Source: a virus. Taken from it: a stretch of DNA of 64,000 nt. Where the stretch lies: the IMG/VR virus record IMGVR_UViG_3300008255_000111, positions 1 through 64,000 of that record; one strand, written 5' to 3'. This document shows, piece after piece, positions 1 through 64,000 of the stretch. A program made the position numbers and the translations under genes. A model generated the notes under the pieces. That model was given only the letters and a program-made list of their open reading frames with translations. It had not been told where the DNA came from and ran no database searches. Within the stretch, counting starts at the first letter, position 1. The number at the start of each line of letters is the position of its first letter.

Positions 1-304
1 GCGCCATGCGCTTGAGCGCGCGGCGGGCGTTCACAAAGTTGCGATCAAGCTCGCCATGGCCCTCAACTAAGGTCGCAAGCTCATCCCAACGGATGAGAGC
101 GCTAGCGCGGTGGCCGTTTTGACACTCGGTCAAGATGTCATAGAAGCCCAGGTACATTTTGCGCTCAAGCGAGCCGTCTGGCGCACCGTGGCCGAGCTGG
201 ACTAAACGGACTCCCGACATTTGAAGCTCAATCTTAGTGAAGCTGCTCTTGGACAAGACGCAGTGGACACTGTGAAGGCTCTTAGAGATTGCAAGCGTGT
301 TCAT
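1..304 (-). CDS. hypothetical protein (runs off the window edge)
   Basis: ATG at 304, frame open to position 1 (MNTLAISKSLH...); lies downstream of the promoter/leader at 323-437. Confidence 0.7.
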   Translation of the reverse strand, partial: MNTLAISKSLHSVHCVLSKSSFTKIELQMSGVRLVQLGHGAPDGSLERKMYLGFYDILTECQNGHRASALIRWDELATLVEGHGELDRNFVNARRALKRMA

Positions 305-322
305 CTTAAACTCACGGGATGG

Positions 323-437
323 CCGAGCTTCATTTGCTCGGGATGGTTTGGCGTTGAAGCGATCGCCGCTTCGACACAAACAACCTCTCATAAACTAAGG
401 GTAGCGCAAGCGTTTTTCTGACGCCGATGGTGCTTTT
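323..437 (-). promoter_or_regulatory. promoter with GCACCATC box and leader hairpins
   Basis: box 426-437; TTGCGC(404-409)-N16-GAGGTT(382-387); hairpin 356-372; CCGAGC-AAATGAA-GCTCGG 323-341. Confidence 0.7.
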
Positions 438-441
438 TAAA

Positions 442-470
442 CTGCAATCGATTGCTGCAATCGATTGCAG
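442..470. repeat. 16-bp palindrome, overlapping double copy
   Basis: CTGCAATCGATTGCTGCAATCGATTGCAG. Confidence 0.95.
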
Positions 471-1553
471 CTACCAAAGGCGATCGGAGGTAGCGCCGTC
501 CTCAGTCCACTCGCTCGCTTGAACGCGCTGCATCCTCAGCGCCTCAGAGCGCTCAGCGTATGACCCCTTGACCTTCGGCTTAGACTTCTTCGCTGATGAG
601 CGGCGGCCCGTGCTTTCCTTCCAAGACAGCCACGCCCCTCGGCACAGGACATTGATCACGCCGTGGTCCACCCAGCCGAACTCAGCCTCAAGCCATGCCC
701 CATCGCTTTCGCGCTGCTTCTCCACGACATACGCCACATAGGAGAGCACGTCGGGAAGCCCCTCCATCTCAATGACCTTCTCAATCTTCTTAATAGACTG
801 CTCTTTCGGCACCTTCTGCGCGCTCTGGCTCAAAAGGGCATATACCTGAAGCAGCTTGCTCACCTCGGCGCTTACTGGTGCCTGGGCTTTAGAGCGCAGT
901 CGATCTCGACCTCGCTGCTTCACACCCTGAGAACTAGACGTGTCATCAGGGGGCTCAATGGAGCCGAGCGGCCCTTGACCTGATCGATAGTCACCTGGGC
1001 AGTGACCGTCATCAGGCATTGACTGATCGGCGCCACAGGGATCGGCACCATCACCCTCTAAGCGCTCTGGAGTTGGGCACGAGTCGCCGCAGCTTTTCCC
1101 ATCACAATGACGCCTGATGCGAGAGCTGCGCTTGACGTTGGCGTTGAACTTAAGGTGCGACACATACTCCCAGCGCATCCACATCCCGAGCTGCTTATCC
1201 TTGTCCGCGAAGCACACATTGAACGTCAGGCCTGTCGCGCGGCGCCGTTCAAGATAAAGATCAAAGTGCTCCTGCTGGATCGGAAGGCGAACGATCAGGT
1301 TGGTCATCCGGCCATGCTCGCTTGTCGAGCGAGCTTCGCAGGAGATGACCCCCAATTCCTCCAGCTTCTTAATCGCGCTCTGGCGCTGAAACTTGCTAAG
1401 GTGAAGCAACTGCTCGATCTTGAGCGACGACAAGGTGCAATAACCTCGGCGCCAGCACATCTGGTTGATCAAAGAGAGCAGAGCCACCGCAGGGTAGTAT
1501 TGGTGAAGATCAGCGATGACGCAGACATCAAAGTCGGATAACGAGAACAGCAT
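471..1553 (-). CDS. putative replication initiator / replisome-organiser-like winged-helix protein
   Basis: N-terminal AVALLSLI...IEQLLHLSKFQRQSAIKKLEELGVI wHTH pattern, low-complexity linker, helical C-terminal domain. Confidence 0.55.
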   Translation of the reverse strand: MLFSLSDFDVCVIADLHQYYPAVALLSLINQMCWRRGYCTLSSLKIEQLLHLSKFQRQSAIKKLEELGVISCEARSTSEHGRMTNLIVRLPIQQEHFDLYLERRRATGLTFNVCFADKDKQLGMWMRWEYVSHLKFNANVKRSSRIRRHCDGKSCGDSCPTPERLEGDGADPCGADQSMPDDGHCPGDYRSGQGPLGSIEPPDDTSSSQGVKQRGRDRLRSKAQAPVSAEVSKLLQVYALLSQSAQKVPKEQSIKKIEKVIEMEGLPDVLSYVAYVVEKQRESDGAWLEAEFGWVDHGVINVLCRGAWLSWKESTGRRSSAKKSKPKVKGSYAERSEALRMQRVQASEWTEDGATSDRLW

Positions 1554-1892
1554 AAGAAGACCCTATTTGGATTTTCTAGCCGCTCTACCATTGACGAATC
1601 AAAGCGTATCATGAATGATGCTTTTACTGTTTCTTGGTAGGACAGCCAGTACGTTAAGTGCATTAAGAGAGCCTGGGCTAGCGACCCAGGCTCTCTCTTT
1701 TCTTGGTGAGTTGACACTACTCCCGTTTGGCACATCTTGGCAAGGCGTTACTCCCCCTGTTTAGCTCCCCCCTGGTTCCAGGCAGCGAGAGCGAAGCGAG
1801 CGCGCCGCAGTAGTAGTCCTTAACTTTCGAGACAAGGAGCGCAGCGACGCAGGCTCGAAAGTTTAAGGCTCTTGCCCCCTGTATGCTTTAAG

Positions 1893-1936
1893 GGCGAGTT
1901 TACTCGCAGGGGGTAGGCGAGTTTACTCGCAGGGGG
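1893..1936. repeat. 21-bp direct repeat x2 with internal palindrome (iteron-like)
   Basis: GGCGAGTTTACTCGCAGGGGG at 1893-1913 and 1916-1936. Confidence 0.85.
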
Positions 1937-1977
1937 GTGATCCCCCGCTCAAGCGCTTGACTAGAGGCCCATAGACG

Positions 1978-2020
1978 CAAAAAGACCCCTGATCGGATTT
2001 TATCGCCCAGGGGTCTTTTG
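1978..2020. terminator. intrinsic terminator, possibly bidirectional
   Basis: AAAAGACCCCTG...CAGGGGTCTTTT directly after the stop of 2028..2603. Confidence 0.7.
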
Positions 2021-2027
2021 TTCAGCG

Positions 2028-2603
2028 CTACTTGTCGTCGTTTTCGCCGTCATCTGATGCCTCACTGATCTCTAAGAGTTGGTTCAGCGGCAGCCCTGGA
2101 TGAGAGCGCGTCAGCTCTCTTGAAGCAGCCCTTTTCCTCACTGTCGCCGCGTCCTCTCCATTGATCATGAGCGTCATTGAAAGATTCAGGTAGTAGTCGC
2201 GCTCACCCCTCACTCGCTCCAGCTCGCGTTGGAGGTCTTCAAACCTAAGCGTCCTTTCATTGAGCGTCTGCTGGAACTGCTCACGCATATCAGCCATACG
2301 CTGCTCAGCGTACTTGTCTACAAGCTCCTGAAGCTCTTGTTCGCGCGTCAGAAGGCGGGAGGCTTTCTTCTCCTCGATCGAGTCGATGTGCTTCCATCGA
2401 TCCTTGAGGCGTCGCCCTTGCTCAAGGAGCAGATCCTTGCCCAACATAGCCAGCGTGGCCAGCACCAGTCCTAGCGCTACTCGCCAGTCCATCAAGTCTG
2501 CTGCTGTAATCATATTGCTTACTTCTGGTGAAGGCACGTTCGACGGCAGCTTTAGCGGCTGCGTCGGCATCGAAGGCGGTATCGTCATCAAGAACTGGAG
2601 CAT
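2028..2603 (-). CDS. membrane-anchored coiled-coil protein (lysis-associated candidate)
   Basis: GGAGGT RBS before ATG 2603; one TM (WRVALGLVLATLAMLG) then a long coiled coil. Confidence 0.6.
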   Translation of the reverse strand: MLQFLMTIPPSMPTQPLKLPSNVPSPEVSNMITAADLMDWRVALGLVLATLAMLGKDLLLEQGRRLKDRWKHIDSIEEKKASRLLTREQELQELVDKYAEQRMADMREQFQQTLNERTLRFEDLQRELERVRGERDYYLNLSMTLMINGEDAATVRKRAASRELTRSHPGLPLNQLLEISEASDDGENDDK

Positions 2604-3078
2604 TTGCACCTCCTTCGGCATAAACTGCGCGTAAGCCGCACATTGTCCCAACAAGCCATACTCCTGTTGCAAAGCCCTGTCCTGCATCGGAGAACGAAAT
2701 GGTGATAAGCAAGCAACACATCGAGCCGATGACATAGGCTATCTTTCTGAACCATACCCAATGACTCGTCCAAGCAAGGATCATCACGCACGAGATGATG
2801 ATCCTGACCAGCCCACCTTCGGGGCCTGAGATGCGAGTCCATCTGATCAACGTCGAGTAAGCGTCCATCCCCGAGGGCGGCCACTGATACATCCCGATGG
2901 TGCCGCTCCAATACAGGATGAGCATTGTGAAGCGCGCTTCATCAGGATCAGCCCTCATAAACTCCTTTGTGCGCTCCCATGCGTGTAAGCCCTGGAGCTT
3001 AGCAAGCAGTTTATCTATTGATTGAGCGGCTTTTGTCTTCATCAGAGCGCGCCAGAGCCTAAAGCGATTCAAGGGCAT
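2422..3078 (-). CDS. multi-pass membrane protein (holin candidate)
   Basis: about 4 hydrophobic segments; AAGGAG RBS; near the endolysin. Confidence 0.55.
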   Translation of the reverse strand: MPLNRFRLWRALMKTKAAQSIDKLLAKLQGLHAWERTKEFMRADPDEARFTMLILYWSGTIGMYQWPPSGMDAYSTLIRWTRISGPEGGLVRIIISCVMILAWTSHWVWFRKIAYVIGSMCCLLITISFSDAGQGFATGVWLVGTMCGLRAVYAEGGANAPVLDDDTAFDADAAAKAAVERAFTRSKQYDYSSRLDGLASSARTGAGHAGYVGQGSAP

Positions 3079-3178
3079 TTTAAAACTCCTTTGAGAGTAG
3101 GGCTGCCCCCGTCAGCCGGAACAACACCTGAAGTATAGTGTGAGCTTGATGGTGCAAAAAAGAACCATAGCCAAGAAA

Positions 3179-3211
3179 CGACAAAGCGAGGCACCATGCC
3201 TCGCTTTGTCG
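3179..3211 (-). terminator. strong hairpin / terminator
   Basis: CGACAAAGCGAGGCA / TGCCTCGCTTTGTCG inverted repeat. Confidence 0.65.
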
Positions 3212-3324
3212 CCTTACCGAACGTGTCTGTTTAGTAGGTGGTCAGCGGCAGACACCTCTATCTGCCTAAGACTGCTTCCAGCTTATTGAAGCAAACCCAA
3301 AGCGTCAAGCCGTCAAGCCACCTA

Positions 3325-3903
3325 TCAGAGCAAAGTCTTGGCCAGACCTTCTCCCACGCCAAGGATGCTCCTCATCGCGGCAGCTCCGCCAAGTGATGCC
3401 TGGAGGCTTGAGAGCTGAGCATCAATGCTCGACTGAAGCGCAAGCTGTTCCGGCTCAGTCAGCACAGGCTCAGCCGCCAAAGCAGCATCGATCAAGTCGG
3501 AGTCGGAAAAGTCTGCCCGCTGAACGTAGCCAAGCGCATTCAAGCAGTCCTGCGCAGTAGGGTAGTAGAGCGTGGTTCCTGCCTTCCACACACGCCAAAA
3601 GCCAATTGTGTTGTCCAAAGCGTCAAGATAAAGCCCTCCCACGAGCGTCGAGCCATCCATGATCGGCGTCACCGTCGAAGGGCTGAGCGTGCCCTTGGCC
3701 GTCGCGCTTAACACGGGCATGAACGATTCACGCGCAGCAACGTTAAGCCACCAGCCGCTCAAAGGAGCGGCTAAGTCGGGCGCAAAGGCGGCCTCGAAGA
3801 TCCCTGCGTTGGGGCGGACACCATAGGAGAGCCCGAAGTTGGCCTTGTTTTGGTTGCCGAGTGAGACGCCAGCAACTAAGTCGTGTGTGAATGCACTGCT
3901 CAT
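3325..3903 (-). CDS. hypothetical protein, probably virion-associated
   Basis: ORF with GAGG RBS before MSSAF; co-oriented with the LamG-like gene. Confidence 0.6.
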   Translation of the reverse strand: MSSAFTHDLVAGVSLGNQNKANFGLSYGVRPNAGIFEAAFAPDLAAPLSGWWLNVAARESFMPVLSATAKGTLSPSTVTPIMDGSTLVGGLYLDALDNTIGFWRVWKAGTTLYYPTAQDCLNALGYVQRADFSDSDLIDAALAAEPVLTEPEQLALQSSIDAQLSSLQASLGGAAAMRSILGVGEGLAKTLL

Positions 3904-3940
3904 GGTGAAACCTCTAATAAAAAGAAGGTAAAGGCAGCTC

Positions 3941-4828
3941 TTAGAACCCTGTGTTCTCAATGAGCCAAGTTTGCACCTGTTGGACCTGTTCGTCGGTCAG
4001 AGCGCCGTTGAACACCCAGAGCGAAGTCATGAGGCCCTGATACGGCGCGATCGTTCCAGCAAGTCTTGATCCGATATAGAAGTTGGCAACCAACTCGCCT
4101 GATGGTGCTCCAGATGTCGAGCGCGCTGTTCTGGCGTCAACACCGTCCACAAAGAAAGTATGGGGATCTGCATCTCCAGGCGTAAATCGCTGGACGGCGT
4201 AGTGCTCGTCACCTTCAACCCACGCCGCGCGCCAATCATCGTTACCTGCAACGTTATCACCAACCGTTGCGCGCTTGAACCTGATAGCAAACTCAACGCG
4301 CGTCGTCTCGACTGCAAGCATCCATGAGCCGGGCGTCGTGCCTGCGTTAGAGCCATGCTCATAAATGAAGCCGAGTTTATTTGCGCTCCTGCCAGCGTAA
4401 AAGACGGTGAGGCCATCAGCGCCAAGAGGCACGCTCGCAACCATGTAGGCATCGTCGGCACCATCGAACTTATATGATGGTGCTATACCAAAGAGCCCGT
4501 TGATCGCGTCAGTGATTCTGGCTCTCTTGTTCTCAACGTCCTGGGTTGCGTGGGCGTTGAGGCTGCCCCAATTGGTTAAGATCGCCAAAGGGTCATCATT
4601 GACAGGCCCTTGGCTGTTCTGCCACTTCGCGGCCACTTCGGCGGGAGCTGAGCCGTCAAAGTCCCAAGGCGCATGGAACGCCAGCACAGGGGAGAAATCC
4701 AGCGGGGTAAACACCTCACCGGGAAGCGGCGGTCCGCTTGGGTCAAGCCTGAGCCCGCTAAAGATCCCTTTTTCAAGAAGATTGAGGGTGAAAAACCCTT
4801 TTTCAACTCCACCTTGCTCGTTCATCAT
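3941..4828 (-). CDS. LamG/concanavalin-A-like beta-sandwich protein (tail appendage candidate)
   Basis: YKFDGADD..., FFVDGVD, FYIGSR...YQGLMTSLWVFNGALTDEQVQQV are typical LamG_3-like motifs. Confidence 0.75.
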   Translation of the reverse strand: MMNEQGGVEKGFFTLNLLEKGIFSGLRLDPSGPPLPGEVFTPLDFSPVLAFHAPWDFDGSAPAEVAAKWQNSQGPVNDDPLAILTNWGSLNAHATQDVENKRARITDAINGLFGIAPSYKFDGADDAYMVASVPLGADGLTVFYAGRSANKLGFIYEHGSNAGTTPGSWMLAVETTRVEFAIRFKRATVGDNVAGNDDWRAAWVEGDEHYAVQRFTPGDADPHTFFVDGVDARTARSTSGAPSGELVANFYIGSRLAGTIAPYQGLMTSLWVFNGALTDEQVQQVQTWLIENTGF

Positions 4829-4834
4829 GCCGCC

Positions 4835-5182
4835 TTATAGCAAGACCACGCAAACAGTCACGGTTTGAGGCGCGGCTGCCCAGAGGTATCGCATCCCACC
4901 ACTACGATTCCAAGGCCCGCTTGGGTACTCGTCTGCTACGAGCTTTGTCGCGCTGATCTTCCTCGATTTATCAGGTCGAGTCGCTGAGTTCGCTTCTGAT
5001 GAGGTGAGAAAGACATCCTGAGTTACAGCGGCGTCTTGCTCGAAGATGAAGACAAGATCCTGCCCTGGCGCCAAGTCGAACGAGTTGCCGTTAGTGTCCA
5101 TGTACTTAGACGGCAGCTCAATCTTTGCGGGGTTCTGGTCGGCTGTGAGCGTCTGCACGCTCAGGACTGTATAAGCCATCAT
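4835..5182 (-). CDS. hypothetical beta-rich protein
   Basis: ORF tightly packed between endolysin and LamG-like genes. Confidence 0.65.
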   Translation of the reverse strand: MMAYTVLSVQTLTADQNPAKIELPSKYMDTNGNSFDLAPGQDLVFIFEQDAAVTQDVFLTSSEANSATRPDKSRKISATKLVADEYPSGPWNRSGGMRYLWAAAPQTVTVCVVLL

Positions 5183-5183
5183 G

Positions 5184-6257
5184 TCACCAAGTGTAATGCA
5201 CCCAAGGCTTTGTCTGTGAAGCGACCTTGAGGCGTCGATTTTTATGACCTGCGCTCAAGATGTTGAGGCAGGTGATGAGATCAGCATCATCACCATACTT
5301 CCGTTTGGCCCTGGCAAGATAGCCCTCAGCGCCTTTTCGGGAGTTGCCCGGTCCAAATTGGACGCACATATCAAACAGCACAGCGATCTCAGTCTGGCTT
5401 GACCAGCCGTACTGGCGCGCGAGTGCGAGCGCTGGGACAAGGTAAAACTCGTTGGCCACGATCCTTTGAGCTTGCTTGAAGCACTCGTGCTCAGCCAGCT
5501 CATCATAGCGCTCATTCCAGGGGCCGCGCCATAGATCGTGACCGTCCACGGGCATGACCCTGTTATTTCGCAGGCCCGGCCCAAGCCCTTTGACTGCCCT
5601 GGTCTTGCCTTCGGCTGAGGTCGTCACATCGATCAGCTCTTTAAACTTTGGCCCCATGATCTGAACAAAGAGGTCTGGATTTTGCTCAAACGCCTCTTTG
5701 TTGTAGAGCCCAAGGCTGCCTGGGCTCTGAGCGAATTGAATCATGCCCTCAGAGCGCCCGATGTGCGTTCCAGCGCGCTCATTCCCATCAGCGTCCCACC
5801 TGGACGCCCAGAACGACTTGTAGACGCCCTTGTTTGCCCGTCTCACCTCAGCTCGCTCGGATGGCTTAAGGAAGGCGCCCGTTTCAGGGTGGCGCTTGGG
5901 CTCATCGAACCAGCCCTCATATTCGGCATCAAGGTTCGATGCGGCGTAGGGGTTGGCGTGTCCCGCTGACTCGACGATGATCGTCGGCTCCATCAGCTCT
6001 TTAAAGCGCAAGGGCTCGATGGCCCGCGTTTCTTTGGTCGGCACTGGAGCGGCGGCGGCGATCGCTGCAAAAGTCTTAGGACCGACCTTGCCGTCAGCCA
6101 AGAGTCCGCGTTCGCGCTGCCAGTCGATCACCTTGCCGATCGTCTCTTTACCCCACAGTCCATCCACCGTCGCGCCCACAGCGCTCTGGATGATTCTGGT
6201 GCTCTCTTTGTCGTGGCGCTCGCGGTTGTAGTTGATCAGCTTTCTCAATTCATCCAT
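5184..6257 (-). CDS. endolysin: N-terminal peptidoglycan-binding domain plus lysozyme/chitosanase-like domain
   Basis: DGLWGKET...WQRERGLLADGKVGPKT (PG_binding_1); GMIQFAQSPGSLG and AVLFDMCVQFGPG lysozyme-fold motifs. Confidence 0.85.
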   Translation of the reverse strand: MDELRKLINYNRERHDKESTRIIQSAVGATVDGLWGKETIGKVIDWQRERGLLADGKVGPKTFAAIAAAAPVPTKETRAIEPLRFKELMEPTIIVESAGHANPYAASNLDAEYEGWFDEPKRHPETGAFLKPSERAEVRRANKGVYKSFWASRWDADGNERAGTHIGRSEGMIQFAQSPGSLGLYNKEAFEQNPDLFVQIMGPKFKELIDVTTSAEGKTRAVKGLGPGLRNNRVMPVDGHDLWRGPWNERYDELAEHECFKQAQRIVANEFYLVPALALARQYGWSSQTEIAVLFDMCVQFGPGNSRKGAEGYLARAKRKYGDDADLITCLNILSAGHKNRRLKVASQTKPWVHYTW

Positions 6258-6329
6258 GACGCTCTCCTAAGTTGCATGAGGGGTTCTGGAGGTGTCACGA
6301 GTATAAGGCAAGAGGCTGCCAAAACAAAA

Positions 6330-6359
6330 AGGAGCGCTGCAATCGATTGCAGCGCTCCT
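6330..6359. repeat. 16-bp palindrome with extended arms (terminator-like on minus strand)
   Basis: AGGAGCG-CTGCAATCGATTGCAG-CGCTCCT followed by a U-tract on the minus strand. Confidence 0.95.
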
Positions 6360-6386
6360 ACATGAACAATAGGGAGGATTGAAGTC

Positions 6387-9300
6387 TTAGTCGTCGTTAA
6401 GCAGGCCCATCGCCGCCGCGACACCATCCTCGATCTGGACAAGGAGCAGATCAAGCGATGAGTCCTTGTGGAGCTTGGCGAAGCTGGTCAGATCGACTTT
6501 GCCCTTACCAATGCTCTTGGCCATGTCTCCAAGGTCGCGCGAGGCGGTCACGATCGACGACTTCACGATCTTGTTCTTGGTCACGATCAAGTTCTTGGCG
6601 CCCGACTTGGTGGAGGTCATCGCCACCGTCTTCATGCTCGTGCTCGTGTCGCTGCTTGGCGTGGCCTTAAGCGCGGGCGGGGTGGAGGTCTGGTTGTAGT
6701 CGGTAAGGAAGTTGCGCATCAGCGCAACGGCCCCATGATCGACGATTGCCTGCGCGGGCTCGTAAACCGTCATCCTTAACGTCACCTCAGCGATGTCGCC
6801 AGCATTCTCATGAGCGTTCGTCGAGACAAAGCTGGTCGCCCTCGGGAACAGCGCGTTAAGCCTGAGCTTAAAGTCGTTCTTGAACTTGTAGTTGTTATTG
6901 TCGCTGTGAACTGAGAGCCGACCTGTCAACTCAATCAGACCATCGCTTGTCACATAGGTGGTGAGCGTGTTGACATAGCCGTGGGGCGAAAGAGCTGCGT
7001 CAAGATCCTTGCGCACATTCTGCTCGATCGCAGCGGCGTACTCATTCTTCGACATCGATGGCGTGACTGGTGCGATCGACGTGTCCCCAGCCTCGTCTGG
7101 GTTATAGGTGACTTGCATCATCACGTCACGGCGCATGATCCTGAAGTAGTCCTTCGCGTGGGGGATGCCTTTCTCACTAAGAAAGACGTTCTCAGCACCT
7201 GTTCCAACGTCCATCACAACGTGGAACATGATGCTCAACGACTTATAGGTGCCGTCTGCGTTGAGCACCTTGTCAGGCACCATGCTGTCCACGCCAACAG
7301 TAATGACGAGGCGCTGAGTGAAAGCCTCGATGGCATCCTTCAACTTGCGCTCGTCAAACTTGGCCGAAGCAAGGCGAACTGAGTCGTTAAACTCATCGTA
7401 CTCACGATCGAGCTGGAGGTCTTCGCCCAGCTCAAAGACCAAGCGGTAAGACATCTCAGCCTTGGGGCCTTGCCACGCCTTGCCAGAGACGACAGTCTCG
7501 ATGCGTGTCACAACATCGCTGCTTGCCCCTTCGCCAACGCTCCTGAGCGCCCGCTCAAAGCCCTCGATGTCCTCGTCGGTGACAAAGAGCACATCTTCCT
7601 CCCCATCCTCCTCCTCGTCCTCCCAGGGGTCGTCATAGCCGACTGGAGGCGTGCCACCATAGCCAGGGTACGGCTTGGCTGGATCAAAGTCGCCGTCGTC
7701 ATCACGACGATTACTGCTATTGCTCCAGCGGTCCTCGTTGTCGCTTGGGTCTTCCATCGTGAAGGGCACGGGAGAGCCCGTGATCTTATCGAAGTTCTCG
7801 GGGTTCACGATGACGTTGAGATAGCCCTTCTCATCCACATAGATGTCAACATCGTTGGCTTGAGCGCTCAAGCCAATCTCAGCGAGGCTCCTTGCGGCTT
7901 TGTAGTAGAGAGGATCGGCAAAGTCCTCATTCCACGCATCCTCATCCCAGCCGTCGCCGTCGTTACCATAGTGATCAAGGCGCTCTCGGTTATCCGGGTC
8001 GATCTCGACGTAGATGTTGCCCTTTCCATCGATCTCGTCAGTCCTCACATCGCCAAGCCAGCGCACAGCCTTTTTGACGGTGTAGATGAGATCGTCAAGA
8101 TCGTACTGACCAGCGCTTGAAGCAGACTGAGGTGTCGGTGCATTGGTGCCACGAGCAAACATCGCCGCCAGTTGATCGTAGGCCATAGAGTTGATTGAGA
8201 TGGAGATGCGCCCATCGTCAGAGATGTCAGCCTCATATCGATAGGCATCGATGTTGAGCGTTTTCTCGATGTAGTTCTCCACCTTTGCCTGAAGCGGCAA
8301 GGCATAGTCTTCGTTCCAGCTATCCCAATCATCATCGCCGTCCCAAGACGCCACGCGGTTTGGCGGCTTGATCTCAAAGTAGATATAGCCCCCATCTTGC
8401 GGGACGCCGCCGCTCTTAACCTTGGCGTCAACGATCTTAGTCTCCGAGACCGAGCCCAGAGCGCTAAGGTGACTGGCTAAGGCAGATTGGAGCGCCTTCA
8501 CATCAACATCGGCACTATATGGCGCGCTACTTCCAGTCCTGACTGATGGTGAGGGAGTCACCTGAGAGGCACTTGAAGGCTCAGGAGTTGCAAACACAGG
8601 GCGCGAAGCTGTGGCGGGGGAGTCGAACACTTGGCCCTTCACGTCAATGATGTTGAGCGGGATGCTCGGGTCTGTGCTGAACTGAGCAAACGCCTTCTGC
8701 GTCTTCTCAGCGGCGCCATCCTTGGGGTTGAAGTCTTCAAGGTCAGACTGGCGCTGGAAGGTGATCTCCACGCGATAGGACATGCCGTTGAGGCCAAGGC
8801 CCATATCATCAGCCATAACACGGATGCCATTCATATCCATGTTGGGGTCCGTGCTGATGTAAGCCATGATCAACTGAGCGGCGAAGCTACGCCAATCCTG
8901 CATACGGCGGTCCATCCCATCCGCGAAGTCCCACTCATCGTCTTGGTCGATGTCTTGCCAGTTCTCGGGCTCGATGCGCAGCTCACCATCGACTGTGATC
9001 TCAAAGAGGCCGTTCTCTTTGTTGAGATCAAAGCGGGGCTTGCCGTTGGCGTTCAGGATCTTGTTCAAGAAGCCAAACTTCGTCTCAGCAAGACGCTCGT
9101 TTGTGACACCTGTTGACATCGTAGTTGCTCCATTGGAAGGGGCTCTAGGTGGTTGGGGTGGGGCTGCGTCAGCAGCGGGCTCAGGTGCAGACGCAGGCTT
9201 ATTGGTGGACGGCAGCGGGTTGAACTTGCTGTCGGTCACAATCCCAAGGCTGCGCGAGATGCTCGCGGTTTCGCCGGGCGTCAAGATCAACATCGAGATG

Positions 9301-11561
9301 CCATCGTCCTCGATATCAAGGTCGAGGCTGTCGGCAGTGTGCGTGATTCCAAACTTCGCGAACATATTGATCACGTCGTTCTTCACGCGACGAACAAAGC
9401 TGCTCTCATACCAGTCTTCGTCGCTGTCAAAGTCTCGACGCGTCATGATGTCGCGAGGCTCAAAGGTGATGTAAGACTCGGCCCCAGCAAGCTCAGCCTT
9501 AAGCATCCTGCCGATCGGCTTGAAGGCGTCAATCATGTGCCAGGAGAACGTGTCCTCATCGACTTCCTCTCCTCCTGTGAAGCCGCCTCGATCGACCGTA
9601 GACACAGCCTTCATTCCAGCGGGGATGACCTCGGGGGCAGATGGTGCAGACGCCGCAGACGACATCTCAGGCGCGACCTTGACGGGCTCAGTCGATGCAA
9701 GCGGCATCACGGGGGCGATCGGCGCCGAAGGGGGCGGCACGAGCGACCTGCCCTTGAATGGCTTGGTCGGATCGACGGTGTAGAGCGAAAGCTCCCTTGC
9801 GAGGGCCGATGGGTTGGGGTGGATCTCGACGCCCTCGAACAAACCCTGAGTGAGCTGGCAGATGACCGTGTAGTCCCCACCGCTATTGTCCGCGCCGTTG
9901 AACGTCACGCGCACCTTCATGTGCATGGGGAACAAATCCACGAAGGATGCTCGGATCACAGACGAAAGATCCTCCCAGCGCATATCAAGCTCAGCTAGCT
10001 GCTGACCTGCATTGAACCTGTTGTAAGCGTTGGGCGGCTCGGTTGGCCACCTCACGTTGACCTTAAGCTCGTCGTAAGCTCCATCGTCTTTACGACGAGA
10101 CATGCTGACCCTAAGCGCCTTGGTGAGAAGCGCTTTGACAGCAGCTTCAACTCGCCCCGGCACAACCTCGATAACGCCACCTGATTGATTCTCGGCCATC
10201 GATTTCACCCTCGTGATAATGTCGATCGTATTTTTGATAAGTTCTTGAGATTTCTTCTGTTTTAAGCCCCTGAGCAGCGCCGCGCTGTCAACGCTCTTGG
10301 TGTCACGCGCCACAGCGTCAGCGAGCGCTTGAGCTGCTGAGGCGATCTGAGCAGGGTTGCCGCCTTCGATGGCATTCCTAAAGGCCCGGTTCGCTGACTG
10401 CACAAAGGTCGTATTTGTCCAGCCCACGATAAACTTATGAACGCTGTTCGCATCAGCGATCAGGTCAGGCACGTTGGTGCGCCCTTCCAGCTTACGCGTC
10501 ATCTTAAAGAAGCCGTCAGCTCCAGCAAGAAGATCCTGCCCCACATCGACGCTGCGCTCACCGCCCCCAACCCTGTTGATCGGAGCGGCTGGGCGACCCC
10601 AGCATGGGAGCGCGGGATCAGACGTAAACTCCTGAAGCGTGCTCAGCATCCTGTTCATGTTGTAGCTGACAAACTGGAGCTGATTGAGCTTGTTCTTGAC
10701 CTGCTCAGCGACGTAGGTGATCTCAATGCGATACCTCATGCCGCTCTTGTTAAAGCCCAAGGCTTTGCACGAGGCTTTGATCGGCGTCTGCGTGAGCGTG
10801 TTGGACACACCCGTTTGGATCAGCGACTCAATGGTGATGGGCGCGGCGTTGAAGCGATCAAGGATCTCATCGCGCCAGCGCACATAAGTCTCCTGATCCG
10901 CCCCAAGCTCGTTCAAGTGCACCTCAAGCTCGTTAGGATTGCCGCTGAGGTTGAACTTTGATCTGGACACACCAATGAGCGTCAAGACGCTCTCTTTCCC
11001 TGTGACGATGTGGTTGCGTGCTTGAAGGTCAACGTTAAGGAAGGGGCTGAACATCTGAACAAAGATGTGAGAGGACGGCAGGTCATTCCCAAGGAAGGGC
11101 ACAGGCTGGGCGTCGGTGACTGCACCAAAGGTCTGCGCCAGCTTCTCAGCGCCATCACCCTTCATGGTGATGAGCACATAACCCAGGCGGACCACTTCAA
11201 GCGCGTAGTCAATCTTCTCGACCAGCTCAAAGCGCCCGAAGATGCGCCTGATCTCGCTGAGCGCAGGTTCAAAGCGCGCGTACCATTCAAGGGTCGGCTG
11301 CTCTTTCTCAAGGCGATCAGCGATGAAGCCGTCAAGCGTCTCGCGCTCACCGCCAAGCAGCGAGAATGAGAGCGTGTTGCGCACATCATATTCGATCTCG
11401 CTTGCCAGCTCCTTCAAGAGCGGGGGGCTGGTCGGCTGCTGAGTGAAGATCGCCTTAAGTGACTCAACGATCTTATCAAGATCGTAGTCTAAGCCTTGGA
11501 TGACAGCTTCGTTCAAACCAAGGAACGCATCCATCCTCTCGCTCAAAGTACCTTTGCTCAT
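6387..11561 (-). CDS. giant (~1720 aa) acidic repeat protein, putative internal virion protein
   Basis: long ORF; LSERMDAFLGLNEA N-terminus; repeated acidic domains with Pro/Ala/Ser linkers. Confidence 0.7.
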   Translation of the reverse strand: MSKGTLSERMDAFLGLNEAVIQGLDYDLDKIVESLKAIFTQQPTSPPLLKELASEIEYDVRNTLSFSLLGGERETLDGFIADRLEKEQPTLEWYARFEPALSEIRRIFGRFELVEKIDYALEVVRLGYVLITMKGDGAEKLAQTFGAVTDAQPVPFLGNDLPSSHIFVQMFSPFLNVDLQARNHIVTGKESVLTLIGVSRSKFNLSGNPNELEVHLNELGADQETYVRWRDEILDRFNAAPITIESLIQTGVSNTLTQTPIKASCKALGFNKSGMRYRIEITYVAEQVKNKLNQLQFVSYNMNRMLSTLQEFTSDPALPCWGRPAAPINRVGGGERSVDVGQDLLAGADGFFKMTRKLEGRTNVPDLIADANSVHKFIVGWTNTTFVQSANRAFRNAIEGGNPAQIASAAQALADAVARDTKSVDSAALLRGLKQKKSQELIKNTIDIITRVKSMAENQSGGVIEVVPGRVEAAVKALLTKALRVSMSRRKDDGAYDELKVNVRWPTEPPNAYNRFNAGQQLAELDMRWEDLSSVIRASFVDLFPMHMKVRVTFNGADNSGGDYTVICQLTQGLFEGVEIHPNPSALARELSLYTVDPTKPFKGRSLVPPPSAPIAPVMPLASTEPVKVAPEMSSAASAPSAPEVIPAGMKAVSTVDRGGFTGGEEVDEDTFSWHMIDAFKPIGRMLKAELAGAESYITFEPRDIMTRRDFDSDEDWYESSFVRRVKNDVINMFAKFGITHTADSLDLDIEDDGISMLILTPGETASISRSLGIVTDSKFNPLPSTNKPASAPEPAADAAPPQPPRAPSNGATTMSTGVTNERLAETKFGFLNKILNANGKPRFDLNKENGLFEITVDGELRIEPENWQDIDQDDEWDFADGMDRRMQDWRSFAAQLIMAYISTDPNMDMNGIRVMADDMGLGLNGMSYRVEITFQRQSDLEDFNPKDGAAEKTQKAFAQFSTDPSIPLNIIDVKGQVFDSPATASRPVFATPEPSSASQVTPSPSVRTGSSAPYSADVDVKALQSALASHLSALGSVSETKIVDAKVKSGGVPQDGGYIYFEIKPPNRVASWDGDDDWDSWNEDYALPLQAKVENYIEKTLNIDAYRYEADISDDGRISISINSMAYDQLAAMFARGTNAPTPQSASSAGQYDLDDLIYTVKKAVRWLGDVRTDEIDGKGNIYVEIDPDNRERLDHYGNDGDGWDEDAWNEDFADPLYYKAARSLAEIGLSAQANDVDIYVDEKGYLNVIVNPENFDKITGSPVPFTMEDPSDNEDRWSNSSNRRDDDGDFDPAKPYPGYGGTPPVGYDDPWEDEEEDGEEDVLFVTDEDIEGFERALRSVGEGASSDVVTRIETVVSGKAWQGPKAEMSYRLVFELGEDLQLDREYDEFNDSVRLASAKFDERKLKDAIEAFTQRLVITVGVDSMVPDKVLNADGTYKSLSIMFHVVMDVGTGAENVFLSEKGIPHAKDYFRIMRRDVMMQVTYNPDEAGDTSIAPVTPSMSKNEYAAAIEQNVRKDLDAALSPHGYVNTLTTYVTSDGLIELTGRLSVHSDNNNYKFKNDFKLRLNALFPRATSFVSTNAHENAGDIAEVTLRMTVYEPAQAIVDHGAVALMRNFLTDYNQTSTPPALKATPSSDTSTSMKTVAMTSTKSGAKNLIVTKNKIVKSSIVTASRDLGDMAKSIGKGKVDLTSFAKLHKDSSLDLLLVQIEDGVAAAMGLLNDD

Positions 11562-11634
11562 CTCCAACATTCTCCTTGGCGCCCGGCTGGTCCGGGCTAC
11601 GTCCATGTCATGCGCGCTGCTGTTGGGCCGCCCG

Positions 11635-12660
11635 TCAGATCCGCTTTAGAAGCATCGATGCGACTTTATCCTGGGCGACCGTGGCCATCGCAGCTTGCAG
11701 CGCTCGGATCGGGTTGGTGATGTTGACCGAGGCATACTCATCCAAAGATAGTCCGCCGATCTTGAGGTCAGCTTCAGTCAAAGGCTGGTCCTTCTCGGCA
11801 GCTTGGGCGATCTTGGCGTATTTGGTCTTAAACTCTTTGAGGTGCTTGGGGAGGTCGTCAAGCTGACCCTGAAGCTTCACGCCAACAGCGCGTTGCAGCA
11901 TGTGAGCAAGATAAGCCTCAGCCGTCTTCTCGATCTCAGGCTGCGAGGACGACGACGGGGAGAAGTAGAACCACACTTGGATGGTGATCCACTCATCCTT
12001 GCCTGCTGACGCGGGCAGCGAGTCCTGATCGACCAAGGCGCCGATGTAGAGGAAGTCAGTTGCCTTGTCATCGTAGGTGTCCTGCTCCTTGGCCTTAGCT
12101 GGGACAGACTCCGCCATCTGCTCGTAAGCGGCGCCAAGCTGCACCTTCATCTTGCGCAAGGCGTTGTTGATCACCACTGCGACTGCCTTGGTGTCATAGG
12201 GGTCTTTGCTGGTGGCGTTGGCGTAGGCCGCTGGGCTGAACTCGAAGTTGAGCACGTCACAGAACTGAGCCTTGGGCCAGGGCGTGTTGCCCGTGATAAG
12301 ACCAACGCGCTTGGCGTACTCGGCACGGCTCACCTTGGGGCGGATCATGCGCGTCGTGGGCGCTCGGAAGTATTCGCTGAGCTTGCGCTGACGGCTGATG
12401 AGCTTGGTGATGTCTCTGAAGGCGACAGGCTGCGCGAGGTGGTTGAGGTTCTGATATGCAGCGGCGATCGCCATCCACACACCATAGCTCACTTGGACGC
12501 CGCGCGCCTTGGCGCCCTGCTTGCCCTTGCCATCAGTGCTCTCAAGATCCGTGAGCTTCGCCTTCTGGTAGTATTCGACCAGTTGCGCAGCCGGAGCGGC
12601 TTGCCCAGCGTCAACGCCTTCGCTGAGGAAGTCCCTGAGCCGTTTTTCGATGAGTTTCAT
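11635..12660 (-). CDS. hypothetical protein, putative internal head protein
   Basis: GAGGG RBS; N-terminus LIEKRLRDFLSEG. Confidence 0.65.
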   Translation of the reverse strand: MKLIEKRLRDFLSEGVDAGQAAPAAQLVEYYQKAKLTDLESTDGKGKQGAKARGVQVSYGVWMAIAAAYQNLNHLAQPVAFRDITKLISRQRKLSEYFRAPTTRMIRPKVSRAEYAKRVGLITGNTPWPKAQFCDVLNFEFSPAAYANATSKDPYDTKAVAVVINNALRKMKVQLGAAYEQMAESVPAKAKEQDTYDDKATDFLYIGALVDQDSLPASAGKDEWITIQVWFYFSPSSSSQPEIEKTAEAYLAHMLQRAVGVKLQGQLDDLPKHLKEFKTKYAKIAQAAEKDQPLTEADLKIGGLSLDEYASVNITNPIRALQAAMATVAQDKVASMLLKRI

Positions 12661-12796
12661 TCTTTTCCCTCAAGTAACGTCTGGTGGTGATTCAAGCACG
12701 CACGACTACGCGTCTTCTAATGGCGGTCACGAGTCTTATCGATTATGACCTCAAGCCTTGTTACAGCGTAAGACTAAGTGAAGCCACTTATAAAAA

Positions 12797-12832
12797 AAAC
12801 ACCCGGCTGCAATCGATTGCAGCCGGGTGTTT
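12797..12832. repeat. 16-bp palindrome with extended arms (terminator-like)
   Basis: AAACACCCGG-core-CCGGGTGTTT; long U-tract on the minus strand. Confidence 0.95.
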
Positions 12833-12839
12833 GGTGTCG

Positions 12840-13178
12840 CTACTCGTGGAGCTTAGCCGACAGCCTCTCGACGGGCCGCGCAGGCCCTACTCCAAACCTG
12901 CACCTAAGACGAGCAAGCCACTCGGGCGAAAGCTCAGCCTTCTCCTCCTCAACGCGCTCGGCCTTCATCCAAGACAGGAAGGCGTCGATGCCCTTCCTGT
13001 TTACATAGACCACGCGACCCCGTCCAGGGTAGTCCAGCTCAGAAACAAAGCCCCTCGTCTTCGCGCCGAGCAGCGCCCTCCCGATCGACTTGGGAAGCCG
13101 GGCGACAGGGCACCCCTCGGCTGAGCGCCTAAAGTGACCCATCCACATCAGCCAACAGACAAGCTCCCACCATTTCAT
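12840..13178 (-). CDS. hypothetical protein
   Basis: ATGA overlap with the upstream gene. Confidence 0.6.
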   Translation of the reverse strand: MKWWELVCWLMWMGHFRRSAEGCPVARLPKSIGRALLGAKTRGFVSELDYPGRGRVVYVNRKGIDAFLSWMKAERVEEEKAELSPEWLARLRCRFGVGPARPVERLSAKLHE

Positions 13179-13588
13179 GACAACCCCTTGGCGCAGCCTC
13201 CTCGGATGAGCGCCTGTACGATGTATTTGGTCCTGACGATCTCAACGTCCTCATTCGTCGGATCATCAGGGTTCTCAGCCCGGTACTTCTGAACCTTGCC
13301 GATGGCGTAGTAGGGCTCTATCCCCTTTGCCAAAATGGCAAGCTCAACGCGCGACGCGTAGAAGATCGGCAGATCGATCAGCGCCTTGCTTGCCCTAGAG
13401 CGCTTGGCAAGTGAGGCGATCTCGACGACCTTCATGTCGATCTCTGACTCGGTTGGATCATGGTGCAGCTTCAAGATCGAAGCCAACCTTGTCCGATCCA
13501 CGGCTGACAGCTCGTAAACCCCTAAGCGCTTCAGCGCGCGAGGCAGCCCGTTCACTCCAAGGTAGATGATCGACTTGCTATAAAACAT
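13175..13588 (-). CDS. hypothetical Rossmann-like protein (degenerate Csx20-like/NLTQH family candidate)
   Basis: PTESEI...IASLA...KALID.PIFY..VELAILAKGIEPYYA pattern. Confidence 0.4.
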   Translation of the reverse strand: MFYSKSIIYLGVNGLPRALKRLGVYELSAVDRTRLASILKLHHDPTESEIDMKVVEIASLAKRSRASKALIDLPIFYASRVELAILAKGIEPYYAIGKVQKYRAENPDDPTNEDVEIVRTKYIVQALIRGGCAKGLS

Positions 13589-13615
13589 CGCGCGCGGTCC
13601 TTAGCGTTGGGCACG

Positions 13616-14083
13616 TCAAAAGGGCAGCTTCACCTGCCCACGATCCAGCGTCATCATCTCGGCCCTGACCTTCAGTCTACTCTGTGGAGCGAGGGGCATG
13701 TGGTTCAAGCACTTCACGGCTGCCCTTAAATCGGGGAGCCGATGCTCACAATGCACCTCAACCTTTACTGACCAGCCGGGTCTTACCTCAAACCTTACAT
13801 CTGTTGCGCGCTCGATGTCTAGACCATCTAAGCAAACCCAGATGTCCACACCATCATCAAAAAGGCGCCTGAATGTCATTCTGTAATTGAGGTCGTGATC
13901 GACCACAAGCAAAGTCGTGAAGTCTGTCTCCGAGGCATGAGACAAATTCCACCTCTCAAGCACTATCTCCCACATAGCGGCTCCAGCATGACGCACAAAG
14001 GGCGCCCTTTTGGAGCGCCCTTTGTACTGAGATTTGACATCGGATACGACGAGACGACGTTGGCTAACCTTCACATAGCGCAA
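13616..14083 (-). CDS. hypothetical protein
   Basis: 155-aa ORF in the operon. Confidence 0.55.
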   Translation of the reverse strand: MRYVKVSQRRLVVSDVKSQYKGRSKRAPFVRHAGAAMWEIVLERWNLSHASETDFTTLLVVDHDLNYRMTFRRLFDDGVDIWVCLDGLDIERATDVRFEVRPGWSVKVEVHCEHRLPDLRAAVKCLNHMPLAPQSRLKVRAEMMTLDRGQVKLPF

Positions 14084-14170
14084 GACTTACCAGAGCTTTG
14101 CGCCATGTGAAGATTAGCCAACATGGCGGGCTGACGCAAGCTCAAAGCTGCCTCAGCCCAGCCCCGCAGA

Positions 14171-14737
14171 TTAGACCTCAAGCTCGGCTTGGAGCTTGTT
14201 ACCTGCGCTGTCATCGTTAAGGGTGCTGGAGTAGGGGCCAAAGTTAGCCGTGACGTTGTTATACACATAGTCAAGGAGGATGGCCCCCTCGGCTGCGATC
14301 GTCGCCACGGTGATGTCGTTAGCCACCGTCCAGGCACCAGTGATGTAGTTGATGGTGCCCGTGCCCGCACCACCGTCTTGCTCAAGCACACCTAGACCAT
14401 CATCAACCATCGTGATGTAGCCGCCACCGTCCTCGGGGATCTGCACGCGGAACGTGCCCGCCTTAAGGCCAGCCTGAGCGGTGCCGGAGTAGACGGCAGC
14501 GCCAGCCGCCTCAGAGCCACTGTCAGCGCCGATCACAGTGATCGGGCTCTCCAGCAGCGCAGCAAGGGCAACCTCCTCATCGCTCTTGGAGTCAAGGGCG
14601 ACATGCTTGAGCCTGTACTTGTTGAGCACCAGAGTCTTGCTAGCAGCAGGGGCGATCGTCCAGCCACCAAGAACGGGCTCAAGAACGATAGAGTCAGGCG
14701 AGTTGTTGGTGAGCGTCACTTCGATAAGCTGTGCCAT
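14171..14737 (-). CDS. putative virion structural protein
   Basis: AAGGAG RBS; DDGLG...GTGTINYITGAW motif typical of tail sheath/baseplate beta domains. Confidence 0.6.
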   Translation of the reverse strand: MAQLIEVTLTNNSPDSIVLEPVLGGWTIAPAASKTLVLNKYRLKHVALDSKSDEEVALAALLESPITVIGADSGSEAAGAAVYSGTAQAGLKAGTFRVQIPEDGGGYITMVDDGLGVLEQDGGAGTGTINYITGAWTVANDITVATIAAEGAILLDYVYNNVTANFGPYSSTLNDDSAGNKLQAELEV

Positions 14738-14892
14738 GATTGGATCTCCTTTAAAGGATGTTCGCGCATTATTAAGAGCCCTTGCTTAAGGGGCTCGGTC
14801 TTCGACCTTGCAAGTCACTAACAAATTAACGCCCAGCTCGTTTCAAAACAACGCAAAGCAGCATCGTTTAAACGACTGGGCGCCAAAGCCGC

Positions 14893-15591
14893 TTAAGCGT
14901 CGAGGCGCTTGATCTTCTTGAGCGCTCTAAGCGCTAACTGGCGGTGGTAGTCGTCAATGGTCATGTTGGGGCGCTCTGGGGCGGCGACGGGCGCCTGCGC
15001 TCTAAGCGCGCGCTCACGCATTTCAGCGAGCGTAAGGGCTGATGTCATCCTGTGACGGCCAAGCCACTTGTGCATCTGCTGATGTTGCTTGGCGAGCGGC
15101 CCGCCGTTTTTCCCTGCCTCGTCGCGTATAGAGTGCGTCTCAGGCAGGCCGAGCAAAACTCTGATCCTGTTGTTCAAGGCGTGGAACTCGTGCGTGTGTC
15201 CCATGCCCCCTGACAGCTTAGCGCGATGTTGATACGCGTGGACAAGCTCATGGGCGAGCGTGCCGTCAAGCAGATGCAGCTTAAGCTCACTGAACTCCTC
15301 TCCAGCTCCGGGGAAGCCTGGAGAGAAGAACTCCAAGTAGTGAGCCTGATATTCGATCTGGCCATGATCCGGCCCCTTCCCAATCAGCCACTTGTAAGTG
15401 CCGATCGCGCGCCTAAGACGAGGATTGACGACAAGCGGGATCTTCGCGGTGAGGCTCCAGCATTTAGGCGTGTTCACAAGTCGTCCATTGACCTTCACGA
15501 CTTCATCAAGATGCTTGTCGGCAAGCTCGCCAATCTGGCGAAGCCGCTCCTGCGCGTAGGACAGCGTTTGGGGATGTGGGTTGTATGCCAT
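14893..15591 (-). CDS. SprT-like zinc metalloprotease
   Basis: NPRLRRAIG; TLAHELVH...GHTHEF. Confidence 0.8.
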   Translation of the reverse strand: MAYNPHPQTLSYAQERLRQIGELADKHLDEVVKVNGRLVNTPKCWSLTAKIPLVVNPRLRRAIGTYKWLIGKGPDHGQIEYQAHYLEFFSPGFPGAGEEFSELKLHLLDGTLAHELVHAYQHRAKLSGGMGHTHEFHALNNRIRVLLGLPETHSIRDEAGKNGGPLAKQHQQMHKWLGRHRMTSALTLAEMRERALRAQAPVAAPERPNMTIDDYHRQLALRALKKIKRLDA

Positions 15592-15613
15592 CGAGATAAC
15601 CTGCTCGGTTGGC

Positions 15614-15680
15614 GCCGGGCCTCATTTGCCCGGCATCGTTTAGTGAGTCTTGACTTTCGCTCAACTAGCCAGGAGCGCAA
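15614..15680 (-). promoter_or_regulatory. promoter plus AAATGAG-loop hairpin
   Basis: TTGCGC(15675-15680)-N16-GAAAGT; GCCGGGC-AAATGAG-GCCCGGC 15614-15634. Confidence 0.7.
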
Positions 15681-15683
15681 GCA

Positions 15684-16934
15684 TTATTGTTGAAGCCTGA
15701 TGGGCATCACAACGCACGCCACGTCGCGCTCCAGGCTCCAGAAGACCAAGGGCTCAAGGCTTGTCCCAAACTCAAGAGACAGCTCCTCGGCGTCCTTAAA
15801 GACGTTGCGCGCGATCTCAAGGTACTTGACGTTGGCTTGGAAGGCTCCGAAGTTGGCATCCTTGCCCAAGAGCTTGTCATATTCTTCAGGCATCAGATCA
15901 GCGAGCGTTCCATCCTCAATCAGCAGCTCAACTTCAATCTTCCTGCTTCCATTGACGCCGCTCATGTCAATGCGAGCCGGACTGCAATTGAAGCGCACCG
16001 GGAACTGCTGCTGACCTGAGCCGATCACCTTGAACAGATCAAGCGCCATGTCAAAGCGCGCTGTGCAGAAGAATGCACTGTGGCGCCGACCTCCATCAAC
16101 CCCGCCGTTGGGGATCACCTGAGTGAAGTCGGGATAAAGCCCATCGACAAGGCGCCCTGACACGGTGACGGTATAGTCGTCGCATGACTGAGTGAAGCTC
16201 ACTGCCTTCTTGGAGTCAAAGCCCTCGCAGGAGCCTGTCCTCATGAGCGTCACGGCCCCGTTAAGGCTCATGCGATCATACAGGTCACACAACGCGATCG
16301 GCACAATCGCATCACCGCGCGAGCGGTCAGCATATTCAAAGACCACATCATCCATACCACTAAGGCGCCTCGTATAAAGCGCGTGGCCGTTAGTGGCCGT
16401 AATGACAAGCATGTCCCCAGATTTTGAGAAGTGAACGCCAGATATATTCTTGCGGGCCTCGTCTCGGCTCGCGAAGGGGTTGGCTTCCTTCATGACTTGC
16501 GTGAAGTCGGCTGGCAGCTCAAAAACTGCCGAGTCAGGCTTCATGGCGAACATATAGGAGTAGACCTCGTGATCATTGTCACTGACATACTTGGCATCTA
16601 CCCCTGGCAGCGCGCTCAAGACGACCTCGCGCTGCGCTTCATCAAGAGCGCTCACGGTGAGCTTGACACAATCCTGTTTTGCCTTCTTGGCCGCAGCAGC
16701 GATCGCTGCTGCGTCTTTGATGTTGAAGAAGGCGGGCTCAAAAGCGTCCTCACAAGAGGACACAACGAACTCGATGGCGAGATCGAAGTTTCTAGCGCTC
16801 AATACAATTGCCCCATCGCGGTGCTCAAGCATCGCGATCTCGGCATAGTTAGAGGCTCCTTCCTTGGAGACGGTCTTAAGGCGCTTACACGCCTCGATGA
16901 GTGATGCGGTTTTTATCCCAAAGTTAACAGGCAT
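15684..16934 (-). CDS. dnaN: DNA polymerase III beta sliding clamp homologue
   Basis: ASRDEARKNISGVHF, ATNGHAL, RLVDGLYPDFTQVIP, NVKYL, VVMPIRL. Confidence 0.9.
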   Translation of the reverse strand: MPVNFGIKTASLIEACKRLKTVSKEGASNYAEIAMLEHRDGAIVLSARNFDLAIEFVVSSCEDAFEPAFFNIKDAAAIAAAAKKAKQDCVKLTVSALDEAQREVVLSALPGVDAKYVSDNDHEVYSYMFAMKPDSAVFELPADFTQVMKEANPFASRDEARKNISGVHFSKSGDMLVITATNGHALYTRRLSGMDDVVFEYADRSRGDAIVPIALCDLYDRMSLNGAVTLMRTGSCEGFDSKKAVSFTQSCDDYTVTVSGRLVDGLYPDFTQVIPNGGVDGGRRHSAFFCTARFDMALDLFKVIGSGQQQFPVRFNCSPARIDMSGVNGSRKIEVELLIEDGTLADLMPEEYDKLLGKDANFGAFQANVKYLEIARNVFKDAEELSLEFGTSLEPLVFWSLERDVACVVMPIRLQQ

Positions 16935-16986
16935 GGCTTGCTCCAGGGTTTATGGCGAGTAGTCGCGGTTACTTTTGACAACTTCG

Positions 16987-17042
16987 ATACTCGATGCCAA
17001 GCCTCAGTTAGCAAGCCTGAAATGTACGCTGATGGTGCTTTT
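16987..17042 (-). promoter_or_regulatory. promoter with GCACCATC box
   Basis: box 17031-17042; TTGCTA(17009-17014)-N16-GAGTAT. Confidence 0.65.
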
Positions 17043-17345
17043 TTAGCGACCGAGCGACAGCCCTCTCCACGAGTAGGAAAGCTCAGCCGATACACGCACC
17101 TCGTCTGGGTTTTCTGCGAGCTGCCTTGCCATATCAAGGGCCGCCTTGCGCTGGTTGTCGCTGGCGTTTTCAATGAATGGGCGCTTCACCACACGATCCC
17201 AAGCTGTGCCGCAAGCGAGATCGTAAACGAGCCGCCTAAACTCCCAGGTGTGAAGCAGCACCCATGTCGGCTGAGTCTTTGCCTGTTGGTGCAGAACATC
17301 TAGGGCCTCGGCCAACTCTCTCTTATAAGATTCAGATGCGGGCAT
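17043..17345 (-). CDS. hypothetical protein
   Basis: AAGGA RBS before MPASE. Confidence 0.6.
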   Translation of the reverse strand: MPASESYKRELAEALDVLHQQAKTQPTWVLLHTWEFRRLVYDLACGTAWDRVVKRPFIENASDNQRKAALDMARQLAENPDEVRVSAELSYSWRGLSLGR

Positions 17346-17363
17346 GTTGGTTTCCTTCAACAA

Positions 17364-17401
17364 AAATGAGGTAGCTGCAATCGATTGCAGCTACCTCATT
17401 T
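17364..17401. repeat. 16-bp palindrome with extended arms (terminator-like)
   Basis: AAATGAGGTAG-core-CTACCTCATTT. Confidence 0.95.
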
Positions 17402-17419
17402 AATGCCAATGCTCGCGTT

Positions 17420-17998
17420 TCAAGCAAGCGACAGTTCGCTTAACACCTGTTCGACAAGATCCTCGGTGGAGCATGTCGCATCAAGCTCAATGGCAAACCT
17501 TGACCAGTCTTTGCAAAGGCTCCGATAGTGCTCCTGCCGACCTTTGATGACTTCAACGGAATCATCGTCAAAGACGTTGAGCTTGCCTCGCTGCGCCAGT
17601 CGAGCACAAAGCGTCTCGACTGGCGCCGTCAAAAGGAAGGTAAATGAAGGTCTGGCCGCGCCCCTGTTGAGCGCGGGGACGTAATCCTGAACCATGAACT
17701 GATAGACGTAGCTCGACCATACATCTCGGTCGGTGATGACGATCAGCCCCTCATCAAGCGCCGCTTCGATGACAGGCTTGAGCAGGAGCCTATCTAACGC
17801 AAAGAGCAGCGCGAGCTTCATATGAACGTCAAAGGAGTCATCACAGCTCTCGCTGATGATCCCCCTGATCTCCCTGCCGTAAGGGGAGTCACTTGGCTGC
17901 CTTATGATCAGGCAGCGCTCAGCTAGACGGCTTTCTAACTCGTTGACGAGACTGGTCTTGCCAGCCCCGTCAACTCCCTCGATGGCGATATAGGTCAT
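17420..17998 (-). CDS. tmk: thymidylate kinase
   Basis: IAIEGVDGAGKTS P-loop; LLFALDR; ITDRDVWSSYVYQ. Confidence 0.95.
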   Translation of the reverse strand: MTYIAIEGVDGAGKTSLVNELESRLAERCLIIRQPSDSPYGREIRGIISESCDDSFDVHMKLALLFALDRLLLKPVIEAALDEGLIVITDRDVWSSYVYQFMVQDYVPALNRGAARPSFTFLLTAPVETLCARLAQRGKLNVFDDDSVEVIKGRQEHYRSLCKDWSRFAIELDATCSTEDLVEQVLSELSLA

Positions 17999-18213
17999 CC
18001 GACCTCCATTTGCTGCAAGTGGCAGCCGTTTTCACTGAGACAAAGCGCTTGACGACGCACCTTGCCATTCTTCAGGTCAGTCAGGACGCGGATGCGCGCT
18101 TTGCCCGGAGGCATCTTGCACTTGCAGTCCTGACAGATAAAGGATTTGGAGAAGTTAACAACTTGGTAGGATTGAGTAAGCATGACAAGCTCCGAGTGAT
18201 AGGCCGCCTTCAT
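17995..18213 (-). CDS. small Cys-rich zinc-finger protein
   Basis: CQDC...CLSENGC; start uncertain because the ATG lies in a hairpin loop. Confidence 0.55.
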   Translation of the reverse strand: MKAAYHSELVMLTQSYQVVNFSKSFICQDCKCKMPPGKARIRVLTDLKNGKVRRQALCLSENGCHLQQMEVG

Positions 18214-18289
18214 TTGGCGGTTGACGTTGAGTTGGGCGGCTTCGTTGCCGCCGATACATAGAACTTGACAGCGACTAGACTTGGCGCAA
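18204..18289 (-). promoter_or_regulatory. promoter plus two leader hairpins
   Basis: TTGCGC(18284-18289)-N16-CAAGTT; GGCGGC-AACGAA-GCCGCC; CCGCC-AAATGAA-GGCGG 18204-18220. Confidence 0.75.
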
Positions 18290-18290
18290 G

Positions 18291-18413
18291 TTAAAAATCG
18301 TCGTCCTCCTTATTTTCCGAGGGTTTGTTGTCGAAGCTGATGTTGACCGCCGCACTAAGAGCAACAATCAACATCACTGCGAGCAGCAGCACATCCATGA
18401 CATCATTAGACAT
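18291..18413 (-). CDS. small membrane protein
   Basis: GGAGGT RBS; single TM segment. Confidence 0.55.
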   Translation of the reverse strand: MSNDVMDVLLLAVMLIVALSAAVNISFDNKPSENKEDDDF

Positions 18414-18489
18414 ATACACCTCCTGGCAGGCTGGCCCGTCCAGCCTATGACTTGAGATAATCATGTCACGACTAAACCCGAGCATCCAG

Positions 18490-18975
18490 TCATTTTCTAG
18501 CTGAATCGAGCCCGTAGACGATTAGGATGGTGGTCGCCACGCCAAGGGCAAACCCCATCTCTCCCCTGTATCGGTTGAACCAGCCCGACTGCGCTTCGCG
18601 CTCAGCTTTAAGCTGCTCGTCAGACCACTTCAGATACTTATCGGCCACCTGATTGCTTACCTCACCAGACCGCCAGTTGAACAAGGCGATCGAATACGCC
18701 TCGTCCATGTAGATGCGCTGCTTTGCCACGGAAAGCGCCTGCCCTTGAGTAAGGCAGACGCCTCCTTGTGGTAGCCCAAGCGTCAACATCGCCTCGCGCT
18801 CCTGGGCAGTGTAGGGCTCAGCGGGAAGGCCCACAGCGCCGCCTTGACCATCACTGACGGGCGGAGGCTTCGGCTTCATGAAGCTGACGACCACAGGAGG
18901 CTGTGAGGGCTTTGGTGTGGGTGTGCTGCAACCCCACATAAGGGCGAAGATGAGCGTAATCGACTGAAGTTTCAT
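18490..18975 (-). CDS. lipoprotein with C-terminal TM (unimolecular spanin candidate)
   Basis: lipobox LMWG-C, Pro-rich linker, C-terminal GFALGVATTILIVYG. Confidence 0.6.
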   Translation of the reverse strand: MKLQSITLIFALMWGCSTPTPKPSQPPVVVSFMKPKPPPVSDGQGGAVGLPAEPYTAQEREAMLTLGLPQGGVCLTQGQALSVAKQRIYMDEAYSIALFNWRSGEVSNQVADKYLKWSDEQLKAEREAQSGWFNRYRGEMGFALGVATTILIVYGLDSARK

Positions 18976-18986
18976 GAGAGCGCCTA

Positions 18987-19808
18987 CTATGGGGCTTGCG
19001 AGCGCACAAGCGCGATCGTTTGAGAGCTGGGGTGTCGGATCAGCCTACACAGATCGGACGGCCATGTGATCTGATTATAGCGGTCCTGATCGTCAACCCC
19101 AAGTAAGCGCAGCTCGCTCAGCTTCTTTTCCAGTACAAGCCATCGCTGACCTTGCGTGATGACCACGCTTCCTTCCTTCATGACACGAGCTGCAATCGAT
19201 TGCAGACGCTTAGCCCTGCGCCAGTCGCCCCGCGCTGAGACGCGAACGGAAAACGGCTCAACAATCCACAGCCCACGACAAAGCTCAATGGCTCCATCGG
19301 GCAGGCCCGCAGAACCATCATCAGCCAAGATCCAGCGCTTTCGGTGCTCGCCACAGTAGAGGTAGGTGTTGCCTGACGACTTGAGGATGCAACCCACGGC
19401 AAGATCCATCCTGTCAGCGCGCGGCATGTCAGCGATGATCAGACCGAGCCCAGCAGCTTGCACGTCGTCGTAAAGCTCAAGGTGCTCAGCCCAGAAGTCG
19501 CCATCGGATGACCAAGAGATGCGGCTCAGCTCTTTCACAAAGAGCGGCTTGATTCTATTGCGGCGCCCAAAAACAGCCGCATGGTGAGAGATGAAAGCGG
19601 GCAGCTCATCGTCACCACTCATCTTCACGCCAACATAGACCCACGATCCATCTTCACCAGCAAGCTCGGCCCTCGCCCCAAAGTAAGGCACGGAACCAAA
19701 GCGCTCGTAGTAGCGCATCAAAAACATGACAGCCTCAAACTTGAAGGGCTGGCAACGTTGCCAGCACTTCAAGTTAAGCTCAGTGCGAGGCGCCTGACAA
19801 GAGGTCAC
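18987..19808 (-). CDS. hypothetical protein
   Basis: GTGA overlap with the upstream gene; carries the palindrome in-frame (LQSIA). Confidence 0.6.
   Translation of the reverse strand: MTSCQAPRTELNLKCWQRCQPFKFEAVMFLMRYYERFGSVPYFGARAELAGEDGSWVYVGVKMSGDDELPAFISHHAAVFGRRNRIKPLFVKELSRISWSSDGDFWAEHLELYDDVQAAGLGLIIADMPRADRMDLAVGCILKSSGNTYLYCGEHRKRWILADDGSAGLPDGAIELCRGLWIVEPFSVRVSARGDWRRAKRLQSIAARVMKEGSVVITQGQRWLVLEKKLSELRLLGVDDQDRYNQITWPSDLCRLIRHPSSQTIALVRSQAP
19190..19205. repeat. 16-bp palindrome (intragenic)
   Basis: CTGCAATCGATTGCAG. Confidence 0.95.
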
Positions 19809-20782
19809 TCAAGCTCGTTGAACATTAAGCCCTGCTGATGAAACACGTTAGAGACGCGCTGCATCACGGCGCTCAAGGTGCTCTTGTTGTCAAGGTCGAT
19901 CACTCGGCAGCTCACCATCGAGCTTGGACCCTCGGGGTAGACCAGCGTGAACACCATGCCATAAGAGCGCCCGTAAGGCAGGAGGTCGATGCTTAAGGTG
20001 CCCTGGTTCGTACTCAGCTCAACGCTGGTTGTATTGCCAGAGCGTCGCACGCTGCCACTCGACAAGACATGCGCCATCGGCAGCGTGTACTGAGGCAGCA
20101 TTTCGACGATCGCGTCCACATAAGACTGGAGCACGGCGCCAAGGTCGTTCACGTCAACGTCCTTCATCCAGTTGGCGACGAACGAGTCGTCAGGCGGATC
20201 GCCGCCCTTATTCTCGAACATCATCCCCTGGTCCATGCACATCTTGCGCAGGTCGTTCACCTTGGACACGCTCAAGCCGACCTTGCTTGCGATGGTGCTC
20301 GGGGATGCGCCGCCCTTAAGCATGTTCAGCGCGCTGTTGGCGTTCTCGGCGGAGATCCCAAGCATCTTGGCCAGCTTGGGAACGCTTGGCGTCGGGTTGG
20401 GGTTGGCCTTGTCAGGCTCAGGCCCAAGGAACTTCATCACCTCCCTCGCCTCACCGATGACCATGATGGTCCGCCCATTCTTCTCGGCAAAAGAGAAGGT
20501 TTCGGCCCCCTTGGTCATCTCAACGACGTTGCGAGCCGTGGACCCTAAAGACGAGTAGCCTGCGTGCTTGAGACGACCAGTCACCTCGGCCAAGCCCTTC
20601 CTGAAGATGATCGCCTCGCCGCGTCCAAGATGGTGCTTGACGCGCGCATCGAGCCCATACAGGCCGACGCTTTCGACGATACCGTCCATCTTGGAGTGCT
20701 TCTTGTCCTTGTCTTTGCCCTTACCCTCGTCGCCACCCTCAAGCTCTGCTTCGATCTGCTCTAACAAACCCATTTGATTCAC
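19805..20782 (-). CDS. HTH-containing protein, putative internal head protein
   Basis: GASPSTIASKVGLSVSKVNDLRK HTH; LLEQIEAELEG N-terminus. Confidence 0.55.
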   Translation of the reverse strand: MNQMGLLEQIEAELEGGDEGKGKDKDKKHSKMDGIVESVGLYGLDARVKHHLGRGEAIIFRKGLAEVTGRLKHAGYSSLGSTARNVVEMTKGAETFSFAEKNGRTIMVIGEAREVMKFLGPEPDKANPNPTPSVPKLAKMLGISAENANSALNMLKGGASPSTIASKVGLSVSKVNDLRKMCMDQGMMFENKGGDPPDDSFVANWMKDVDVNDLGAVLQSYVDAIVEMLPQYTLPMAHVLSSGSVRRSGNTTSVELSTNQGTLSIDLLPYGRSYGMVFTLVYPEGPSSMVSCRVIDLDNKSTLSAVMQRVSNVFHQQGLMFNELE

Positions 20783-20807
20783 CTTGGTTCTTGCGCGACC
20801 AGCTCGG

Positions 20808-21113
20808 TCACAGGTTATTATCGATCCACCTTGCTATCATCTTTGCGCGCTCTCGTGTGTCAGGCTCGGATTGAATGATCTCAACCTCGATCTTTTGACG
20901 CTCAGTGACAGCTTCGCGGCGAGCTTGGTTGATCTTAATGTCAACCTGAGCCGCCGCTGCTTCTTCCTTCGCCCGATCGCGCAAGTTGGTTGGCTTAGGG
21001 TGCGTCGGCGTGGAGGGCTCAGGCCGCTTCCTTACCAGGAACATTAAGCCCGTCAAGAGGCCCGCTACAAGCAGCCACCAGTATTTCTTCACCCTAAGCC
21101 AAATCGCCTTCAT
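20808..21113 (-). CDS. N-terminal TM plus coiled coil (i-spanin-like)
   Basis: KKYWWLLVAGLLTGLMFLVRKR then a helical region; adjacent to the holin. Confidence 0.5.
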   Translation of the reverse strand: MKAIWLRVKKYWWLLVAGLLTGLMFLVRKRPEPSTPTHPKPTNLRDRAKEEAAAAQVDIKINQARREAVTERQKIEVEIIQSEPDTRERAKMIARWIDNNL

Positions 21114-21124
21114 ACTCTAGCCCT

Positions 21125-21568
21125 TTAAGATTCCAACTGCTGTTGCTTCGCCTCATCTGGCAGCTCAGGCAAGGCAATCATAGGCGTGACTCGCTTGGTG
21201 AACAACTTTGCTTCCAAGCGCTGAGCTAGAATCTCAGATTTGGCCTGAACAAGATAGTCAAGCTCAAGCTCTTTGCCGCGCTGCCTCAAGTAGTCCACAC
21301 CTATCTCGACCTTAGATGCCCCCATCGCATCCTTGAAGCTCATGTTGTCCTTGAGCGCTTTCCTGGCTTGCTCCTCGACGTAGGCCACAGCGTCGAGCAC
21401 GACTTTATCGATCTGAGCCCGCTGTTCCTGCGTCCACTTCAGATCAAGCCAGTCCTCTAGCGCAAGCACAAGGCGGCGCGCGAGGACCAAGATGAACGGG
21501 CTCAAGAACAAGACCAAGAGCGGCACGACAAGATCCGCCAGCAGCACCTTCACGATTTCGTTATCCAC
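21125..21568 (-). CDS. holin, LL-H-family-like
   Basis: single N-terminal TM; IDKVVLDAVAYVEEQARK motif; AGGAGG RBS. Confidence 0.65.
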   Translation of the reverse strand: MDNEIVKVLLADLVVPLLVLFLSPFILVLARRLVLALEDWLDLKWTQEQRAQIDKVVLDAVAYVEEQARKALKDNMSFKDAMGASKVEIGVDYLRQRGKELELDYLVQAKSEILAQRLEAKLFTKRVTPMIALPELPDEAKQQQLES

Positions 21569-21647
21569 AGCATCCTCCTATGGCTTAGGTTGGTGAGCGC
21601 ATCAAGCGCCACTTTAACCCAAAGCCATAAACGGACAAACGCACCAA

Positions 21648-21663
21648 CTGCAATCGATTGCAG
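21648..21663. repeat. 16-bp palindrome
   Basis: CTGCAATCGATTGCAG just after the stop of 21666..22292. Confidence 0.95.
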
Positions 21664-21665
21664 CG

Positions 21666-22292
21666 TTAAGACTTGCGCTTGTGGAGGTCATAGCCGACCA
21701 AACGCCCGGAGGTAATGTCGACAGCGATCTGGATCGCCCTAGCCTGCGCAGCAGCTCCTCGCCACGGCGCCATCATAAAGAAGTAGCCTCCCGAGGTCAT
21801 GATCTTGGCGATCCTATTGATCTGCTCGTCGCTGATCTCACCATAACGCTCAAAGTCCACCATCATCGTCTGCGTGTATCCGCGCCACTCCCACTCAGCC
21901 CTCATGGTGTAGAGCGTGGGAAAGAACAGCACATAGCTCAGCGGGAACCAGACGGGGTGTGCCTCGCGGTCAAGCATGTGAGCCATCTCATGACGCAAGA
22001 TGCCATAGAGCACGCCCTCGAAGTTGGGGTCTTCGACGTAGCGCCTTGAGGGCAACCACACCTCGTTACCAAACACAGTGACATAGTGCTTATCGAAGTC
22101 GCGGTGAAAGCGTCCTCGGCTCAGAAAGCCCATCACAGCATAGAGCGCCTTAACAAAGCACACTGCCACGCGGTAGTGAATGGCGAGCCCGGCATAACCA
22201 TCGGATTTGAAGCGCAGACTAAAGCCACTAAAGCGCTTCTCCATGAGCCTTTGGAGGCCCGCTGCATCTTTTGGCAACCCTGAATAGGACAT
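21666..22292 (-). CDS. zincin-like metallopeptidase (HEXXH)
   Basis: YVTVFGNEVW; ILRHEMAH; RAEWEWRGY. Confidence 0.7.
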   Translation of the reverse strand: MSYSGLPKDAAGLQRLMEKRFSGFSLRFKSDGYAGLAIHYRVAVCFVKALYAVMGFLSRGRFHRDFDKHYVTVFGNEVWLPSRRYVEDPNFEGVLYGILRHEMAHMLDREAHPVWFPLSYVLFFPTLYTMRAEWEWRGYTQTMMVDFERYGEISDEQINRIAKIMTSGGYFFMMAPWRGAAAQARAIQIAVDITSGRLVGYDLHKRKS

Positions 22293-22359
22293 AAAAAAAC
22301 CCCGCGTAGTCATAGCGACTACACGAGGTTAGCTCAGAGGTCGGCCAAAACAAACGGTT

Positions 22360-23331
22360 CTAGATCGTAAACTCTAGCACCGTGCCCTCGATCAAGTGAC
22401 GCTCGATCCAAGAGGCGAGCGCGTAATTGATCGCGTCAGAGTAAAGTGTGAGGGGCGCCGATCCAAGATCGACATCCTCATCACTCGCCATGTCCTCAAG
22501 CTCAGCTTCAGGGTTGTTGCCGCTCAAGATTGAGCGAAGGATGCTAAATAGCACCATGCCGGGCTCGGCCTTAATCTGGTAGATGCCCCCATCATAGCAG
22601 ACGTGACAGCTCTCGCCATCGCCACCCGCGACAACGTCGTCAACCTCAAGAAGATCGAAGTCAACGCCGATGAAATCTGGCATCTTCAGGCGCTTGGCGA
22701 GCATCTGTTGGAACTGCGCGTTAAGGCCGCACGCCAAGCCCACACAGTAGAGGTGGTTCTGAGCGACCTCAGTAAAGGTCGACTTGTGCGCCTCAACCTT
22801 GCTGGCGCCGATCGTAGCACCGCCGAGGGTGTATGACGCTAAGCCCCTAACGCTAATGCGATCGGGATCGTCAAGCGCTTGGCACAGGATCAAGATCCTG
22901 TTGATCATATCCAGGCGCGACCCTGGCATAAACGGCTGGTTGGGGCGAGAGATCACAATGTTAGGCTTAAAGCCATCTCGCGGCACAGGACCAGCAAGAT
23001 TAAGCGTGACGACTGTGTTGCCTGTGCAAGTGTGCCAAACCACGCGCGTCTGCGCGCGCGCCTCAAAGCCGTGCCCGGCGTGGACATAGTTTGTGCCCTC
23101 CTCGATCGAGGGCACAAACGGCACATGATAACCATTATCACGCGCCGCCCACTGCTGGTACGCCTGCGACAAGCACTGGAGCATGTCATTGACCACATGC
23201 TTAGGGCTCGGGTGAGGCCCCTGGGGGATGATGCCAAGGGCCGTGACCTCGTGGCGAAAGAGCTTCCTCATAAGCTCAAAGCAGATTGCGGCAGCACTAG
23301 CGGTGTGAAACTGGAACAATTGATCAGACAT
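22360..23331 (-). CDS. hypothetical protein
   Basis: 323-aa ORF, GGAG RBS, own promoter. Confidence 0.7.
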   Translation of the reverse strand: MSDQLFQFHTASAAAICFELMRKLFRHEVTALGIIPQGPHPSPKHVVNDMLQCLSQAYQQWAARDNGYHVPFVPSIEEGTNYVHAGHGFEARAQTRVVWHTCTGNTVVTLNLAGPVPRDGFKPNIVISRPNQPFMPGSRLDMINRILILCQALDDPDRISVRGLASYTLGGATIGASKVEAHKSTFTEVAQNHLYCVGLACGLNAQFQQMLAKRLKMPDFIGVDFDLLEVDDVVAGGDGESCHVCYDGGIYQIKAEPGMVLFSILRSILSGNNPEAELEDMASDEDVDLGSAPLTLYSDAINYALASWIERHLIEGTVLEFTI

Positions 23332-23374
23332 GGCTTAGCTCCGTGTTGGGTTGGGTTGCATCGCTGACAGGTGG

Positions 23375-23430
23375 ATACTCACGGCAACAACCATCAAGCG
23401 CAAGGGTTTTTAGGCGCTGATGGTGCTTTT
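23375..23430 (-). promoter_or_regulatory. promoter with GCACCATC box
   Basis: box 23419-23430; TTGCGC(23398-23403)-N17-GAGTAT. Confidence 0.65.
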
Positions 23431-23438
23431 TCAATGAG

Positions 23439-23465
23439 AAGGGCTTGGTCGTTTACCAAGCCCTT
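23439..23465 (-). terminator. intrinsic terminator
   Basis: AAGGGCTTGGT-CGTTT-ACCAAGCCCTT. Confidence 0.6.
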
Positions 23466-23504
23466 ACATAGAGGATAGCCATCGGCGCGCAGTGACGCTT
23501 ATCG

Positions 23505-24059
23505 TCACTTAATGCCGTATTTCTCTAGAATTTTGAGCTTTGCGTCGTCACTAAGCTGCTTGGGCCGCGCGCCCTTCTTCAAGATCATCTCCTTCTCGTT
23601 GGAGTAGCGCGCGTTGTTCATCTCATTCTCGGGCGTGGCATAGTAGGTGAGCACATCAGACGACTTCACCTCGTAGGCGGTGAGGTTGTCAGCGCGCAGC
23701 GACGCGTAAACGCTCACAGGCACCTCGGCGTGCAGCGACTGCCCTCCAAGGTCAGTTGGTGCAGATTGACCTCGGGCGCTCCAACGCCAACCTATGATCG
23801 TCGAGCTGCCGATCGCCTTCCTGTTCTCCTTATCGAGCGCCGCCACGAGATCCGGGTGGAACTTGTCGTAGACGGCGAACAACTCTTTCTTGCCGCTGCT
23901 CGGGCTCTCCTGCCAAATCGCGAGGGGTCGCTTTAGAAGTCGGATCGCCCAGGTGTAAGCGGGGATGCCCATCAGCTCCCACATCTTGACCTCAGCCGCC
24001 TCGTTTATTGGTGCAGGATCGCTTAGCCAGCGATTCATTCTCTCCAAAAGATCAGACAT
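23505..24059 (-). CDS. putative ADP-ribosyltransferase-fold protein, head-packaged candidate
   Basis: IIGWR...GQSL...AYEVKSSDVLTY...NEKEMIL (R-S-ExE order); LLERMNRWL...INEA leader. Confidence 0.5.
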   Translation of the reverse strand: MSDLLERMNRWLSDPAPINEAAEVKMWELMGIPAYTWAIRLLKRPLAIWQESPSSGKKELFAVYDKFHPDLVAALDKENRKAIGSSTIIGWRWSARGQSAPTDLGGQSLHAEVPVSVYASLRADNLTAYEVKSSDVLTYYATPENEMNNARYSNEKEMILKKGARPKQLSDDAKLKILEKYGIK

Positions 24060-24120
24060 AGCGCTCTCCTTGACGCGTGGTAAATCGACATTTCCATATC
24101 ACAGCACAATGCGTCTTCAA

Positions 24121-24396
24121 TCAAGGTCGGGAGAGGGTCTAGCTGCCTTTCTGACGCAATCAAGCCAACGGACTGTGGGTCAGCCCCCAATATCTTGAAC
24201 CATCACGGCGCGCATCAGCTTGACCATTAGACTCAAGATCAATCAGCGCGAACAGCTCAGCGTCAGACACAAAGCGGGAGGACACCTGCGTGTCCGTCCT
24301 CACCTCGTGAATGACCTGCGCCCAAGCCACAACTTCAGCGTGGCTCGGCGGCAAATCATCAAACATCATCAGACCTGACTTCAGGGGCAACGGCAC
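24121..24396 (-). pseudogene. truncated lytic transglycosylase (SLT-like) fragment
   Basis: FALIDLESNGQADARRDGSRYWGL, then an abrupt stop before the expected Q and the rest of the domain. Confidence 0.55.
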
Positions 24397-24405
24397 GGGC
24401 CGCTG

Positions 24406-24894
24406 TCATTCATCCTCATCAAAGAGGTGGAAGGTTGCTTCAGCATAAGCCGCGCAGAACGACTCAAAGTCAAAGCACGAGAAGCGAGCCTGCTGCTCGG
24501 GTGTGAGGCTATTAGGCTCTCCAAAGGTGAGGCTCTTAAACACAACCCAGAGCGCTGTGAGGTCTTCGTCCTCCTGATCACCCACATGCTCAGACCAAGC
24601 CTCCTCAAAGGCGGTCGCGCTGCTTTGCCCACCTGCCAGCTCGACCAAGCGGGCTGAGTAATGACCTACCGTGGTAAAGTAAAGCTCGTCACCAGAAGAC
24701 ATGACCACCTTGAGCCATGCCATTTCGCAGGGCTCGCGCTTGACCGACTCAATCAGGCTTGGCCTGATCATGGTGCCGGGGATCACCTCAACCAAGCCTG
24801 CGACCTGCTTCGCGCGATCGACAGTGCTAAGGGTTTCTTGCATCTTCCTGACGCTTTCTTTGATGATCTCATCAAAGTGAGGGTCGTTTGCCAT
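24406..24894 (-). CDS. hypothetical protein
   Basis: AGGAG RBS before MANDP. Confidence 0.65.
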   Translation of the reverse strand: MANDPHFDEIIKESVRKMQETLSTVDRAKQVAGLVEVIPGTMIRPSLIESVKREPCEMAWLKVVMSSGDELYFTTVGHYSARLVELAGGQSSATAFEEAWSEHVGDQEDEDLTALWVVFKSLTFGEPNSLTPEQQARFSCFDFESFCAAYAEATFHLFDEDE

Positions 24895-24915
24895 CTCTTT
24901 GCTCCTGTTGGTGAA

Positions 24916-24931
24916 CTGCAATCGATTGCAG
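24916..24931. repeat. 16-bp palindrome
   Basis: between a stop codon and the next RBS. Confidence 0.95.
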
Positions 24932-24933
24932 CT

Positions 24934-25593
24934 CTAGCGCGGGTTGTCGGAAAGGCTGCCCACCATAACAGAGAAGTGAGCAGGCGAGAAGTTTGTGTGA
25001 GAGTCTTCCAAGCTCTCGCACAAGGGCGGGTGTTTGCCATCAGCATAGAGCGCATCAAGCAGCATAACCTTCATCACCTCGGCCCTCAAGTTGACTTCAT
25101 TACAGGTCGCCTGCTCGACAAGAACGTCGATGATGGCTTTTCTCTCGCGGCCATCAAAACTATGTGGATCGCGCAGGCTGTTCATGGCTTGCTTTAGGTC
25201 GGCCTTCAGCTCGTCAGTATTCATCAAGAACGCAGCACTTGAGAACTCTAGCTTGTTTGGCGCGATCACGATGTAGTCTCGGTTGGCCAGCGACAGCCTC
25301 AAGCCAAAGCGCTTATGGTGGTTATTTGTTTCCCAACGCCCAGCCATCCGATCATTCCTCATTGACGATGACCTGCGATTGATCGTCTCGATCGAGACGA
25401 TCTGATTAGGCATGACCAGCACGTCGCCCAAGAGCGCGGGCTGGGTGATCGACCTCTTATCGTGATGATCAAGGTAGGGGTAAAGCAGCTTCGGGCTGCC
25501 TGAGTTGAAGACGCGCACGACGGCATTGAAGACCTCGCCATAAGACTCGATCTCCTCCATTGGCCTATACTTTGTCATCGGAAGCCTTCTCAA
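24934..25593 (-). CDS. hypothetical protein
   Basis: ORF in an overlapping gene string. Confidence 0.65.
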   Translation of the reverse strand: MRRLPMTKYRPMEEIESYGEVFNAVVRVFNSGSPKLLYPYLDHHDKRSITQPALLGDVLVMPNQIVSIETINRRSSSMRNDRMAGRWETNNHHKRFGLRLSLANRDYIVIAPNKLEFSSAAFLMNTDELKADLKQAMNSLRDPHSFDGRERKAIIDVLVEQATCNEVNLRAEVMKVMLLDALYADGKHPPLCESLEDSHTNFSPAHFSVMVGSLSDNPR

Positions 25594-25973
25594 AAGGGGG
25601 CTGCGTGCTTTTGGATCATCTTAATGAGAAAAACCCTGGGCAGGGTGCGCAGCTTGTCATAGTGAATGGCGGCGGACGCCACCTCGCGGATGACTTTCCA
25701 GTCGTTGTCCCAGAGCGCATCAGCCTTGTTGGGCTCAGCGGTGGCGAAGTCATGCACAAGGCGCCAAACCTCAGAAGCGATCTCATCGTCAGGAAAGGCC
25801 CAGCGCTCACCACGCGACTCTTTCTCGACCTCAGTGATTAAGCGCGCCTTATTGGACGGTCTAGCAGGAAGATCAAAGACAGACTCACCCGGCTCTAGCA
25901 GCTCCTCCTCAAGCTCAAGCGTCTCAACTGGACGATGCGCCATCAGGATGTCGTCGTCTTCGAGCATGATCAC
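25590..25973 (-). CDS. hypothetical acidic protein
   Basis: AGGAGG RBS, GTGA overlap. Confidence 0.65.
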   Translation of the reverse strand: MIMLEDDDILMAHRPVETLELEEELLEPGESVFDLPARPSNKARLITEVEKESRGERWAFPDDEIASEVWRLVHDFATAEPNKADALWDNDWKVIREVASAAIHYDKLRTLPRVFLIKMIQKHAAPF

Positions 25974-26197
25974 GACCTCCTGGCGGCGCGCCCTCGGCGC
26001 TCGTCGCGCAGCTCGCTCAAGATCGCCTGATCGTTCAAGCGGCGTCGGCGCTCACTTGGCATAGGTTGCGCGGGCCTTGGCACTGGCGCCGCCTTAATGT
26101 CTACCTGGGGCTTGGGGGTGCTCGCTTGTTGGATCTGCGAGCTGTCCATCGAAAGCGCAAAAAGCAGCGCGGTGATCCCGTACATCTCTAACCTCAC
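25970..26197 (-). CDS. small protein with Arg-rich C-terminus
   Basis: overlap-coupled ORF. Confidence 0.5.
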   Translation of the reverse strand: MRLEMYGITALLFALSMDSSQIQQASTPKPQVDIKAAPVPRPAQPMPSERRRRLNDQAILSELRDERRGRAARRS

Positions 26198-26241
26198 TGG
26201 TTTGTTGTCATGGAAGTCGATCGGAGCATAGCAATCATGCG

Positions 26242-26661
26242 TCAGCTTGACGAGCCGAACTCCTCCTCATGGCATTTAAGCCAGCGCCTCAGCGTGCTCT
26301 CAGCCACACCATGCAGCTTCGCGATGTGGCGCTTGGAGTAACCCTCACTGAGCAGCCTGCGCGCGGTGCGGCAGATGTAGACGACATCGCGGCGGCGCCT
26401 CACTGCGCGCTTAGGAGCGGGGCTCGGCGCCTCTTTCTTGACAAGTCGAGCTGCCTTGACTGCGACAAGATCCAGGTAGATCCCAAGCCCGCTCTCATCA
26501 GAAAGCTCGACCTTGAGCTGTCGCGTTACTTCAACGACCTGAAAGCGGTGCGGGCCGCCTGCTCCTGGCACCATAATCATGTCACCAACGCGAGGCGTGG
26601 CAGACGAAAACGTCTGGCGCGCATGATCCGGCAATCCATGTCCTACCAATGTCCAAGACAT
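26242..26661 (-). CDS. HTH DNA-binding protein
   Basis: LLSEGYSKRHIAKLHGVAESTLRRWLK. Confidence 0.75.
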   Translation of the reverse strand: MSWTLVGHGLPDHARQTFSSATPRVGDMIMVPGAGGPHRFQVVEVTRQLKVELSDESGLGIYLDLVAVKAARLVKKEAPSPAPKRAVRRRRDVVYICRTARRLLSEGYSKRHIAKLHGVAESTLRRWLKCHEEEFGSSS

Positions 26662-26682
26662 AACACTCCTTCGGGCTTCGCC

Positions 26683-27618
26683 CTATTCGATACCTAGTTT
26701 GTGTTTCACATAGCTTGCCAAAGGCATGTTGTGCGCCATCGCACCTTCAACAAGCAGATCATATTGCTCAGGACTCACAGCAAAGTTGACCTGCACAGCC
26801 TTTTCAACGCCGTAAGCCGGAGACGGCCCAGGAGTCCTCAGCTTCACACCAACTCGACTCAGCGCTGACCAGATCGTGCTGATCGACGTGTTAAATGACT
26901 CCGCAAGATCGAAAAGCGTAGCCCCCGCCTCGTAGCGCACCATAACTTCCACCAAGTCTTCGCCCTGGATCTTGTGGCGCGAGGGGGGAAGTGCGGCGAC
27001 GATCTCACGTTCAAGACTGACATCGACTTTGATATGTGCAAGCGCATGATCTGCAACGATGGTGCTTTTCTGGGGCTCGTGGCTTGACTCGACGATCTCA
27101 ATCTTCTCATCAAGCAAGTGCTCAGCTCGCGCAAGCGCTTCATCTGACACATCCCTTATCATCATCATGACCGAGGGCTCCAATCCCACTACGGGGTGCG
27201 CCCGACTTCCACGTCGAGCGACCTTGGGCTCGATGAGGATACAGTCTGGATGGGCTTTGATGTCGCCATCACGCCCCTCGCGCAAAAGCAGCACACGACC
27301 AAAGGCGATCATGCGCTTGTCATAGTCGCAAAGCCTCGTCAGTTGAAAGAAGCTAAGCCTGATGGTGTGACTGCGGCGCGGCTCTCCCTCCACACAACAG
27401 TCTCCAAACAGCTCAATCAGCGAGCGCTTTAGGGAGGTGAGCGTGTCGTGACCTTCAGCCACAAAGCGACTGAAATGCCACAGCTTCTTCTGAGCTGACC
27501 ACTTCCCTCCATTTTGGTGTGCGAGCGTAAGCAGGTTGGCGTGATAAGGCGCCGTCAGTGAAATGATCTCACCATCGACGCTCAGGCGCACCTCCGGGCC
27601 GCTCTTAATCTTGGTCAT
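26683..27618 (-). CDS. multidomain protein with C-terminal HTH
   Basis: APYHANL...GGKWS...WHF N-domain; RYEAGATLFDLAESFNTSISTIWSAL HTH. Confidence 0.65.
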   Translation of the reverse strand: MTKIKSGPEVRLSVDGEIISLTAPYHANLLTLAHQNGGKWSAQKKLWHFSRFVAEGHDTLTSLKRSLIELFGDCCVEGEPRRSHTIRLSFFQLTRLCDYDKRMIAFGRVLLLREGRDGDIKAHPDCILIEPKVARRGSRAHPVVGLEPSVMMMIRDVSDEALARAEHLLDEKIEIVESSHEPQKSTIVADHALAHIKVDVSLEREIVAALPPSRHKIQGEDLVEVMVRYEAGATLFDLAESFNTSISTIWSALSRVGVKLRTPGPSPAYGVEKAVQVNFAVSPEQYDLLVEGAMAHNMPLASYVKHKLGIE

Positions 27619-27621
27619 CGG

Positions 27622-27963
27622 TCAATCATCCTTATGGTGGGCATCCACCCAAGCGTCTAAGCTCGGGTAGAGGTTGGATCTATCAATGCTCACCGGCCAC
27701 GTCTCTCCCGCCTTTTGAGTCCTGGCGATGATCATCAGCACGATGTTGCTTCGGTGTTTGCCATCGTTGACCAGCGTGCCTGCCGCCCCTGCGCAGAATG
27801 ACGAGTGAGCTGGACCATTACCAAGGGTCTTGTGACAGGTGAAGTCGCCGTTGTCTTCAAGGTTGCTCCTGACCTGCTCAGCCTCGTGAGGCTCAAAGTA
27901 CGGCTGGCGATCTGACCTAAATGGGCATTCTGAGCACGGTCTTTTGAGGCGCACATCATTCAT
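27622..27963 (-). CDS. Cys/His zinc-binding protein (DUF6283-like), paralogue A
   Basis: PCSECPFR...FTCHKT...FCAGA. Confidence 0.7.
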   Translation of the reverse strand: MNDVRLKRPCSECPFRSDRQPYFEPHEAEQVRSNLEDNGDFTCHKTLGNGPAHSSFCAGAAGTLVNDGKHRSNIVLMIIARTQKAGETWPVSIDRSNLYPSLDAWVDAHHKDD

Positions 27964-27966
27964 ATC

Positions 27967-28323
27967 TCAGTCCTCCTCATAGTGAGCCTCAACCCACTCC
28001 TCAAGGCTGGGATAAAGCTCAGAGCTGTCTATGTTCTCGGGCCATAACTTTGCCGGATCTTCGCGCGCGATGAGGCGGATCAGCACGTTACTGAAGTGCT
28101 CACCCTCGTTTACCATCGTCCCCACGGCGCCAGCGCAGAACGCGGCCCGCGCCGTGGACGCCTCACCATCGACGCCATAGTCGCAGGTCTTATGACAAGA
28201 GAAGGAACCATCTGATTGAAGCGTGAGTGCAATCTGTTCAGCGCTTTCAGCTCTTAACGCTACTGGCCTATTCGTCCTGAATGGGCAGTCCTCGCACGGC
28301 TTCATCATTCTCGTCATCTTCAC
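27967..28323 (-). CDS. Cys/His zinc-binding protein (DUF6283-like), paralogue B
   Basis: PCEDCPFR...FSCHKT...FCAGA. Confidence 0.7.
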   Translation of the reverse strand: MKMTRMMKPCEDCPFRTNRPVALRAESAEQIALTLQSDGSFSCHKTCDYGVDGEASTARAAFCAGAVGTMVNEGEHFSNVLIRLIAREDPAKLWPENIDSSELYPSLEEWVEAHYEED

Positions 28324-28792
28324 GAGCGCTTCCTTTATTCAAGAGCGACTGGAAAAGAAACAGGTCGCTCGGATTGACAACGTTCGGCGTGGTGTCGCAG
28401 ATGAACGCCTCGCGGTAGAGCGCCTTAACCTCATCAGGAACTTTGAAAAGCTCTTTGCGCTCGTTCCAGGCATCACGCGCGCAGCTCACAAGCGCCTCAT
28501 AAACCTCGTAAGGCATACTTTCCTGGTGATAGCGCAGGCGCTTAATGTTCCAAAGCACTTCGGCCCATGCAAGCTCTTGCGCTTCTTCGGCGGTCTGGCC
28601 GTGAGTCATGCTAAACATGAACTCGCAATCACCTCGACGCCCGACCTCGATACTTACCTTGGCCGCCCATAAGCTGCCGTCGCGCTTGATCTCAGTCGCC
28701 AGCCTGATCGAGCCCTTGAAGTCCTGATAGTTAATGAGGCGGATCGAGATCGCGCGCCAGAGCGGGTCCATCAGGGCATATTGATCCATCAT
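28268..28792 (-). CDS. hypothetical protein
   Basis: GAGG RBS; 174 aa. Confidence 0.6.
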   Translation of the reverse strand: MMDQYALMDPLWRAISIRLINYQDFKGSIRLATEIKRDGSLWAAKVSIEVGRRGDCEFMFSMTHGQTAEEAQELAWAEVLWNIKRLRYHQESMPYEVYEALVSCARDAWNERKELFKVPDEVKALYREAFICDTTPNVVNPSDLFLFQSLLNKGSAREDDENDEAVRGLPIQDE

Positions 28793-28816
28793 AACAAGCC
28801 TCTCATTGAGTCAGCG

Positions 28817-29476
28817 CTAACCGCCAAGGTTAAGCCAGAACGCCGCTTCCTTTTCTGCTGCGCGCTTCGCCATCTCAACATTCTTCGCCGTGCCTTTCAC
28901 TTGGCCCTTGGGGGGAACGCCGATCGACCACTGCGCAGAGCTTCCATCGTCGCGCACCATAAGGTCAGCTCGTGTAGCGCCCATCTTGGCAGTGTAGATC
29001 CCAAGCCCGATGTCCTTCCAGTCGAGCTTGGACTCGGAGAGCGTGTCAAGGCGCTCGTCGTAGTCCCCTGCGACAATGGCAAGCTCTACAACGACACTCA
29101 CGGTCGCGCGCTGACGAACGATCCTCAGCGGGTAGCCGTCTGGGTCCATCTTCTTCGAGAAGATGCCGAGATCGTCTGCTACAACTTTGACTAGCTCGAT
29201 CTTGCTATTTGTCTCATTGAGAGCTTCAAGCAGCGCTTCGCGGCGCGTGACCAAGAACTGATGCGTCGCCTCCACGAGTCGGAACTTGTCCATAGGTTTT
29301 GTGAGCCCGTAGACTAAGACATGGCCCTCGTCGCAGAACACTTCAGCTTTATTGATCTCAAGGCCGCTGCCGTTCATGAACTCCTGATAGCCGACCCTGA
29401 AGTCTTCATCTCGGAATGTGAGGCGGGCTTGATCTTGTTGGTTCTTATCATGCTCAGACTGCATCACAGGCTCCAT
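28817..29476 (-). CDS. hypothetical protein
   Basis: 219-aa ORF. Confidence 0.65.
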   Translation of the reverse strand: MEPVMQSEHDKNQQDQARLTFRDEDFRVGYQEFMNGSGLEINKAEVFCDEGHVLVYGLTKPMDKFRLVEATHQFLVTRREALLEALNETNSKIELVKVVADDLGIFSKKMDPDGYPLRIVRQRATVSVVVELAIVAGDYDERLDTLSESKLDWKDIGLGIYTAKMGATRADLMVRDDGSSAQWSIGVPPKGQVKGTAKNVEMAKRAAEKEAAFWLNLGG

Positions 29477-29481
29477 TTTCA

Positions 29482-29503
29482 GAACTGCAATCGATTGCAG
29501 TTC
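29482..29503. repeat. 16-bp palindrome with short arms
   Basis: GAA-core-TTC. Confidence 0.95.
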
Positions 29504-29512
29504 GTTGACGTG

Positions 29513-29541
29513 ATAGAGCCCGGCACAATGCCGGGCTCTAT
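29513..29541 (-). terminator. hairpin / terminator
   Basis: ATAGAGCCCGGCA-CAA-TGCCGGGCTCTAT. Confidence 0.6.
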
Positions 29542-29556
29542 GCTGACTAGAGCTGA

Positions 29557-29976
29557 CTAGATGTCCTCACCGCTGATCCCGTAGACCTCGGTGCGCGTGT
29601 ATGGATCAAGCCCATAGGCGACGAAAGCAGGAGCCGGGGTGAAGCGCTCCTTCAAGCGCTCGCGCTCTGCCTGCCAAGCGTCATCGTCGTGAGCGATCGT
29701 CAGGTTGAAGTCGCCCTCAGCGAAGCACGCCACGAGCCTCTTTTCCTCGTGAAGCCAGATGCCAAAGTACGATGCGTCTTCTGTCACATCGTACTGCTCC
29801 CATCCTTGCTCTTGCGTGCAGATGTCATTGTCAAAGGTATATCGCGCGCCGCCAACGTGGCAGCGCTTGATCGTCAGGCCTTTGCTCGCTCGTTCCTCGA
29901 CTTCAACGCGCACACCATGAAGCGGGAGGTTGTCGAGCATCCTAAAGACATTAAAAGGGTTTGTACTGCGCTTCAT
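29557..29976 (-). CDS. conserved hypothetical protein (phage/plasmid family)
   Basis: RYTFD...GWEQYD..EDASYFGIW...FAEGD motif; GAGGA RBS. Confidence 0.65.
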   Translation of the reverse strand: MKRSTNPFNVFRMLDNLPLHGVRVEVEERASKGLTIKRCHVGGARYTFDNDICTQEQGWEQYDVTEDASYFGIWLHEEKRLVACFAEGDFNLTIAHDDDAWQAERERLKERFTPAPAFVAYGLDPYTRTEVYGISGEDI

Positions 29977-29999
29977 GGTCCTGTCCTCGTTGGAAAGGT

Positions 30000-30085
30000 C
30001 GCCCCCTTCATTTGGGGGCGCGTGGTAGTGTGGGCGCCTATCGCCCTTGACGACTTCATACTCTATGAATTGCGCCGCTTGTCCA
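30000..30085 (-). promoter_or_regulatory. promoter plus two leader hairpins
   Basis: TGGACA(30080-30085)-N16-GAGTAT; hairpin 30032-30046; CGCCCCC-AAATGAA-GGGGGCG 30000-30020. Confidence 0.7.
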
Positions 30086-30289
30086 GTGAAAAGCGACGCT
30101 GGGCGATGTTTTTTAGAGCGCTTTGATCTGAGCTTCAAGGCGATCAATCTCATCATACATCGCGTTCAGCTCAGCCTGTTGAGCAGCGGGGATGTCATCC
30201 CCCATTCCATCAACTCGCGCTTTTGCTTTTGCTTGCTCATTTGCTGCTCCTGGCGTTCGTTCGTTTGCGTCATCGCTTCCGACAACTTC

Positions 30290-30345
30290 ATACTCGCAGC
30301 GACTTGCCAGCAGGCAAGAGCTTTAACATCGCCAATGGTGCTTTT
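30290..30345 (-). promoter_or_regulatory. promoter with GCACCAT box
   Basis: box 30334-30345; TTGCCT(30312-30317)-N16-GAGTAT. Confidence 0.65.
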
Positions 30346-30623
30346 CGACTGAATGAAAAGCCGAAACACGGTTTTTCAAGAGGGGGCCTTTCCTGACTAG
30401 CTGGAGGGCCTTTATCGAGAGCACCCCTGATGGTGATCTCAGCCGCATTCTACAAGCATTTTCTGACATATTGCTCTCGGAGGGCCTAAAACACGAAAAG
30501 GCCCTCCTTCTCCACCCATCTCAACAACCACGCTTGCCTGCAATCGCCTGGGCGAGCCCTGAGCCCTTTCAAGCCCCTCGCTGCATTTACCCTGATGGTG
30601 CCCTGTAAAAAATAATCGGAGAC

Positions 30624-30673
30624 GTTCAGGAGCGTTCTGAGAGGTTCTGAGAGGTTCTGGAGCGCTCTGGCCG
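30624..30673. repeat. degenerate 10-bp tandem repeat x5
   Basis: GTTCAGGAGC GTTCTGAGAG GTTCTGAGAG GTTCTGGAGC GCTCTGGCCG. Confidence 0.75.
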
Positions 30674-30719
30674 GACTATTAGCTCTAGGGGAGCATCTGT
30701 TTTCAGTCGATCAAGATTA

Positions 30720-30735
30720 CTGCAATCAATTGCAG
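30720..30735. repeat. 16-bp palindrome, central variant
   Basis: CTGCAATCAATTGCAG. Confidence 0.9.
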
Positions 30736-30762
30736 TCACCCCTCCAATGGTGCTCATTCACC

Positions 30763-30969
30763 CTATCCCTTCTGCTCGTCCATCCACTTTACGAGTCTGC
30801 CACGGTTGTTGAGCCCGTGGTGCAGCATCAGCGTGAACGCTTCCTGCGGCTTCAGGTTCAGGCTTTCTGCCATCTTCTCGATCTCGTTCCAGACCTCGCC
30901 CGGTATAATCACGATGCGATCGGCGCCGGGCTCGAACGTGACCTCATCTTCACTCATCAACTTTGGCAT
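30763..30969 (-). CDS. small ribbon-helix-helix-like protein
   Basis: IVIIPGEVWNEIEKMAESLNLKPQEAFTLML. Confidence 0.5.
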   Translation of the reverse strand: MPKLMSEDEVTFEPGADRIVIIPGEVWNEIEKMAESLNLKPQEAFTLMLHHGLNNRGRLVKWMDEQKG

Positions 30970-31145
30970 GGTGCTTCTCCAGTCCTCTCCGGGCCATTCC
31001 CCGCCCCTTTTCAAGCGTTACCTGATTAAACCTGACTAACTAGCCCTGTAAAAAAAGGCGGTAACAAAGCGGTTAGAAAAAATGCGGGGGGGTAGGGGTG
31101 CGGAGCATATTTAGAAAAATTGTGGTTGTGCGATGGTGCGCCAGC

Positions 31146-31463
31146 TCAAAAGAGCGAGCGTTGACCATCAAGGAGTTCAGCGCGCAAGGCGCGTCGTCGA
31201 GCAGCCTGAGCGGGGCTCTTGTCATAGGTGATGTGACAGCGCTGGCATAGGGCTCTGAGGTTGTCGTCTGAGCAGTCGCGCGGGTCGTGGTTAAGGTGAG
31301 CGACAGTAAGGACGATCACCACGTCCTTATCGTGCCGTTGAACGGTGGAGCCGTTAGGCGCGCCACACCATTGACACTGCTGGTTAGCCTGGGCTCGAAT
31401 CCTCAAGCTGATGTCTTTCCAGTCGTCGGGATAGAGAGCGGCCCACCTGGGGTCAATCGGCAT
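31146..31463 (-). CDS. HNH endonuclease
   Basis: YPDDWKDIS..IR...CQWCG...LTVAHLNHDP...NLRALCQRCH. Confidence 0.9.
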   Translation of the reverse strand: MPIDPRWAALYPDDWKDISLRIRAQANQQCQWCGAPNGSTVQRHDKDVVIVLTVAHLNHDPRDCSDDNLRALCQRCHITYDKSPAQAARRRALRAELLDGQRSLF

Positions 31464-31770
31464 GGTGCATCCTGCCATTGGCGAGCTTGACAGTCCTGAC
31501 GCATTCGAGCTTGGCCATGACAAAGTAGCCCTGACTGATGACAATCCCAGCAAAGTCATCGCGCTGAGCTGGGGATGATGAAAGCCAAGTGCGCCTGAAG
31601 CTCTTGCGTGTGTCTGTAAGGTGCTTGGGAGCCTGAGCACAGACATCACTCCAATTGTCGAGCGTGGGGAAGCCTATGGCGTCGGCTGCCTCTAAGAAGG
31701 CGTGATGATGCCAGCGTAGTCCGTCCAAGAATGCTGTCTCTTGCGAAAGGTCTTTAGCGATAGCGCTCAT
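31453..31770 (-). CDS. hypothetical protein
   Basis: overlaps the HNH start. Confidence 0.55.
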   Translation of the reverse strand: MSAIAKDLSQETAFLDGLRWHHHAFLEAADAIGFPTLDNWSDVCAQAPKHLTDTRKSFRRTWLSSSPAQRDDFAGIVISQGYFVMAKLECVRTVKLANGRMHHAD

Positions 31771-31826
31771 GATTTGTGCCTTGATGGTGCGAGTCTGAGG
31801 GTCGCGCGAAGCGGCGCCGGATCAAA

Positions 31827-31854
31827 GCCGGGCTGCAATCGATTGCAGCCCGGC
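31827..31854. repeat. 16-bp palindrome with extended arms
   Basis: GCCGGG-core-CCCGGC, short U-tract on the minus strand. Confidence 0.95.
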
Positions 31855-31859
31855 AAACT

Positions 31860-32414
31860 TCAAGATCCAGAAGACAGCTTGAAGCGAGTCGGCCCGCCAT
31901 CATTTAAGCTCACTGAGCGCGTTGACGAGATGTTGATCGGGCCAGGGTTACTGGCGCACTCGATAGTGGCGAACTTGACGATGTTGAGCCTCTTGCAGAG
32001 GCGCCCGAAGATCGTAGCCAGCTCACAAGTCGAGATTGAAGCCCCACTGCTTAAGGCTCCACGAGGCTCAGGCTTGGAGAGGTAGAAGAAACTCAACTCC
32101 TCCACTTTACCATTAAGAGTCTCGCCGCTGACCTCAACCTCGTAAAGCGCTATCGGATAACTGGCCCTCTTAGGAATGTTGCGAAGCTGCTCATGCACGA
32201 CCTCAAAGAGCGCATAAGGGTCGAGCCAATCACTGCACCTGTACCTGAAGTGCGTTTCCCAGAGCATCGTATGGACGTTATTTTTGATCTCGACGACCTC
32301 GATGCCTATCGTCGTTTTGATCTCTAGGGAGCCGCCTTTACCAAAGGACGACTCACTGCGCTCTTGAGTGATCTTGACGTGGAAGGGAGAGTCTTCGCGA
32401 TAGTCGCGATACAC
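31860..32414 (-). CDS. hypothetical protein
   Basis: 184-aa ORF, start uncertain. Confidence 0.55.
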   Translation of the reverse strand: MYRDYREDSPFHVKITQERSESSFGKGGSLEIKTTIGIEVVEIKNNVHTMLWETHFRYRCSDWLDPYALFEVVHEQLRNIPKRASYPIALYEVEVSGETLNGKVEELSFFYLSKPEPRGALSSGASISTCELATIFGRLCKRLNIVKFATIECASNPGPINISSTRSVSLNDGGPTRFKLSSGS

Positions 32415-32566
32415 CTCGTAGGTCGCTGACTTTGAAGACTTGCGTTCATGGCTGAGCTGAGCCTGTGTTCATCTCGTGATACTCAAGAAGGTTGAGCTTG
32501 GATATGACGGCCATCTTAAACCTGGGGGTTGGGAGTTGACGATTTGAGAACTCGTGAGCGCTTGTT

Positions 32567-32857
32567 TCAGCGCCCTCGGGGGATGGGCATGGGATAGCGC
32601 GAGCGCTCTGGGGTAGTTGACTGTCTATGGGCTGCCAAGACCTTGTTGACTTGCTTGAGCATCACCTCGTATGTGATGCCGTAGCCCATGTGGGCCATCT
32701 TTCGCGAAAGCACATCTGCGATGCGATCTCGCGAAAGGCCGTTCAAAAAGTGGCAGTCGATGATGTCTTGAGCCATTCTGGGATGCTCAAGGATTTGACG
32801 ATGCTGATGGCTCACTGGCTTGCTTTCGTCTGGTCGAAACTTCATGGCTTGCTCCAA
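32567..32857 (-). CDS. small HTH-like protein
   Basis: HFLNGLSRDRIADVLS. Confidence 0.5.
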   Translation of the reverse strand: MEQAMKFRPDESKPVSHQHRQILEHPRMAQDIIDCHFLNGLSRDRIADVLSRKMAHMGYGITYEVMLKQVNKVLAAHRQSTTPERSRYPMPIPRGR

Positions 32858-33068
32858 GGATTGAAGGGGGTGTCGTTTGGGTTGCTGACCCTTTAACTAA
32901 TAGCACCTCAGCAACTTGCGTCCATTGAAAAACAGACGCTGATGGTGCTTTTATATCTGGAGATTCTGGCGCATGAAGTGCGATGGTGAGCTGTGATGAT
33001 TGACTGAGCGAGCGCTAGGCCCCCTAGCCCTGGATGTGGCATTTAGCTGCTCTAAGCGCGCGCTCTAA

Positions 33069-33260
33069 GCCCTGTCTAGGGCGGCAGCTTGAAACTTGAG
33101 GTATAGGTCGCCTCGTTGAGCTGACTCGTCTTAAGCGATTCTAGGGCCTTGGCACTAGCCCTGTCTAGGGCGTGAGCTGAAGACTTGAGGTATAGGGTTG
33201 GATGTCTAAGATGAATCGTCTTGGGCGATTCTATGGGCTTTAAAACTGGCCCTGTATAGG
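33069..33260. repeat. ~90-bp degenerate tandem repeat (2 units plus partial third)
   Basis: units start GCCCTGT(C/A)TAGG at 33069, 33158, 33249; shared ACTTGAGGTATAGG and TCGTCTT..GCGATTCTA blocks. Confidence 0.85.
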
Positions 33261-33293
33261 TTTGAGGCCCCTGACTCGGTGTGAAGTAGGCGC

Positions 33294-33321
33294 AAAAAAA
33301 GCCCCCCTCGCAAGGGGGGCT
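33294..33321 (-). terminator. intrinsic terminator
   Basis: AGCCCCCC/GGGGGGCT stem with a U7 tract on the minus strand. Confidence 0.8.
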
Positions 33322-33346
33322 CTAAGGGGGGCTCTAGAGGTAAGGG

Positions 33347-34135
33347 TTACACTAAGAGGCTTTTAGCGCGCTTGAGTAGCGAAGCGGCGATTTTGGCGTT
33401 AAGCGCCTCGTCGCTGCGCTTCTGCGCTGCTTTGATGTCCTCGGTTGGGTTAGCGCGCTGTTGGATGATTCTATGGGCACCTTCTAGGTATAGGATCGAC
33501 TCGTGTAATGAGGTAGTGATGCACGCCCTGCTTAGCGTGTAGAAGTCTCTATGGCGATCTAAGAAGATCGCGAGAGGATCTTGATCTGCGTTGCCTGTAA
33601 TGGCGAGCTTAAGTTTAAGCGCGTCTAACTCCCTACTCAGCGCGCTGACGCTCATTTTGCGAGCTAAGCAGTCTTCTTGAGCTTGAAGCGCAACTGAGAT
33701 GAGCTGCTTAAGCTCCTCGTGGGCGTTCCTGTCCTCGTGAGTGAGATGCCCTTCGACTAGGCGCTTACTATTGAAAAGGCTGGGGTCGTCCCATTTGGCC
33801 TCGAAGACTTCGCGGCGCTGCTCGAAGATCGCTCTATGGAGCGATAGGTTGCTAAACTCGTAGCACTTGATGAGCTGGTCGCCTAAAGGAAGGTAGGCGT
33901 TGAGCGCCTTACTAGATGGCGTGTTGTTAAACTTAAGATGCCCGTAGGCCCTCTTGATGTTTGGCGTCTTATGCTCGTCCCAGAAGAATGGGATGTCCCC
34001 TTCTGCGAACCTCTGCTTGAGGTAGTGCAAAACTGGCTGAGCGAGTTCTGGCCTCTGGAGCTTGAGCGCGTTGATAAGGTCTTCGTTGCTGCTCTTGGGG
34101 TTGTGGCATGTGCTTCTAAGCTCTGAAAATGACAT
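33347..34135 (-). CDS. hypothetical protein, F(G/S)xLRS N-terminal family
   Basis: MSFSELRSTCHNP; own promoter and terminator. Confidence 0.7.
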   Translation of the reverse strand: MSFSELRSTCHNPKSSNEDLINALKLQRPELAQPVLHYLKQRFAEGDIPFFWDEHKTPNIKRAYGHLKFNNTPSSKALNAYLPLGDQLIKCYEFSNLSLHRAIFEQRREVFEAKWDDPSLFNSKRLVEGHLTHEDRNAHEELKQLISVALQAQEDCLARKMSVSALSRELDALKLKLAITGNADQDPLAIFLDRHRDFYTLSRACITTSLHESILYLEGAHRIIQQRANPTEDIKAAQKRSDEALNAKIAASLLKRAKSLLV

Positions 34136-34200
34136 TTTGCCGCTCGTGTTTGAAGGTTGGGTTAAAGGGCGTTGCAGCGGGTTGGGCTGCTGTTGATTTA

Positions 34201-34228
34201 AGTCTGGATTGAACTAGCCTGAGCGCAA
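34201..34228 (-). promoter_or_regulatory. promoter
   Basis: TTGCGC-TCAGGCTAGTTCAATC-CAGACT with A-rich upstream tract. Confidence 0.7.
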
Positions 34229-34426
34229 GTGTTTTTTGATATTGGATGCGTTTTTTATTAGCGTTTAACTAGCTTTAACTGAGCTTTGCGTGAGCTGTTT
34301 GATAGTTGAGTGGCGATGATTGAGCTGGAAGCCTGACTAGCGTTTTACTAGAGCTTTGCATGTTGTGTTGTGGGCGGCAGCGCACCTTACTTTATACTTT
34401 ATAACTTAAGATGCGCTGCGAGAAGC

Positions 34427-35671
34427 CTACTTGGTGGAGTAGCGCTTGCCTGTCGTGACGATGTAGCGATCGTGGTTGTCCTCATCTGACTCGGCGCGCT
34501 TCATCTTCTCGACCTCAATGTGGCTCAGGTCAACGTGTCCCCAGGTGCAAAGCACGTTCCCCATGTGCTCGCCCAGGGTGTTGATAAGGTGCCTGATATG
34601 GGAGGCGAGCCCTTCGACATCCACGCGGTCGCCGTAGAACAGCCTGGAGGTGTGGTTGTAGCCAAGCTCGATGAGCAGCTTGTCGATCCCGGCCCGCGTG
34701 GCCTCATCTAGCTCAAGCTCACCGACTAGGGCGCTGTCCCTTTTCATCAGCTTCACGGCATGAAGTGCGTCGTCAACTGCCGCCTTGATGCTCGCGTTCG
34801 CATCGAGCATGTTAGGTGCCAATGCACCAGCGCGACGATAGTGGTTGCTCTCTCCCACGATCGTAAAAGGCAGCTCATGAGAGCTGATGCCATTAAGCGC
34901 ATCGACGACATGCTCGATCAGGCATCGCGCCAGGATGAAGTCTTGAGGCACAGCGATTCCAAGGTAGTCATCCCCTGGATCAAGCAGCTTATATTGAAGC
35001 GCGAGCGCTTCTAGCGCTTCCAGCGTGCTCGCATCCTCGAACGATTCGTCCCAATACTCGTCAAGGTTGCTGAAGCCCTGATCTTGCTCGCGCAAGATCG
35101 CTCGGACCTTCTCGATGGCTCGGGGTAGACCGTCATCGGGGTAGAGGTCATCTACCTCGGCGGACCGTGCATTGTAGTACAACTCGCGCCAGTGCTTGAC
35201 CAGCCTTGCGTCGCGTTTGTCCTTGGGATCTTCGGGCTCCTCGGCGGCGCTGATCATCTCTTTGAAGCGCTCAAGCAAGTCCTTGATCCAACGATCATAA
35301 AGGTCTTGCTGCGCTAGCTTTAAGTCCTGCTTAGGAGGGCGGCGTGTGGCTCTGATGAGGTTATCGATAAAGGTCACATCGTCCTGCTGCCTAAGCGCCT
35401 TGATCTGGCGAATGAAGGTGCTGTCACCCCTTGGGGAGAACTCATAGCTGCGCTTAATGGGCTCAGGCAGCTTGATCACTAAGGGTTGCTCCATGCCGAT
35501 GATGTAGACGCGCTCACCGTCCTGATGCGGATTCAGGCTCTTGATCAGTCGGATCGTGTGAGGGTTTCTATGGTCGGTGAAGGCGATCTTGATCTCATAC
35601 TCATCAAAGTGGATCGCGCAGTTGTATCGACCAATGGTCTTGTGGGGCTCTTTGTTGAAGTGAAACTGCAT
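34427..35671 (-). CDS. hypothetical protein
   Basis: AGGAG RBS before MQFHF. Confidence 0.7.
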   Translation of the reverse strand: MQFHFNKEPHKTIGRYNCAIHFDEYEIKIAFTDHRNPHTIRLIKSLNPHQDGERVYIIGMEQPLVIKLPEPIKRSYEFSPRGDSTFIRQIKALRQQDDVTFIDNLIRATRRPPKQDLKLAQQDLYDRWIKDLLERFKEMISAAEEPEDPKDKRDARLVKHWRELYYNARSAEVDDLYPDDGLPRAIEKVRAILREQDQGFSNLDEYWDESFEDASTLEALEALALQYKLLDPGDDYLGIAVPQDFILARCLIEHVVDALNGISSHELPFTIVGESNHYRRAGALAPNMLDANASIKAAVDDALHAVKLMKRDSALVGELELDEATRAGIDKLLIELGYNHTSRLFYGDRVDVEGLASHIRHLINTLGEHMGNVLCTWGHVDLSHIEVEKMKRAESDEDNHDRYIVTTGKRYSTK

Positions 35672-35709
35672 CTCGGGCTCTCCTGCGGGTTGAATAGGTG
35701 ACTTGGATG

Positions 35710-35735
35710 AATGACTGCAATCGATTGCAGTCATT
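35710..35735. repeat. 16-bp palindrome with extended arms
   Basis: AATGA-core-TCATT. Confidence 0.95.
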
Positions 35736-35750
35736 GTCTCGACTTGAAGA

Positions 35751-36095
35751 TCAGCCGTGCTTGATAGGCTTGTCCGGGTTCGTGTAGGAGGTGATCTGCA
35801 CCAGCGCCTTGAAGTAGGGCTGCGATGTCGGCATAAACACCGCCAAATTAGCGATGCTCAGCATGTTAGTCGCCCAAGCGAGCATCACATCACGCCCTGG
35901 GGTATCGCCAATCTTGACGTAGGGCGGCGAGAGGTAAAAACCAGTCGCCTCGCAGTTGGCAGGCTTGGGTACTTTAAGGTAGGCGGCGTAAACCAACTGA
36001 CCTTCCAAATGGCCGCGATAGATGCCGACCAAGCATCCATCAAAGTCATGGGTTTCCAAATGATCAAAGCCTTCAAAGTGTTCAGTATGGGACAT
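35751..36095 (-). CDS. hypothetical protein
   Basis: GGAG RBS before MSHTE. Confidence 0.6.
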   Translation of the reverse strand: MSHTEHFEGFDHLETHDFDGCLVGIYRGHLEGQLVYAAYLKVPKPANCEATGFYLSPPYVKIGDTPGRDVMLAWATNMLSIANLAVFMPTSQPYFKALVQITSYTNPDKPIKHG

Positions 36096-36264
36096 AAGGG
36101 CTCCATTGAATTGAGCGCAAGGCGACCTGACACAACGGGCATCCATTGTGTCGGGTAGGTCTGCGGGTTATGACGTGCTGCGAGGGTTAGCTCGCCTTAC
36201 AAAAACAACTTAGGGCATACATCCTGGCGGCGCCAATGGTTTTTGCGCTCCGTTGGTGCGCCTT

Positions 36265-36672
36265 TCAAGAAGGGTTCTCAAGCGCGTCCAGCTCATCAAA
36301 GGTGGCCAACAAGCTGCGCGCGATGTGCCAGCCCATGTAGTAGCTACCCTCGGTGGCGGCGTAGTCCATGCCGTCGAGATTCTTACCTGCCCCTGCCACA
36401 ACGATCACGCCGATCATGTAGCCCCACATATAGGGATCGGAGATGTCTGGAAGCCAACCCCTGAGCTTCGATTTGTCTTCAACGTCTTCATTGAGATATG
36501 CCTGGACAGGGCCTTGCTTGAAGCTGAAGCCGCTTCGCATCACCAATGGACGTGACACCATGTTACAATGCTTGCGCACGAAGATCATGCCTTCCTTGGC
36601 CTCAAAGCGTGGATGCTCCATGAGCAGCTTGGCGATCTCAGCATTCTGGTCGTGGTCATAGAAAGTGGACAT
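36265..36672 (-). CDS. hypothetical protein
   Basis: GGAG RBS; WLPDISDP motif. Confidence 0.65.
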   Translation of the reverse strand: MSTFYDHDQNAEIAKLLMEHPRFEAKEGMIFVRKHCNMVSRPLVMRSGFSFKQGPVQAYLNEDVEDKSKLRGWLPDISDPYMWGYMIGVIVVAGAGKNLDGMDYAATEGSYYMGWHIARSLLATFDELDALENPS

Positions 36673-36733
36673 AAAGGCTCCAGTGAGACTGGCGCGATTC
36701 TTCGCGCCATAGAGTGAGAGGGGAAGGCCCGGC

Positions 36734-37657
36734 TTAAGCCAACATGCCTTGGGGTGGATCTAGGCTTTTCTGCTCCAGGCGTGCGAGGTGTTTCTGCGTG
36801 GCAATGGCCCTGACTTCTGGTTCTGCGTTCTCAGCGCCGTAGAGCCGATGCACGCATTCTTCTACATTCCTGAAGTCTTCCATGATGATTTTTCCACGAT
36901 ACAGCACCTCGCGAGGGTGCCCGTTTTCTTGGCGGTTCAGGTTGGTCCTGAAGTACGTCGGGTCATTAATGCACTGGTAGAGATCGTCAAGACAATCAAA
37001 GCAGTGGTCCATGCTCGTCTTATAGGTGAGCAGCGGCAGCAGCGGCCAGCCTTTCGCCACAAGCGGGAGCCGGACAAAGTAAGGCGTCATCATCACGTCA
37101 TACGAGCGCTTGGAGCGGCTCATCGATTGCGTGAACGTATAATAGGTAGGACGGGGAGGCGCCTTGCTCTCGACGAGCGCCCTATTCATCATGATCAGAT
37201 CCTGAATCAAAGGCTCAGGATGGCGACGATCGCGAATCATCCACGCGAGGCAGCCATCGCCCCGACCTGGGAGCCCGCTGGCAAACATCTGGCCAAAGAG
37301 CGCCTTGTGCTCGTAGACCATGCTAAAGCTCATGGTGGAGTTGGGCATGTCGATGTAAGTGACTTTGCGATTGACCTTGGCCTTGATCACAAGGCCAAAG
37401 GTCGGCTTAAGGATCATCTGAAAGAGGTAGACTTTAGGCACCTTGGGCAGCATGAGCCCGCTCTTTTTGTCGAGCCATTCAGAGATCCTGGGGATGTAGG
37501 GCTTGACGTAGGCCCGCGCTGACTCAAAGTCAACGCCAAGCGCCTCCTGATCGTGGAGGTCGATCCCATAGAGTTCTAGGCTTGGTTTGTTACAGAAGGC
37601 GCGCAGATCACCGAACGTAAAGCGGCGACCTTCAACGGGCAGTTGAGGGATGGGCAT
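36734..37657 (-). CDS. hypothetical protein, FGxLR family
   Basis: FTFGDLRAFCNKP; AGGAG RBS. Confidence 0.7.
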   Translation of the reverse strand: MPIPQLPVEGRRFTFGDLRAFCNKPSLELYGIDLHDQEALGVDFESARAYVKPYIPRISEWLDKKSGLMLPKVPKVYLFQMILKPTFGLVIKAKVNRKVTYIDMPNSTMSFSMVYEHKALFGQMFASGLPGRGDGCLAWMIRDRRHPEPLIQDLIMMNRALVESKAPPRPTYYTFTQSMSRSKRSYDVMMTPYFVRLPLVAKGWPLLPLLTYKTSMDHCFDCLDDLYQCINDPTYFRTNLNRQENGHPREVLYRGKIIMEDFRNVEECVHRLYGAENAEPEVRAIATQKHLARLEQKSLDPPQGMLA

Positions 37658-37705
37658 GACTTGCTCCTGCGGGAAAGTCGGGTTTGGGATGACGAGAAGT
37701 TCGGG

Positions 37706-37731
37706 CTTAGCTGCAATCTATTGCAGCTAAG
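37706..37731. repeat. 16-bp palindrome, central variant, with extended arms
   Basis: CTTAG-CTGCAATCTATTGCAG-CTAAG. Confidence 0.9.
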
Positions 37732-37807
37732 TCGACTAGAAGGTTAAAGAGCGCCCAGCTCACGCTCGATCTCAGCCAAGGTCGAAGCTTTCCATGCTTA
37801 CAAGACA

Positions 37808-37863
37808 ACTATGAAGCGCACTAACCAAGCGTCAAACCTTAAGTGCTGCTCGATGGTGCTTTA
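37808..37863 (-). promoter_or_regulatory. promoter with GCACCATC box
   Basis: box 37852-37863; TTGACG(37830-37835)-N16-CATAGT. Confidence 0.65.
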
Positions 37864-38771
37864 TCAAAATAAGAGGCGATCAGCTCTTTGACCTCAAGGA
37901 TATACCGCTCAAGATCGGCCTCATCACTCGAAGGCTTTAAGAGCCGGGGGAGGCATTCACCTGTCACCACGTCGATCACCCAGACATACTCGGGGTGATA
38001 GGAGTCGAAGAACAGGCGGTCGCAGACCAGCCATCCGTTGCGCCCATGATAGTCATAGGGATCGTTGCTGAGCATGACCACAGGCAGCGCACTATCATGG
38101 GGCCGCGCCAAGTTGACAGCGCTCGCGATCGTCATCCTGTTTGGCTTCTTCAGCTTCGGATGGACAGGCATCTTCGAGTAGTCAAAGCCATGATCCATCT
38201 TCTTGATGTAGCAAGGCAGGGGCTCTAAGACCCCTTTAGCTCTGCGCACGTCAAGCACGAACCAGCCGTTATTATGCAAGATCAAGCGCGTCGCAGCGTA
38301 GAACAGGCGCTTCTGCCCTTCTGCGCTCATGATGAGCCACTGCTTCTTTGCCTCGGTGAGCCCGCCAAGCACCTTGAGCTTGCGCGTGCGCGGCGTCACT
38401 GGCGCATAGGTGTCAACTCCCAGCACATAGTCAAAGAAGTCCCTATGCGCCTCGGTGTTAGGTACGACGCCTGAACAGAAGACATCCACGAAGCGCTCGG
38501 TCAGCGGCAGCACGTCACCTGGGCGACCGTATCGAAGGAACACTCCCATGCTCGAATCTCTAGCGGGCAGCTCGACCCTGAACTCAGTCAGCTTGAGCAG
38601 ATCCGCTTCGATGCGATCTCCCTGGCGCTCAATCGGCTCAGGAGGCTCGCTTGGGTTCATCCCCATTGAGACTAGGTAATGCGAGAGCAGCTTGTCTGAG
38701 CGCCCTTCTAAGATGTAGCTGAGCGCAGTTGTGATCCGCTGCGCGTTGTAGATGTTCTTATCCTTCTTCAA
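37839..38771 (-). CDS. hypothetical protein
   Basis: 310-aa ORF. Confidence 0.7.
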   Translation of the reverse strand: MKKDKNIYNAQRITTALSYILEGRSDKLLSHYLVSMGMNPSEPPEPIERQGDRIEADLLKLTEFRVELPARDSSMGVFLRYGRPGDVLPLTERFVDVFCSGVVPNTEAHRDFFDYVLGVDTYAPVTPRTRKLKVLGGLTEAKKQWLIMSAEGQKRLFYAATRLILHNNGWFVLDVRRAKGVLEPLPCYIKKMDHGFDYSKMPVHPKLKKPNRMTIASAVNLARPHDSALPVVMLSNDPYDYHGRNGWLVCDRLFFDSYHPEYVWVIDVVTGECLPRLLKPSSDEADLERYILEVKELIASYFDKAPSSST

Positions 38772-39138
38772 GGGAATCCCTCTCTAGTTGGGCTTTGATG
38801 ACCTTGCTGTCGGAGAGACGCGACGTATAAACCATCATCGTCTCAAGACCCTTGGATGCGTGGCGCGCAGCAGCGCGCTCCTCGACATCCAGGCTGCGTT
38901 CCACGCTGATCTCCGACTGGTGGTTAGACAACTCGCAAAGGTAGCGGCTGAGCGCATTGAGCCGTTCGATCGAGATGTCCATTACATTGAGGCGGCCCCT
39001 GAAGATGTCAACAAGATCCTGCGCCTCTTTTGTGCGGTCCACGCCGTCGAGGACGAACAGCTCGGGGCACTGCTCTAACAGCTCCTCGATCTCCATCTCA
39101 ATGAACGACTCGGCGTGCTCGCTTTTTGACCCTAGCAT
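38758..39138 (-). CDS. hypothetical protein
   Basis: operon-coupled ORF. Confidence 0.6.
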   Translation of the reverse strand: MLGSKSEHAESFIEMEIEELLEQCPELFVLDGVDRTKEAQDLVDIFRGRLNVMDISIERLNALSRYLCELSNHQSEISVERSLDVEERAAARHASKGLETMMVYTSRLSDSKVIKAQLERDSLEEG

Positions 39139-39139
39139 C

Positions 39140-39433
39140 TTAAGCCTCTTTGCGTGGGATGATCGTCAGATTCATGCGCTCCATCTGCCAGTATTCTTCA
39201 GCCTCGTTGTATGTATAAGGCGCGAGCAGCGTATGTCCGCCGTCAGGCTCAAACCTGAGCACAAGCTCGCGATCGTTGACGAACGTAACGTCAAGGAAGG
39301 CGTCGCCATGCGGCGTGTCGATCAAGCGGCCCGAGATACCGTCCTCGCGCTCTGCGCCGATGACAAGCTCAGCATCTTCGCTTGTGTTCTGAGCCATTTC
39401 GATCAGGACCATGATTTTCATTGAGCTTGTCAT
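39140..39433 (-). CDS. hypothetical protein
   Basis: GGAG RBS, downstream of the promoter at 39471. Confidence 0.6.
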   Translation of the reverse strand: MTSSMKIMVLIEMAQNTSEDAELVIGAEREDGISGRLIDTPHGDAFLDVTFVNDRELVLRFEPDGGHTLLAPYTYNEAEEYWQMERMNLTIIPRKEA

Positions 39434-39470
39434 CGCATCTCCGTCGTTTCCGTTCGCTTTCAACAACTTA

Positions 39471-39498
39471 AGACTCTCACTCACTGACAAAAGCGCAA
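39471..39498 (-). promoter_or_regulatory. promoter
   Basis: TTGCGC-TTTTGTCAGTGAGTGA-GAGTCT. Confidence 0.65.
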
Positions 39499-39512
39499 GA
39501 TAAAAACAACGA

Positions 39513-39923
39513 CTAGCGCATTTTTTCAAGCCTCGATAAGTTACGCGAGGCTGAAGACACCATGGCTAGAACGTGGTTGAGCTGATGACCAAGAAACTCG
39601 GTCCCATCAAGGCTATGGATTGACCAGCGATCGCCATCGAACAACAGGTCAAAGTCTGGATAATCCACATCGGAGAGCCTTAAGTAAGTGTAGACCATCC
39701 ACCTTAAGCGCACGGTACTTTGACTTTCTGACTTCACGACGTTGCGGCAATAGAGCCGCGCAGCTCTGGAGCCATTAGGCAGGGTGGTTACGTCCAACTC
39801 AAAGAGAAGAAACACCCTAGAGGCGTGAAACTGGAGGCCGTCGTCGCTCAAGTCGGAAGGCGTTTGGTTCGTCCCAAACGCCGCAAGCTCGTTAAGGCGT
39901 TCCTTCATAAGCTCGTTCATCAC
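39513..39923 (-). CDS. hypothetical protein
   Basis: GTGA overlap. Confidence 0.6.
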   Translation of the reverse strand: MMNELMKERLNELAAFGTNQTPSDLSDDGLQFHASRVFLLFELDVTTLPNGSRAARLYCRNVVKSESQSTVRLRWMVYTYLRLSDVDYPDFDLLFDGDRWSIHSLDGTEFLGHQLNHVLAMVSSASRNLSRLEKMR

Positions 39924-40258
39924 ACCACCAAGTTAAAGGTCACGCCACTAGAGCGACCATGCTGCCCAGGCGCGTCACTGCGCACCTTGGCGATCACTCG
40001 ATCGAGATCGCCGTTGCTCATGGCGCCGAAGACTACTGAGTCAAACTGCGCAGTCTCCATCGCTTCGACCGCCTGCGCGTCGTCATTTGACGACCTGATG
40101 ATCTTGGCGATGTGACGCACTGCCAAGCCAAGCTGATCGATGTGATGCTCTATCTGCGCGATCAGCTCAACATCTTCAGCGTCTGCGCGCGCGCCCTCAA
40201 GGTAGTCGCTCAAGTCCTCACAGCGCTCTCTAAGAGCGATCAACGTTTTCATGCTCAT
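39920..40258 (-). CDS. hypothetical helical protein
   Basis: AGGAG RBS before MSMKT. Confidence 0.6.
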   Translation of the reverse strand: MSMKTLIALRERCEDLSDYLEGARADAEDVELIAQIEHHIDQLGLAVRHIAKIIRSSNDDAQAVEAMETAQFDSVVFGAMSNGDLDRVIAKVRSDAPGQHGRSSGVTFNLVV

Positions 40259-40276
40259 AATGTCTCTCCTGGGTTG

Positions 40277-40392
40277 CGCTCCCTTCATTTGGAAGCGACT
40301 TGTTTGGTTTGGCAGCGGGCTAGCTGCTCATGTTTAGACTTTAACGCTCCTCCAACTGATGAAAAGCAAAAAAGCACGCTGATGGTGCTTTT
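40277..40392 (-). promoter_or_regulatory. promoter with GCACCATC box and two leader hairpins
   Basis: box 40381-40392; TTTTCA-N16-TAAAGT(40338-40343); hairpin 40312-40327; CGCTTCC-AAATGAA-GGGAGCG 40277-40297. Confidence 0.7.
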
Positions 40393-40395
40393 TTC

Positions 40396-40431
40396 AAAAG
40401 AGCGAGGCGGGCTCTTAGGCCCGCCTCGCTC
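40396..40431 (-). terminator. intrinsic terminator
   Basis: 13-bp stem GAGCGAGGCGGGC/GCCCGCCTCGCTC plus U4. Confidence 0.75.
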
Positions 40432-40433
40432 GA

Positions 40434-40646
40434 TCAAAGCTCTACCTCCTCGACGCTGAGGTCGGGGGGGATCATCGGCTGCCCTGTCTCTTTGTCGAGG
40501 TAGGGCCGCGCGCCTGCGTGAAAGCACATCGCCAAGTAGGCTTGAAGCTCATCCTTGCCCTTATACAAGGGCGGCGGCGTCGTCTCATCGAGAGAGTTGG
40601 CGAGGCGCCGATCTCTCTTACTCACGAACCTGAAGTATCGTTGCAT
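40434..40646 (-). CDS. hypothetical protein
   Basis: ends at the terminator. Confidence 0.55.
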   Translation of the reverse strand: MQRYFRFVSKRDRRLANSLDETTPPPLYKGKDELQAYLAMCFHAGARPYLDKETGQPMIPPDLSVEEVEL

Positions 40647-40730
40647 GACCTGTCTCTTATGGTGCGTGTTGACAAAGAAGCGCGCTCAGCGAGCGCTCCC
40701 CCATAGTCAGCATATTAAGCACCTGAGCCC

Positions 40731-41222
40731 TTACAATAAACCCTTCAAGCCGAGCTGCGCCTGAATAAGCACCATCGCCCACGAGGTCAGGAGGTGCCAG
40801 GAGTTGTCCACGATGAAGATCGACCACGGCCCGAGGCCCTGTTTAAAGCCCTTCTGGCCAGCAAGATCCATATAGGGCACCGCCAGCCTGAAATGATCAA
40901 TGAGGAAGTGCGTGACAAAGCAAAGCAAGAGCATCCAAGGGCTCAGCTTACCAAGCGTGAGGGCGCCGCAGGCCGCAGTATAGATCGCGCAGTGTACTAG
41001 GCAGATCAAAGCCGCCTTGGCCTGTTCTGACGCTGTGGGCTCGTACCAGTGACCCCTTAGCTTGCTCTCGGGGTCGATCGGATGATCAAGATAACAATCA
41101 CTCTCCTTGGGCAGCTCGATGAAGGTGCGCTTGCGCCTCGTCTTACCGTTGGCCAAGTAGTCGTTTTGGAGCAGGTAGTCGCCAACAAAGTGAGCGACAA
41201 GCAGTGACGCGAGCATATCCAT
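40731..41222 (-). CDS. DUF3307-family membrane protein
   Basis: AHFVGDYLLQ, HCAIY, THFLIDH, VDNSWH. Confidence 0.85.
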   Translation of the reverse strand: MDMLASLLVAHFVGDYLLQNDYLANGKTRRKRTFIELPKESDCYLDHPIDPESKLRGHWYEPTASEQAKAALICLVHCAIYTAACGALTLGKLSPWMLLLCFVTHFLIDHFRLAVPYMDLAGQKGFKQGLGPWSIFIVDNSWHLLTSWAMVLIQAQLGLKGLL

Positions 41223-41309
41223 GACATGATCCTGATGGTGCGCGCAGGCATCGCCTACGACGTGACAAAGCGCTCAAGATTAGCTTGAGCGCAGGGGTTG
41301 GCAGTCATG

Positions 41310-42071
41310 TTATAGCGCAGCAAGCATCGCTGCTGCAAGGCGATCGGAGTATTCCTGATGCGCTGCGCGAAGTTTACGCGCGTCCTTCTCGCCGCTTGTT
41401 TCGGGGTGCAGGGCTTGCGCATAGCGAGAGCACGCTGTGCTCAAGTCCATATCCAAGACGAAGATGATCACCGCGTGGAATGGCCACAGTTGAGGCTCCT
41501 CAAACGCTCTGGCAGGATCAAACCCAAGATCGTAAAGCCGCTCGAACACCTCGTTGAGAGAAGCATTCTTAGCCTCAACGCTCTCCAGCGAGCCCGTGCC
41601 GCTCACAAATGCTTCCTGGGCATCAAGCGCCGCACTGACCGCTTGAATCGTCTCAGCGCGCAGTTGAGCGCCGATTTCGCCATCTTGCCAGTGATGGAGC
41701 CAGGACGACGATTTACTGATCTTGGCGGCGACGACCTCGCGCTTCATTTTGACCACCTCGGCGCTCATCAAAGCAACAGCGTTGGGCACATCAAAAAGGT
41801 CGAACAAATTACCACCAATGTTGAGCGCGCCTTTGATGCTGGGCATATTACAGGCCGGAGCGAGAGGGTAGCCGCTGATGGCGTGCAGCAACCTTTGGTC
41901 ACTGCATTTGCCAACCCACTTGAATGGCAGATCGGTCAATCCAAGGCTCTTAAAACTCGTGACGTAATCACGAGCAATCTCTCCAGGGCCGTTAAAGCAC
42001 TGGAGCGCGTGCCGCAGGCTTTCCATGCAGCCAACTTGACACGAGGATCGGATGTCTCCAAAGCCTTCCAT
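41310..42071 (-). CDS. hypothetical protein, FGxIRS family
   Basis: MEGFGDIRSSC; AAGGAG RBS. Confidence 0.7.
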   Translation of the reverse strand: MEGFGDIRSSCQVGCMESLRHALQCFNGPGEIARDYVTSFKSLGLTDLPFKWVGKCSDQRLLHAISGYPLAPACNMPSIKGALNIGGNLFDLFDVPNAVALMSAEVVKMKREVVAAKISKSSSWLHHWQDGEIGAQLRAETIQAVSAALDAQEAFVSGTGSLESVEAKNASLNEVFERLYDLGFDPARAFEEPQLWPFHAVIIFVLDMDLSTACSRYAQALHPETSGEKDARKLRAAHQEYSDRLAAAMLAAL

Positions 42072-42090
42072 CTTAACTCCTTTATAGCAG

Positions 42091-42173
42091 CCGCTTTCGT
42101 TTAGCGGGGTTGGTTAAAGTGGAGTCGCGCGGACCCCATAAGTGAAGACTGAGGTAAACTATGGAGGGCGCAA
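42091..42173 (-). promoter_or_regulatory. promoter plus two leader hairpins
   Basis: TTGCGC(42168-42173)-N16-CAGTCT; hairpin 42121-42137; CCGCT-AAACGAA-AGCGG 42091-42107. Confidence 0.7.
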
Positions 42174-42174
42174 G

Positions 42175-42212
42175 AAAAAAACGACGCTCGGTGTTCCGAG
42201 CGTCGTTTTTTT
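42175..42212. terminator. bidirectional intrinsic terminator
   Basis: AAAAAAACGACGCTCGG-TGTT-CCGAGCGTCGTTTTTT. Confidence 0.85.
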
Positions 42213-42334
42213 ACCTCGCCGCTTTCCTGGCTTTCCTGGCGGCTTTGGCCTTGGCTCTCGCCTTCTTCTGTCTCTTGCTCAAGGCTTGGCGAGCGTAGCC
42301 GGGATCAGGCGCTACTTGAGGCAGCAGCAGCCCA

Positions 42335-42664
42335 TCAAGGCGCTCTAAAGCCTTTCTTCTTTCCTCGTCGTTTGCGGGAGGCGCTTGCGGACTGTCGTAC
42401 ACGTTCTTCACCTGTGGTTGAGGGGTCTTCTGACCGTCGCCCAAGGTGGCGAGAGGCGACGAACGCCCACTCCTCACCGTTGAGGTGACTGGAGGTGGTG
42501 AGACACATATCACCAACCTTGACTGAGGCAGCATTGGTGAGCCGCCTTATCTTGTGAGCGCTGACCTTGTTGGCTATTTTCCATGCTGAGTAGGCAAGGT
42601 CAAGCGTGGTGTGCCTGCTGGTCACGCGCCATCCGCGATCAACAACGACGTAGAGGTAAGTCAT
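42335..42664 (-). CDS. hypothetical basic protein (possible frameshift into the frame ending 42211)
   Basis: MTYLYVVV start; overlapping second ORF 42211..42534. Confidence 0.45.
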   Translation of the reverse strand: MTYLYVVVDRGWRVTSRHTTLDLAYSAWKIANKVSAHKIRRLTNAASVKVGDMCLTTSSHLNGEEWAFVASRHLGRRSEDPSTTGEERVRQSASASRKRRGKKKGFRAP

Positions 42665-42690
42665 GGCAGTGTCCAGCAGGCGGCCCGGCT

Positions 42691-43176
42691 CTAAGCTCGG
42701 TGCGAGTTGAGCCTTGAGGCGATCATGTCGAGTTCGGCGGTGCTTTTCCAGCCGCAGACGCACACCACCCTGAAGGGCGTGTTCATCACGCCCCTTAAGC
42801 TACCAAAGAAGTCTGCGCCCGAAAACTCTTTAAAGACCATGCCGTTGAGGTCGGGAAGCTGCTCAAGGCCAGTGAGCCTCAAAGACTCGCCAGGGTACTG
42901 CTTGTCGCGCCCGAGGAAGTTGACCAGTGTGAGCAGCACTTGCTTCCCATCGACAGGGAAGTAGTAGCTGTCACCTGAGCCCGCATCGACTTTGGCGAGC
43001 ACGATTTGGGGCAGGGGCAGCCCCAGAAGCATCGACTCGATCAGAAGGCTTTGGGCTGGGTCTTCCCAAGTCCTCGTGTTGAGGTTGACTTTGATTTTGC
43101 CCTTGGTGAGCTGCGATAAGATCGTCTGGACGGTCCAGTCCAGAGTCTCAAGGTAGATGTGGTTTGAGGCGGCCAT
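42691..43176 (-). CDS. stand-alone DUF262 (ParB/Srx-fold, GmrS-like) protein
   Basis: W...QSLLIESMLLGLPLPQI...PVDGKQ.LLTLVNF. Confidence 0.85.
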   Translation of the reverse strand: MAASNHIYLETLDWTVQTILSQLTKGKIKVNLNTRTWEDPAQSLLIESMLLGLPLPQIVLAKVDAGSGDSYYFPVDGKQVLLTLVNFLGRDKQYPGESLRLTGLEQLPDLNGMVFKEFSGADFFGSLRGVMNTPFRVVCVCGWKSTAELDMIASRLNSHRA

Positions 43177-43223
43177 TGTCCTGCCAAGTGATAGGGGTTG
43201 GGTTGGTGATGATCTGGCTCAGG

Positions 43224-43547
43224 TTAGAGCACGTCGTCATCTGGCGTGTACTCGAAGCGCGCCAGGGCTTCTTCGCGCTCTTGAGCCTCATCGTCGCTGG
43301 AGGTTGAGCACTCCAGGGCCGCGATGGCGAGCGCAGCCAGCTTGACTAGCGCGCTGGTTTGCGTGCCGTTGAGGCTGTGGATGTGGCGGGGGCTGGCTTC
43401 CTCGAAGCGCTCTAGCTGCTTACTAAGGAAGTAAGCCCATTCAAATGTGGTGTGTTCGGAGTCGTGCCTGTGACCTCCCCATTGAGCGACCTGTTTTGCT
43501 CGCTCAGACTTGATCGCGTCGAGCACGCGTGTTGAAAGCTCTGACAT
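43224..43547 (-). CDS. MazG-like all-alpha NTP pyrophosphohydrolase-like protein
   Basis: ERAKQVAQWG...HT..EW...LVKLAALAIAALE. Confidence 0.55.
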   Translation of the reverse strand: MSELSTRVLDAIKSERAKQVAQWGGHRHDSEHTTFEWAYFLSKQLERFEEASPRHIHSLNGTQTSALVKLAALAIAALECSTSSDDEAQEREEALARFEYTPDDDVL

Positions 43548-43563
43548 GGAAACCTCCTGAAAG

Positions 43564-43591
43564 GTAGAGCTGCAATCGATTGCAGCTCTAC
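43564..43591. repeat. 16-bp palindrome with extended arms
   Basis: GTAGAG-core-CTCTAC. Confidence 0.95.
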
Positions 43592-43640
43592 TGAGTAAAG
43601 CCCCCTAGAGAGGGGGCACTAGGTGGATTGACTAGATGGA

Positions 43641-44015
43641 CTAGGCGGCGCCCCACTTCTCAAGGGTGGTCTGGATGGAGTCGCGATGGAACTTGGGGCG
43701 CGTCTCAAATCGGTTGTTCTCACGCGTCGAGCATCGCATCACTGTACGATAGGACGCCACCTTGGGGGGGATTAAGTGAATCTCGAACACAACCCAATCC
43801 CAGCTCTGACTGATCGCAGAGCCCAAGATTTCGTACTCGAAGCCCGATAAGCTCTGCTCAAGCAGTCGGCGCGCTTCTGCGATGAGCAGATCGCGAGCAT
43901 TGAGCCCGCTGATGAGGTCGTTCCAGACCTCCTCCCATTTCTTCGGGGCGAGCTTGATGTTTTGCTCCATGTACTCCAACTGATTCAGCTCAAACTCGTT
44001 CTTGGGGATTGCCAT
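43641..44015 (-). CDS. hypothetical protein
   Basis: GGAG RBS, own promoter. Confidence 0.65.
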   Translation of the reverse strand: MAIPKNEFELNQLEYMEQNIKLAPKKWEEVWNDLISGLNARDLLIAEARRLLEQSLSGFEYEILGSAISQSWDWVVFEIHLIPPKVASYRTVMRCSTRENNRFETRPKFHRDSIQTTLEKWGAA

Positions 44016-44066
44016 TGTGTGCTCCGTTATGTTGTGTGGGCGACGTTGCCCCGTTTCGATAACTGA

Positions 44067-44094
44067 AGACTAAAACGCACTAGACTCGGCGCAA
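44067..44094 (-). promoter_or_regulatory. promoter
   Basis: TTGCGC-CGAGTCTAGTGCGTTT-TAGTCT. Confidence 0.7.
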
Positions 44095-44149
44095 GTGCTA
44101 AATGTCGTTTTTTGATTATTTTACTGACACTTAGCACCTAATTGGACGA

Positions 44150-44533
44150 TCACTCATCATCAGCGTCGAGCCAACCTTCACCGCATGGTGATTGAACGAG
44201 GCCGGGCATGACCTTCAGCAGCTCGGGAGGGACAGGGCCGCGCTCATGGGCGAAGGCGCCTGCCTCGTTGATCATGATGTGGAGCTGCCATTGACAGACG
44301 ACCTCACCGAGCTTGAGCGCGCCTTTGTCCGTGCGCCTCACTCGCATCAAGCACATCGTCACCTCGGCGTCTACCTCCTCGGCAAACGCGCTGTCCAGCT
44401 TATCAGCAGCGTGATCCGCGCTCGCGTGCCAGCTCACGGCAGGGTCTTCATCAATAAAGATCGCATCATCGCCAAGCTGCGCGAAGCCCCAAAGCTCCTC
44501 AGAGCGCAGCTCGCTTAAGTATCCCATGAACAT
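44150..44533 (-). CDS. hypothetical acidic protein
   Basis: AAGGA RBS. Confidence 0.6.
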   Translation of the reverse strand: MFMGYLSELRSEELWGFAQLGDDAIFIDEDPAVSWHASADHAADKLDSAFAEEVDAEVTMCLMRVRRTDKGALKLGEVVCQWQLHIMINEAGAFAHERGPVPPELLKVMPGLVQSPCGEGWLDADDE

Positions 44534-44543
44534 GATGTTGTCC

Positions 44544-45269
44544 TTAGATCATTTGCCCGAGCAGCTTGTTTAGCGCTGCAACTAGGGCGGGGTCTTTGGG
44601 GGTTAGGTGGGCGTTTCCATTGGAGAACACTTTGATGCGCCAATGAGCGCTCTCGGACTGCCCGTCTCGCATCGCTTCTACCAGCGTCCCATCATCCCTA
44701 GTGCCAGGGATGGGCTGGCCTAAAGCCTGAGCCGTGATGGCGTCGATGTCGTGGAACAGAGCGACAATGTGCTCGCTCATGTAGCTCTCGCGGGCAACGC
44801 CAGGCAAGATCCACTTGTTTGGGAAGCTGGAGCCTCGGACGGCATCCTCTTTGGTCATGAGCCAGTACGCTCGCTTCAGCCTGTCTGCCAGCACATCGTC
44901 GAGTTGAGACTCGAAGTGCCTGAGCTGTTTGGCGATCGACTCAGCGCTGATTGCTTCAGGGTTCCTCGTGAAGCGCTGCTCGAAGGAGCGCAGACGCTCT
45001 CGATCAAGGAGGTCATCAAGCCCGCTCTCATTCATGACGCGCTGCCACAGTTGACGATCGACCATCGCGACGATGTGGGGCGTCACATGGTCTGCGCTGC
45101 TATATGTCCAGCGCAAGATGTTGTAGTCGAACACGATGCCATTTCGCCTAAGCTGAGCATCAAGATGATTGATCGCTTCTAACTGCTTGACGATAGCTGA
45201 GATCGCCGCGTTTCTATCATTGACGATCGTTGTGATCGCCGCTTGGCTCATTAAGCTCTGTTCCACCAT
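44544..45269 (-). CDS. DUF4942-like protein
   Basis: VDRQLWQRVM..SGL; WRIKVFSNGNAHL...LVAALN. Confidence 0.7.
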   Translation of the reverse strand: MVEQSLMSQAAITTIVNDRNAAISAIVKQLEAINHLDAQLRRNGIVFDYNILRWTYSSADHVTPHIVAMVDRQLWQRVMNESGLDDLLDRERLRSFEQRFTRNPEAISAESIAKQLRHFESQLDDVLADRLKRAYWLMTKEDAVRGSSFPNKWILPGVARESYMSEHIVALFHDIDAITAQALGQPIPGTRDDGTLVEAMRDGQSESAHWRIKVFSNGNAHLTPKDPALVAALNKLLGQMI

Positions 45270-45383
45270 ATCGCCGCTCCTTAATTGAGGTTTTGGGGTG
45301 AAGCTCGTTTGCACACAAAGACTTTGATGAACAAGACCTCGTGTCAAACGTTTTTCTATTAAAAACAACGACATGGGTGTTTT

Positions 45384-46577
45384 TTACCTCAAATCCCAAA
45401 ACCTCATAGAGCGCGCCGCTATCTTAACTTTATCGTCAAGATGGTGAAGTATCGAAGGCGACAACTCGAAAAAACACTTGAGCACAGTGCGCAACAATTT
45501 CTCCTGCTCAGGATATATCGCGTGCCCAGGCCAACAGTTCAAATGAAGGTCGATGGTGTTAAAGACGGGAGAGCTGAGCCCGCCGCTTCGATCAGCGACA
45601 ACGTAGTCCACATAAAGCGACGACACCTCGATGTTAGGCTCCAGCCTCAAGTTATGGTCCCAGACCTCGGAGCACCCCAGCAGGCCCCATGAGTCTACGT
45701 CGGGCCAGCCTACTATATCGCGAACGAGCTTGTCGGCTGAAGCTGACCTGAGCTTGTGATAACGAGACGCCATGTAAGCCCTGATTGACTGGATGGGGCA
45801 GAGCGAACAAAGCGCCAGGATCGAGTACAGGTAGGCCCGCTCGTCGGAGCCTGCTCGCTCGTTTGTTCGGATGGCGTCCACGACGTTTTCTTGAGCGGTC
45901 TGACAGCCTTCAACGCGATCCTGAGCCTCATCGTTCACAACACAGAAAGAGCCGTTGGGGTTGATCGCCCACTCAACGGGATCGTCGCAGTCTACTGGTA
46001 CGGGATCAGTAGGGGCGCCGTCGCGCTGGATGGTGGGGCCAGCACTGTTGCCACCAAAGCCATGATTGAGACACAGGGTGAGCATTAAGTGCGACTGGAT
46101 GTCTCGCACGGTGAGCTGTTCAACGTAATGCCTGTTGGCGGTCTGATTCGGTTTATCATCGCCACGCCAGATGCTTTGTATCGCACGGCTCCTGATCTCA
46201 CCAAAAGAGTAAGCCGAAGTCTGACCGTAAAAGTGCTGACTAAAGCCATGAATGTCTGCATGAGCGTTCACGCTGCCGAAGGGGAACACCGACGAGTTGA
46301 GCGCGGCAGCGACCATTAACCAAAGGCGCGCCGCCTCGGTGTCGGTGAACTCCTTGTAGATGACCTTGTGGCGGCCCCTGTTACGGTAGCCTACCAGCCT
46401 GATGCGTCGCCTTGTCGCGGCATAGATGGTGCCGTCGAAGATGTCAGGCACCTCAAGGAAGACCTCGTTGTGCTCCGGCATGATGTATTCTGCGGCGGCT
46501 TGGTTGAGGTGCCAGCCATCAGGAAGCGGCTTCCTGTTTTCGATGGCTGACCTGATCTCTCCAAAGGTAGGGCTCAT
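45384..46577 (-). CDS. hypothetical protein with two FGEIRS motifs
   Basis: MSPTFGEIRSA and internal YSFGEIRSR. Confidence 0.7.
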   Translation of the reverse strand: MSPTFGEIRSAIENRKPLPDGWHLNQAAAEYIMPEHNEVFLEVPDIFDGTIYAATRRRIRLVGYRNRGRHKVIYKEFTDTEAARLWLMVAAALNSSVFPFGSVNAHADIHGFSQHFYGQTSAYSFGEIRSRAIQSIWRGDDKPNQTANRHYVEQLTVRDIQSHLMLTLCLNHGFGGNSAGPTIQRDGAPTDPVPVDCDDPVEWAINPNGSFCVVNDEAQDRVEGCQTAQENVVDAIRTNERAGSDERAYLYSILALCSLCPIQSIRAYMASRYHKLRSASADKLVRDIVGWPDVDSWGLLGCSEVWDHNLRLEPNIEVSSLYVDYVVADRSGGLSSPVFNTIDLHLNCWPGHAIYPEQEKLLRTVLKCFFELSPSILHHLDDKVKIAARSMRFWDLR

Positions 46578-46924
46578 CGCTTTACCTTCTCTTGCCGCAC
46601 CAGCTCAGGGTGGCTCATCCTGAGCGCCACAATAAACTGAGGCACAGAGGTACGATCGGGGAGGCGCTTGACCTGACCGACCACCCAAGAGCGGTCCACG
46701 ACGTAATCTTCGTCATTCCACCTTGGACCCATCCTCATGGTGCTTTCGTACCAGTAGTAGAGCCGGACGATGGCCTCGTCTTCAGCTCCGCCATCGACCA
46801 CCTCTGCGCAGCACATCTCGCAGCCTGGAGAGCCAAGCACAAGGTTCAGCTCGAAGTCTATGTCTTCATTAGATCGCATGTCTAAGTCCTTATTGCAGGA
46901 AACTGTGAAGATATGGAAGCTCAC
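46574..46924 (-). CDS. hypothetical protein
   Basis: AAGGAG RBS, GTG start. Confidence 0.6.
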   Translation of the reverse strand: MSFHIFTVSCNKDLDMRSNEDIDFELNLVLGSPGCEMCCAEVVDGGAEDEAIVRLYYWYESTMRMGPRWNDEDYVVDRSWVVGQVKRLPDRTSVPQFIVALRMSHPELVRQEKVKR

Positions 46925-46947
46925 GGCGGCGCTCCTTTGAAGCAGTG

Positions 46948-46963
46948 CTGCAATCGATTGCAG
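46948..46963. repeat. 16-bp palindrome
   Basis: immediately upstream of an RBS. Confidence 0.95.
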
Positions 46964-47084
46964 TCACGACGACAGCAGCTCAGGTGAGCTGCTGCCTGAA
47001 TGTGCGCCACTGCGCGATGACTCCAAAAAGGCTAGCAAGAACAAAGCGGCACGCAAGCATTATGTGTCGCCTAATGGTGATTTG

Positions 47085-47951
47085 TCAGACGCCGCAAACG
47101 CCATCGCAGTCGTTATCGAGCCCGCCATCCCATTCAAACAGATCCGTCTGGGCAAGAGGGTTGTAGTCGCGCAGCGGCGTTCTGTTCCTCAAGACATAGG
47201 CGTGCGTCTCAAGGCCCGCGATCGGTTTGTCACCAGCTCGCAGCGCTTCGTCGAGAGCGACCGCCTTCGCCCAATCCTCGGGCACCTTGGCAACTTCTCG
47301 CCATTCGCCCTTGCTGTGGTAGGGGCAGTAAACGCAGCTCGACCTGATCGCTTGTATTGGTGAGCCGTCCAAGTACGTCAGCGACTCGATATAATTGGCG
47401 CAGTCGTGACGAGCCCAGCCCATATCTACAAGGGGGTAGGAGAAGCGGCGCCAGCTCTCATTAGACTCTCTAAGGCGCTGAAGCTCGTCGGTGCTCATCC
47501 CGTACCATTGGACGCAGCGCAGCTCCCACTTCTCCCCTTTAGGCGGACGACCATGTTTGAAGCGCTCCCTCGCCCAACGATCAAGAGGTTGGACCTTCCA
47601 GCGCTTTGTGCAGCCCCGATTGACGGGCACCGCGATCTGATTCTTGTCCTCGACAAAGACAGGCGGGAGATCGATCCCTGTTGTCTCCTGGGCGACTTGC
47701 TCAGCTAAGGTGCGCCAGTCCTTCCTGACGATGTAGAGCTTGAGGCCCGCGCTCGCCATCAGATCCGCCATCTTCCAGATGTGCTCGTAAGTCGCCAAGC
47801 GCTCGTCTCCAGTGTCCGCGAACACAAAGGCTTCGGGGAGCTGCCCGTTGGTGACAGACAGCAAGCGCTCGTCTTGGTTGGCGCATAGAAGCGCGATCGC
47901 TGTGCTCTGGACGCCGCCGCCCCAGCTCATATAAATCGGAACCCTATCCAT
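47085..47951 (-). CDS. PAPS-reductase / adenine nucleotide alpha-hydrolase (PP-loop) family protein
   Basis: SWGGGVQSTA, FADTGDE, CTKRWKVQP, GMSTDE, YPLVDMGW, SSCVYCPYH, C-terminal CDGVC. Confidence 0.85.
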   Translation of the reverse strand: MDRVPIYMSWGGGVQSTAIALLCANQDERLLSVTNGQLPEAFVFADTGDERLATYEHIWKMADLMASAGLKLYIVRKDWRTLAEQVAQETTGIDLPPVFVEDKNQIAVPVNRGCTKRWKVQPLDRWARERFKHGRPPKGEKWELRCVQWYGMSTDELQRLRESNESWRRFSYPLVDMGWARHDCANYIESLTYLDGSPIQAIRSSCVYCPYHSKGEWREVAKVPEDWAKAVALDEALRAGDKPIAGLETHAYVLRNRTPLRDYNPLAQTDLFEWDGGLDNDCDGVCGV

Positions 47952-47975
47952 GACCTACTCCTGTGGTGAACGAAC

Positions 47976-48004
47976 AAAAGCCCTAGACCGCCAAGTCTAG
48001 GGCT
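47976..48004 (-). terminator. intrinsic terminator
   Basis: AGCCCTAGAC/GTCTAGGGCT plus U-tract. Confidence 0.7.
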
Positions 48005-48028
48005 GCGTCGCTTGAGCTTCAATGGGAG

Positions 48029-49270
48029 TTAGCTTTGATCAGCCAAATCGCCGCCGAGCTTTGTGAAGATGAAAGTGGCCAGCTCCTTAAGGTCCACGAC
48101 TTCGCCGTTCATGTTGTCGAGCTTGTCGATCAGGCTCTTGGTCGCCTCAAGCACTTCCTTGATGTTCGCGTCGTCGGTGTTGAGCGTGACGTTTGGGCGG
48201 TATTTGACAGTGGGGTGTTGAGCGCTGGCATCCATGCGATCAAAGACCACCGCAAGGTTCTCGTTGGCGTGGCGCTCTACTTCTTGAAGGGCTTGTTCAA
48301 CGGTCGGGTAAATCCCGACGCAGATGTCGAGATCGCAGCGCACCTCGTAGCCAGAAAGGGCGCCCGGCTTGCCTGTGTCAAGTTTGTAGCTGCGGGAGGC
48401 TTCTAAGCTCACCAGCTTCCCTGTTTTGTAGTCGTACTGCCACTGTGGCTTGAACCGTGGTCGATCGCTCATGGGGTTGTCCTTGGGGGCTTGGGGTGTA
48501 GGTGGATCTTGAGGTTTGGGTTTTGGGGCGACTTGATCTGTCAAGATGACGGGCCAGCGCATGACTTCATCGACGCTTGCTCCAAGCACTATCCAGCCAA
48601 GCGCCTGAGTGAGCTGTTCAAGCTCATGATCGTTCTCGACCCCATCAAACTCAGGTGAATCCATATCTGGACCGTAGCAGCCCGCTGCGCGTGAGGCCCA
48701 AATGTAGGCGAAGCTCATAAGGGCGTCGCCTGGGTTGGATTGACAGCAGCCTCTAAGAAACACGTCGTCAAGGCTGCATCCTGAGATCATACTAAAGAAG
48801 GGCACGGCGTCTAACATGCAGCCGTGATCGACCCATGTGCTCCAGCTTTTGTTGATCTCAAGAGCCCGGCGCCGGGCCTGCTTACTCAAGCCTGTGAGGT
48901 GTTGGGTTAAGTATTCGCGCATCTTGTTCAGCGCCTTGACTACTTGGATCAAGGGACGCTCGATGTTGTCGTGCGCGAGGTAGTGGACTCGACCTATGCA
49001 GACCTCTGGCACCAAGGTTATCATCTGGCCGTAGTCAGAGAGCGCGCGCAGCGGGAAGTTGGCGCTTGTGGAATCGCTGTTGCGAAGTCGATACCACCCA
49101 AGCTCAACGCTCCAGCGCGAGGCTGGGCAGTAGCCGATCGACTTACGGATAAAGTCGATTGCGGCAACGGCTTCAGTGTCATCCACACTCATGTCGCGAA
49201 GAACTGCAAGGATCTTACCTTGGTCGCGCGATGCGAGCGCGTTGGTTAAGTCGAACTGAGCATAAGGCAT
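48029..49270 (-). CDS. hypothetical protein
   Basis: 413-aa ORF with GGGAG RBS. Confidence 0.7.
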   Translation of the reverse strand: MPYAQFDLTNALASRDQGKILAVLRDMSVDDTEAVAAIDFIRKSIGYCPASRWSVELGWYRLRNSDSTSANFPLRALSDYGQMITLVPEVCIGRVHYLAHDNIERPLIQVVKALNKMREYLTQHLTGLSKQARRRALEINKSWSTWVDHGCMLDAVPFFSMISGCSLDDVFLRGCCQSNPGDALMSFAYIWASRAAGCYGPDMDSPEFDGVENDHELEQLTQALGWIVLGASVDEVMRWPVILTDQVAPKPKPQDPPTPQAPKDNPMSDRPRFKPQWQYDYKTGKLVSLEASRSYKLDTGKPGALSGYEVRCDLDICVGIYPTVEQALQEVERHANENLAVVFDRMDASAQHPTVKYRPNVTLNTDDANIKEVLEATKSLIDKLDNMNGEVVDLKELATFIFTKLGGDLADQS

Positions 49271-49378
49271 CTTGACTCCCTATGAGTTAAAAGCGCCGCG
49301 CTCCAAAGCGCGCGGCGTTGAGTTGTGGCGAACGCCATGACAGAAAAACATTTACCAGCTACTATCAGAGTCGTCATC

Positions 49379-49855
49379 CTACTCGCAGATGCACGCGTCG
49401 GATTGGCGCTTTAGCTCTGCGTCAAGCGCGTCAACGCGCGCGGTGAGTTGGCGGATCTCATCGTCCTTCGCCTCAAGCTGCTCAATCAGTCCGTTTACAG
49501 CCTGGGCGGTGTAATAAGACTTGGGGAGCTTGAGCATGTTTTCAAGGTAAGGCTTGAACGCTTCAAGGGCCTTGGGCGGGGTCGCTTTGACAGCTTGTCG
49601 CATCGCCGCGTTGATGCTGAGCAAAAACGACTCATCGATCCTGGCCAGGGAGTCTTGGATGTAGCCCCAGGCGCGAGGATATACCTCGAACGTATCACCA
49701 ATCGCGCACTGGCCGATCATGCTGCCCGTCTCATCGTTGACGACTGTGATCCCAAAGGTCGCCCCCACGTTTAAATCGGAGGTCTTGAAAGTGACATCGA
49801 GAGCGTTATCGCGGGCTGCCTCTTGGAACATCTCAAACAGCTTGGGAATGGGCAT
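49379..49855 (-). CDS. hypothetical protein with C-terminal coiled coil
   Basis: AGGAG RBS. Confidence 0.65.
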   Translation of the reverse strand: MPIPKLFEMFQEAARDNALDVTFKTSDLNVGATFGITVVNDETGSMIGQCAIGDTFEVYPRAWGYIQDSLARIDESFLLSINAAMRQAVKATPPKALEAFKPYLENMLKLPKSYYTAQAVNGLIEQLEAKDDEIRQLTARVDALDAELKRQSDACICE

Positions 49856-49887
49856 GACTGACTCCTGCGGGTAAAATGGGGGGTGAA

Positions 49888-49913
49888 GTGAGCTGCAATC
49901 GATTGCAGCTCAC
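49888..49913. repeat. 16-bp palindrome with extended arms
   Basis: GTGAG-core-CTCAC. Confidence 0.95.
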
Positions 49914-49923
49914 CTTGGGGAGA

Positions 49924-50229
49924 CTAGGCGCACTCGCGGTCCTCGACATCCTCGCGAGAGAAGCCCGCTTGGCCGTCCACGAAAGTGAACACCGTTGTTT
50001 CGCCCGAGCTGAAGTTGTTATAGCCAAGCGACACTTGGCCCTCGCCATCACGACGCGTCACTGTTGACTCGGGCTCGTCGCACCATTCCCAAGCTGCGGT
50101 TTCTTGGGACTCAAGATCGCCGCGCCCTCCATAGTAGCGGCAGGGCTGCCAAGTGAACGCGGGGAGGTGGAGGAGGAGTGAAACAAGCTCAAGCGTCGTC
50201 ATCTTCGTGTACTGCATCATCGTCTCCAT
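49924..50229 (-). CDS. hypothetical protein
   Basis: downstream of the promoter at 50264. Confidence 0.55.
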   Translation of the reverse strand: METMMQYTKMTTLELVSLLLHLPAFTWQPCRYYGGRGDLESQETAAWEWCDEPESTVTRRDGEGQVSLGYNNFSSGETTVFTFVDGQAGFSREDVEDRECA

Positions 50230-50263
50230 TTAGGGCGGCGTGTTGGCCGCCGTTGATGTTTAG

Positions 50264-50291
50264 ACTTTGGATCGACTACCAAGTAGGTCAA
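50264..50291 (-). promoter_or_regulatory. promoter
   Basis: TTGACC-N16-CAAAGT, followed by a GGCGG/CCGCC hairpin. Confidence 0.65.
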
Positions 50292-50322
50292 CCCTAAAAA
50301 CGACGCTGAGCGTATTTTTTCC

Positions 50323-50673
50323 CTAAACCTGTTCCAACAGCATCAAGAGCGAGTCAATGACTGTCTTGACGTGTTGGCGGGCCGCTTTCTGAGCGTGCCT
50401 TAGCGCGTCGTGGACACTTTCTTCGTCGCTTGTTATCTCGTAAGAGGTCGTCAGCGTCCTGCCAACAAAGTCCACTAAGACGCCATAGCACTTGAGATTC
50501 CTCGACGCGGGCCAGACACGGATCGAGAGCATCGCGAAGGGCACCACCTTGTTAAAGTGGTAGGCTGCCCTCATCACGTCGTCATCCCAATGCTGCTCAG
50601 TCACCTGCCAGTCACTCAGGTCTTCTGGTAGCGCTCTCTTGGCGTCGTCCGCCACACTCTTTAGCTCAGGCAT
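50323..50673 (-). CDS. hypothetical protein
   Basis: overlapping gene string. Confidence 0.6.
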   Translation of the reverse strand: MPELKSVADDAKRALPEDLSDWQVTEQHWDDDVMRAAYHFNKVVPFAMLSIRVWPASRNLKCYGVLVDFVGRTLTTSYEITSDEESVHDALRHAQKAARQHVKTVIDSLLMLLEQV

Positions 50674-51091
50674 CTTTACTTCTCCAGTTGAAGCTGTATC
50701 GCCAGAAGCGGCGACTTTTGTGAGGATGATTGCTCACAACAAAGCGGCGCCAGCCGTCTTTGTCGATGGGCACCGTTACCATATCCACAAAGAAGCCATC
50801 ATCATAGTTTTGAAGCGCGATGCTATCCACATAGCCGCGCTCGGCCCTAAGCCAAGCCCAAGCGAAAGAGGATGCGTCGGCATAGGGACATCCTTGTTTG
50901 GTGGCCGCTTTGATGATCGTGACCAGACCCTCAAACCGGGGGAAGGCCCGGTAAACCCTGTGCGGGACAGGCAGGTAAGAGCGCTTGTACCAGTGCAGGA
51001 GCGCCCCGCCCATGTCGCAGTCTTCTATCGCCCTGTCCCAGCCCGCGTCGTATTCAAGATCCCATTTCTGCTGCTGCGTCAGCTCATCCAT
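50666..51091 (-). CDS. hypothetical protein
   Basis: TGATG coupling. Confidence 0.6.
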   Translation of the reverse strand: MDELTQQQKWDLEYDAGWDRAIEDCDMGGALLHWYKRSYLPVPHRVYRAFPRFEGLVTIIKAATKQGCPYADASSFAWAWLRAERGYVDSIALQNYDDGFFVDMVTVPIDKDGWRRFVVSNHPHKSRRFWRYSFNWRSKDA

Positions 51092-51321
51092 CAGATCCCC
51101 CCTTTTTCAAACCATTCTATTAGAAACGCTTCGCGCTCGATCCACATAGCTAAGTGGTAATCGTGAGCGCTTACCATCTCTCCAGTAGGACCAAACGGCA
51201 CCTCAAGACCCAACTCACGCCCGCGCAATACAAAATCGCGAGAAAGATTGCGCGACCAAATCATGAGATCGATCAACTCATCAACGGATATTTGCTTTTG
51301 CTCGGTCACACCACACCTCAA
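51091..51321 (-). CDS. hypothetical protein
   Basis: overlapping gene string. Confidence 0.5.
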   Translation of the reverse strand: MRCGVTEQKQISVDELIDLMIWSRNLSRDFVLRGRELGLEVPFGPTGEMVSAHDYHLAMWIEREAFLIEWFEKGGI

Positions 51322-51698
51322 AGCGGCAGTTTGACTGATAGGTGCTTGACCTCGGAGTTGAACGAGATCACCGAGCTGAACTGGTCGATCGGTCGCTCAA
51401 AGGCGCAGGTCAAAGAATCCCTCACAAGGCGCGCCATTTTGTCTGTGTGGGGCGCGGGCATCGCAAGGATACCATCGTCGAAGAACATCGCCTCAACGCA
51501 ATCTGAGAGCATCTGGAGGCGATTCTGAGCTTGGTCAGGGGTGAGCCCGATCAGCTCAAGCTCTCCACGCATCTTGTAGTCGCCCGTGTCCGCCTGATAT
51601 TCAATGCGGCGCCACAGCGCTCGAAGGTTGAAGCGCACCCCTGCACCATGCTCACTAGGCATCTCGAACTGATACAACTTACCCACGTCACACCTCAT
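51318..51698 (-). CDS. hypothetical protein
   Basis: overlapping gene string. Confidence 0.55.
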   Translation of the reverse strand: MRCDVGKLYQFEMPSEHGAGVRFNLRALWRRIEYQADTGDYKMRGELELIGLTPDQAQNRLQMLSDCVEAMFFDDGILAMPAPHTDKMARLVRDSLTCAFERPIDQFSSVISFNSEVKHLSVKLPL

Positions 51699-52209
51699 CG
51701 TTAAAGGTCATCTTGTCGATCTCTCTCATGCGCCTGTACTCCTCAAGCGCTTTCTTTCGGGCTGAGTAAGACACTCGGTCAAAGATCAGAATCCCCTGAA
51801 GGTGGTCGAACTCGTGCTGAGCGATGACCGCCTCAACGCCAGAAAGCCTGTGCTTGATCGGCTCCCCCTCGGGGGTAAACCCCTCCAAGGTGATCGACTT
51901 GTGGCGCCGGATGCTCAGCTCAACGCCAGGGATGCTCAGGCACCCCTCGGTCCCAACCCGCACACCATAGCGCGAGGTGATCGATGGATTGACCACCATC
52001 AACTCGCCGCCGCTGCCAGTGATGATGCGCATGACGAACATCGCCACGTTATGCCCCACCTGCGGAGCAGCGAGGCCCAGGCCGCCATTGTTGTGCATCA
52101 GCCCAACCATCTCAGAAGCGATCTGAGGCAGATCCAGCTCACCCGAGAAGTTCGCCTTGGCCACCTTGGTCTTCAAGATGTCGTTCGGGAACATGACAAG
52201 ATCCATCAC
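51688..52209 (-). CDS. def: peptide deformylase
   Basis: GLGLAAPQVG, EGCLS, QHEFDHLQG. Confidence 0.97.
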   Translation of the reverse strand: MMDLVMFPNDILKTKVAKANFSGELDLPQIASEMVGLMHNNGGLGLAAPQVGHNVAMFVMRIITGSGGELMVVNPSITSRYGVRVGTEGCLSIPGVELSIRRHKSITLEGFTPEGEPIKHRLSGVEAVIAQHEFDHLQGILIFDRVSYSARKKALEEYRRMREIDKMTFNDEV

Positions 52210-53059
52210 TTTCTCCTAAGCGCAAGAGATCAGCGCGCAAGCCATAGTAGCGCAGCTTGATCAGTTCATTGGTTTGACAGGGCAGTGACCAGCACAGCCA
52301 TGACTTAGACTTCCACGCCAACGACAAGAAGTCCAATGTCCCGCTCTTTTTTATTTTGCCATCCCAGAGCGCGACAAACGCGTCCACATGCTTGATCATC
52401 GCCCTATTTCGGACTGGTCCGGCTGACAGGTCAAGGTTGCCTTCCTCGTCTCTCCACTTGGCAGGGTGATCGATGGTGAGGATGCCCATCAGCTCGCCCC
52501 AGCGCTTTCCAAGAAGATCGGTCCCCTCGCAGGCCCCGTGGTGGAGGGTGCGCCAAAACCAAGGCGCCTCGCTCAGCGCACCATGCACCTCCTTATAGTC
52601 GGTCAGCGACCTTGAGCCGCTGATCGCTCCGTTCAATGGTGCGTGCCCATAAAGGCGACGCTCCACGAGCTGCGCGATGAGAAGGTTGAGCCACATCTTT
52701 GCTTGGACAGGCCCCGCCTCACTTGCCACAGACGCAAGCTCAGCGAGTACATGGCCATGACACGCCTTGGGCTCGCAGAAGCAGCCCAAGCGCTTATCAG
52801 CCAGCTCACCAACTTCTTGCCAGAGCTTCTCGCGCTGAAGGTGCCCCATGTAGAGCAAGATGCACAGCTCGCGATCCCCATCGCAGTCCTCAAGCCTGAA
52901 GGGGTTGGCCCATTTGTTAGGAGGCTCACCAGCTCGCGAGCGCCCTATGTACTGATCAAAGGGTTGCTTATGGTGAAGGTTCACAACAAAAGCGTGGGCA
53001 GCTTCCAACTGCCCACGCTTAAGCCCGTGATGACTCAGAAGATCATCCAGAAGGCTCAT
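52139..53059 (-). CDS. DUF4326-SLOG (YspA/DUF2493-like) fusion protein
   Basis: YIGR...WANPF...LGCFCEPKACHGHVL; then ISGSR...HGACEGTD...AGPVRNRAM...ALWDG...GT. Confidence 0.85.
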   Translation of the reverse strand: MSLLDDLLSHHGLKRGQLEAAHAFVVNLHHKQPFDQYIGRSRAGEPPNKWANPFRLEDCDGDRELCILLYMGHLQREKLWQEVGELADKRLGCFCEPKACHGHVLAELASVASEAGPVQAKMWLNLLIAQLVERRLYGHAPLNGAISGSRSLTDYKEVHGALSEAPWFWRTLHHGACEGTDLLGKRWGELMGILTIDHPAKWRDEEGNLDLSAGPVRNRAMIKHVDAFVALWDGKIKKSGTLDFLSLAWKSKSWLCWSLPCQTNELIKLRYYGLRADLLRLGESDGSCHVPERHLEDQGGQGELLG

Positions 53060-53070
53060 GCCAAGTCACC

Positions 53071-53832
53071 TCAGTTCGCTTCAGGGCTGTCAAGGGCCGG
53101 AGAGAGAACACCACAGCCATCATGGATCTCAAAAGGCTCCCAAGCGTAGCCGTCCTCGTCTTCGGTGTCGCTCGGCTGGTAGCGATAGCGCGCCACACAC
53201 TTCACGAGGTAGGGGATCATGTCATCGTCATGCCATTCCGTCTCGCCATAGTACAGGTACTTGGAGGGCGCGGCGAAGCGATGCAGACGCCAGGGGATCT
53301 TGACCGTCTCAAAGACATGAAGATCGACAGGCTCGACATCGTGCTCGAAGTCGTAAAGATACTGCTCAAAATCCCGCACCGCTTCCCTGATCGTCGTGCC
53401 ACGAGCGCAATCATCGAGGTCTTCAACACCAAGGTTTGCGACGAGCGGCCCAGGCTCGACCTTTACCCTATCCAAGATGTCATCGACCAAGGGGTTTCCG
53501 GCCAAAGCAGTCAGCGCCTTACCAAGCCCTGTCGAGAGCAGGTCTTGTTGCTTGAGGTGCCTGTGCATGAGCAGCAGCATGTCATTAAAGACGCTGAAGA
53601 CATCCTCATCGACGCCGTTACTGCCCCCTTTAAGCGGCTCGCTGTGCTGCACAAGCAAAGAGCCGTGCTTGTCCACAAAGTCATAGGTGAAGCGGCATCC
53701 ACCTCGAAGGAGCTGCCACTGAAGGAACAGGCCACGACCTTCCATCGAGAAGTCGTCCAGCTCGTTCGCAGGGGTAGTGACGGGCGCCCCAATGAGCGCG
53801 GCGAAGTTTCTCACAAGTTCAGCACTAGACAT
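53071..53832 (-). CDS. hypothetical acidic protein
   Basis: AGGAG RBS before MSSAEL. Confidence 0.65.
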   Translation of the reverse strand: MSSAELVRNFAALIGAPVTTPANELDDFSMEGRGLFLQWQLLRGGCRFTYDFVDKHGSLLVQHSEPLKGGSNGVDEDVFSVFNDMLLLMHRHLKQQDLLSTGLGKALTALAGNPLVDDILDRVKVEPGPLVANLGVEDLDDCARGTTIREAVRDFEQYLYDFEHDVEPVDLHVFETVKIPWRLHRFAAPSKYLYYGETEWHDDDMIPYLVKCVARYRYQPSDTEDEDGYAWEPFEIHDGCGVLSPALDSPEAN

Positions 53833-53846
53833 CGGGTGTTCTCCTG

Positions 53847-53862
53847 CTGCAATCGATTGCAG
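53847..53862. repeat. 16-bp palindrome
   Basis: abuts the RBS of the next gene. Confidence 0.95.
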
Positions 53863-53884
53863 TTGGGTTGGGGAGGTCGATCCA

Positions 53885-54481
53885 TCACTCGGCAACAACC
53901 TCGGGCTCGATCATCAAGTGAGCCATGCGGCTCATGTAGTAGGACACTTTGTCTTCGTCGGTCTTCTCGTGGCGGCGCTGGAGCTGGCGCTGAAACTCCA
54001 GACCGTCTTCGCTCCTGACTTGAAACCACCTGATGTCAGCCAAGCCAGCGAAGATGAACACGTCGTCATCCTGCGAGAGCAGCCGAGCATTTTCAGCGGC
54101 CAAATCCTCAGCGGTGGGGGCGTCGTAGAACAGGTGAACCAGATCGCCCTGGACGCCGATAGCGGCCCCAGAACAGTACCCATGCACAGCGACCTGCTCG
54201 AAGTATTGAGCGAGGCCGAGCTTGATCTCATCACGCGTCTTGTCCATGCAGACCATGATCTCAAGGCGTCGGCCCTCGTCAGCATTGACCAGCTCGCGAC
54301 TAAGCTGCTCGACGCCCATCAGGCACTCAAGCGCGCTCAATCCACGATCCACCTCGACTATGACCACAACGGGCTCGGGCTGGACGATCTCATCGTCGGC
54401 TCCCTCGGCATAGGGGGCAGGGTTAAAACAAGCGCTCAGCAGCGCAGCAGCTAGAACGGTGAGCATCTTGACGGTCTTCAT
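53885..54481 (-). CDS. lipoprotein
   Basis: MKTVKMLTVLAAALLSA-C lipobox. Confidence 0.7.
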   Translation of the reverse strand: MKTVKMLTVLAAALLSACFNPAPYAEGADDEIVQPEPVVVIVEVDRGLSALECLMGVEQLSRELVNADEGRRLEIMVCMDKTRDEIKLGLAQYFEQVAVHGYCSGAAIGVQGDLVHLFYDAPTAEDLAAENARLLSQDDDVFIFAGLADIRWFQVRSEDGLEFQRQLQRRHEKTDEDKVSYYMSRMAHLMIEPEVVAE

Positions 54482-54557
54482 GGCGTTTTCTCCAGGTCCA
54501 AGTTGTTGATTTTCAATGACGTTTACGATTGCCGCCTTGCAATCGTTCGATACAATC

Positions 54558-54623
54558 AACCTAACGGATAGACCAAAGAAAGAAAGCCTCATCGACTTAT
54601 TAACTAACGCTGATGGTGCTTTT
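54558..54623 (-). promoter_or_regulatory. promoter with GCACCATC box one helical turn further upstream
   Basis: box 54612-54623; TTTCTT(54580-54585)-N16-TAGGTT. Confidence 0.5.
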
Positions 54624-54634
54624 TCCACACCGAG

Positions 54635-55459
54635 CTAAAACAGCGACACTTGCCCGCGCTCATCTATCTGGTAAGACACTGGAGGCTTGTCATAGGCGCT
54701 TGGCGGTGCGGGGGCGGCTCCCCAAGGCACATAGAGCATGAAGTTGGCCTTAGCACAGACCAGCACAGTGTGATCAATGTCCTGGCCGGTCAGGTGTAGA
54801 GCATGGTTGCCCGCCACCATAAGCGTTCGCCCTGTGCCGACGCACGGGTCGCAGACCTTGACATGCACGCCAACGTCGAACATGCCCATTTTAGCCATGC
54901 ACTTCACGACCTCCATCGGAGTCGGAAAAAACGCCGTGGACGACTTGCCGTGGCCGCTCTCACTCAAGAGCGCTCCAAAGTAGTCGTAGGGCGCTCCGAT
55001 CATGAGGTCCAGGCAGAACGTCTGATATAGCTCCTCGTGAAGCCCCTGCGTGACATCAGCGGGCGGATGAGGCGTTCTGGAGTCAAGGCTCCAACTGATC
55101 CACTCGGCCAAGATGGGGACGGTTCGCGAGGCGCTGTAACCATACCTACTGCCGATTGCATCGAGACAACTCCTCAGCATCCCAATCGTCACATCGCAGG
55201 GCGACGACAAGAAGTCAATCTGCGGGATCTCTTTGATGCTGGCGACCGTGTTATCACCAAGGTGCATGAGCCACCACATCCATCGACCCCATAGAACGTC
55301 GTCGAGCTGGAGCAAGAACTCAAAAGCCCAACCTGCACCATTCTCGATGCGCGGCGCGCTCGGGCATGGCAGGACCACCTTGTTAGGCTTCCACGACCGT
55401 CTGAACATCTCAAAGGATGCTTTCATGATGACACCTGCTTCAAAAATGGCGTCCTGCAT
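54635..55459 (-). CDS. N6-adenine methyltransferase-like protein (SAM-binding half only)
   Basis: FFPTPMEVV, VCDPCVGTGRTL, GQDID; no NPPY/F motif. Confidence 0.75.
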   Translation of the reverse strand: MQDAIFEAGVIMKASFEMFRRSWKPNKVVLPCPSAPRIENGAGWAFEFLLQLDDVLWGRWMWWLMHLGDNTVASIKEIPQIDFLSSPCDVTIGMLRSCLDAIGSRYGYSASRTVPILAEWISWSLDSRTPHPPADVTQGLHEELYQTFCLDLMIGAPYDYFGALLSESGHGKSSTAFFPTPMEVVKCMAKMGMFDVGVHVKVCDPCVGTGRTLMVAGNHALHLTGQDIDHTVLVCAKANFMLYVPWGAAPAPPSAYDKPPVSYQIDERGQVSLF

Positions 55460-55483
55460 CGTCGATACAGGACGCCATTGAGA

Positions 55484-55879
55484 CTAAACGCGGTTGGAAG
55501 CGTAGGGCAGCGGCGGCATGATTGTTGCTGTGCGCCTCCAGCGAGGCAGCGGCCCGCCTCCACGAGCTTGACCTTGCGGCAGCAGCTCAGGTCGGGTGAA
55601 GCGCCGGACGATCTCATCGTCAAAGCTGCGCGCGAGCATGAGGTGATGCTTTTCGCTCATGGGCTGACCATCGACCACGACGCGATAACCAAGGTGGTAA
55701 GCCTTCATGATCTCGGCATCGGTGTAGTCGAAGTGCGCCATGATGGCGACAAGATCGAAGGGCTCAACGCCCACAACACGGCCACTAAGCGCTCCCCCAG
55801 CGGTGAAGTAGTCGTAGAGCGCCACGGTGAGCGCATCCCGAACACTGACGTAGAGTCCATCAAGATAAGTCGAAGCCAT
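55484..55879 (-). CDS. hypothetical protein
   Basis: GGGAG RBS before MASTY. Confidence 0.6.
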   Translation of the reverse strand: MASTYLDGLYVSVRDALTVALYDYFTAGGALSGRVVGVEPFDLVAIMAHFDYTDAEIMKAYHLGYRVVVDGQPMSEKHHLMLARSFDDEIVRRFTRPELLPQGQARGGGPLPRWRRTATIMPPLPYASNRV

Positions 55880-56504
55880 CAGATTCTCCCTTGAGAAAGG
55901 ACCGAAGGTAAAAGCAAGGCGACCTGCCCACACCATCCTCGGGTCGTTTACGGTCTTTGATCAGGAAGTCGCGCTCCTCGGGAGTGAGCGATGCCACCCA
56001 AGAGAAGCCACGACTTGTCATCCAGACATCGGCTCGGATCAACACTGGACCAACATCAGGATCAACGTAGAGCACACCGCTTAATCGGGCGCCATGATGC
56101 AGCATGACAAACCCTTTGGGCTGGACATGCAGGAGCTTTTCACTAAAGGCCCGCGTCGGGTCCGCCCCTGGAAGGCTTCCAGATAGCACAGTGCGCGCCT
56201 TGTGAAGCGGCGCGCTGTGAAAGCCACCTGTGGCGCCTCGTTGAATGAGGTAGATCCCCTCACGCGGGGCGCCAAAAGACTTGCGAAGGACAAAGTATAC
56301 CTTCTTGCCAACGCGAAAGTCCTTCAAATCAGCCTGCTTGACTCGCTGCTTCTTATTAACTACTGGCGGCACGCGCTCATCGAGCTTGATCAAGTGCTGG
56401 CCGCCGACCTTGAGACAAAGCCCAAGGCTCGTCGTATCCTCTAACTGAGCACCTGCTCGCAGCTCCCATTGAGAGCCTGCGGCAACTGCCTCGTAAATCT
56501 TCAT
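55860..56504 (-). CDS. hypothetical protein
   Basis: start MKIYE follows the upstream stop. Confidence 0.6.
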   Translation of the reverse strand: MKIYEAVAAGSQWELRAGAQLEDTTSLGLCLKVGGQHLIKLDERVPPVVNKKQRVKQADLKDFRVGKKVYFVLRKSFGAPREGIYLIQRGATGGFHSAPLHKARTVLSGSLPGADPTRAFSEKLLHVQPKGFVMLHHGARLSGVLYVDPDVGPVLIRADVWMTSRGFSWVASLTPEERDFLIKDRKRPEDGVGRSPCFYLRSFLKGESDGFDLS

Positions 56505-56505
56505 A

Positions 56506-56733
56506 TCACCACTCAATTCGGGGCTCCTCAAGGGAGTACCCGAAGAACTCGTAGGGGTCGTCCAGCATGAGCGCGTCCTCATCGTCCATGTGCTCATCCA
56601 TGACACAAGAGTGACAGGTGAGGCCGAGCTTGCCCTTATAAGCGCGCGTCAAGCGCTTCATCGGAAAGCCGCAAGAGGCGCAGATCGTCTCCTTCCTCAA
56701 CTTCACCGTCTTAAGCTCGTGCTGCTCAGTCAT
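56506..56733 (-). CDS. small zinc-finger protein
   Basis: CASC...CHSC; AAGGAG RBS. Confidence 0.65.
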   Translation of the reverse strand: MTEQHELKTVKLRKETICASCGFPMKRLTRAYKGKLGLTCHSCVMDEHMDDEDALMLDDPYEFFGYSLEEPRIEW

Positions 56734-56750
56734 TTTCTACTCCTTCGCTG

Positions 56751-56833
56751 CCGCCTTTATTTGGCGGGTGTCGTTTGAGTCGCTTCGATGTGAAGCGATA
56801 AGATGACTTTGAGCGACACTAGCCTTGTGGCAA
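56751..56833 (-). promoter_or_regulatory. promoter plus two leader hairpins
   Basis: TTGCCA(56828-56833)-N16-CAAAGT; hairpin 56780-56798; CCGCC-AAATAAA-GGCGG 56751-56767. Confidence 0.75.
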
Positions 56834-56856
56834 GGGGAAAATGTCGTTTTTTTGAT

Positions 56857-57288
56857 TTAAAGGACTGTCACGTCAAAGCCCGAGTACCTGACGGCCCGAG
56901 CCTCGTCATGACAGATCACTGTCTCAATGCAAGAGACGCCTTGAGCGCTCTCTCTTACGTCGTCGAGCGCTCGCTTGATGGATGAAGTGTTCAGCTCACC
57001 TAGCAGTCTCGTAGCGGCGCTGAGCGCGCGTTCACGACTGATCTCACGGCCTTCCACCTGACTCTCAAAGAGCGTGGTCAGCGCTGTGATCATCAGCAGA
57101 CCCAAGCTAAAGCTCCCGGCCAACTTAATCACTGCGTTAATGAGCTGCGCGATCTGATCGCTCGGGATCTGGTAGGTGTTCCATCGATCTTCATGGTCAA
57201 CGGAGGGCATGACAAGAAAGAGCGCGTCATCGTCCATGTAAAGGAACGGCCTGCGCTCCAATTCAGGCGTGGTCATCTCAGACAACAT
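56857..57288 (-). CDS. hypothetical protein
   Basis: 143-aa ORF. Confidence 0.6.
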   Translation of the reverse strand: MLSEMTTPELERRPFLYMDDDALFLVMPSVDHEDRWNTYQIPSDQIAQLINAVIKLAGSFSLGLLMITALTTLFESQVEGREISRERALSAATRLLGELNTSSIKRALDDVRESAQGVSCIETVICHDEARAVRYSGFDVTVL

Positions 57289-57306
57289 ATAAGCACCTTC
57301 AGCGGA

Positions 57307-57822
57307 TTATGTGCGTGACAGCATTACCCTATCCCAAAGCTCACTGCGTGAACAAGCAAACAGAAGCGGCCTAAGATGCTCTCCAGTAAGCTCTTTGTGA
57401 AAGTAGCGCAGATGTGCGCAGCGACGATCGCTGCTCTCAAGGAAGGCGAAGGTTGACTCACCATGCGATTCATGGAGGACGACCGATTCCTCAAAGAACT
57501 TGCCGTCTGATGACTTCGCAACGTTGATGCGCGCGGCCACAAACTTTGTGATGTCGAACGCGACACCCTCAAGAGGATACCTTGAGGCGAAGCTGGGGAA
57601 GTCGGCCCGGCTCTTGACAAGCTCTTGGCCTTTGCGCCAGCGCTCGCGGAAATCTTCGGCGTCGAACAGCAGCGCGTTGGGCTGGTCAACCAGCGCTGAC
57701 CCAAACACTGCGATCATCGTTTTGTCATAGGGCGGGTCAGTCAGCTCGATGACTTCAGGGTGGATCGTTCCCACCTCGCTTGAGGTGGTCGGCGGATTCA
57801 GAAAGAGCGTCGGGGTCTTCAT
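57307..57822 (-). CDS. hypothetical protein
   Basis: 171-aa ORF. Confidence 0.6.
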   Translation of the reverse strand: MKTPTLFLNPPTTSSEVGTIHPEVIELTDPPYDKTMIAVFGSALVDQPNALLFDAEDFRERWRKGQELVKSRADFPSFASRYPLEGVAFDITKFVAARINVAKSSDGKFFEESVVLHESHGESTFAFLESSDRRCAHLRYFHKELTGEHLRPLLFACSRSELWDRVMLSRT

Positions 57823-58078
57823 CGGGTTGAACCTTTACTATGGGTTGAATATAGACTCGATATTTAACGCGGGACGTGCCGGGCTCTGGGAACTCCCCAT
57901 GAACCCTAACAACGTGGAAAGGGCCGCGTCCTCCTAGACTTACGAAAGACCCCACGGGAGGCAAGAGGCCAAGACCTGCCGTGGTAAAAAAAATGCTGTG
58001 AACGATGGTGCTTGTCTTCGCGTCCACAAACTCAAGAACCAGATAGGCTCCCGCCTTTACCGTTTCTAACTCGTCCAC
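57755..58078 (-). CDS. hypothetical protein
   Basis: AAGGAG RBS, GTG start. Confidence 0.55.
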   Translation of the reverse strand: MDELETVKAGAYLVLEFVDAKTSTIVHSIFFTTAGLGLLPPVGSFVSLGGRGPFHVVRVHGEFPEPGTSRVKYRVYIQPIVKVQPDEDPDALSESADHLKRGGNDPP

Positions 58079-58195
58079 CCTTTACTCCTTTGGTTCATAG
58101 TCGCGCTAACAACTCAAACCATAGTGCAAGTGCGGCCAGAAAACAGCTCAGACAAGCATCGGGATGGTGGTTCGGGCAGGGGGAGGACTCAGCCT

Positions 58196-58927
58196 CTAGC
58201 GCGCCAGACCATGACGAACCAGCTTCGCTCGATAGGTGTTGAACATGCGCTCCTCATCAATCTGGGCGTCGCCGGGGATGGGGCGGTCGAACGACTGACC
58301 AAACTTGTCGATCAGCTTGAAGCGAGTCGCGCCAGCAGCTCGACACGTCTCCATCAGCTTCATGTCAAAGATGACATCTCCAAGGTCTTTGTTCTCGGGC
58401 TCCAAGTACAGGGCAAGCTCCATGTTCAACTCGTAGAAGATAGTCGTGCCATCAAGCCTGCCGCTGAGGCGCCCGTCTGTCCTCTCGCTCACCTTGTTCA
58501 ACTGGCGAGCTGCTTCAGCTCTAAAGACTTCTCTAAGGGAAGCCTTATCCACGTCGTTACAGGTCTTGATCACGCCGTATAGGCGCTTTTTATAGTCATC
58601 CTTGCTCGGCCACGAGTAGAGCTTGGCGTTGATCTTGTAGAGGTCGGCAGCGGCCCCCATTTCATCAGCCTCAAACCAACACGTTGCCGCTGTGGCATCG
58701 TTTCGGATCATAAGGTAAGCCTCGGCCTTGCGCAGCGTTGACTCAGTTTGAGCGTCTGGGCTCGGTTTGGGGTCGTAGAAGCTGATCAAGAGGACCGCCA
58801 AAGCGAGCGCTCCCAAGATGAGGGCGATCATCGCCGCACGTCTACTTTCAGCTCTGGCAAGACGCCTCTCAATGAAGGACAGACGGTCTACTGAGTCCTG
58901 AATCTCTCGATCTGAATCTGACATCAT
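58196..58927 (-). CDS. membrane-anchored protein
   Basis: single TM (AMIALILGALALAVLLISFY). Confidence 0.65.
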   Translation of the reverse strand: MMSDSDREIQDSVDRLSFIERRLARAESRRAAMIALILGALALAVLLISFYDPKPSPDAQTESTLRKAEAYLMIRNDATAATCWFEADEMGAAADLYKINAKLYSWPSKDDYKKRLYGVIKTCNDVDKASLREVFRAEAARQLNKVSERTDGRLSGRLDGTTIFYELNMELALYLEPENKDLGDVIFDMKLMETCRAAGATRFKLIDKFGQSFDRPIPGDAQIDEERMFNTYRAKLVRHGLAR

Positions 58928-58973
58928 CGTTCATCTCCTCCGAGGGCATCATCGCCCCAGGCTCGGGTTGGGG

Positions 58974-60290
58974 TTAGTGTTTGATGATCAAGCCATTCAT
59001 GGCGCGCGAGTAGGCGACGTACAGCAGCCTCGCCCTCATGTTGAGGTCGTAGCGCGTGGTGCCCATGATGTCGCTGTAATCCACAGCGCAATATTTAAAG
59101 CTGGAGCCTTGGCTCTTGTGGACCGTGCAGGCGAAGGGCGGCTTGAGCCACGCGAACTGCTCCTTGAGCGCGTAAAAGTCCTTCCAGTTGCGCTTCTTGA
59201 TCGCCTTAGCTTTGAGTTGCGCGAGGGCCTTGTTGTAGGCGCCCATGTCCTCGGGCGCGACGGTCAAGACTTGGCAGGTGCTTCCATCATCAGCTTTGAG
59301 GCTCAGCTTCCAGACCGAGGCTGTGAAGTCAGGGCTGTGGAAGGGGCTGCGCTCAGCTTCCATGACCTCGACCTGCTGCTCGTTATACAGGACGATCGAG
59401 TCATTAACGACATACGACTCATTGGCCACAAGGCGCTCACCGACCAAGTAGTCTTCCACGTCGCCGCCGTATAGCTCACGGCGCACGACCCTGTTGAGCG
59501 CGTCAACTGTCCTGTTCGTGTATGCGATGATCTTCACGTCCTCACCAGCTCGCACAAGCTCCATGACGCGATCTTTAAAGGGTGCGCCTTTGTGCAGCTC
59601 GACGAAGGACTCAGGCGTCCCTCCAGCTCCAGGCAGCATATTCCTGTCCAAGACGTTATCAATGAGCGCGTTGCGGGGCATGGCCACGGCGTCGCTGATG
59701 ATGCCGTCATAGCGCATGATCTGACTTAGGGTTTTGCTCTCCACGTCGAATGACTCGGAAAGCTCCATGCTGTCACTTACCGGGGGGAGCTGAAGCGGAT
59801 CGCCCATGCAAATGACCTTGGTGCCATAAGCGGCGGCTGCGTCGGTGATGTGTGTCCACAGCTTAGTGTCAAGCATCGAGCACTCATCCACGACAAGCAC
59901 CCTGAAGTTATGGACCTTGACGGCCCGGTGATTGACCTCAAAGGTCATCTCACCAGAGGTCTTGTTCTTGGCGGGGCGAAGCCCTAGCAGGCTGTGGACG
60001 GTGTTATATTCTGGCGTCCACGACGTACTGGCTAGCTTCTTTCCATCGATGAGCGAGGTGGAGCCGAGCGCTTCTGCCTTACTGCCCATGCCAGCGAGCA
60101 CGCCCACCGCTTTATGCGTCGGAGCGGTCATCGCCATAGAGACAGTAGGGAACTCTCTAAGGACCGCTGCCACGGTGGCGCTTTTGCCTGTGCCAGCGTA
60201 ACCGAAGACGCCGACGAACTTCTGGGCCGGATCTAGCATAAACTCCTGAAGGCGGAGCGCCGCCCCAAGCTGATCTGGGTTGAGCTTCAT
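58974..60290 (-). CDS. Dda/RecD-like superfamily 1B DNA helicase
   Basis: GYAGTGKS, APTHKA, VVDECSM, GDPLQLPPV, TVHKSQGSSF, LYVAYSRA. Confidence 0.95.
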   Translation of the reverse strand: MKLNPDQLGAALRLQEFMLDPAQKFVGVFGYAGTGKSATVAAVLREFPTVSMAMTAPTHKAVGVLAGMGSKAEALGSTSLIDGKKLASTSWTPEYNTVHSLLGLRPAKNKTSGEMTFEVNHRAVKVHNFRVLVVDECSMLDTKLWTHITDAAAAYGTKVICMGDPLQLPPVSDSMELSESFDVESKTLSQIMRYDGIISDAVAMPRNALIDNVLDRNMLPGAGGTPESFVELHKGAPFKDRVMELVRAGEDVKIIAYTNRTVDALNRVVRRELYGGDVEDYLVGERLVANESYVVNDSIVLYNEQQVEVMEAERSPFHSPDFTASVWKLSLKADDGSTCQVLTVAPEDMGAYNKALAQLKAKAIKKRNWKDFYALKEQFAWLKPPFACTVHKSQGSSFKYCAVDYSDIMGTTRYDLNMRARLLYVAYSRAMNGLIIKH

Positions 60291-60304
60291 TTAAACTCCA
60301 TGAG

Positions 60305-60320
60305 CTGCAATCGATTGCAG
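60305..60320. repeat. 16-bp palindrome
   Basis: in the helicase leader just before its RBS. Confidence 0.95.
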
Positions 60321-60401
60321 TCGAGTCAATCCCTGCGTGACATTTAAGATGCCAAGCAGGTTGTGTTGAGGGGCCGCAAGAGCGCGGCAGATGACATGAG
60401 T

Positions 60402-60429
60402 AGACTGGCAGGTAACTGACCAGAGGCAA
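60402..60429 (-). promoter_or_regulatory. promoter
   Basis: TTGCCT-N16-CAGTCT. Confidence 0.65.
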
Positions 60430-60498
60430 GTGTGTTTTTCAAAAAAACACGCCCCTATGGTGAAAAAACAAGAGGCGGACAAGCCGCCTTTCCATCAT

Positions 60499-61503
60499 CT
60501 AAGCTAACAGGGGCGATGAACGCTCACTTGGAGGCGCGAGGTCTAAAGCTCCAAGCATATACCTGTCAATGAGATAGCCGTACTTCCAGAACTTCTTGAG
60601 CGTGGCCACCATGAACGCTCGGGCGGGCAGCGGGGATAGGTGACTGATAGCAACCATCTGCATCACAGCAGACAGCAACGCTTGACTCGACGAGCCCGTC
60701 TCAAACTGGCTGCGTGGGCGAAAGCCAGCCTCGGGCGGCACGATCATGTTGTTCTCGGCCACCTCTTTCTCGAAGATCATTGCCACGATCTCAGCGGCGA
60801 ACCAGCCCACCGCGTTGCCTTCAAGGTGGTCGATGTTCTCCATCAGGAACCAATGGCCTTCCAACTTATCTGGAAGCGCTCCTGATGGTGTAGGGATGAG
60901 CTGGATCAGATCGCCTCCAGTGAGATACTGGCGCTCAATATGCTCCGAGCTGTTGAACATGCGCGAGGTGCGATCGTCGCCTTCTTGGCTGATGTAGAAG
61001 ACGGGATTCTCAGTCACCTGCACAGCCTCAACCTTAAGGCGGACGGTCGGAAAGGCGCTATGACCGGGCTTGTGTGGGGGCCAGTTGATCAGCTCACACC
61101 ATTCAAAGCGTGCCTCGCCAAAGATCACGCCGATCGGCACGCCAAGCGCGACAGGACAGTGAAAGTCGCCAAGCGACTCGGTGAGCTTGATGCGCTCGCG
61201 ACCGAGATTCAACACCTCTCCAGGCTTCAGGCTGTTATGGCGAGTTCTCCACCACACGCCTGAGTGCCTGTCGTCACCAGTGAAGGGCGGGGCCGTCTCC
61301 AAGAACGCTTGCTTACCTTTCGCAAGCTCCTCAAAGCAAGCAAGCTCCTCGGCTGTTGGTGGTGTGGGGTAGAGCTTCTTGGTTGAGTGGTTGACGATCT
61401 CAAGCTCGTCAACAACCCCTCGCGCGAGCAAGTAAGAGGCGATCGGGCTGAGGCGCAAGCCTTGCTTGGGAAACGTGGCCAAAGGCGGGTTAGAAGCGCT
61501 CAT
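60499..61503 (-). CDS. hypothetical protein
   Basis: AAGGA RBS before MSASN. Confidence 0.65.
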   Translation of the reverse strand: MSASNPPLATFPKQGLRLSPIASYLLARGVVDELEIVNHSTKKLYPTPPTAEELACFEELAKGKQAFLETAPPFTGDDRHSGVWWRTRHNSLKPGEVLNLGRERIKLTESLGDFHCPVALGVPIGVIFGEARFEWCELINWPPHKPGHSAFPTVRLKVEAVQVTENPVFYISQEGDDRTSRMFNSSEHIERQYLTGGDLIQLIPTPSGALPDKLEGHWFLMENIDHLEGNAVGWFAAEIVAMIFEKEVAENNMIVPPEAGFRPRSQFETGSSSQALLSAVMQMVAISHLSPLPARAFMVATLKKFWKYGYLIDRYMLGALDLAPPSERSSPLLA

Positions 61504-61531
61504 GTCTTTGTCCTTAGAGGTGATAAGGGCG

Positions 61532-62425
61532 TTAAGTGGGAACGACACCGCGCTCCCAATTGACAATGAAAAAGGTGGTGCTGACAGCGTTGCGAACGTA
61601 AAGCCACGATTGATCTATTGGATCAATGAGAAGATCAAGCGGGTTCTTACCGGGGAAGCTGGGGGAGGCGCCTTGTGGCGCAGTCTTAAACCAAATGCTT
61701 GGTCCGAGATCAAGATCAATACTGCTGTTAATGTTGGCAGCCGACATCATGATACCACGCGTGGGACGCAAAGTGCCATCCACACTTGTAGACATTCCAG
61801 TAGAAGGGAACGAAGCAAACGCCTGATACCATTGGGCGACACCACCCTCATCAAGACCCCTGATTCGACTCCCGTTGGTTTGAGTGGTCGTGTTGAACCA
61901 ACAATTGGTGCCGCTGCTTGCGGGCGCGCCAACAAGAACAGCGTGACCATCTATACCCCTAAGCTCGTCGCCATCCTCCATTGGATTGAACAACTTGCCA
62001 ACCATGATGCCGCTCGGAAGTAACGATTTGCCTGGGTCTTGAAAGAGGACTGCGATGGCGCTGTCATACTCGCAGACAAAGAACCTCGTTGAGATCGACG
62101 GGAAAGAGCCGCCAGACCTGCACTCGGGCGACATGTTGGCAGATCCTGTCGGCTCGGTTGAAGCATCACCTGCGCTGTCAATCGAGCTATCTGGATCGAG
62201 CACAGCTCCAAGCTGAGTCGTGCCAACCCTCCTTATGGCGATGTGACTGATAGAGTCTGCTTTTGCTCGGATCGCAAGCGACTCACCAGCGACAGGTGGT
62301 GCGCCTGGGACAAGCTCCCATCTCCCTGGAGCAGTCGTAAAGTGAGCGATGAGCGCGGCCATCACATCTGACAGCGCAGTCGTGGCCGCATCAAGCGTGT
62401 AAGTCTTTGTGTCACTGTATCCCAT
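61532..62425 (-). CDS. putative virion structural (tail/fibre-associated) protein
   Basis: Gly/Ser/Thr-rich beta composition; N-terminal LSDVMAALIAHF...W pattern. Confidence 0.5.
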   Translation of the reverse strand: MGYSDTKTYTLDAATTALSDVMAALIAHFTTAPGRWELVPGAPPVAGESLAIRAKADSISHIAIRRVGTTQLGAVLDPDSSIDSAGDASTEPTGSANMSPECRSGGSFPSISTRFFVCEYDSAIAVLFQDPGKSLLPSGIMVGKLFNPMEDGDELRGIDGHAVLVGAPASSGTNCWFNTTTQTNGSRIRGLDEGGVAQWYQAFASFPSTGMSTSVDGTLRPTRGIMMSAANINSSIDLDLGPSIWFKTAPQGASPSFPGKNPLDLLIDPIDQSWLYVRNAVSTTFFIVNWERGVVPT

Positions 62426-62452
62426 ACCTCTCGCCTCTCATTGGTGAGCGTT

Positions 62453-62716
62453 TCAACTAAAGTCCAGCGAGGACTCAGGCAGCTTGGTCGTCGTGGGTTC
62501 GCCAGAAGCGAGCACGGCGCTTGCTCCTGCGTTGACAACAGATGACTCAAAGCCTCGGGCGATCCTATCGGGATAGACCGCGATCACCACAACCCCTTCA
62601 AGCTCACCAAAGGGAACAGGCCCGGCATAATCGTCCCCATCAGGGTCAAACCCGCGCGACTGCCAGTTGTAGTAGGTGTTGCTTATTGCGTGATAGCCCC
62701 TGTTCGTCGCTGCCAT
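62453..62716 (-). CDS. hypothetical protein, likely structural
   Basis: GAGGTG RBS. Confidence 0.55.
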   Translation of the reverse strand: MAATNRGYHAISNTYYNWQSRGFDPDGDDYAGPVPFGELEGVVVIAVYPDRIARGFESSVVNAGASAVLASGEPTTTKLPESSLDFS

Positions 62717-62728
62717 ATTCACCTCTCG

Positions 62729-62744
62729 CTGCAATCGATTGCAG
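62729..62744. repeat. 16-bp palindrome
   Basis: abuts the RBS of the next gene. Confidence 0.95.
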
Positions 62745-62771
62745 TTGGAGCATAAGGCATCCCTAAGAACT

Positions 62772-62803
62772 GAGAAAGCCCTAGTGGCATACTAGGGCTC
62801 TCA
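62772..62803 (-). terminator. intrinsic terminator
   Basis: AGCCCTAGT/ACTAGGGCT stem. Confidence 0.6.
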
Positions 62804-62817
62804 CTGGTCAATCTAGG

Positions 62818-63015
62818 TCAGTTGGGCGAGGGTGCGATCGGCATGTCGTCAAAGAACTTGTCCTCACCCTCATCGTAGGCGAAGACGATCTTAGCGCACT
62901 CGACGTTTGATCCTAAGACCTTGAGCTGGTCGATGATGGCAGCTCGTTCCTCGTCACTAGGGCGCCTGGAGACTTCGACTGTGAGCGTGAGCGAGAGAAT
63001 AGGGTTATCGGTCAT
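62818..63015 (-). CDS. hypothetical protein
   Basis: 65-aa ORF between two hairpins. Confidence 0.55.
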   Translation of the reverse strand: MTDNPILSLTLTVEVSRRPSDEERAAIIDQLKVLGSNVECAKIVFAYDEGEDKFFDDMPIAPSPN

Positions 63016-63080
63016 GTTTGAACCTGCGATGCAAGAGAAGGGGCACTAGGCCCCTTCTAGCTGAAGTTATGGATGATGTA

Positions 63081-63530
63081 TTAGATCGACTGGCGCTCGG
63101 CCAGCTCGGCTGCGCCCTTGGGGCCGATGCCGCGCATGACACTATCGTAGGAGGTCAGGGGGCGCCCCGTCACGGGGCAGAAGAACTTGACCTTGACCTC
63201 GATGCCAGCAGCGCGAGCAGCGGGGATGGCGTTGATCAACTTGGCATATTTGCGCAGCTTGCCGCCCTCGGGCAAGCGCTTGAATGGATGGATGCGCCCG
63301 TCGCTGCCGCAGACAGCGAAGGGGTGCATCTTGCCATTAGTGACCTTCCACAAGAAGGGCACGTCTGCGCCGTCTGCGTGGAAGATCCTGAACTCGCGCA
63401 GCTCACCCGTCTTGGGGTTGAACAAGACGATCTGGGCGTCGTGCTTGGCGGGATCAAGCAGCTCAGGGAATGCGCTAAAGTTGGCGGTGTCGATCGAGGA
63501 AGAAATCATGGCGTCGATGATGGTTTTCAT
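63081..63530 (-). CDS. DUF6011-containing protein
   Basis: C-terminal FCPVTGRPLT..DSVMRGIGP. Confidence 0.75.
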   Translation of the reverse strand: MKTIIDAMISSSIDTANFSAFPELLDPAKHDAQIVLFNPKTGELREFRIFHADGADVPFLWKVTNGKMHPFAVCGSDGRIHPFKRLPEGGKLRKYAKLINAIPAARAAGIEVKVKFFCPVTGRPLTSYDSVMRGIGPKGAAELAERQSI

Positions 63531-63551
63531 GGGGTGTTCTCTTTTGTGTGT

Positions 63552-63642
63552 CCGCCGTCATTTGGCGGGGTGCGTTGAGATGTGAGCGGCTTCGTTGCCG
63601 CCCGTCATGTTTTAAACATCGCATCGACTAGACTGAGCGCAA
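63552..63642 (-). promoter_or_regulatory. promoter plus two leader hairpins
   Basis: TTGCGC(63637-63642)-N16-GATGTT; GCGGC-AACGAA-GCCGC; CCGCC-AAATGAC-GGCGG 63552-63568. Confidence 0.75.
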
Positions 63643-63696
63643 GGGGTTTTTGTCGATTTTCCTTAAAAAAAGACAACTTGCGCTCATTTTGATGCC

Positions 63697-64000
63697 CTAT
63701 AAAGGCTGCGGCTCCTCGGGCTCGTCAGGATGATGCCTATCCCATTCAAGCGCTAAGCGGCTGAGCGGGATCATGACCTTGTGAGGCATATCTGAGCGAA
63801 CGCCTACAACATAGAGCGTGCCCGCTTTACCTTCGCGCTTAATGTCGGAGGCCCTAAAGGTTACGTCGCCCCTAGACCACACTGAGCGCGCTAAGCGCTC
63901 CTCCTCTTTTTTACGCGACTTCATGCGCTCCATGCCGACTCGGCTGGAGAGCATAAGCGCTCCAAGCATCCCCATGTCAAAGGGTGGCGAATCTTGACCT
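63697..64000 (-). CDS. hypothetical protein (probably 5'-truncated by the window edge)
   Basis: ORF 63697..63975 with the frame open to the edge. Confidence 0.55.
   Translation of the reverse strand, partial: GQDSPPFDMGMLGALMLSSRVGMERMKSRKKEEERLARSVWSRGDVTFRASDIKREGKAGTLYVVGVRSDMPHKVMIPLSRLALEWDRHHPDEPEEPQPL

Follow-up and report, generated by a model that had tools for sequence, protein, structure and literature searches.

The operators bound by T4 gp43, the RNA-phage coat proteins and CsrA/RsmE present a conserved loop on a variable stem beside the ribosome-binding site (RBS), and with CsrA and RegA many mRNAs stand under one regulator. To our knowledge, very few cases of regulon-wide translational control have been found in phages, T4 RegA being the classic one. 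Other leader hairpins act on transcription, among them the lambdoid nut site, composed of boxA and boxB and served by the N protein. The put RNAs of HK022 are two successive stem-loops that lie in the leader after early promoters and act as RNA. Promoter hairpins of the N4 type have 3-nt loops, and hairpins that serve as insulators or barriers normally accept any stable loop. At the level of genome organization, T4-type phages carry composite terminator/promoter cassettes that shuffle (PMC4122927, PMC2839356).

Here, we describe a leader hairpin, termed hp2, that recurs in the genome of an uncultivated myovirus. With the operators of T4 gene 43, the RNA-phage coat proteins and CsrA/RsmE it shares a conserved loop, a free stem of 5–8 bp and a location just 5' of the Shine-Dalgarno (SD) sequence, those operators lying at or just 5' of it. 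It differs from known translational operators in overlapping neither the SD nor the AUG, and its AAAUGAA loop is neither an ANYA tetraloop nor the 8-nt loop of gp43 and lacks the GGA of CsrA/RsmE sites (0/9 copies).

A leader hairpin with a near-constant heptaloop

The window analyzed is the first 64 kb of a 104,952-bp IMG/VR contig. All genes of this contig lie on the minus strand, the coding share of the phage genome is about 92%, and about 19% of the genome is absent from the 105-kb contig. Genes in this phage lineage are almost all without assigned function, and slightly divergent strain contigs of the phage are observed. A whole-contig scan detected nine copies of hp2, eight of them in the window; these eight include every minus-strand hairpin listed in an earlier note on this DNA. 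All nine are in minus-strand sense and carry a 7-nt AAAYRAV loop:

323..341, minus strand: hp2, CCGAGC-AAATGAA-GCTCGG, 6-bp stem; ATG 304, gap 18 nt; CM 35.1 bits
15613..15635, minus strand: hp2, (T)GCCGGGC-AAATGAG-GCCCGGC(G), 7–8 bp stem; ATG 15591, gap 21 nt; CM 35.6 bits
18204..18220, minus strand: hp2, CCGCC-AAATGAA-GGCGG; ATG 18183 of a 62-aa Cys-rich ORF, gap 20 nt; CM 35.2 bits
30000..30020, minus strand: hp2, CGCCCCC-AAATGAA-GGGGGCG; ATG 29976, gap 23 nt; CM 34.8 bits
40277..40297, minus strand: hp2, CGCTTCC-AAATGAA-GGGAGCG, one U-G pair; ATG 40258, gap 18 nt; CM 31.4 bits
42091..42107, minus strand: hp2, CCGCT-AAACGAA-AGCGG; ATG 42071, gap 19 nt; CM 31.6 bits
56751..56767, minus strand: hp2, CCGCC-AAATAAA-GGCGG; ATG 56733 of a 75-aa CxxC...CxxC ORF, gap 17 nt; CM 35.2 bits
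63552..63568, minus strand: hp2, CCGCC-AAATGAC-GGCGG; ATG 63530, gap 21 nt; CM 33.8 bits
65728-65746, minus strand: ninth hp2, just outside the window, CCCTCC-AAATAAA-GGAGGG

Adding an outer U-G pair lengthens the copy previously placed at 15614 to 15613-15635.

The hairpin family is real and strand-specific. No hp2-type hairpin was found on the plus strand of the contig, and dinucleotide shuffles (n=300) yielded a mean of 0.32 and a maximum of 2 hairpins against the 9 observed. Of the 77 minus-strand occurrences of AAAYRAV, only the nine hp2 loops are enclosed by a stem of at least 5 bp. None of the nine copies lies in coding sequence. As the earlier note had held, the stems differ and always pair: there are seven different stems, the inner 5 bp are paired in every copy, and changes on both sides, i.e., compensatory changes, occur at four of these five positions. 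The covariation score was reached by none of 500 shuffles, with slid controls 36–46% paired. Loop positions A1–A3 and A6 are invariant and the consensus is AAAUGAA. Consistent pairing and compensatory changes across seven stems, combined with a near-constant loop, indicate selection for structure plus loop sequence; since no related genome carries hp2, this covariation derives wholly from paralogous copies in one genome. In RNAfold predictions, hp2 is part of the minimum-energy structure of each leader, and the SD stays unpaired. No U-run follows hp2, which is thus not a terminator. On the opposite strand, its G-U pairs (one at 40277, the other outermost in 15613) would become A-C mismatches. 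The hairpin probably acts as RNA rather than as single-stranded DNA, and the general proposal of an RNA-level leader hairpin family holds.

Leader architecture and spacing

Every hp2 copy stands 5' of the first gene of its unit and downstream of a recurrent promoter-like motif, TTGCGC-N16-nAnnnT with TAGT inside. In eight of the nine leaders an upstream 5' hairpin (hp1) and a C/A-rich linker intervene; only the 15613 leader is devoid of hp1. The layout thus agrees with the earlier description. Its predicted promoters fared less evenly: a promoter-like motif does recur upstream, but it is not a canonical sigma-70 promoter and was not called in a sigma-70 consensus scan. The leader elements are as follows:

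63584..63603, minus strand: hp1 of the 63552 leader (RNAfold), variable, GGGCGGC-AACGAA-GCCGCTC, C/A-rich linker next
56780..56798, minus strand: hp1 of the 56751 leader
42120..42138, minus strand: hp1 of the 42091 leader
40310..40330, minus strand: hp1 of the 40277 leader
30027..30055, minus strand: hp1 of the 30000 leader
18235..18252, minus strand: hp1 of the 18204 leader, GGCGGC-AACGAA-GCCGCC
346..381, minus strand: hp1 of the 323 leader, core GAAGCG-GCGAT-CGCTTC
63614..63643, minus strand: promoter-like motif upstream of the 63552 leader, CTTGCGC..TAGT..nAnnnT, putative promoter
56805-56834, minus strand: promoter-like motif of an hp2 unit, putative promoter
42145-42174, minus strand: the same
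18261-18290, minus strand: the same
15652-15681, minus strand: the same
381-410, minus strand: the same
40337-40366, minus strand: deviant promoter-like motif (deviant -35), putative promoter
30062-30091, minus strand: deviant promoter-like motif, putative promoter
-35 at 50291, 44094, 39498 and 34228: promoter-like motifs without hp2

The gap from hp2 to the ATG is 17–23 nt in all nine copies, and that to the SD 5–11 nt. Measured from the -35 element, hp2 follows at 53 nt in the leader without hp1 and at 71–79 nt in seven others; in the 65.7-kb copy, whose leader is long, the distance is 245 nt. Because the promoter distance varies in this way, it is the ribosome-binding site, rather than the transcription start, to which hp2 is anchored. 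The anchoring would be weakened by a possible degenerate tenth copy (65804-65821), some 100 nt away from the ATG, should that copy be real. Since hp1 shows no conserved features and is missing from the 15613 unit, hp2 is an autonomous module. Four similar promoter-leader units lack hp2, and their SDs show no visible difference. Outside the hairpins the leaders are G-poor and C/A-rich; those at 18289 and 63642 are near-duplicates. At several units, e.g., at 42181 and 40365, the promoter-like motif is directly adjoined by a terminator hairpin and its T-run. Elsewhere in the genome, 16-bp palindrome hairpins are located 10–45 nt 5' of the start codons of internal genes.

Search for homologues and prior descriptions

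Rfam returned no hit at gathering thresholds and seven sub-threshold hits, none of which overlaps a hairpin, so that hp2 matches no family already described there; literature searches likewise yielded no description of the motif. Searches of phage, IMG/VR, metagenome and GTDB sequences recovered no relative carrying hp2. In a megablast with 15 kb as the query, no GenBank phage matched. The Dda-like helicase reaches a best identity of 29% among GenBank phages and has no relative in IMG/VR, and the clamp-like and SprT-like proteins have homologues only inside their own 90% clusters. Against IMG/VR, the promoter-plus-loop pattern and the hairpin 17-mer consensus yielded nothing but chance matches and, in other prophage-like contigs, single-copy hairpins that are unrelated. 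The metagenome scan produced a single contig, 99.9% identical, and the GTDB genome scan 38 chance matches with no hairpin among them. When the 16-bp palindrome served as the tag for relatives, G001 was obtained. This phage, complete at 133.7 kb and with structural genes at 23–39% protein identity, has neither the promoter-like motif nor a hairpin family with a conserved loop.

Possible functions of the leader hairpin

The best reading, to which we assign a probability of roughly 0.4, is that hp2 is an RBS-proximal RNA operator through which a trans-acting factor controls translation or stability of the first-gene mRNAs. The hairpin has the features of this operator class, namely a fixed, short distance to SD and AUG, a conserved loop and a stem maintained as structure alone. 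The stem would merely present a sequence-specific heptaloop at a fixed place 5–11 nt upstream of the SD, and the heptaloop would be the common docking site of one putative factor, most likely a phage or host protein. Through such a factor, nine first-gene mRNAs would be controlled together in translation initiation and thereby in stability. We infer both a factor that binds hp2 and the direction in which it would regulate. A repressor mechanism is plausible, though not forced, given that hp2 and the SD do not overlap. None of the small early proteins has a recognizable RNA-binding domain, and no partner that binds hp2 was identified. It is a more tentative suggestion that hp2 and a putative phage protein form a new RNA-protein pair, a heptaloop operator regulon that would switch the nine first-gene mRNAs during infection. 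In an exotic version, the loop AAAUGAA, whose variants contain the near-cognates ACG and AUA, would mimic an ideal start-codon context and pre-load 30S subunits or initiator tRNA beside the real RBS.

Several more specific ideas were tried and rejected. An upstream ORF starting in the loop was discarded because the pattern of loop-AUG frames is that of chance: the loop AUG is in frame in 2/6 cases and overlaps the gene start as AUGA in 2/6, and three loops have no AUG. The loop has no 7-nt complement in the 16S rRNA of E. coli (rrsA, used as proxy). In an anti-SD switch, the 5' arms would pair with the true SD, which they do inconsistently, and minimum-energy folds keep hp2. UUCAUUU, the sequence expected of a trans RNA partner, is not enriched on the mRNA strand. 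Zn-ribbon products of first genes found no family or atlas support as Com-like partners.

Among the broader rivals to the RBS-proximal operator, a structure that needs no factor is the least improbable, although we consider it unlikely. The hairpin would then be an RBS insulator, a 5' barrier after RNase E/RNase G processing or a host endoribonuclease site, its loop being needed only for folding or cleavage. Hairpins, including the 16-bp palindromes, do precede most ribosome-binding sites in this genome, hp1 occupies the predicted 5' end of the leader, and the base composition of the leaders would suit such a role; a purely structural function nevertheless leaves the invariance of A1–A3 and A6 across fully diverged stems unexplained. 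Less probable is the nut/boxB-like site favored by the earlier note, at which a phage factor on the nascent hairpin would modify RNA polymerase for read-through of terminators within or at the end of the unit. Like a lambdoid nut site, hp2 is a short hairpin in a leader just past promoter-like motifs, with a conserved A-rich loop and a variable, structural stem, and the succession of hp1 and hp2 recalls the stem-loops of HK022 put. Moreover, the intrinsic terminators at 55446, 52991, 22299 and 17366 are followed directly by SD and ATG with no promoter, so some read-through is needed in this genome. The same arrangement, however, occurs in the hp2-less unit P50291 (49292, 47979), while three hp2 units have no such terminators, leaving hp2 without a link to them. 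A boxA (CGCUCUUA / GCUCUUUAACAA-like) lies a few nt 5' of boxB in nut sites, and none consistently precedes hp2: the best matches in leaders have 2–4 mismatches in 8 or 3–7 in 12, have no constant place and include hp2-less leaders. The 7-nt loop contrasts with the purine-rich, GNRA-like pentaloop of boxB, nine sites with the usual one or two, and a position fixed to the RBS, with constant spacing to the ATG, is not needed by a nut site. From HK022 put, hp2 differs in copy number and RBS anchoring, and it has no Rfam match. Nor was a convincing Arg-rich N-like protein found in the 105-kb contig, from which ~19% of the genome is missing. An Arg-rich window scan returned mostly alternative-frame ORFs, and its candidates (42211-42534, 26242-26661, 25970-26197) have no supporting family match; the same is true of the Arg/Lys-rich small ORFs proposed earlier as partners (25970..26197, 42211..42664). 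Of the two functions once suggested, antitermination is thus weakly supported, and co-ordinated control of translation or stability fits better.

The modular build of the units (terminator, promoter-like motif, hp1, linker, hp2) and the near-duplicate leaders at 18289 and 63642 would also fit a functionless hp2 hitch-hiking in a duplicated terminator-promoter-leader cassette spread by recombination. PeSL cassettes are similar in being repeated before small unassigned genes of a myovirus, with the terminator followed at once by the promoter (PMC2839356, PMC4122927). That arrangement is found here, repeated through small-ORF regions, yet PeSLs are defined by a terminator stem-loop and a promoter and have no conserved-loop leader hairpin next to the RBS, so hp2 itself is not a PeSL feature (PMC2839356, PMC4122927). 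In neutral copies, pairing would not be maintained by compensatory changes at 4/5 positions together with a preserved loop, and hp2 stays beside the RBS although the leaders differ greatly in length and one has no hp1; this makes mere hitch-hiking improbable. Strand specificity, stem covariation and a fixed loop would equally fit a DNA hairpin in the single-stranded non-template strand, either a priming or nicking site or an N4-type promoter at which a phage RNA polymerase, of the single-subunit kind in N4-type systems, would start just downstream; a start about 10 nt past the hairpin would account for the short, constant gap to the ATG. We regard this as very improbable: the loop has 7 nt and not the 3 nt of N4-type promoters, a promoter-like motif already lies upstream of every hp2 copy, and neither an RNA polymerase nor a sigma family came up in the 105 kb (~19% of the genome missing), a 1739-aa ORF having no polymerase signature and no PDB relative.

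Implications

If the RBS-proximal operator with its own phage protein is borne out, the new pair of loop and protein would provide an RNA-tethering tool that is compact and orthogonal, in the manner of N-boxB or MS2. In this phage lineage, hp2 marks the starts of transcription units. If one factor reads the loop, nine otherwise unrelated first genes would be controlled post-transcriptionally by a small RNA tag beside the ribosome-binding site.

Nine leader hairpins with a conserved loop

Eight hairpins with differing stems around a 7-nt loop, AAAYRAV in minus-strand (mRNA) sense, had been described in the window in an earlier note, and all eight are present as described. Scanning both strands of the whole contig for stems of at least 5 bp around such a loop returned these eight and a ninth at 65728-65746; the plus strand contains none. 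We refer to this hairpin as hp2 and name the copies by coordinate.

hp2, minus strand, variable stem and AAAYRAV loop: 323, 15613, 18204, 30000, 40277, 42091, 56751, 63552, 65728
Possible degenerate tenth copy, in the leader of the 65.7-kb unit: 65804-65821, GGTTG-CAAATGAA-CGGCC

Dinucleotide-shuffled sequences (n = 300) contained on average 0.32 such hairpins and never more than 2, against the 9 observed, and only 9 of the 77 AAAYRAV motifs on the minus strand sit in a stem of at least 5 bp. After correction of over-extended ORF calls, all nine copies lie outside coding sequence, which makes up about 92% of the genome. In an ungapped alignment of the nine, all from one genome, the inner five stem pairs form in every copy: one is an invariant C-G, and at the other four both sides have changed. 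That the stems differ yet always pair is borne out by a covariation score that none of 500 column shuffles reached. Sliding the 3' arm out of register lowers pairing to 36-46%, and RNAalifold independently recovers the same 5-bp helix. Within the loop, every copy has A at positions 1-3 and 6; U occupies position 4 in 8/9, G position 5 in 7/9 and A position 7 in 7/9. Under a covariance model derived from them, the nine copies reach 31-36 bits, and the rest of the 105 kb stays at or below 15 bits. As an RNA motif hp2 is real and statistically solid, and we found no description of it in literature or sequence searches; Rfam gave no match at gathering thresholds, and none of seven sub-threshold hits overlaps any of the hairpins.

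Position of hp2 in the leaders

Upstream of every hp2, an A/T-rich stretch, in many cases the T-tail of a preceding intrinsic terminator, leads into CTTGCGC, a spacer with an internal (C)TAGT element and, 16 nt past the first hexamer, an nAnnnT hexamer, frequently AAAGTC or AGTCTT. We infer that these motifs are promoters; a simple sigma-70 consensus scan did not call them. Thirteen were counted in the early region and one more at 69431, and hp2 is absent from four of the 13 early-region units (-35 at 50291, 44094, 39498 and 34228).

Promoter-like motifs, window: 381-410, 15652-15681, 18261-18290, 34200-34229, 39470-39499
Promoter-like motifs, window (continued): 42145-42174, 44066-44095, 50263-50292, 56805-56834, 63614-63643

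Beyond the window, the motif at contig positions 69411-69445 is followed by an ATG about 7 nt on, and its transcript may be leaderless or carry a very short leader.

The leader layout reported earlier recurs: eight of the nine hp2 units are predicted to open their transcript with a stable hairpin of unconstrained sequence, hp1, which the 15613 unit indeed lacks. Between hp1 and hp2 lie 12-18 nt of G-poor, C/A-rich linker; after hp2 come a further 5-11 nt, the Shine-Dalgarno sequence (SD) and the ATG. In every copy 17-23 nt separate hp2 from the ATG; even in the 65.7-kb unit, whose leader of about 260 nt holds extra structure, this spacing is 23 nt. From the -35 element to the loop the distance is 53 nt, 71-79 nt (seven copies) or 245 nt. 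Since the former spacing is constant and the latter variable, the invariant is the position of hp2 beside the ribosome-binding site.

The phage and its relatives

The linear IMG/VR record of this uncultivated virus, of which the window covers bases 1-64000, has 104,952 bp and a GC content of about 56%, is about 81% complete by CheckV estimate and carries practically all genes on the minus strand. Family scans of 135 ORFs identified a contractile-tailed phage, with a tail sheath, a T4 gp19-type tube and baseplate proteins, along with an intein-containing ribonucleotide reductase, a thymidylate kinase, DNA methylases, a Dda-like helicase and a clamp-like protein. Early-region proteins mostly had no family match in these scans, which also detected neither a sigma factor nor an RNA polymerase family in the roughly 81% of the genome covered; the window holds no tRNA genes. 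Window positions 32960-33345, after a terminator at 33300, are non-coding and abundant in CTAG/CCTATAC-type repeats.

Searches of GenBank phages, IMG/VR, JGI metagenomes and GTDB found no genome sharing hp2. GenBank phages gave no DNA match and helicase identities of at most 29%; IMG/VR yielded no relative via the helicase, the promoter-plus-loop pattern or the consensus hairpin; JGI metagenomes contained one contig, 99.9% identical; and GTDB genomes matched by chance only. Among 5.8 billion proteins, neither the clamp-like nor the SprT-like protein had a homologue beyond its own 90% cluster. Slightly divergent strains do exist. As no other hp2-bearing genome was found, all covariation evidence is paralogous, within one genome.

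An unrelated conserved hairpin, AACCCGCC-AAATGAA-GGCGGGTT, occurs in many enterobacterial-type, prophage-like IMG/VR contigs (L074, L075, L077, L080-L088, L090, L091). It has the loop of hp2, but is found once per locus and after a gene end (...cagaaagaagc), not before a ribosome-binding site.

The contig also carries 24 exact copies of a 16-bp palindrome, CTGCAATCGATTGCAG, 16 in the window and 8 beyond, plus five one-mismatch copies.

Palindrome CTGCAATCGATTGCAG, window: 455, 6337, 12807, 17375, 19190, 21648, 24916, 29485
Palindrome CTGCAATCGATTGCAG, window (continued): 31833, 35715, 43570, 46948, 49893, 53847, 60305, 62729

Most copies are intercistronic, with a stop codon before and the next SD and ATG 10-45 nt after, and their arms are often extended copy-specifically; intrinsic terminators with a T-run are built around those at 17375, 12807 and 6337 as their core. 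The palindrome is multicopy in other IMG/VR contigs too and, used as a tag, led to a complete phage of 133.7 kb (G001; five copies), a distant relative that has the structural module in common with this contig, at 23-39% identity, and in which the promoter motif and any conserved-loop hairpin family are absent.

RNA or DNA

The freely varying hp2 stems and the asymmetric, strand-specific loop rule out a palindromic operator bound by a dimeric protein on double-stranded DNA. U-G pairs occur once at 40277, once as an outer pair at 15613 and twice in the doubtful tenth copy; because they would be A-C mismatches on the opposite strand, the folded strand is the mRNA-sense strand. Action as RNA fits these sequence features best. 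A hairpin element in single-stranded non-template DNA is very improbable. A 1739-aa ORF (window 6387-11606, minus), upstream of an endolysin-like gene (5184-6257), has no polymerase motif and no Pfam, PHROG or PDB relative, and so lends a hairpin-promoter reading no support. This ORF is repetitive and acidic, with Pro/Ser/Ala linkers between recurring D/E-rich ...DDDWD...W..D... modules.

Candidate functions

Several roles were tried and rejected. No consistent upstream ORF is defined by the loop AUG; no complement of the loop occurs in 16S rRNA (with E. coli as proxy); its complement is not enriched in phage transcripts, where trans pairing might occur; and for an anti-SD switch, pairing of the 5' arm with the true SD is inconsistent and every minimum-energy fold keeps hp2.

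The earlier note preferred a boxB/nut analogy, with translation or stability control as its other proposal; the former is the less likely of the two. Nut-like antitermination would have the support that some read-through is needed in this phage, given strong intrinsic terminators on the minus strand at 55446, 52991, 49292, 47979, 22299 and 17366 that have SD and ATG directly after (within 15-30 nt) and no promoter motif. However, unit P50291, which lacks hp2, also has two such promoter-less terminators, and the hp2 units P65985, P42173 and P40365 have none internally. Nor do the leaders consistently carry anything like boxA: the closest approaches to rrn or lambda boxA have 2-7 mismatches and scattered positions, and some are in leaders without hp2. 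Scanning all ORFs for Arg-rich windows returned chiefly alternative-frame artefacts, and the real candidates on this roughly 81% complete contig, including both ORFs flagged earlier, had no family support. Nine sites and a fixed start-codon distance, moreover, are foreign to nut. On these results for boxA, Arg-rich proteins, terminators, copy number and spacing, we keep antitermination as an improbable, minority rival. The genes behind the six terminators must rely on read-through or an unrecognised promoter class.

By analogy, hp2 may be a shared operator for a trans-acting factor (probability about 0.4), as suggested by the conserved loop, the free-sequence stem and the constant short distance 5' of the SD, before nine unrelated first genes. 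A factor-independent structural or processing role ranks second and is unlikely; nut-like antitermination comes next, then a hitch-hiking part of a cassette, which is more doubtful still, and last the single-stranded-DNA element. As working analogues of such an operator, the T4 gene 43 operator, RNA-phage coat-protein operators and the CsrA/RsmE-bound GGA-loop hairpins come closest. The hp2 loop sequence is unlike all of these, so the likeness is one of function, not of family membership. Two hp2-preceded genes (56506-56733 and 17995-18183) encode small CxxC...CxxC proteins, which would suit an autoregulated RNA binder; against Pfam and the ESM Atlas they gave only generic small zinc-ribbon look-alikes.

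hp2 is a putative cis-regulatory leader hairpin of a known general kind, with no match in Rfam or among the sequences and literature searched. As an operator, it would let one trans-acting factor read the loop beside the SD of nine first genes, for which T4 RegA, a phage factor controlling many early mRNAs, is a precedent.

Follow-up and report, generated by a model that had tools for sequence, protein, structure and literature searches.

A 16-bp palindrome repeated along a phage genome belongs to an evenly spaced word family and is a probable protein-docking site

A 16-bp palindrome, CTGCAATCGATTGCAG, which recurs throughout the 64,000-nucleotide stretch of phage DNA analysed here (the window), is a member of an undescribed word family, TGCAAY-NN-RTTGCA, that is evenly spaced in the genomes of a broad phage group. 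The palindrome is probably a DNA site on which a phage protein docks.

When the window was searched with CTGCAATCGATTGCAG, tolerating up to 2 mismatches, 19 copies were found, 16 of them exact and three with one mismatch. The chance expectation is 0.03 copies, and none of 100 shuffles reached 19. All 18 loci named in a preliminary description of this DNA were recovered at their coordinates, and the two variants marked there, at 30720 (G9>A) and 37711 (G9>T), do alter the same central G. The third one-mismatch copy, at 442, shares 3 nt with the exact copy at 455. The copies lie as follows, with the strand given where one is assigned.

442 to 470: two copies that overlap, one at 442-457 with one mismatch and an exact one at 455-470, abutting the stop of the minus-strand gene 471-1553
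6319 to 6359, minus strand: copy 6337-6352 at the tip of a terminator-like hairpin with 7 extra pairs per side and a T-run on the coding strand, standing after the gene for 1739 aa
12787 to 12832, minus strand: copy 12807-12822 at a hairpin tip with 10 extra pairs, an A-tract before and a T-run after; looks like a bidirectional terminator
17358 to 17401, minus strand: copy 17375-17390 at a hairpin tip with 11 extra pairs and a T-run; start codon 29 nt downstream
19190 to 19205: exact copy within the predicted minus-strand ORF 18987-19808
21648 to 21663: exact copy, 2 nt past the stop of gene 21666-22313
24916 to 24931: exact copy filling a short spacer, with a stop 2 nt before and SD and ATG 21 nt on
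29485 to 29500: exact copy following a hairpin; SD and ATG of gene 28817-29476 are 17-20 nt further
30720 to 30735: one-mismatch copy, centre CA in place of CG
31827 to 31854: copy 31833-31848 with 6 extra pairs per side
35710 to 35735: copy 35715-35730 with 5 extra pairs; next start 43 nt on
37706 to 37731: copy 37711-37726 with one mismatch (centre CT) and 5 extra pairs; next start 53 nt on
43564 to 43591: copy 43570-43585 with 6 extra pairs, after a hairpin; SD and ATG 22 nt on
46948 to 46963: exact copy after a hairpin; next start 23 nt on
49886 to 49915: copy 49893-49908 with 7 extra pairs; next start 37 nt on
53847 to 53862: exact copy, SD and ATG directly after (14 nt)
60305 to 60320: exact copy; the Dda-like helicase gene 58974-60290 starts 14 nt on; prior stop 178 nt back
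62729 to 62744: exact copy, start codon 12 nt on; prior stop 336 nt back

The preliminary description proposed a count over the full contig and a test of spacing. The contig of this phage (G000, 104,952 bp) holds 29 copies, 24 exact and five with one mismatch. Gaps between copies in the window range from 1.1 to 6.5 kb and are more even than random (CV 0.56, P = 0.0006). At most 7 of the 29 copies lie inside ORFs despite a coding fraction of 0.888 (binomial P = 9e-16), and four are truly gene-internal (19190, 70087, 77154 and 83456), which bears out the earlier statement that nearly all copies are intergenic. Their reported placement, between a stop codon and the next RBS or within terminators, also holds. 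A recurrent arrangement is a terminator, then the word, then SD and ATG, in which 0-13 nt separate T-run and word; the copies are 12-54 nt from start codons; in long spacers of this phage, the sites are 12-14 nt ahead of the start and 178-336 nt past the prior stop.

The conserved unit among related phages is the 14-mer TGCAAT-NN-ATTGCA, to which this phage adds an outer C...G. Another 10 uncultured contigs, with GC of 38-61%, have this unit as their leading palindrome, and a de novo scan for 6-N2-6 palindromes ranks TGCAAT-N2-ATTGCA by far first in 12 of 12 genomes. Cultured phages carry it too (48 copies in RcTiptonus, 34 in DLP_3, 25 each in SIO-2 and KarBoss, 19 in RcZahn, 18 in TM16, and 12 in PJ32). 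Among the cultured members of the clade are SIO-2-like vibriophages, Delepquintavirus, the Rhodobacter RcF cluster and RcZahn, as well as L338C and TM16 of Rhizobium. In relatives, CA, TG, TA, AT or any NN stands in place of the central CG. A variant word, TGCAAC-NN-GTTGCA, is found in HJ05 (25 copies) and L338C (54 copies), its change being symmetric in both half-sites. In most genomes the copies are distributed more evenly than at random (CV 0.44-0.62), with P ≤ 0.001 in six.

A reversed-word control gave 0 matches. When the 16-mer was sought as a bacterial chromosomal repeat in 596 Gb, the matches listed were isolated single copies from various phyla, at roughly the frequency expected by chance, and a host REP-like repeat was rejected on that basis. 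Two of the conditions that the preliminary description had named as fatal to its proposal did not come true: on the matches listed the word is no abundant host repeat, and it is kept in relatives. The likening of the word to LacI-family operators in that description is not supported, because none of 11 genomes encodes a LacI HTH (PF00356) and relatives vary in the central CG.

We give next to no credence to the word being a selfish or mutational by-product, that is, a spreading palindromic mini-element with no reader. Identical copies of the word with unrelated flanks would suit such an element. On the other hand, the word is kept across phages that range in GC from 38 to 61% and share almost no DNA or protein similarity, its copies are evenly spaced and persist within genes in all frames, and the variant word is altered symmetrically in both half-sites.

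The intragenic copies of relatives bear on the level at which the word acts. Deep-intragenic copies (n = 63) use all three reading frames (41/15/7), which indicates selection on DNA. About 20 of the 34 copies in DLP_3 lie deep within genes, and long genes of DLP_3 and RcTiptonus that contain such copies encode tape measure, polymerase and PPDK.

The preliminary description had alternatively conceived a uniform RNA-processing hairpin (CUGCAA-UCGA-UUGCAG). Flanks extending the stem by 4-12 copy-specific pairs do occur at 11 of the 29 copies in G000 and at 5 of 10 in another contig, G004, against a control rate of 0.4-0.6%, and T-runs follow three copies in the window. A G+C-rich hairpin with a T-run is formed at 3 of the 19 window copies (6337, 12807 and 17375) and a few in G004. 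However, no extended stem was seen among the 214 copies of nine other genomes, and intrinsic-terminator features are found neither at the remaining window copies nor in nine other genomes. Compensatory changes in the core were never seen, and common variants put A.C mismatches in the sense-strand stem. In this phage the ‘loop’ is conserved as strongly as the stem, and intragenic copies, many of them deep, are common among relatives. The uniform hairpin is thereby not supported, and an RNA hairpin as the functional form, whether for processing, stability, termination or translational control, is very improbable. The hairpin is a secondary, lineage-specific use in G000 and G004, not a conserved function.

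A sigma70-type promoter was rejected, as there is no -35/-10 pair giving direction. Flanks show no conservation beyond the word, with no -35 or other signal; the window shows no excess of sigma70-type promoters, and no strong one adjoins a site in G000. The word could itself be a compact promoter, its TGCAAT/TACAAT half serving as a -10-like element for RNA polymerase with a phage factor. The 0-13 nt gap between T-run and word leaves no room for another promoter, the distance to start codons would suit this arrangement, as would the lack of promoter enrichment, and a polar TACAAT/TATAAT variant occupies the upstream half in G009 and RcTiptonus. A perfect palindrome, however, has no direction. 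The flanks lack further signals, a G at -11, a key position, suits sigma70 poorly, and no sigma factor or phage RNA polymerase was found to track the word. The many deep-intragenic copies of DLP_3 also speak against it, the asymmetry of RcZahn is in the other half, and in G007 the word stands upstream of complete canonical promoters. We therefore consider a compact promoter unlikely, and to the same degree a transcript start near the 3′ end of the word.

A docking site would need a reader, and one DNA-binding-type protein family accompanies the word or its variant in every genome that encodes this candidate reader (18 of 18). The family is present wherever the replication block exists and in all cultured carriers. 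Its gene is PHROG 17202-like and belongs to a replication/recombination module, with RecA-like, Cas4-like and RuvC genes as neighbours; members include DLP3_062, RcTiptonus gp82, SIO-2 VPEG_00074 and a G004 protein. No such co-occurrence is seen for the other candidates, namely LacI, sigma, MerR-like and canonical ParB_N proteins.

In predicted structure the candidate may resemble the DNA-binding domain of ParB-type proteins. In Foldseek, the best match of the candidate is Spo0J-parS (4umk), followed by ParB and Noc, at E ~0.1 and probability 0.99. With VIA-align, its core matches Spo0J (1vz0; Z 9.3, rmsd 2.6 Å over 107 aa), ParB-parS (6s6h; Z 9.3) and KorB-operator (1r71; Z 6.7, 106/114 aa), but these Z values fall short of the ~13 recommended for helical domains, and Raf1, an unrelated protein, scores Z 9.8. 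Thus two aligners match the candidate to Spo0J/ParB/KorB/SopB/VirB DNA-binding domains, at scores that an unrelated protein equals, from a structure model with mean pLDDT of 64. No sequence-level match of the family to ParB was found, and the ParB_N CTPase domain is absent, the G004 member having ~25 residues ahead of the HTH core. A homodimer is predicted with ipSAE of 0.73 versus 0.00 for the best control, a mark that 20 of 30 solved homodimers and 1 of 23 monomers reach. At least 95% of contacts agree among model runs, with pLDDT of at least 76.

Genomic context points the same way. At least 9 of 16 genomes have a site no more than ~100 nt ahead of the reader gene, and in G007, G009 and G005 a canonical promoter stands between the two; the G004 reader gene has no site in front. 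In HJ05 and L338C, divergent readers accompany TGCAAC-NN-GTTGCA, and G009 and RcTiptonus have in common both the TACAAT variant and a putative recognition helix that is distinct. On the other hand, the asymmetric variants are polar in G009 (27:5), which is unexpected for a plain symmetric dimer reader. We somewhat favour this HTH-only family as the putative reader. The assignment is based on co-occurrence within one phage clade and is confounded by shared ancestry. A genome-wide mark bound by a dimeric phage protein, as suggested in the preliminary description, is most likely.

The ParB analogy drawn there stands in part, in that the candidate HTH domain is predicted to be ParB/Spo0J/KorB-like, and fails for a canonical CTPase ParB as the shared reader. 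Such ParB_N proteins are encoded in G002-G005, G007, G009, DLP_3, TM16, RcTiptonus and L338C, the G004 gene (26621-27442) being just upstream of terminase. They are absent from six complete word-rich genomes (G001, G010, RcZahn, PJ32, SIO-2 and KarBoss), and so cannot be the shared reader. That in this lineage a canonical, CTPase-type ParB_N protein reads the word, as an orphan clamp at sites of parS-like size and symmetry, is quite unlikely in view of those six genomes.

As noted previously, no cognate binder is encoded in the window, and neither there nor in the 105-kb contig was the candidate reader gene found. It lies on G004 at 18240-19085. G000 is collinear with G001 at 92-120 kb and ends where reader, terminase and portal would follow; G004 ends at the same point. 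The tetranucleotide correlation between the two contigs is r = 0.989, and G004 is present at ≥99% in 4 of 4 runs containing G000. The ends of the two contigs have no sequence overlap. From these features, with no assembled join, G004 is probably the missing genome part of this phage. Long palindromes of this lineage break short-read assemblies, and the genome was probably recovered in pieces for this reason.

What the docked protein does is addressed by site placement. TGCAAT-NN-ATTGCA would be read at the DNA level by a symmetric dimer of a phage-encoded protein, TGCAATCGATTGCA duplexes being the predicted target of the candidate reader. Sites tiling the genome every few kb, mostly in short 5′ gene spacers or at transcription-unit boundaries, would let bound dimers act as a global network of operators to time or insulate the transcription units of the phage, as we infer from KorB-OB. 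The reader may autoregulate through the site ahead of its own gene, and in this lineage some sites would later have been built into terminator hairpin tips. A KorB-OB-like global operator network is our best guess by analogy. Transcriptional control as the site role is proposed tentatively, since many sites in relatives are deep within long genes and sites are beside strong promoters only in G007 and G010. The explanation as a whole, comprising docking site, HTH-only reader and operator network, may equally well hold or fail.

The same reader could instead have a physical job, to organise, compact, tether, protect or counter-silence the chromosome in a Noc/VirB-like manner, or to mark places of recombination-dependent replication. 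Even spacing irrespective of gene structure, the deep copies in long genes of DLP_3 and RcTiptonus, use of all three frames, and the recombination genes around the reader gene agree with this. However, sites of this phage avoid genes and hug the next start in long spacers, the strongest promoters of G007 and G010 have sites alongside, and the candidate lacks the CTPase domain with which ParB, Noc and VirB spread. A physical job is a lesser possibility, though not a negligible one.

The operator network resembles known systems in which a short palindromic site (13-16 bp) is present in several copies on a replicon. On the IncP plasmid RK2, KorB has 12 OB operators with a 13-bp palindrome; it slides on DNA as a CTP-dependent clamp, has a ParB N-terminal domain, and is partnered by KorA (PMC11790492). 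As with KorB-OB, one short palindrome is scattered replicon-wide, near and far from promoters, and KorB is a dimeric global regulator with the ParB-type HTH to which the candidate core aligns. Unlike KorB, the candidate lacks the ParB N-terminal domain and no partner was found; its putative sites are denser (~30-50 per 100 kb), evenly tiled, and in phages rather than on a plasmid. Site size and symmetry are like those of ParB/Spo0J-parS and Noc-NBS (16- and 14-bp palindromes), the best structural matches include two solved on parS DNA (4umk and 6s6h), and the sites are dispersed over the genome like NBS. Unlike those proteins, the candidate has no CTPase domain, ParA or sequence-level similarity, and the word is different. 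No segregation or membrane-tethering role is indicated, and integrases are missing from most of these phages.

Dispersed phage sites include the gp71 ‘stoperators’ of mycobacteriophage L5, the C1 operators of P1, and the dispersed SopB centromere repeats of N15. As in those arrays, a short site is repeated many times over the phage genome, for the most part in short spacers between genes, and would serve one phage protein (putative here). The sites of L5 and P1, which are asymmetric, function in prophage maintenance, whereas the site here is palindromic, an integrase was found in 1 of 11 uncultured contigs, and the reader family is unrelated.

It is possible, if doubtful, that a large clade of Proteobacteria sipho- and myoviruses writes one palindrome per 2-4 kb, genes included, to be read by a co-evolving, clamp-less, HTH-only descendant of the ParB/KorB fold, as a new genome-tiling system for the transcription-unit programme or the physical chromosome state. 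If the assignment is true, dozens of sequenced or cultured phages, some considered for therapy against Stenotrophomonas and Vibrio, have in common an unnoticed pair of cis-element and regulator. Natural specificity variants exist (T-type versus C-type), and several hosts are culturable. The pair would touch nearly every transcription unit, explain the short conserved spacers, and offer a handle to switch phage gene expression. Working without a CTP clamp, it would moreover carry the KorB-OB logic of plasmids over to viruses.

The palindrome CTGCAATCGATTGCAG, first noted as a 16-bp sequence recurring across the window, was recovered at the same loci as 16 exact and 3 one-mismatch copies, against 0.03 expected. 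The window covers bases 1–64000 of a viral IMG/VR contig (G000; CheckV completeness estimate, 81%), and over the full 104,952 bp of that contig the count is 29. The preliminary description was also right that the copies are mostly intergenic: at most 7 of the 29 fall within ORFs, just 4 of them truly internal, despite a coding fraction of 0.888 (P = 9e-16). The minus strand encodes nearly all genes. Read on the coding strand, copies in short spacers are often directly 3′ of the stop codon or of the upstream gene's hairpin, and the next start codon follows 12–54 nt downstream. In long spacers, copies are usually close to the start codon, not to the preceding stop; those at 60305 and 62729 are 12–14 nt before the start and 178–336 nt past the previous stop. 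Nothing else is conserved around the copies, and sigma70-type promoters are not enriched near them in G000. The spacing between copies is more even than random, with a CV of 0.44–0.62 across genomes.

Copies flank both ends of a 1739-aa ORF (window 6387–11606, minus strand) that has no PHROG or Pfam match, and the 6.5-kb gap spanning it is the largest between copies in the window. Downstream of copies, CCCGCAGGAG recurs as an extended ribosome-site context before several start codons. Separately, window 33138–33318 (minus strand) may be an early promoter region: the sigma70-like promoter that scores best locally comes after a strong terminator-like hairpin there.

Window 35670–35700, minus strand: CCCGCAGGAG ribosome-site context
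Window 37660–37690, minus strand: CCCGCAGGAG ribosome-site context
Window 49855–49880, minus strand: CCCGCAGGAG ribosome-site context
Window 33318–33302, minus strand: strong terminator-like hairpin
Window 33167–33138, minus strand: sigma70-like promoter, TAGACA-18-TAGAAT

The phage is a novel myovirus with a tail sheath, a baseplate hub, a Dda-like helicase, an intein-bearing ribonucleotide reductase and a DNA methyltransferase. It lacks a close cultured relative: a 20-kb megablast query against GenBank phages returned nothing, and tblastn with the tail sheath gave distant matches only. It was found in aquifer metagenomes and one hot-spring metagenome, and no RNA run is among the 23 public runs listed. 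Outside the window, the ribonucleotide reductase large subunit (1780 aa; 69545–74887, or L005:5545–10887 in local coordinates, minus strand) has inserted endonuclease or intein-like parts, and the palindrome copy at 70087 is inside its gene, reading LQSIA. The methyltransferase gene (93140–93985, or L006:9140–9985, minus strand) is amid tail and baseplate genes; the palindrome includes ATCGAT and TCGA.

An exact-match search of IMG/VR showed that many other contigs carry several copies of the 16-mer. In ten of these (G001–G010, GC 38–61%) what is conserved is a 14-mer, TGCAAT-NN-ATTGCA, hereafter the word (TGCAATCGATTGCA is a site sequence of this type), which ranks first by far among 6-N2-6 palindromes in every genome scanned. 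Protein overlap of these contigs with G000 is almost nil, except that G001 and G006 have distant structural genes in common with it. Eight of the ten share a replication/recombination module: a loader, a DnaB-like helicase, a primase, a gp32-like SSB, an SF2 helicase, a RecA-like protein and a Cas4-like exonuclease. Cultured phages with this module also have the word (48 copies in RcTiptonus, 34 in DLP_3, 25 each in SIO-2 and KarBoss, 19 in RcZahn, 18 in TM16 and 12 in PJ32), and the reversed-word control gave 0. An abundant host chromosomal repeat, the refuting case proposed at the outset, is not what was found: across 185,579 species genomes of bacteria and archaea, the matches listed for the 16-mer are isolated single copies, about as many as chance would give. 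The word is a real, conserved element, a description of which was not found in the papers searched; a hypermodification paper (NAR 2026) had no relevance to it.

A distinct sub-variant of the word, GGCAATTGATTGCA, occurs five times in G001 (26091, 32922, 39626, 100055 and 131550), which suggests site classes differing in affinity. At the strongest canonical promoters of G007 and G010 (TTGACA-16/17-TATAAT or TAAAAT), a palindrome copy ends 5–11 nt upstream of each −35.

G007 67004, 69952, 86523 and 99805: promoter-adjacent palindromes
G010 88877 and 117443: promoter-adjacent palindromes

Whether the word acts as DNA or as an RNA hairpin was judged from its flanks, variants and placement. Of the 29 copies in G000, 11 are flanked by 4–12 extra, copy-specific complementary bases (control rate, 0.4%), and T-runs after three window copies (6337, 12807 and 17375) give a terminator-like look. 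These stem extensions are confined to G000 and the 38-kb contig G004, with 0 of 214 copies extended in nine other genomes. The core never has a compensatory change, and frequent variants, TACAAT in G009 and RcTiptonus and ACTGCA in RcZahn, disrupt sense-strand pairing. In DLP_3 and RcTiptonus, whose genes are all on one strand, about half of the copies are deep within long genes; plus-strand ORFs of G009 are doubtful. The 63 deep-intragenic copies across genomes use all three frames (41/15/7), with a cysteine-free xQ(S/L)IA reading preferred, and therefore selection acts on the DNA word. For these reasons, together with the even spacing, the RNA hairpin is a lineage-specific secondary use, forming terminator tips in the G000/G004 lineage, and not the conserved function; the uniform RNA-processing hairpin proposed earlier was not supported. 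That the word itself acts as a promoter would account for the order of terminator, word and SD, but this reading fails, as the word is symmetric, lacks a cognate polymerase factor and has intragenic copies. The word is a selected, DNA-level element that tiles genomes evenly and, in this phage, prefers gene 5′ spacers.

Several candidate readers of the word were rejected. Sigma70_r2 is in G005 only. An integrase is likewise confined to G005, and a lysogeny or 'stoperator' idea was rejected. The LacI-type reading of the preliminary description was not borne out, no LacI HTH protein being found. A small MerR-like HTH protein is encoded between the SF2 helicase and RecA-like genes in G001, G005–G008, DLP_3, PJ32 and RcTiptonus, but was rejected as a shared reader because it is undetectable in G009, G003, G004 and G000. 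Its neighbour in the same interval is another small conserved protein, family B, which is not universal either. HTH_3 was found in neither G000 nor G004, and in that lineage HTH proteins of the Xre and MerR types likewise fail to follow the word.

L100:9783–10094: MerR-like HTH protein
L104:2125–2526: MerR-like HTH protein
L105:2182–2634: MerR-like HTH protein

A PHROG 17202-like family, by comparison, does track the word: every contig with the replication/recombination module encodes a member, as does each cultured carrier. AlphaFold models its core confidently as helical (residues 110–242, pLDDT 83–89), and for this core the best Foldseek matches are Spo0J-parS, ParB and Noc. VIA-align gave Spo0J (Z 9.3, rmsd 2.6 Å), ParB-parS (Z 9.3) and KorB-operator (Z 6.7), and further KorB-CTP, SopB, VirB and P1 ParB, although the unrelated Raf1 matches as highly and such Z are inconclusive for helical domains. 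A PDB sequence profile search gave no match, a Pfam scan gave only a sub-threshold DUF3102 match, and a related-locus search from a single protein recovered nothing but the query. The ParB-type analogy drawn earlier stands in part: the helical core may resemble ParB DNA-binding domains, but the N-terminal CTPase domain was not found in the family, and canonical ParB_N proteins, which six complete carrier genomes lack, do not track the word and were dropped as candidates for a common reader. The predicted homodimer has an ipSAE of 0.73 (control, 0.00; among solved structures, 20 of 30 homodimers and 1 of 23 monomers attain this level), contact agreement of at least 95% and pLDDT of at least 76.

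In at least 9 of 16 genomes, a word copy precedes the candidate reader gene by no more than about 100 nt, with a canonical promoter between them in G007, G009 and G005, the pattern expected for an autoregulated early regulator. Phages HJ05 and L338C have only divergent reader homologs and no TGCAAT sites, and carry the symmetric variant TGCAAC-NN-GTTGCA instead (25 and 54 copies). The word of TM16 is a hybrid, TGCAAC-AT-ATTGCA, and G009 and RcTiptonus have in common a polar variant, TACAAT, as well as a distinct putative recognition helix. Links of this kind are expected if reader and site co-evolve, but shared ancestry confounds them.

The preliminary description saw no cognate binder in the window, and indeed the candidate reader gene is absent from the whole 105-kb contig; among the large window proteins, no DNA-binding candidate emerged from PHROG and Pfam scans. 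Reversed, G000 is collinear with G001 at 92–120 kb and ends exactly where the capsid, portal, terminase, reader and replication genes of G001 would come next. G004 encodes those capsid-to-replication genes, and one of its ends falls at this very point of synteny. The two contigs have equal GC content, the same exclusive 16-mer, the same stem habit and a tetranucleotide correlation of 0.989 (all other genomes, at most 0.68), and an 18.3-kb half of G004 is found at ≥99% throughout in 4 of 4 runs having G000. No suffix-prefix overlap joins them. From synteny, composition, 16-mer, stems and run co-occurrence, G004 is very probably the missing segment of this phage's genome. Short-read public contigs break exactly at long-stem palindrome copies of G004 (total >31 bp; L067/L068), for example at 20722–20755 and 24374–24405, and such assembly breaks may explain recovery of the genome as separate contigs.

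G004 18240–19085: candidate reader gene
G004 26621–27442: ParB_N protein gene

By analogy with KorB and its operators (PMC11790492), a ParB-fold dimer would bind the word, and the bound word would serve as a global operator of the KorB-OB kind. The main alternative keeps the same reader and gives the sites a physical or replication-recombination role, for which the copies deep inside genes of relatives speak. The word and its candidate reader are classed under the ParB/KorB theme of site and reader. Unlike ParB/KorB systems, which have the N-terminal CTPase clamp domain, this would be a new form that is clamp-less, phage-borne and genome-tiling.
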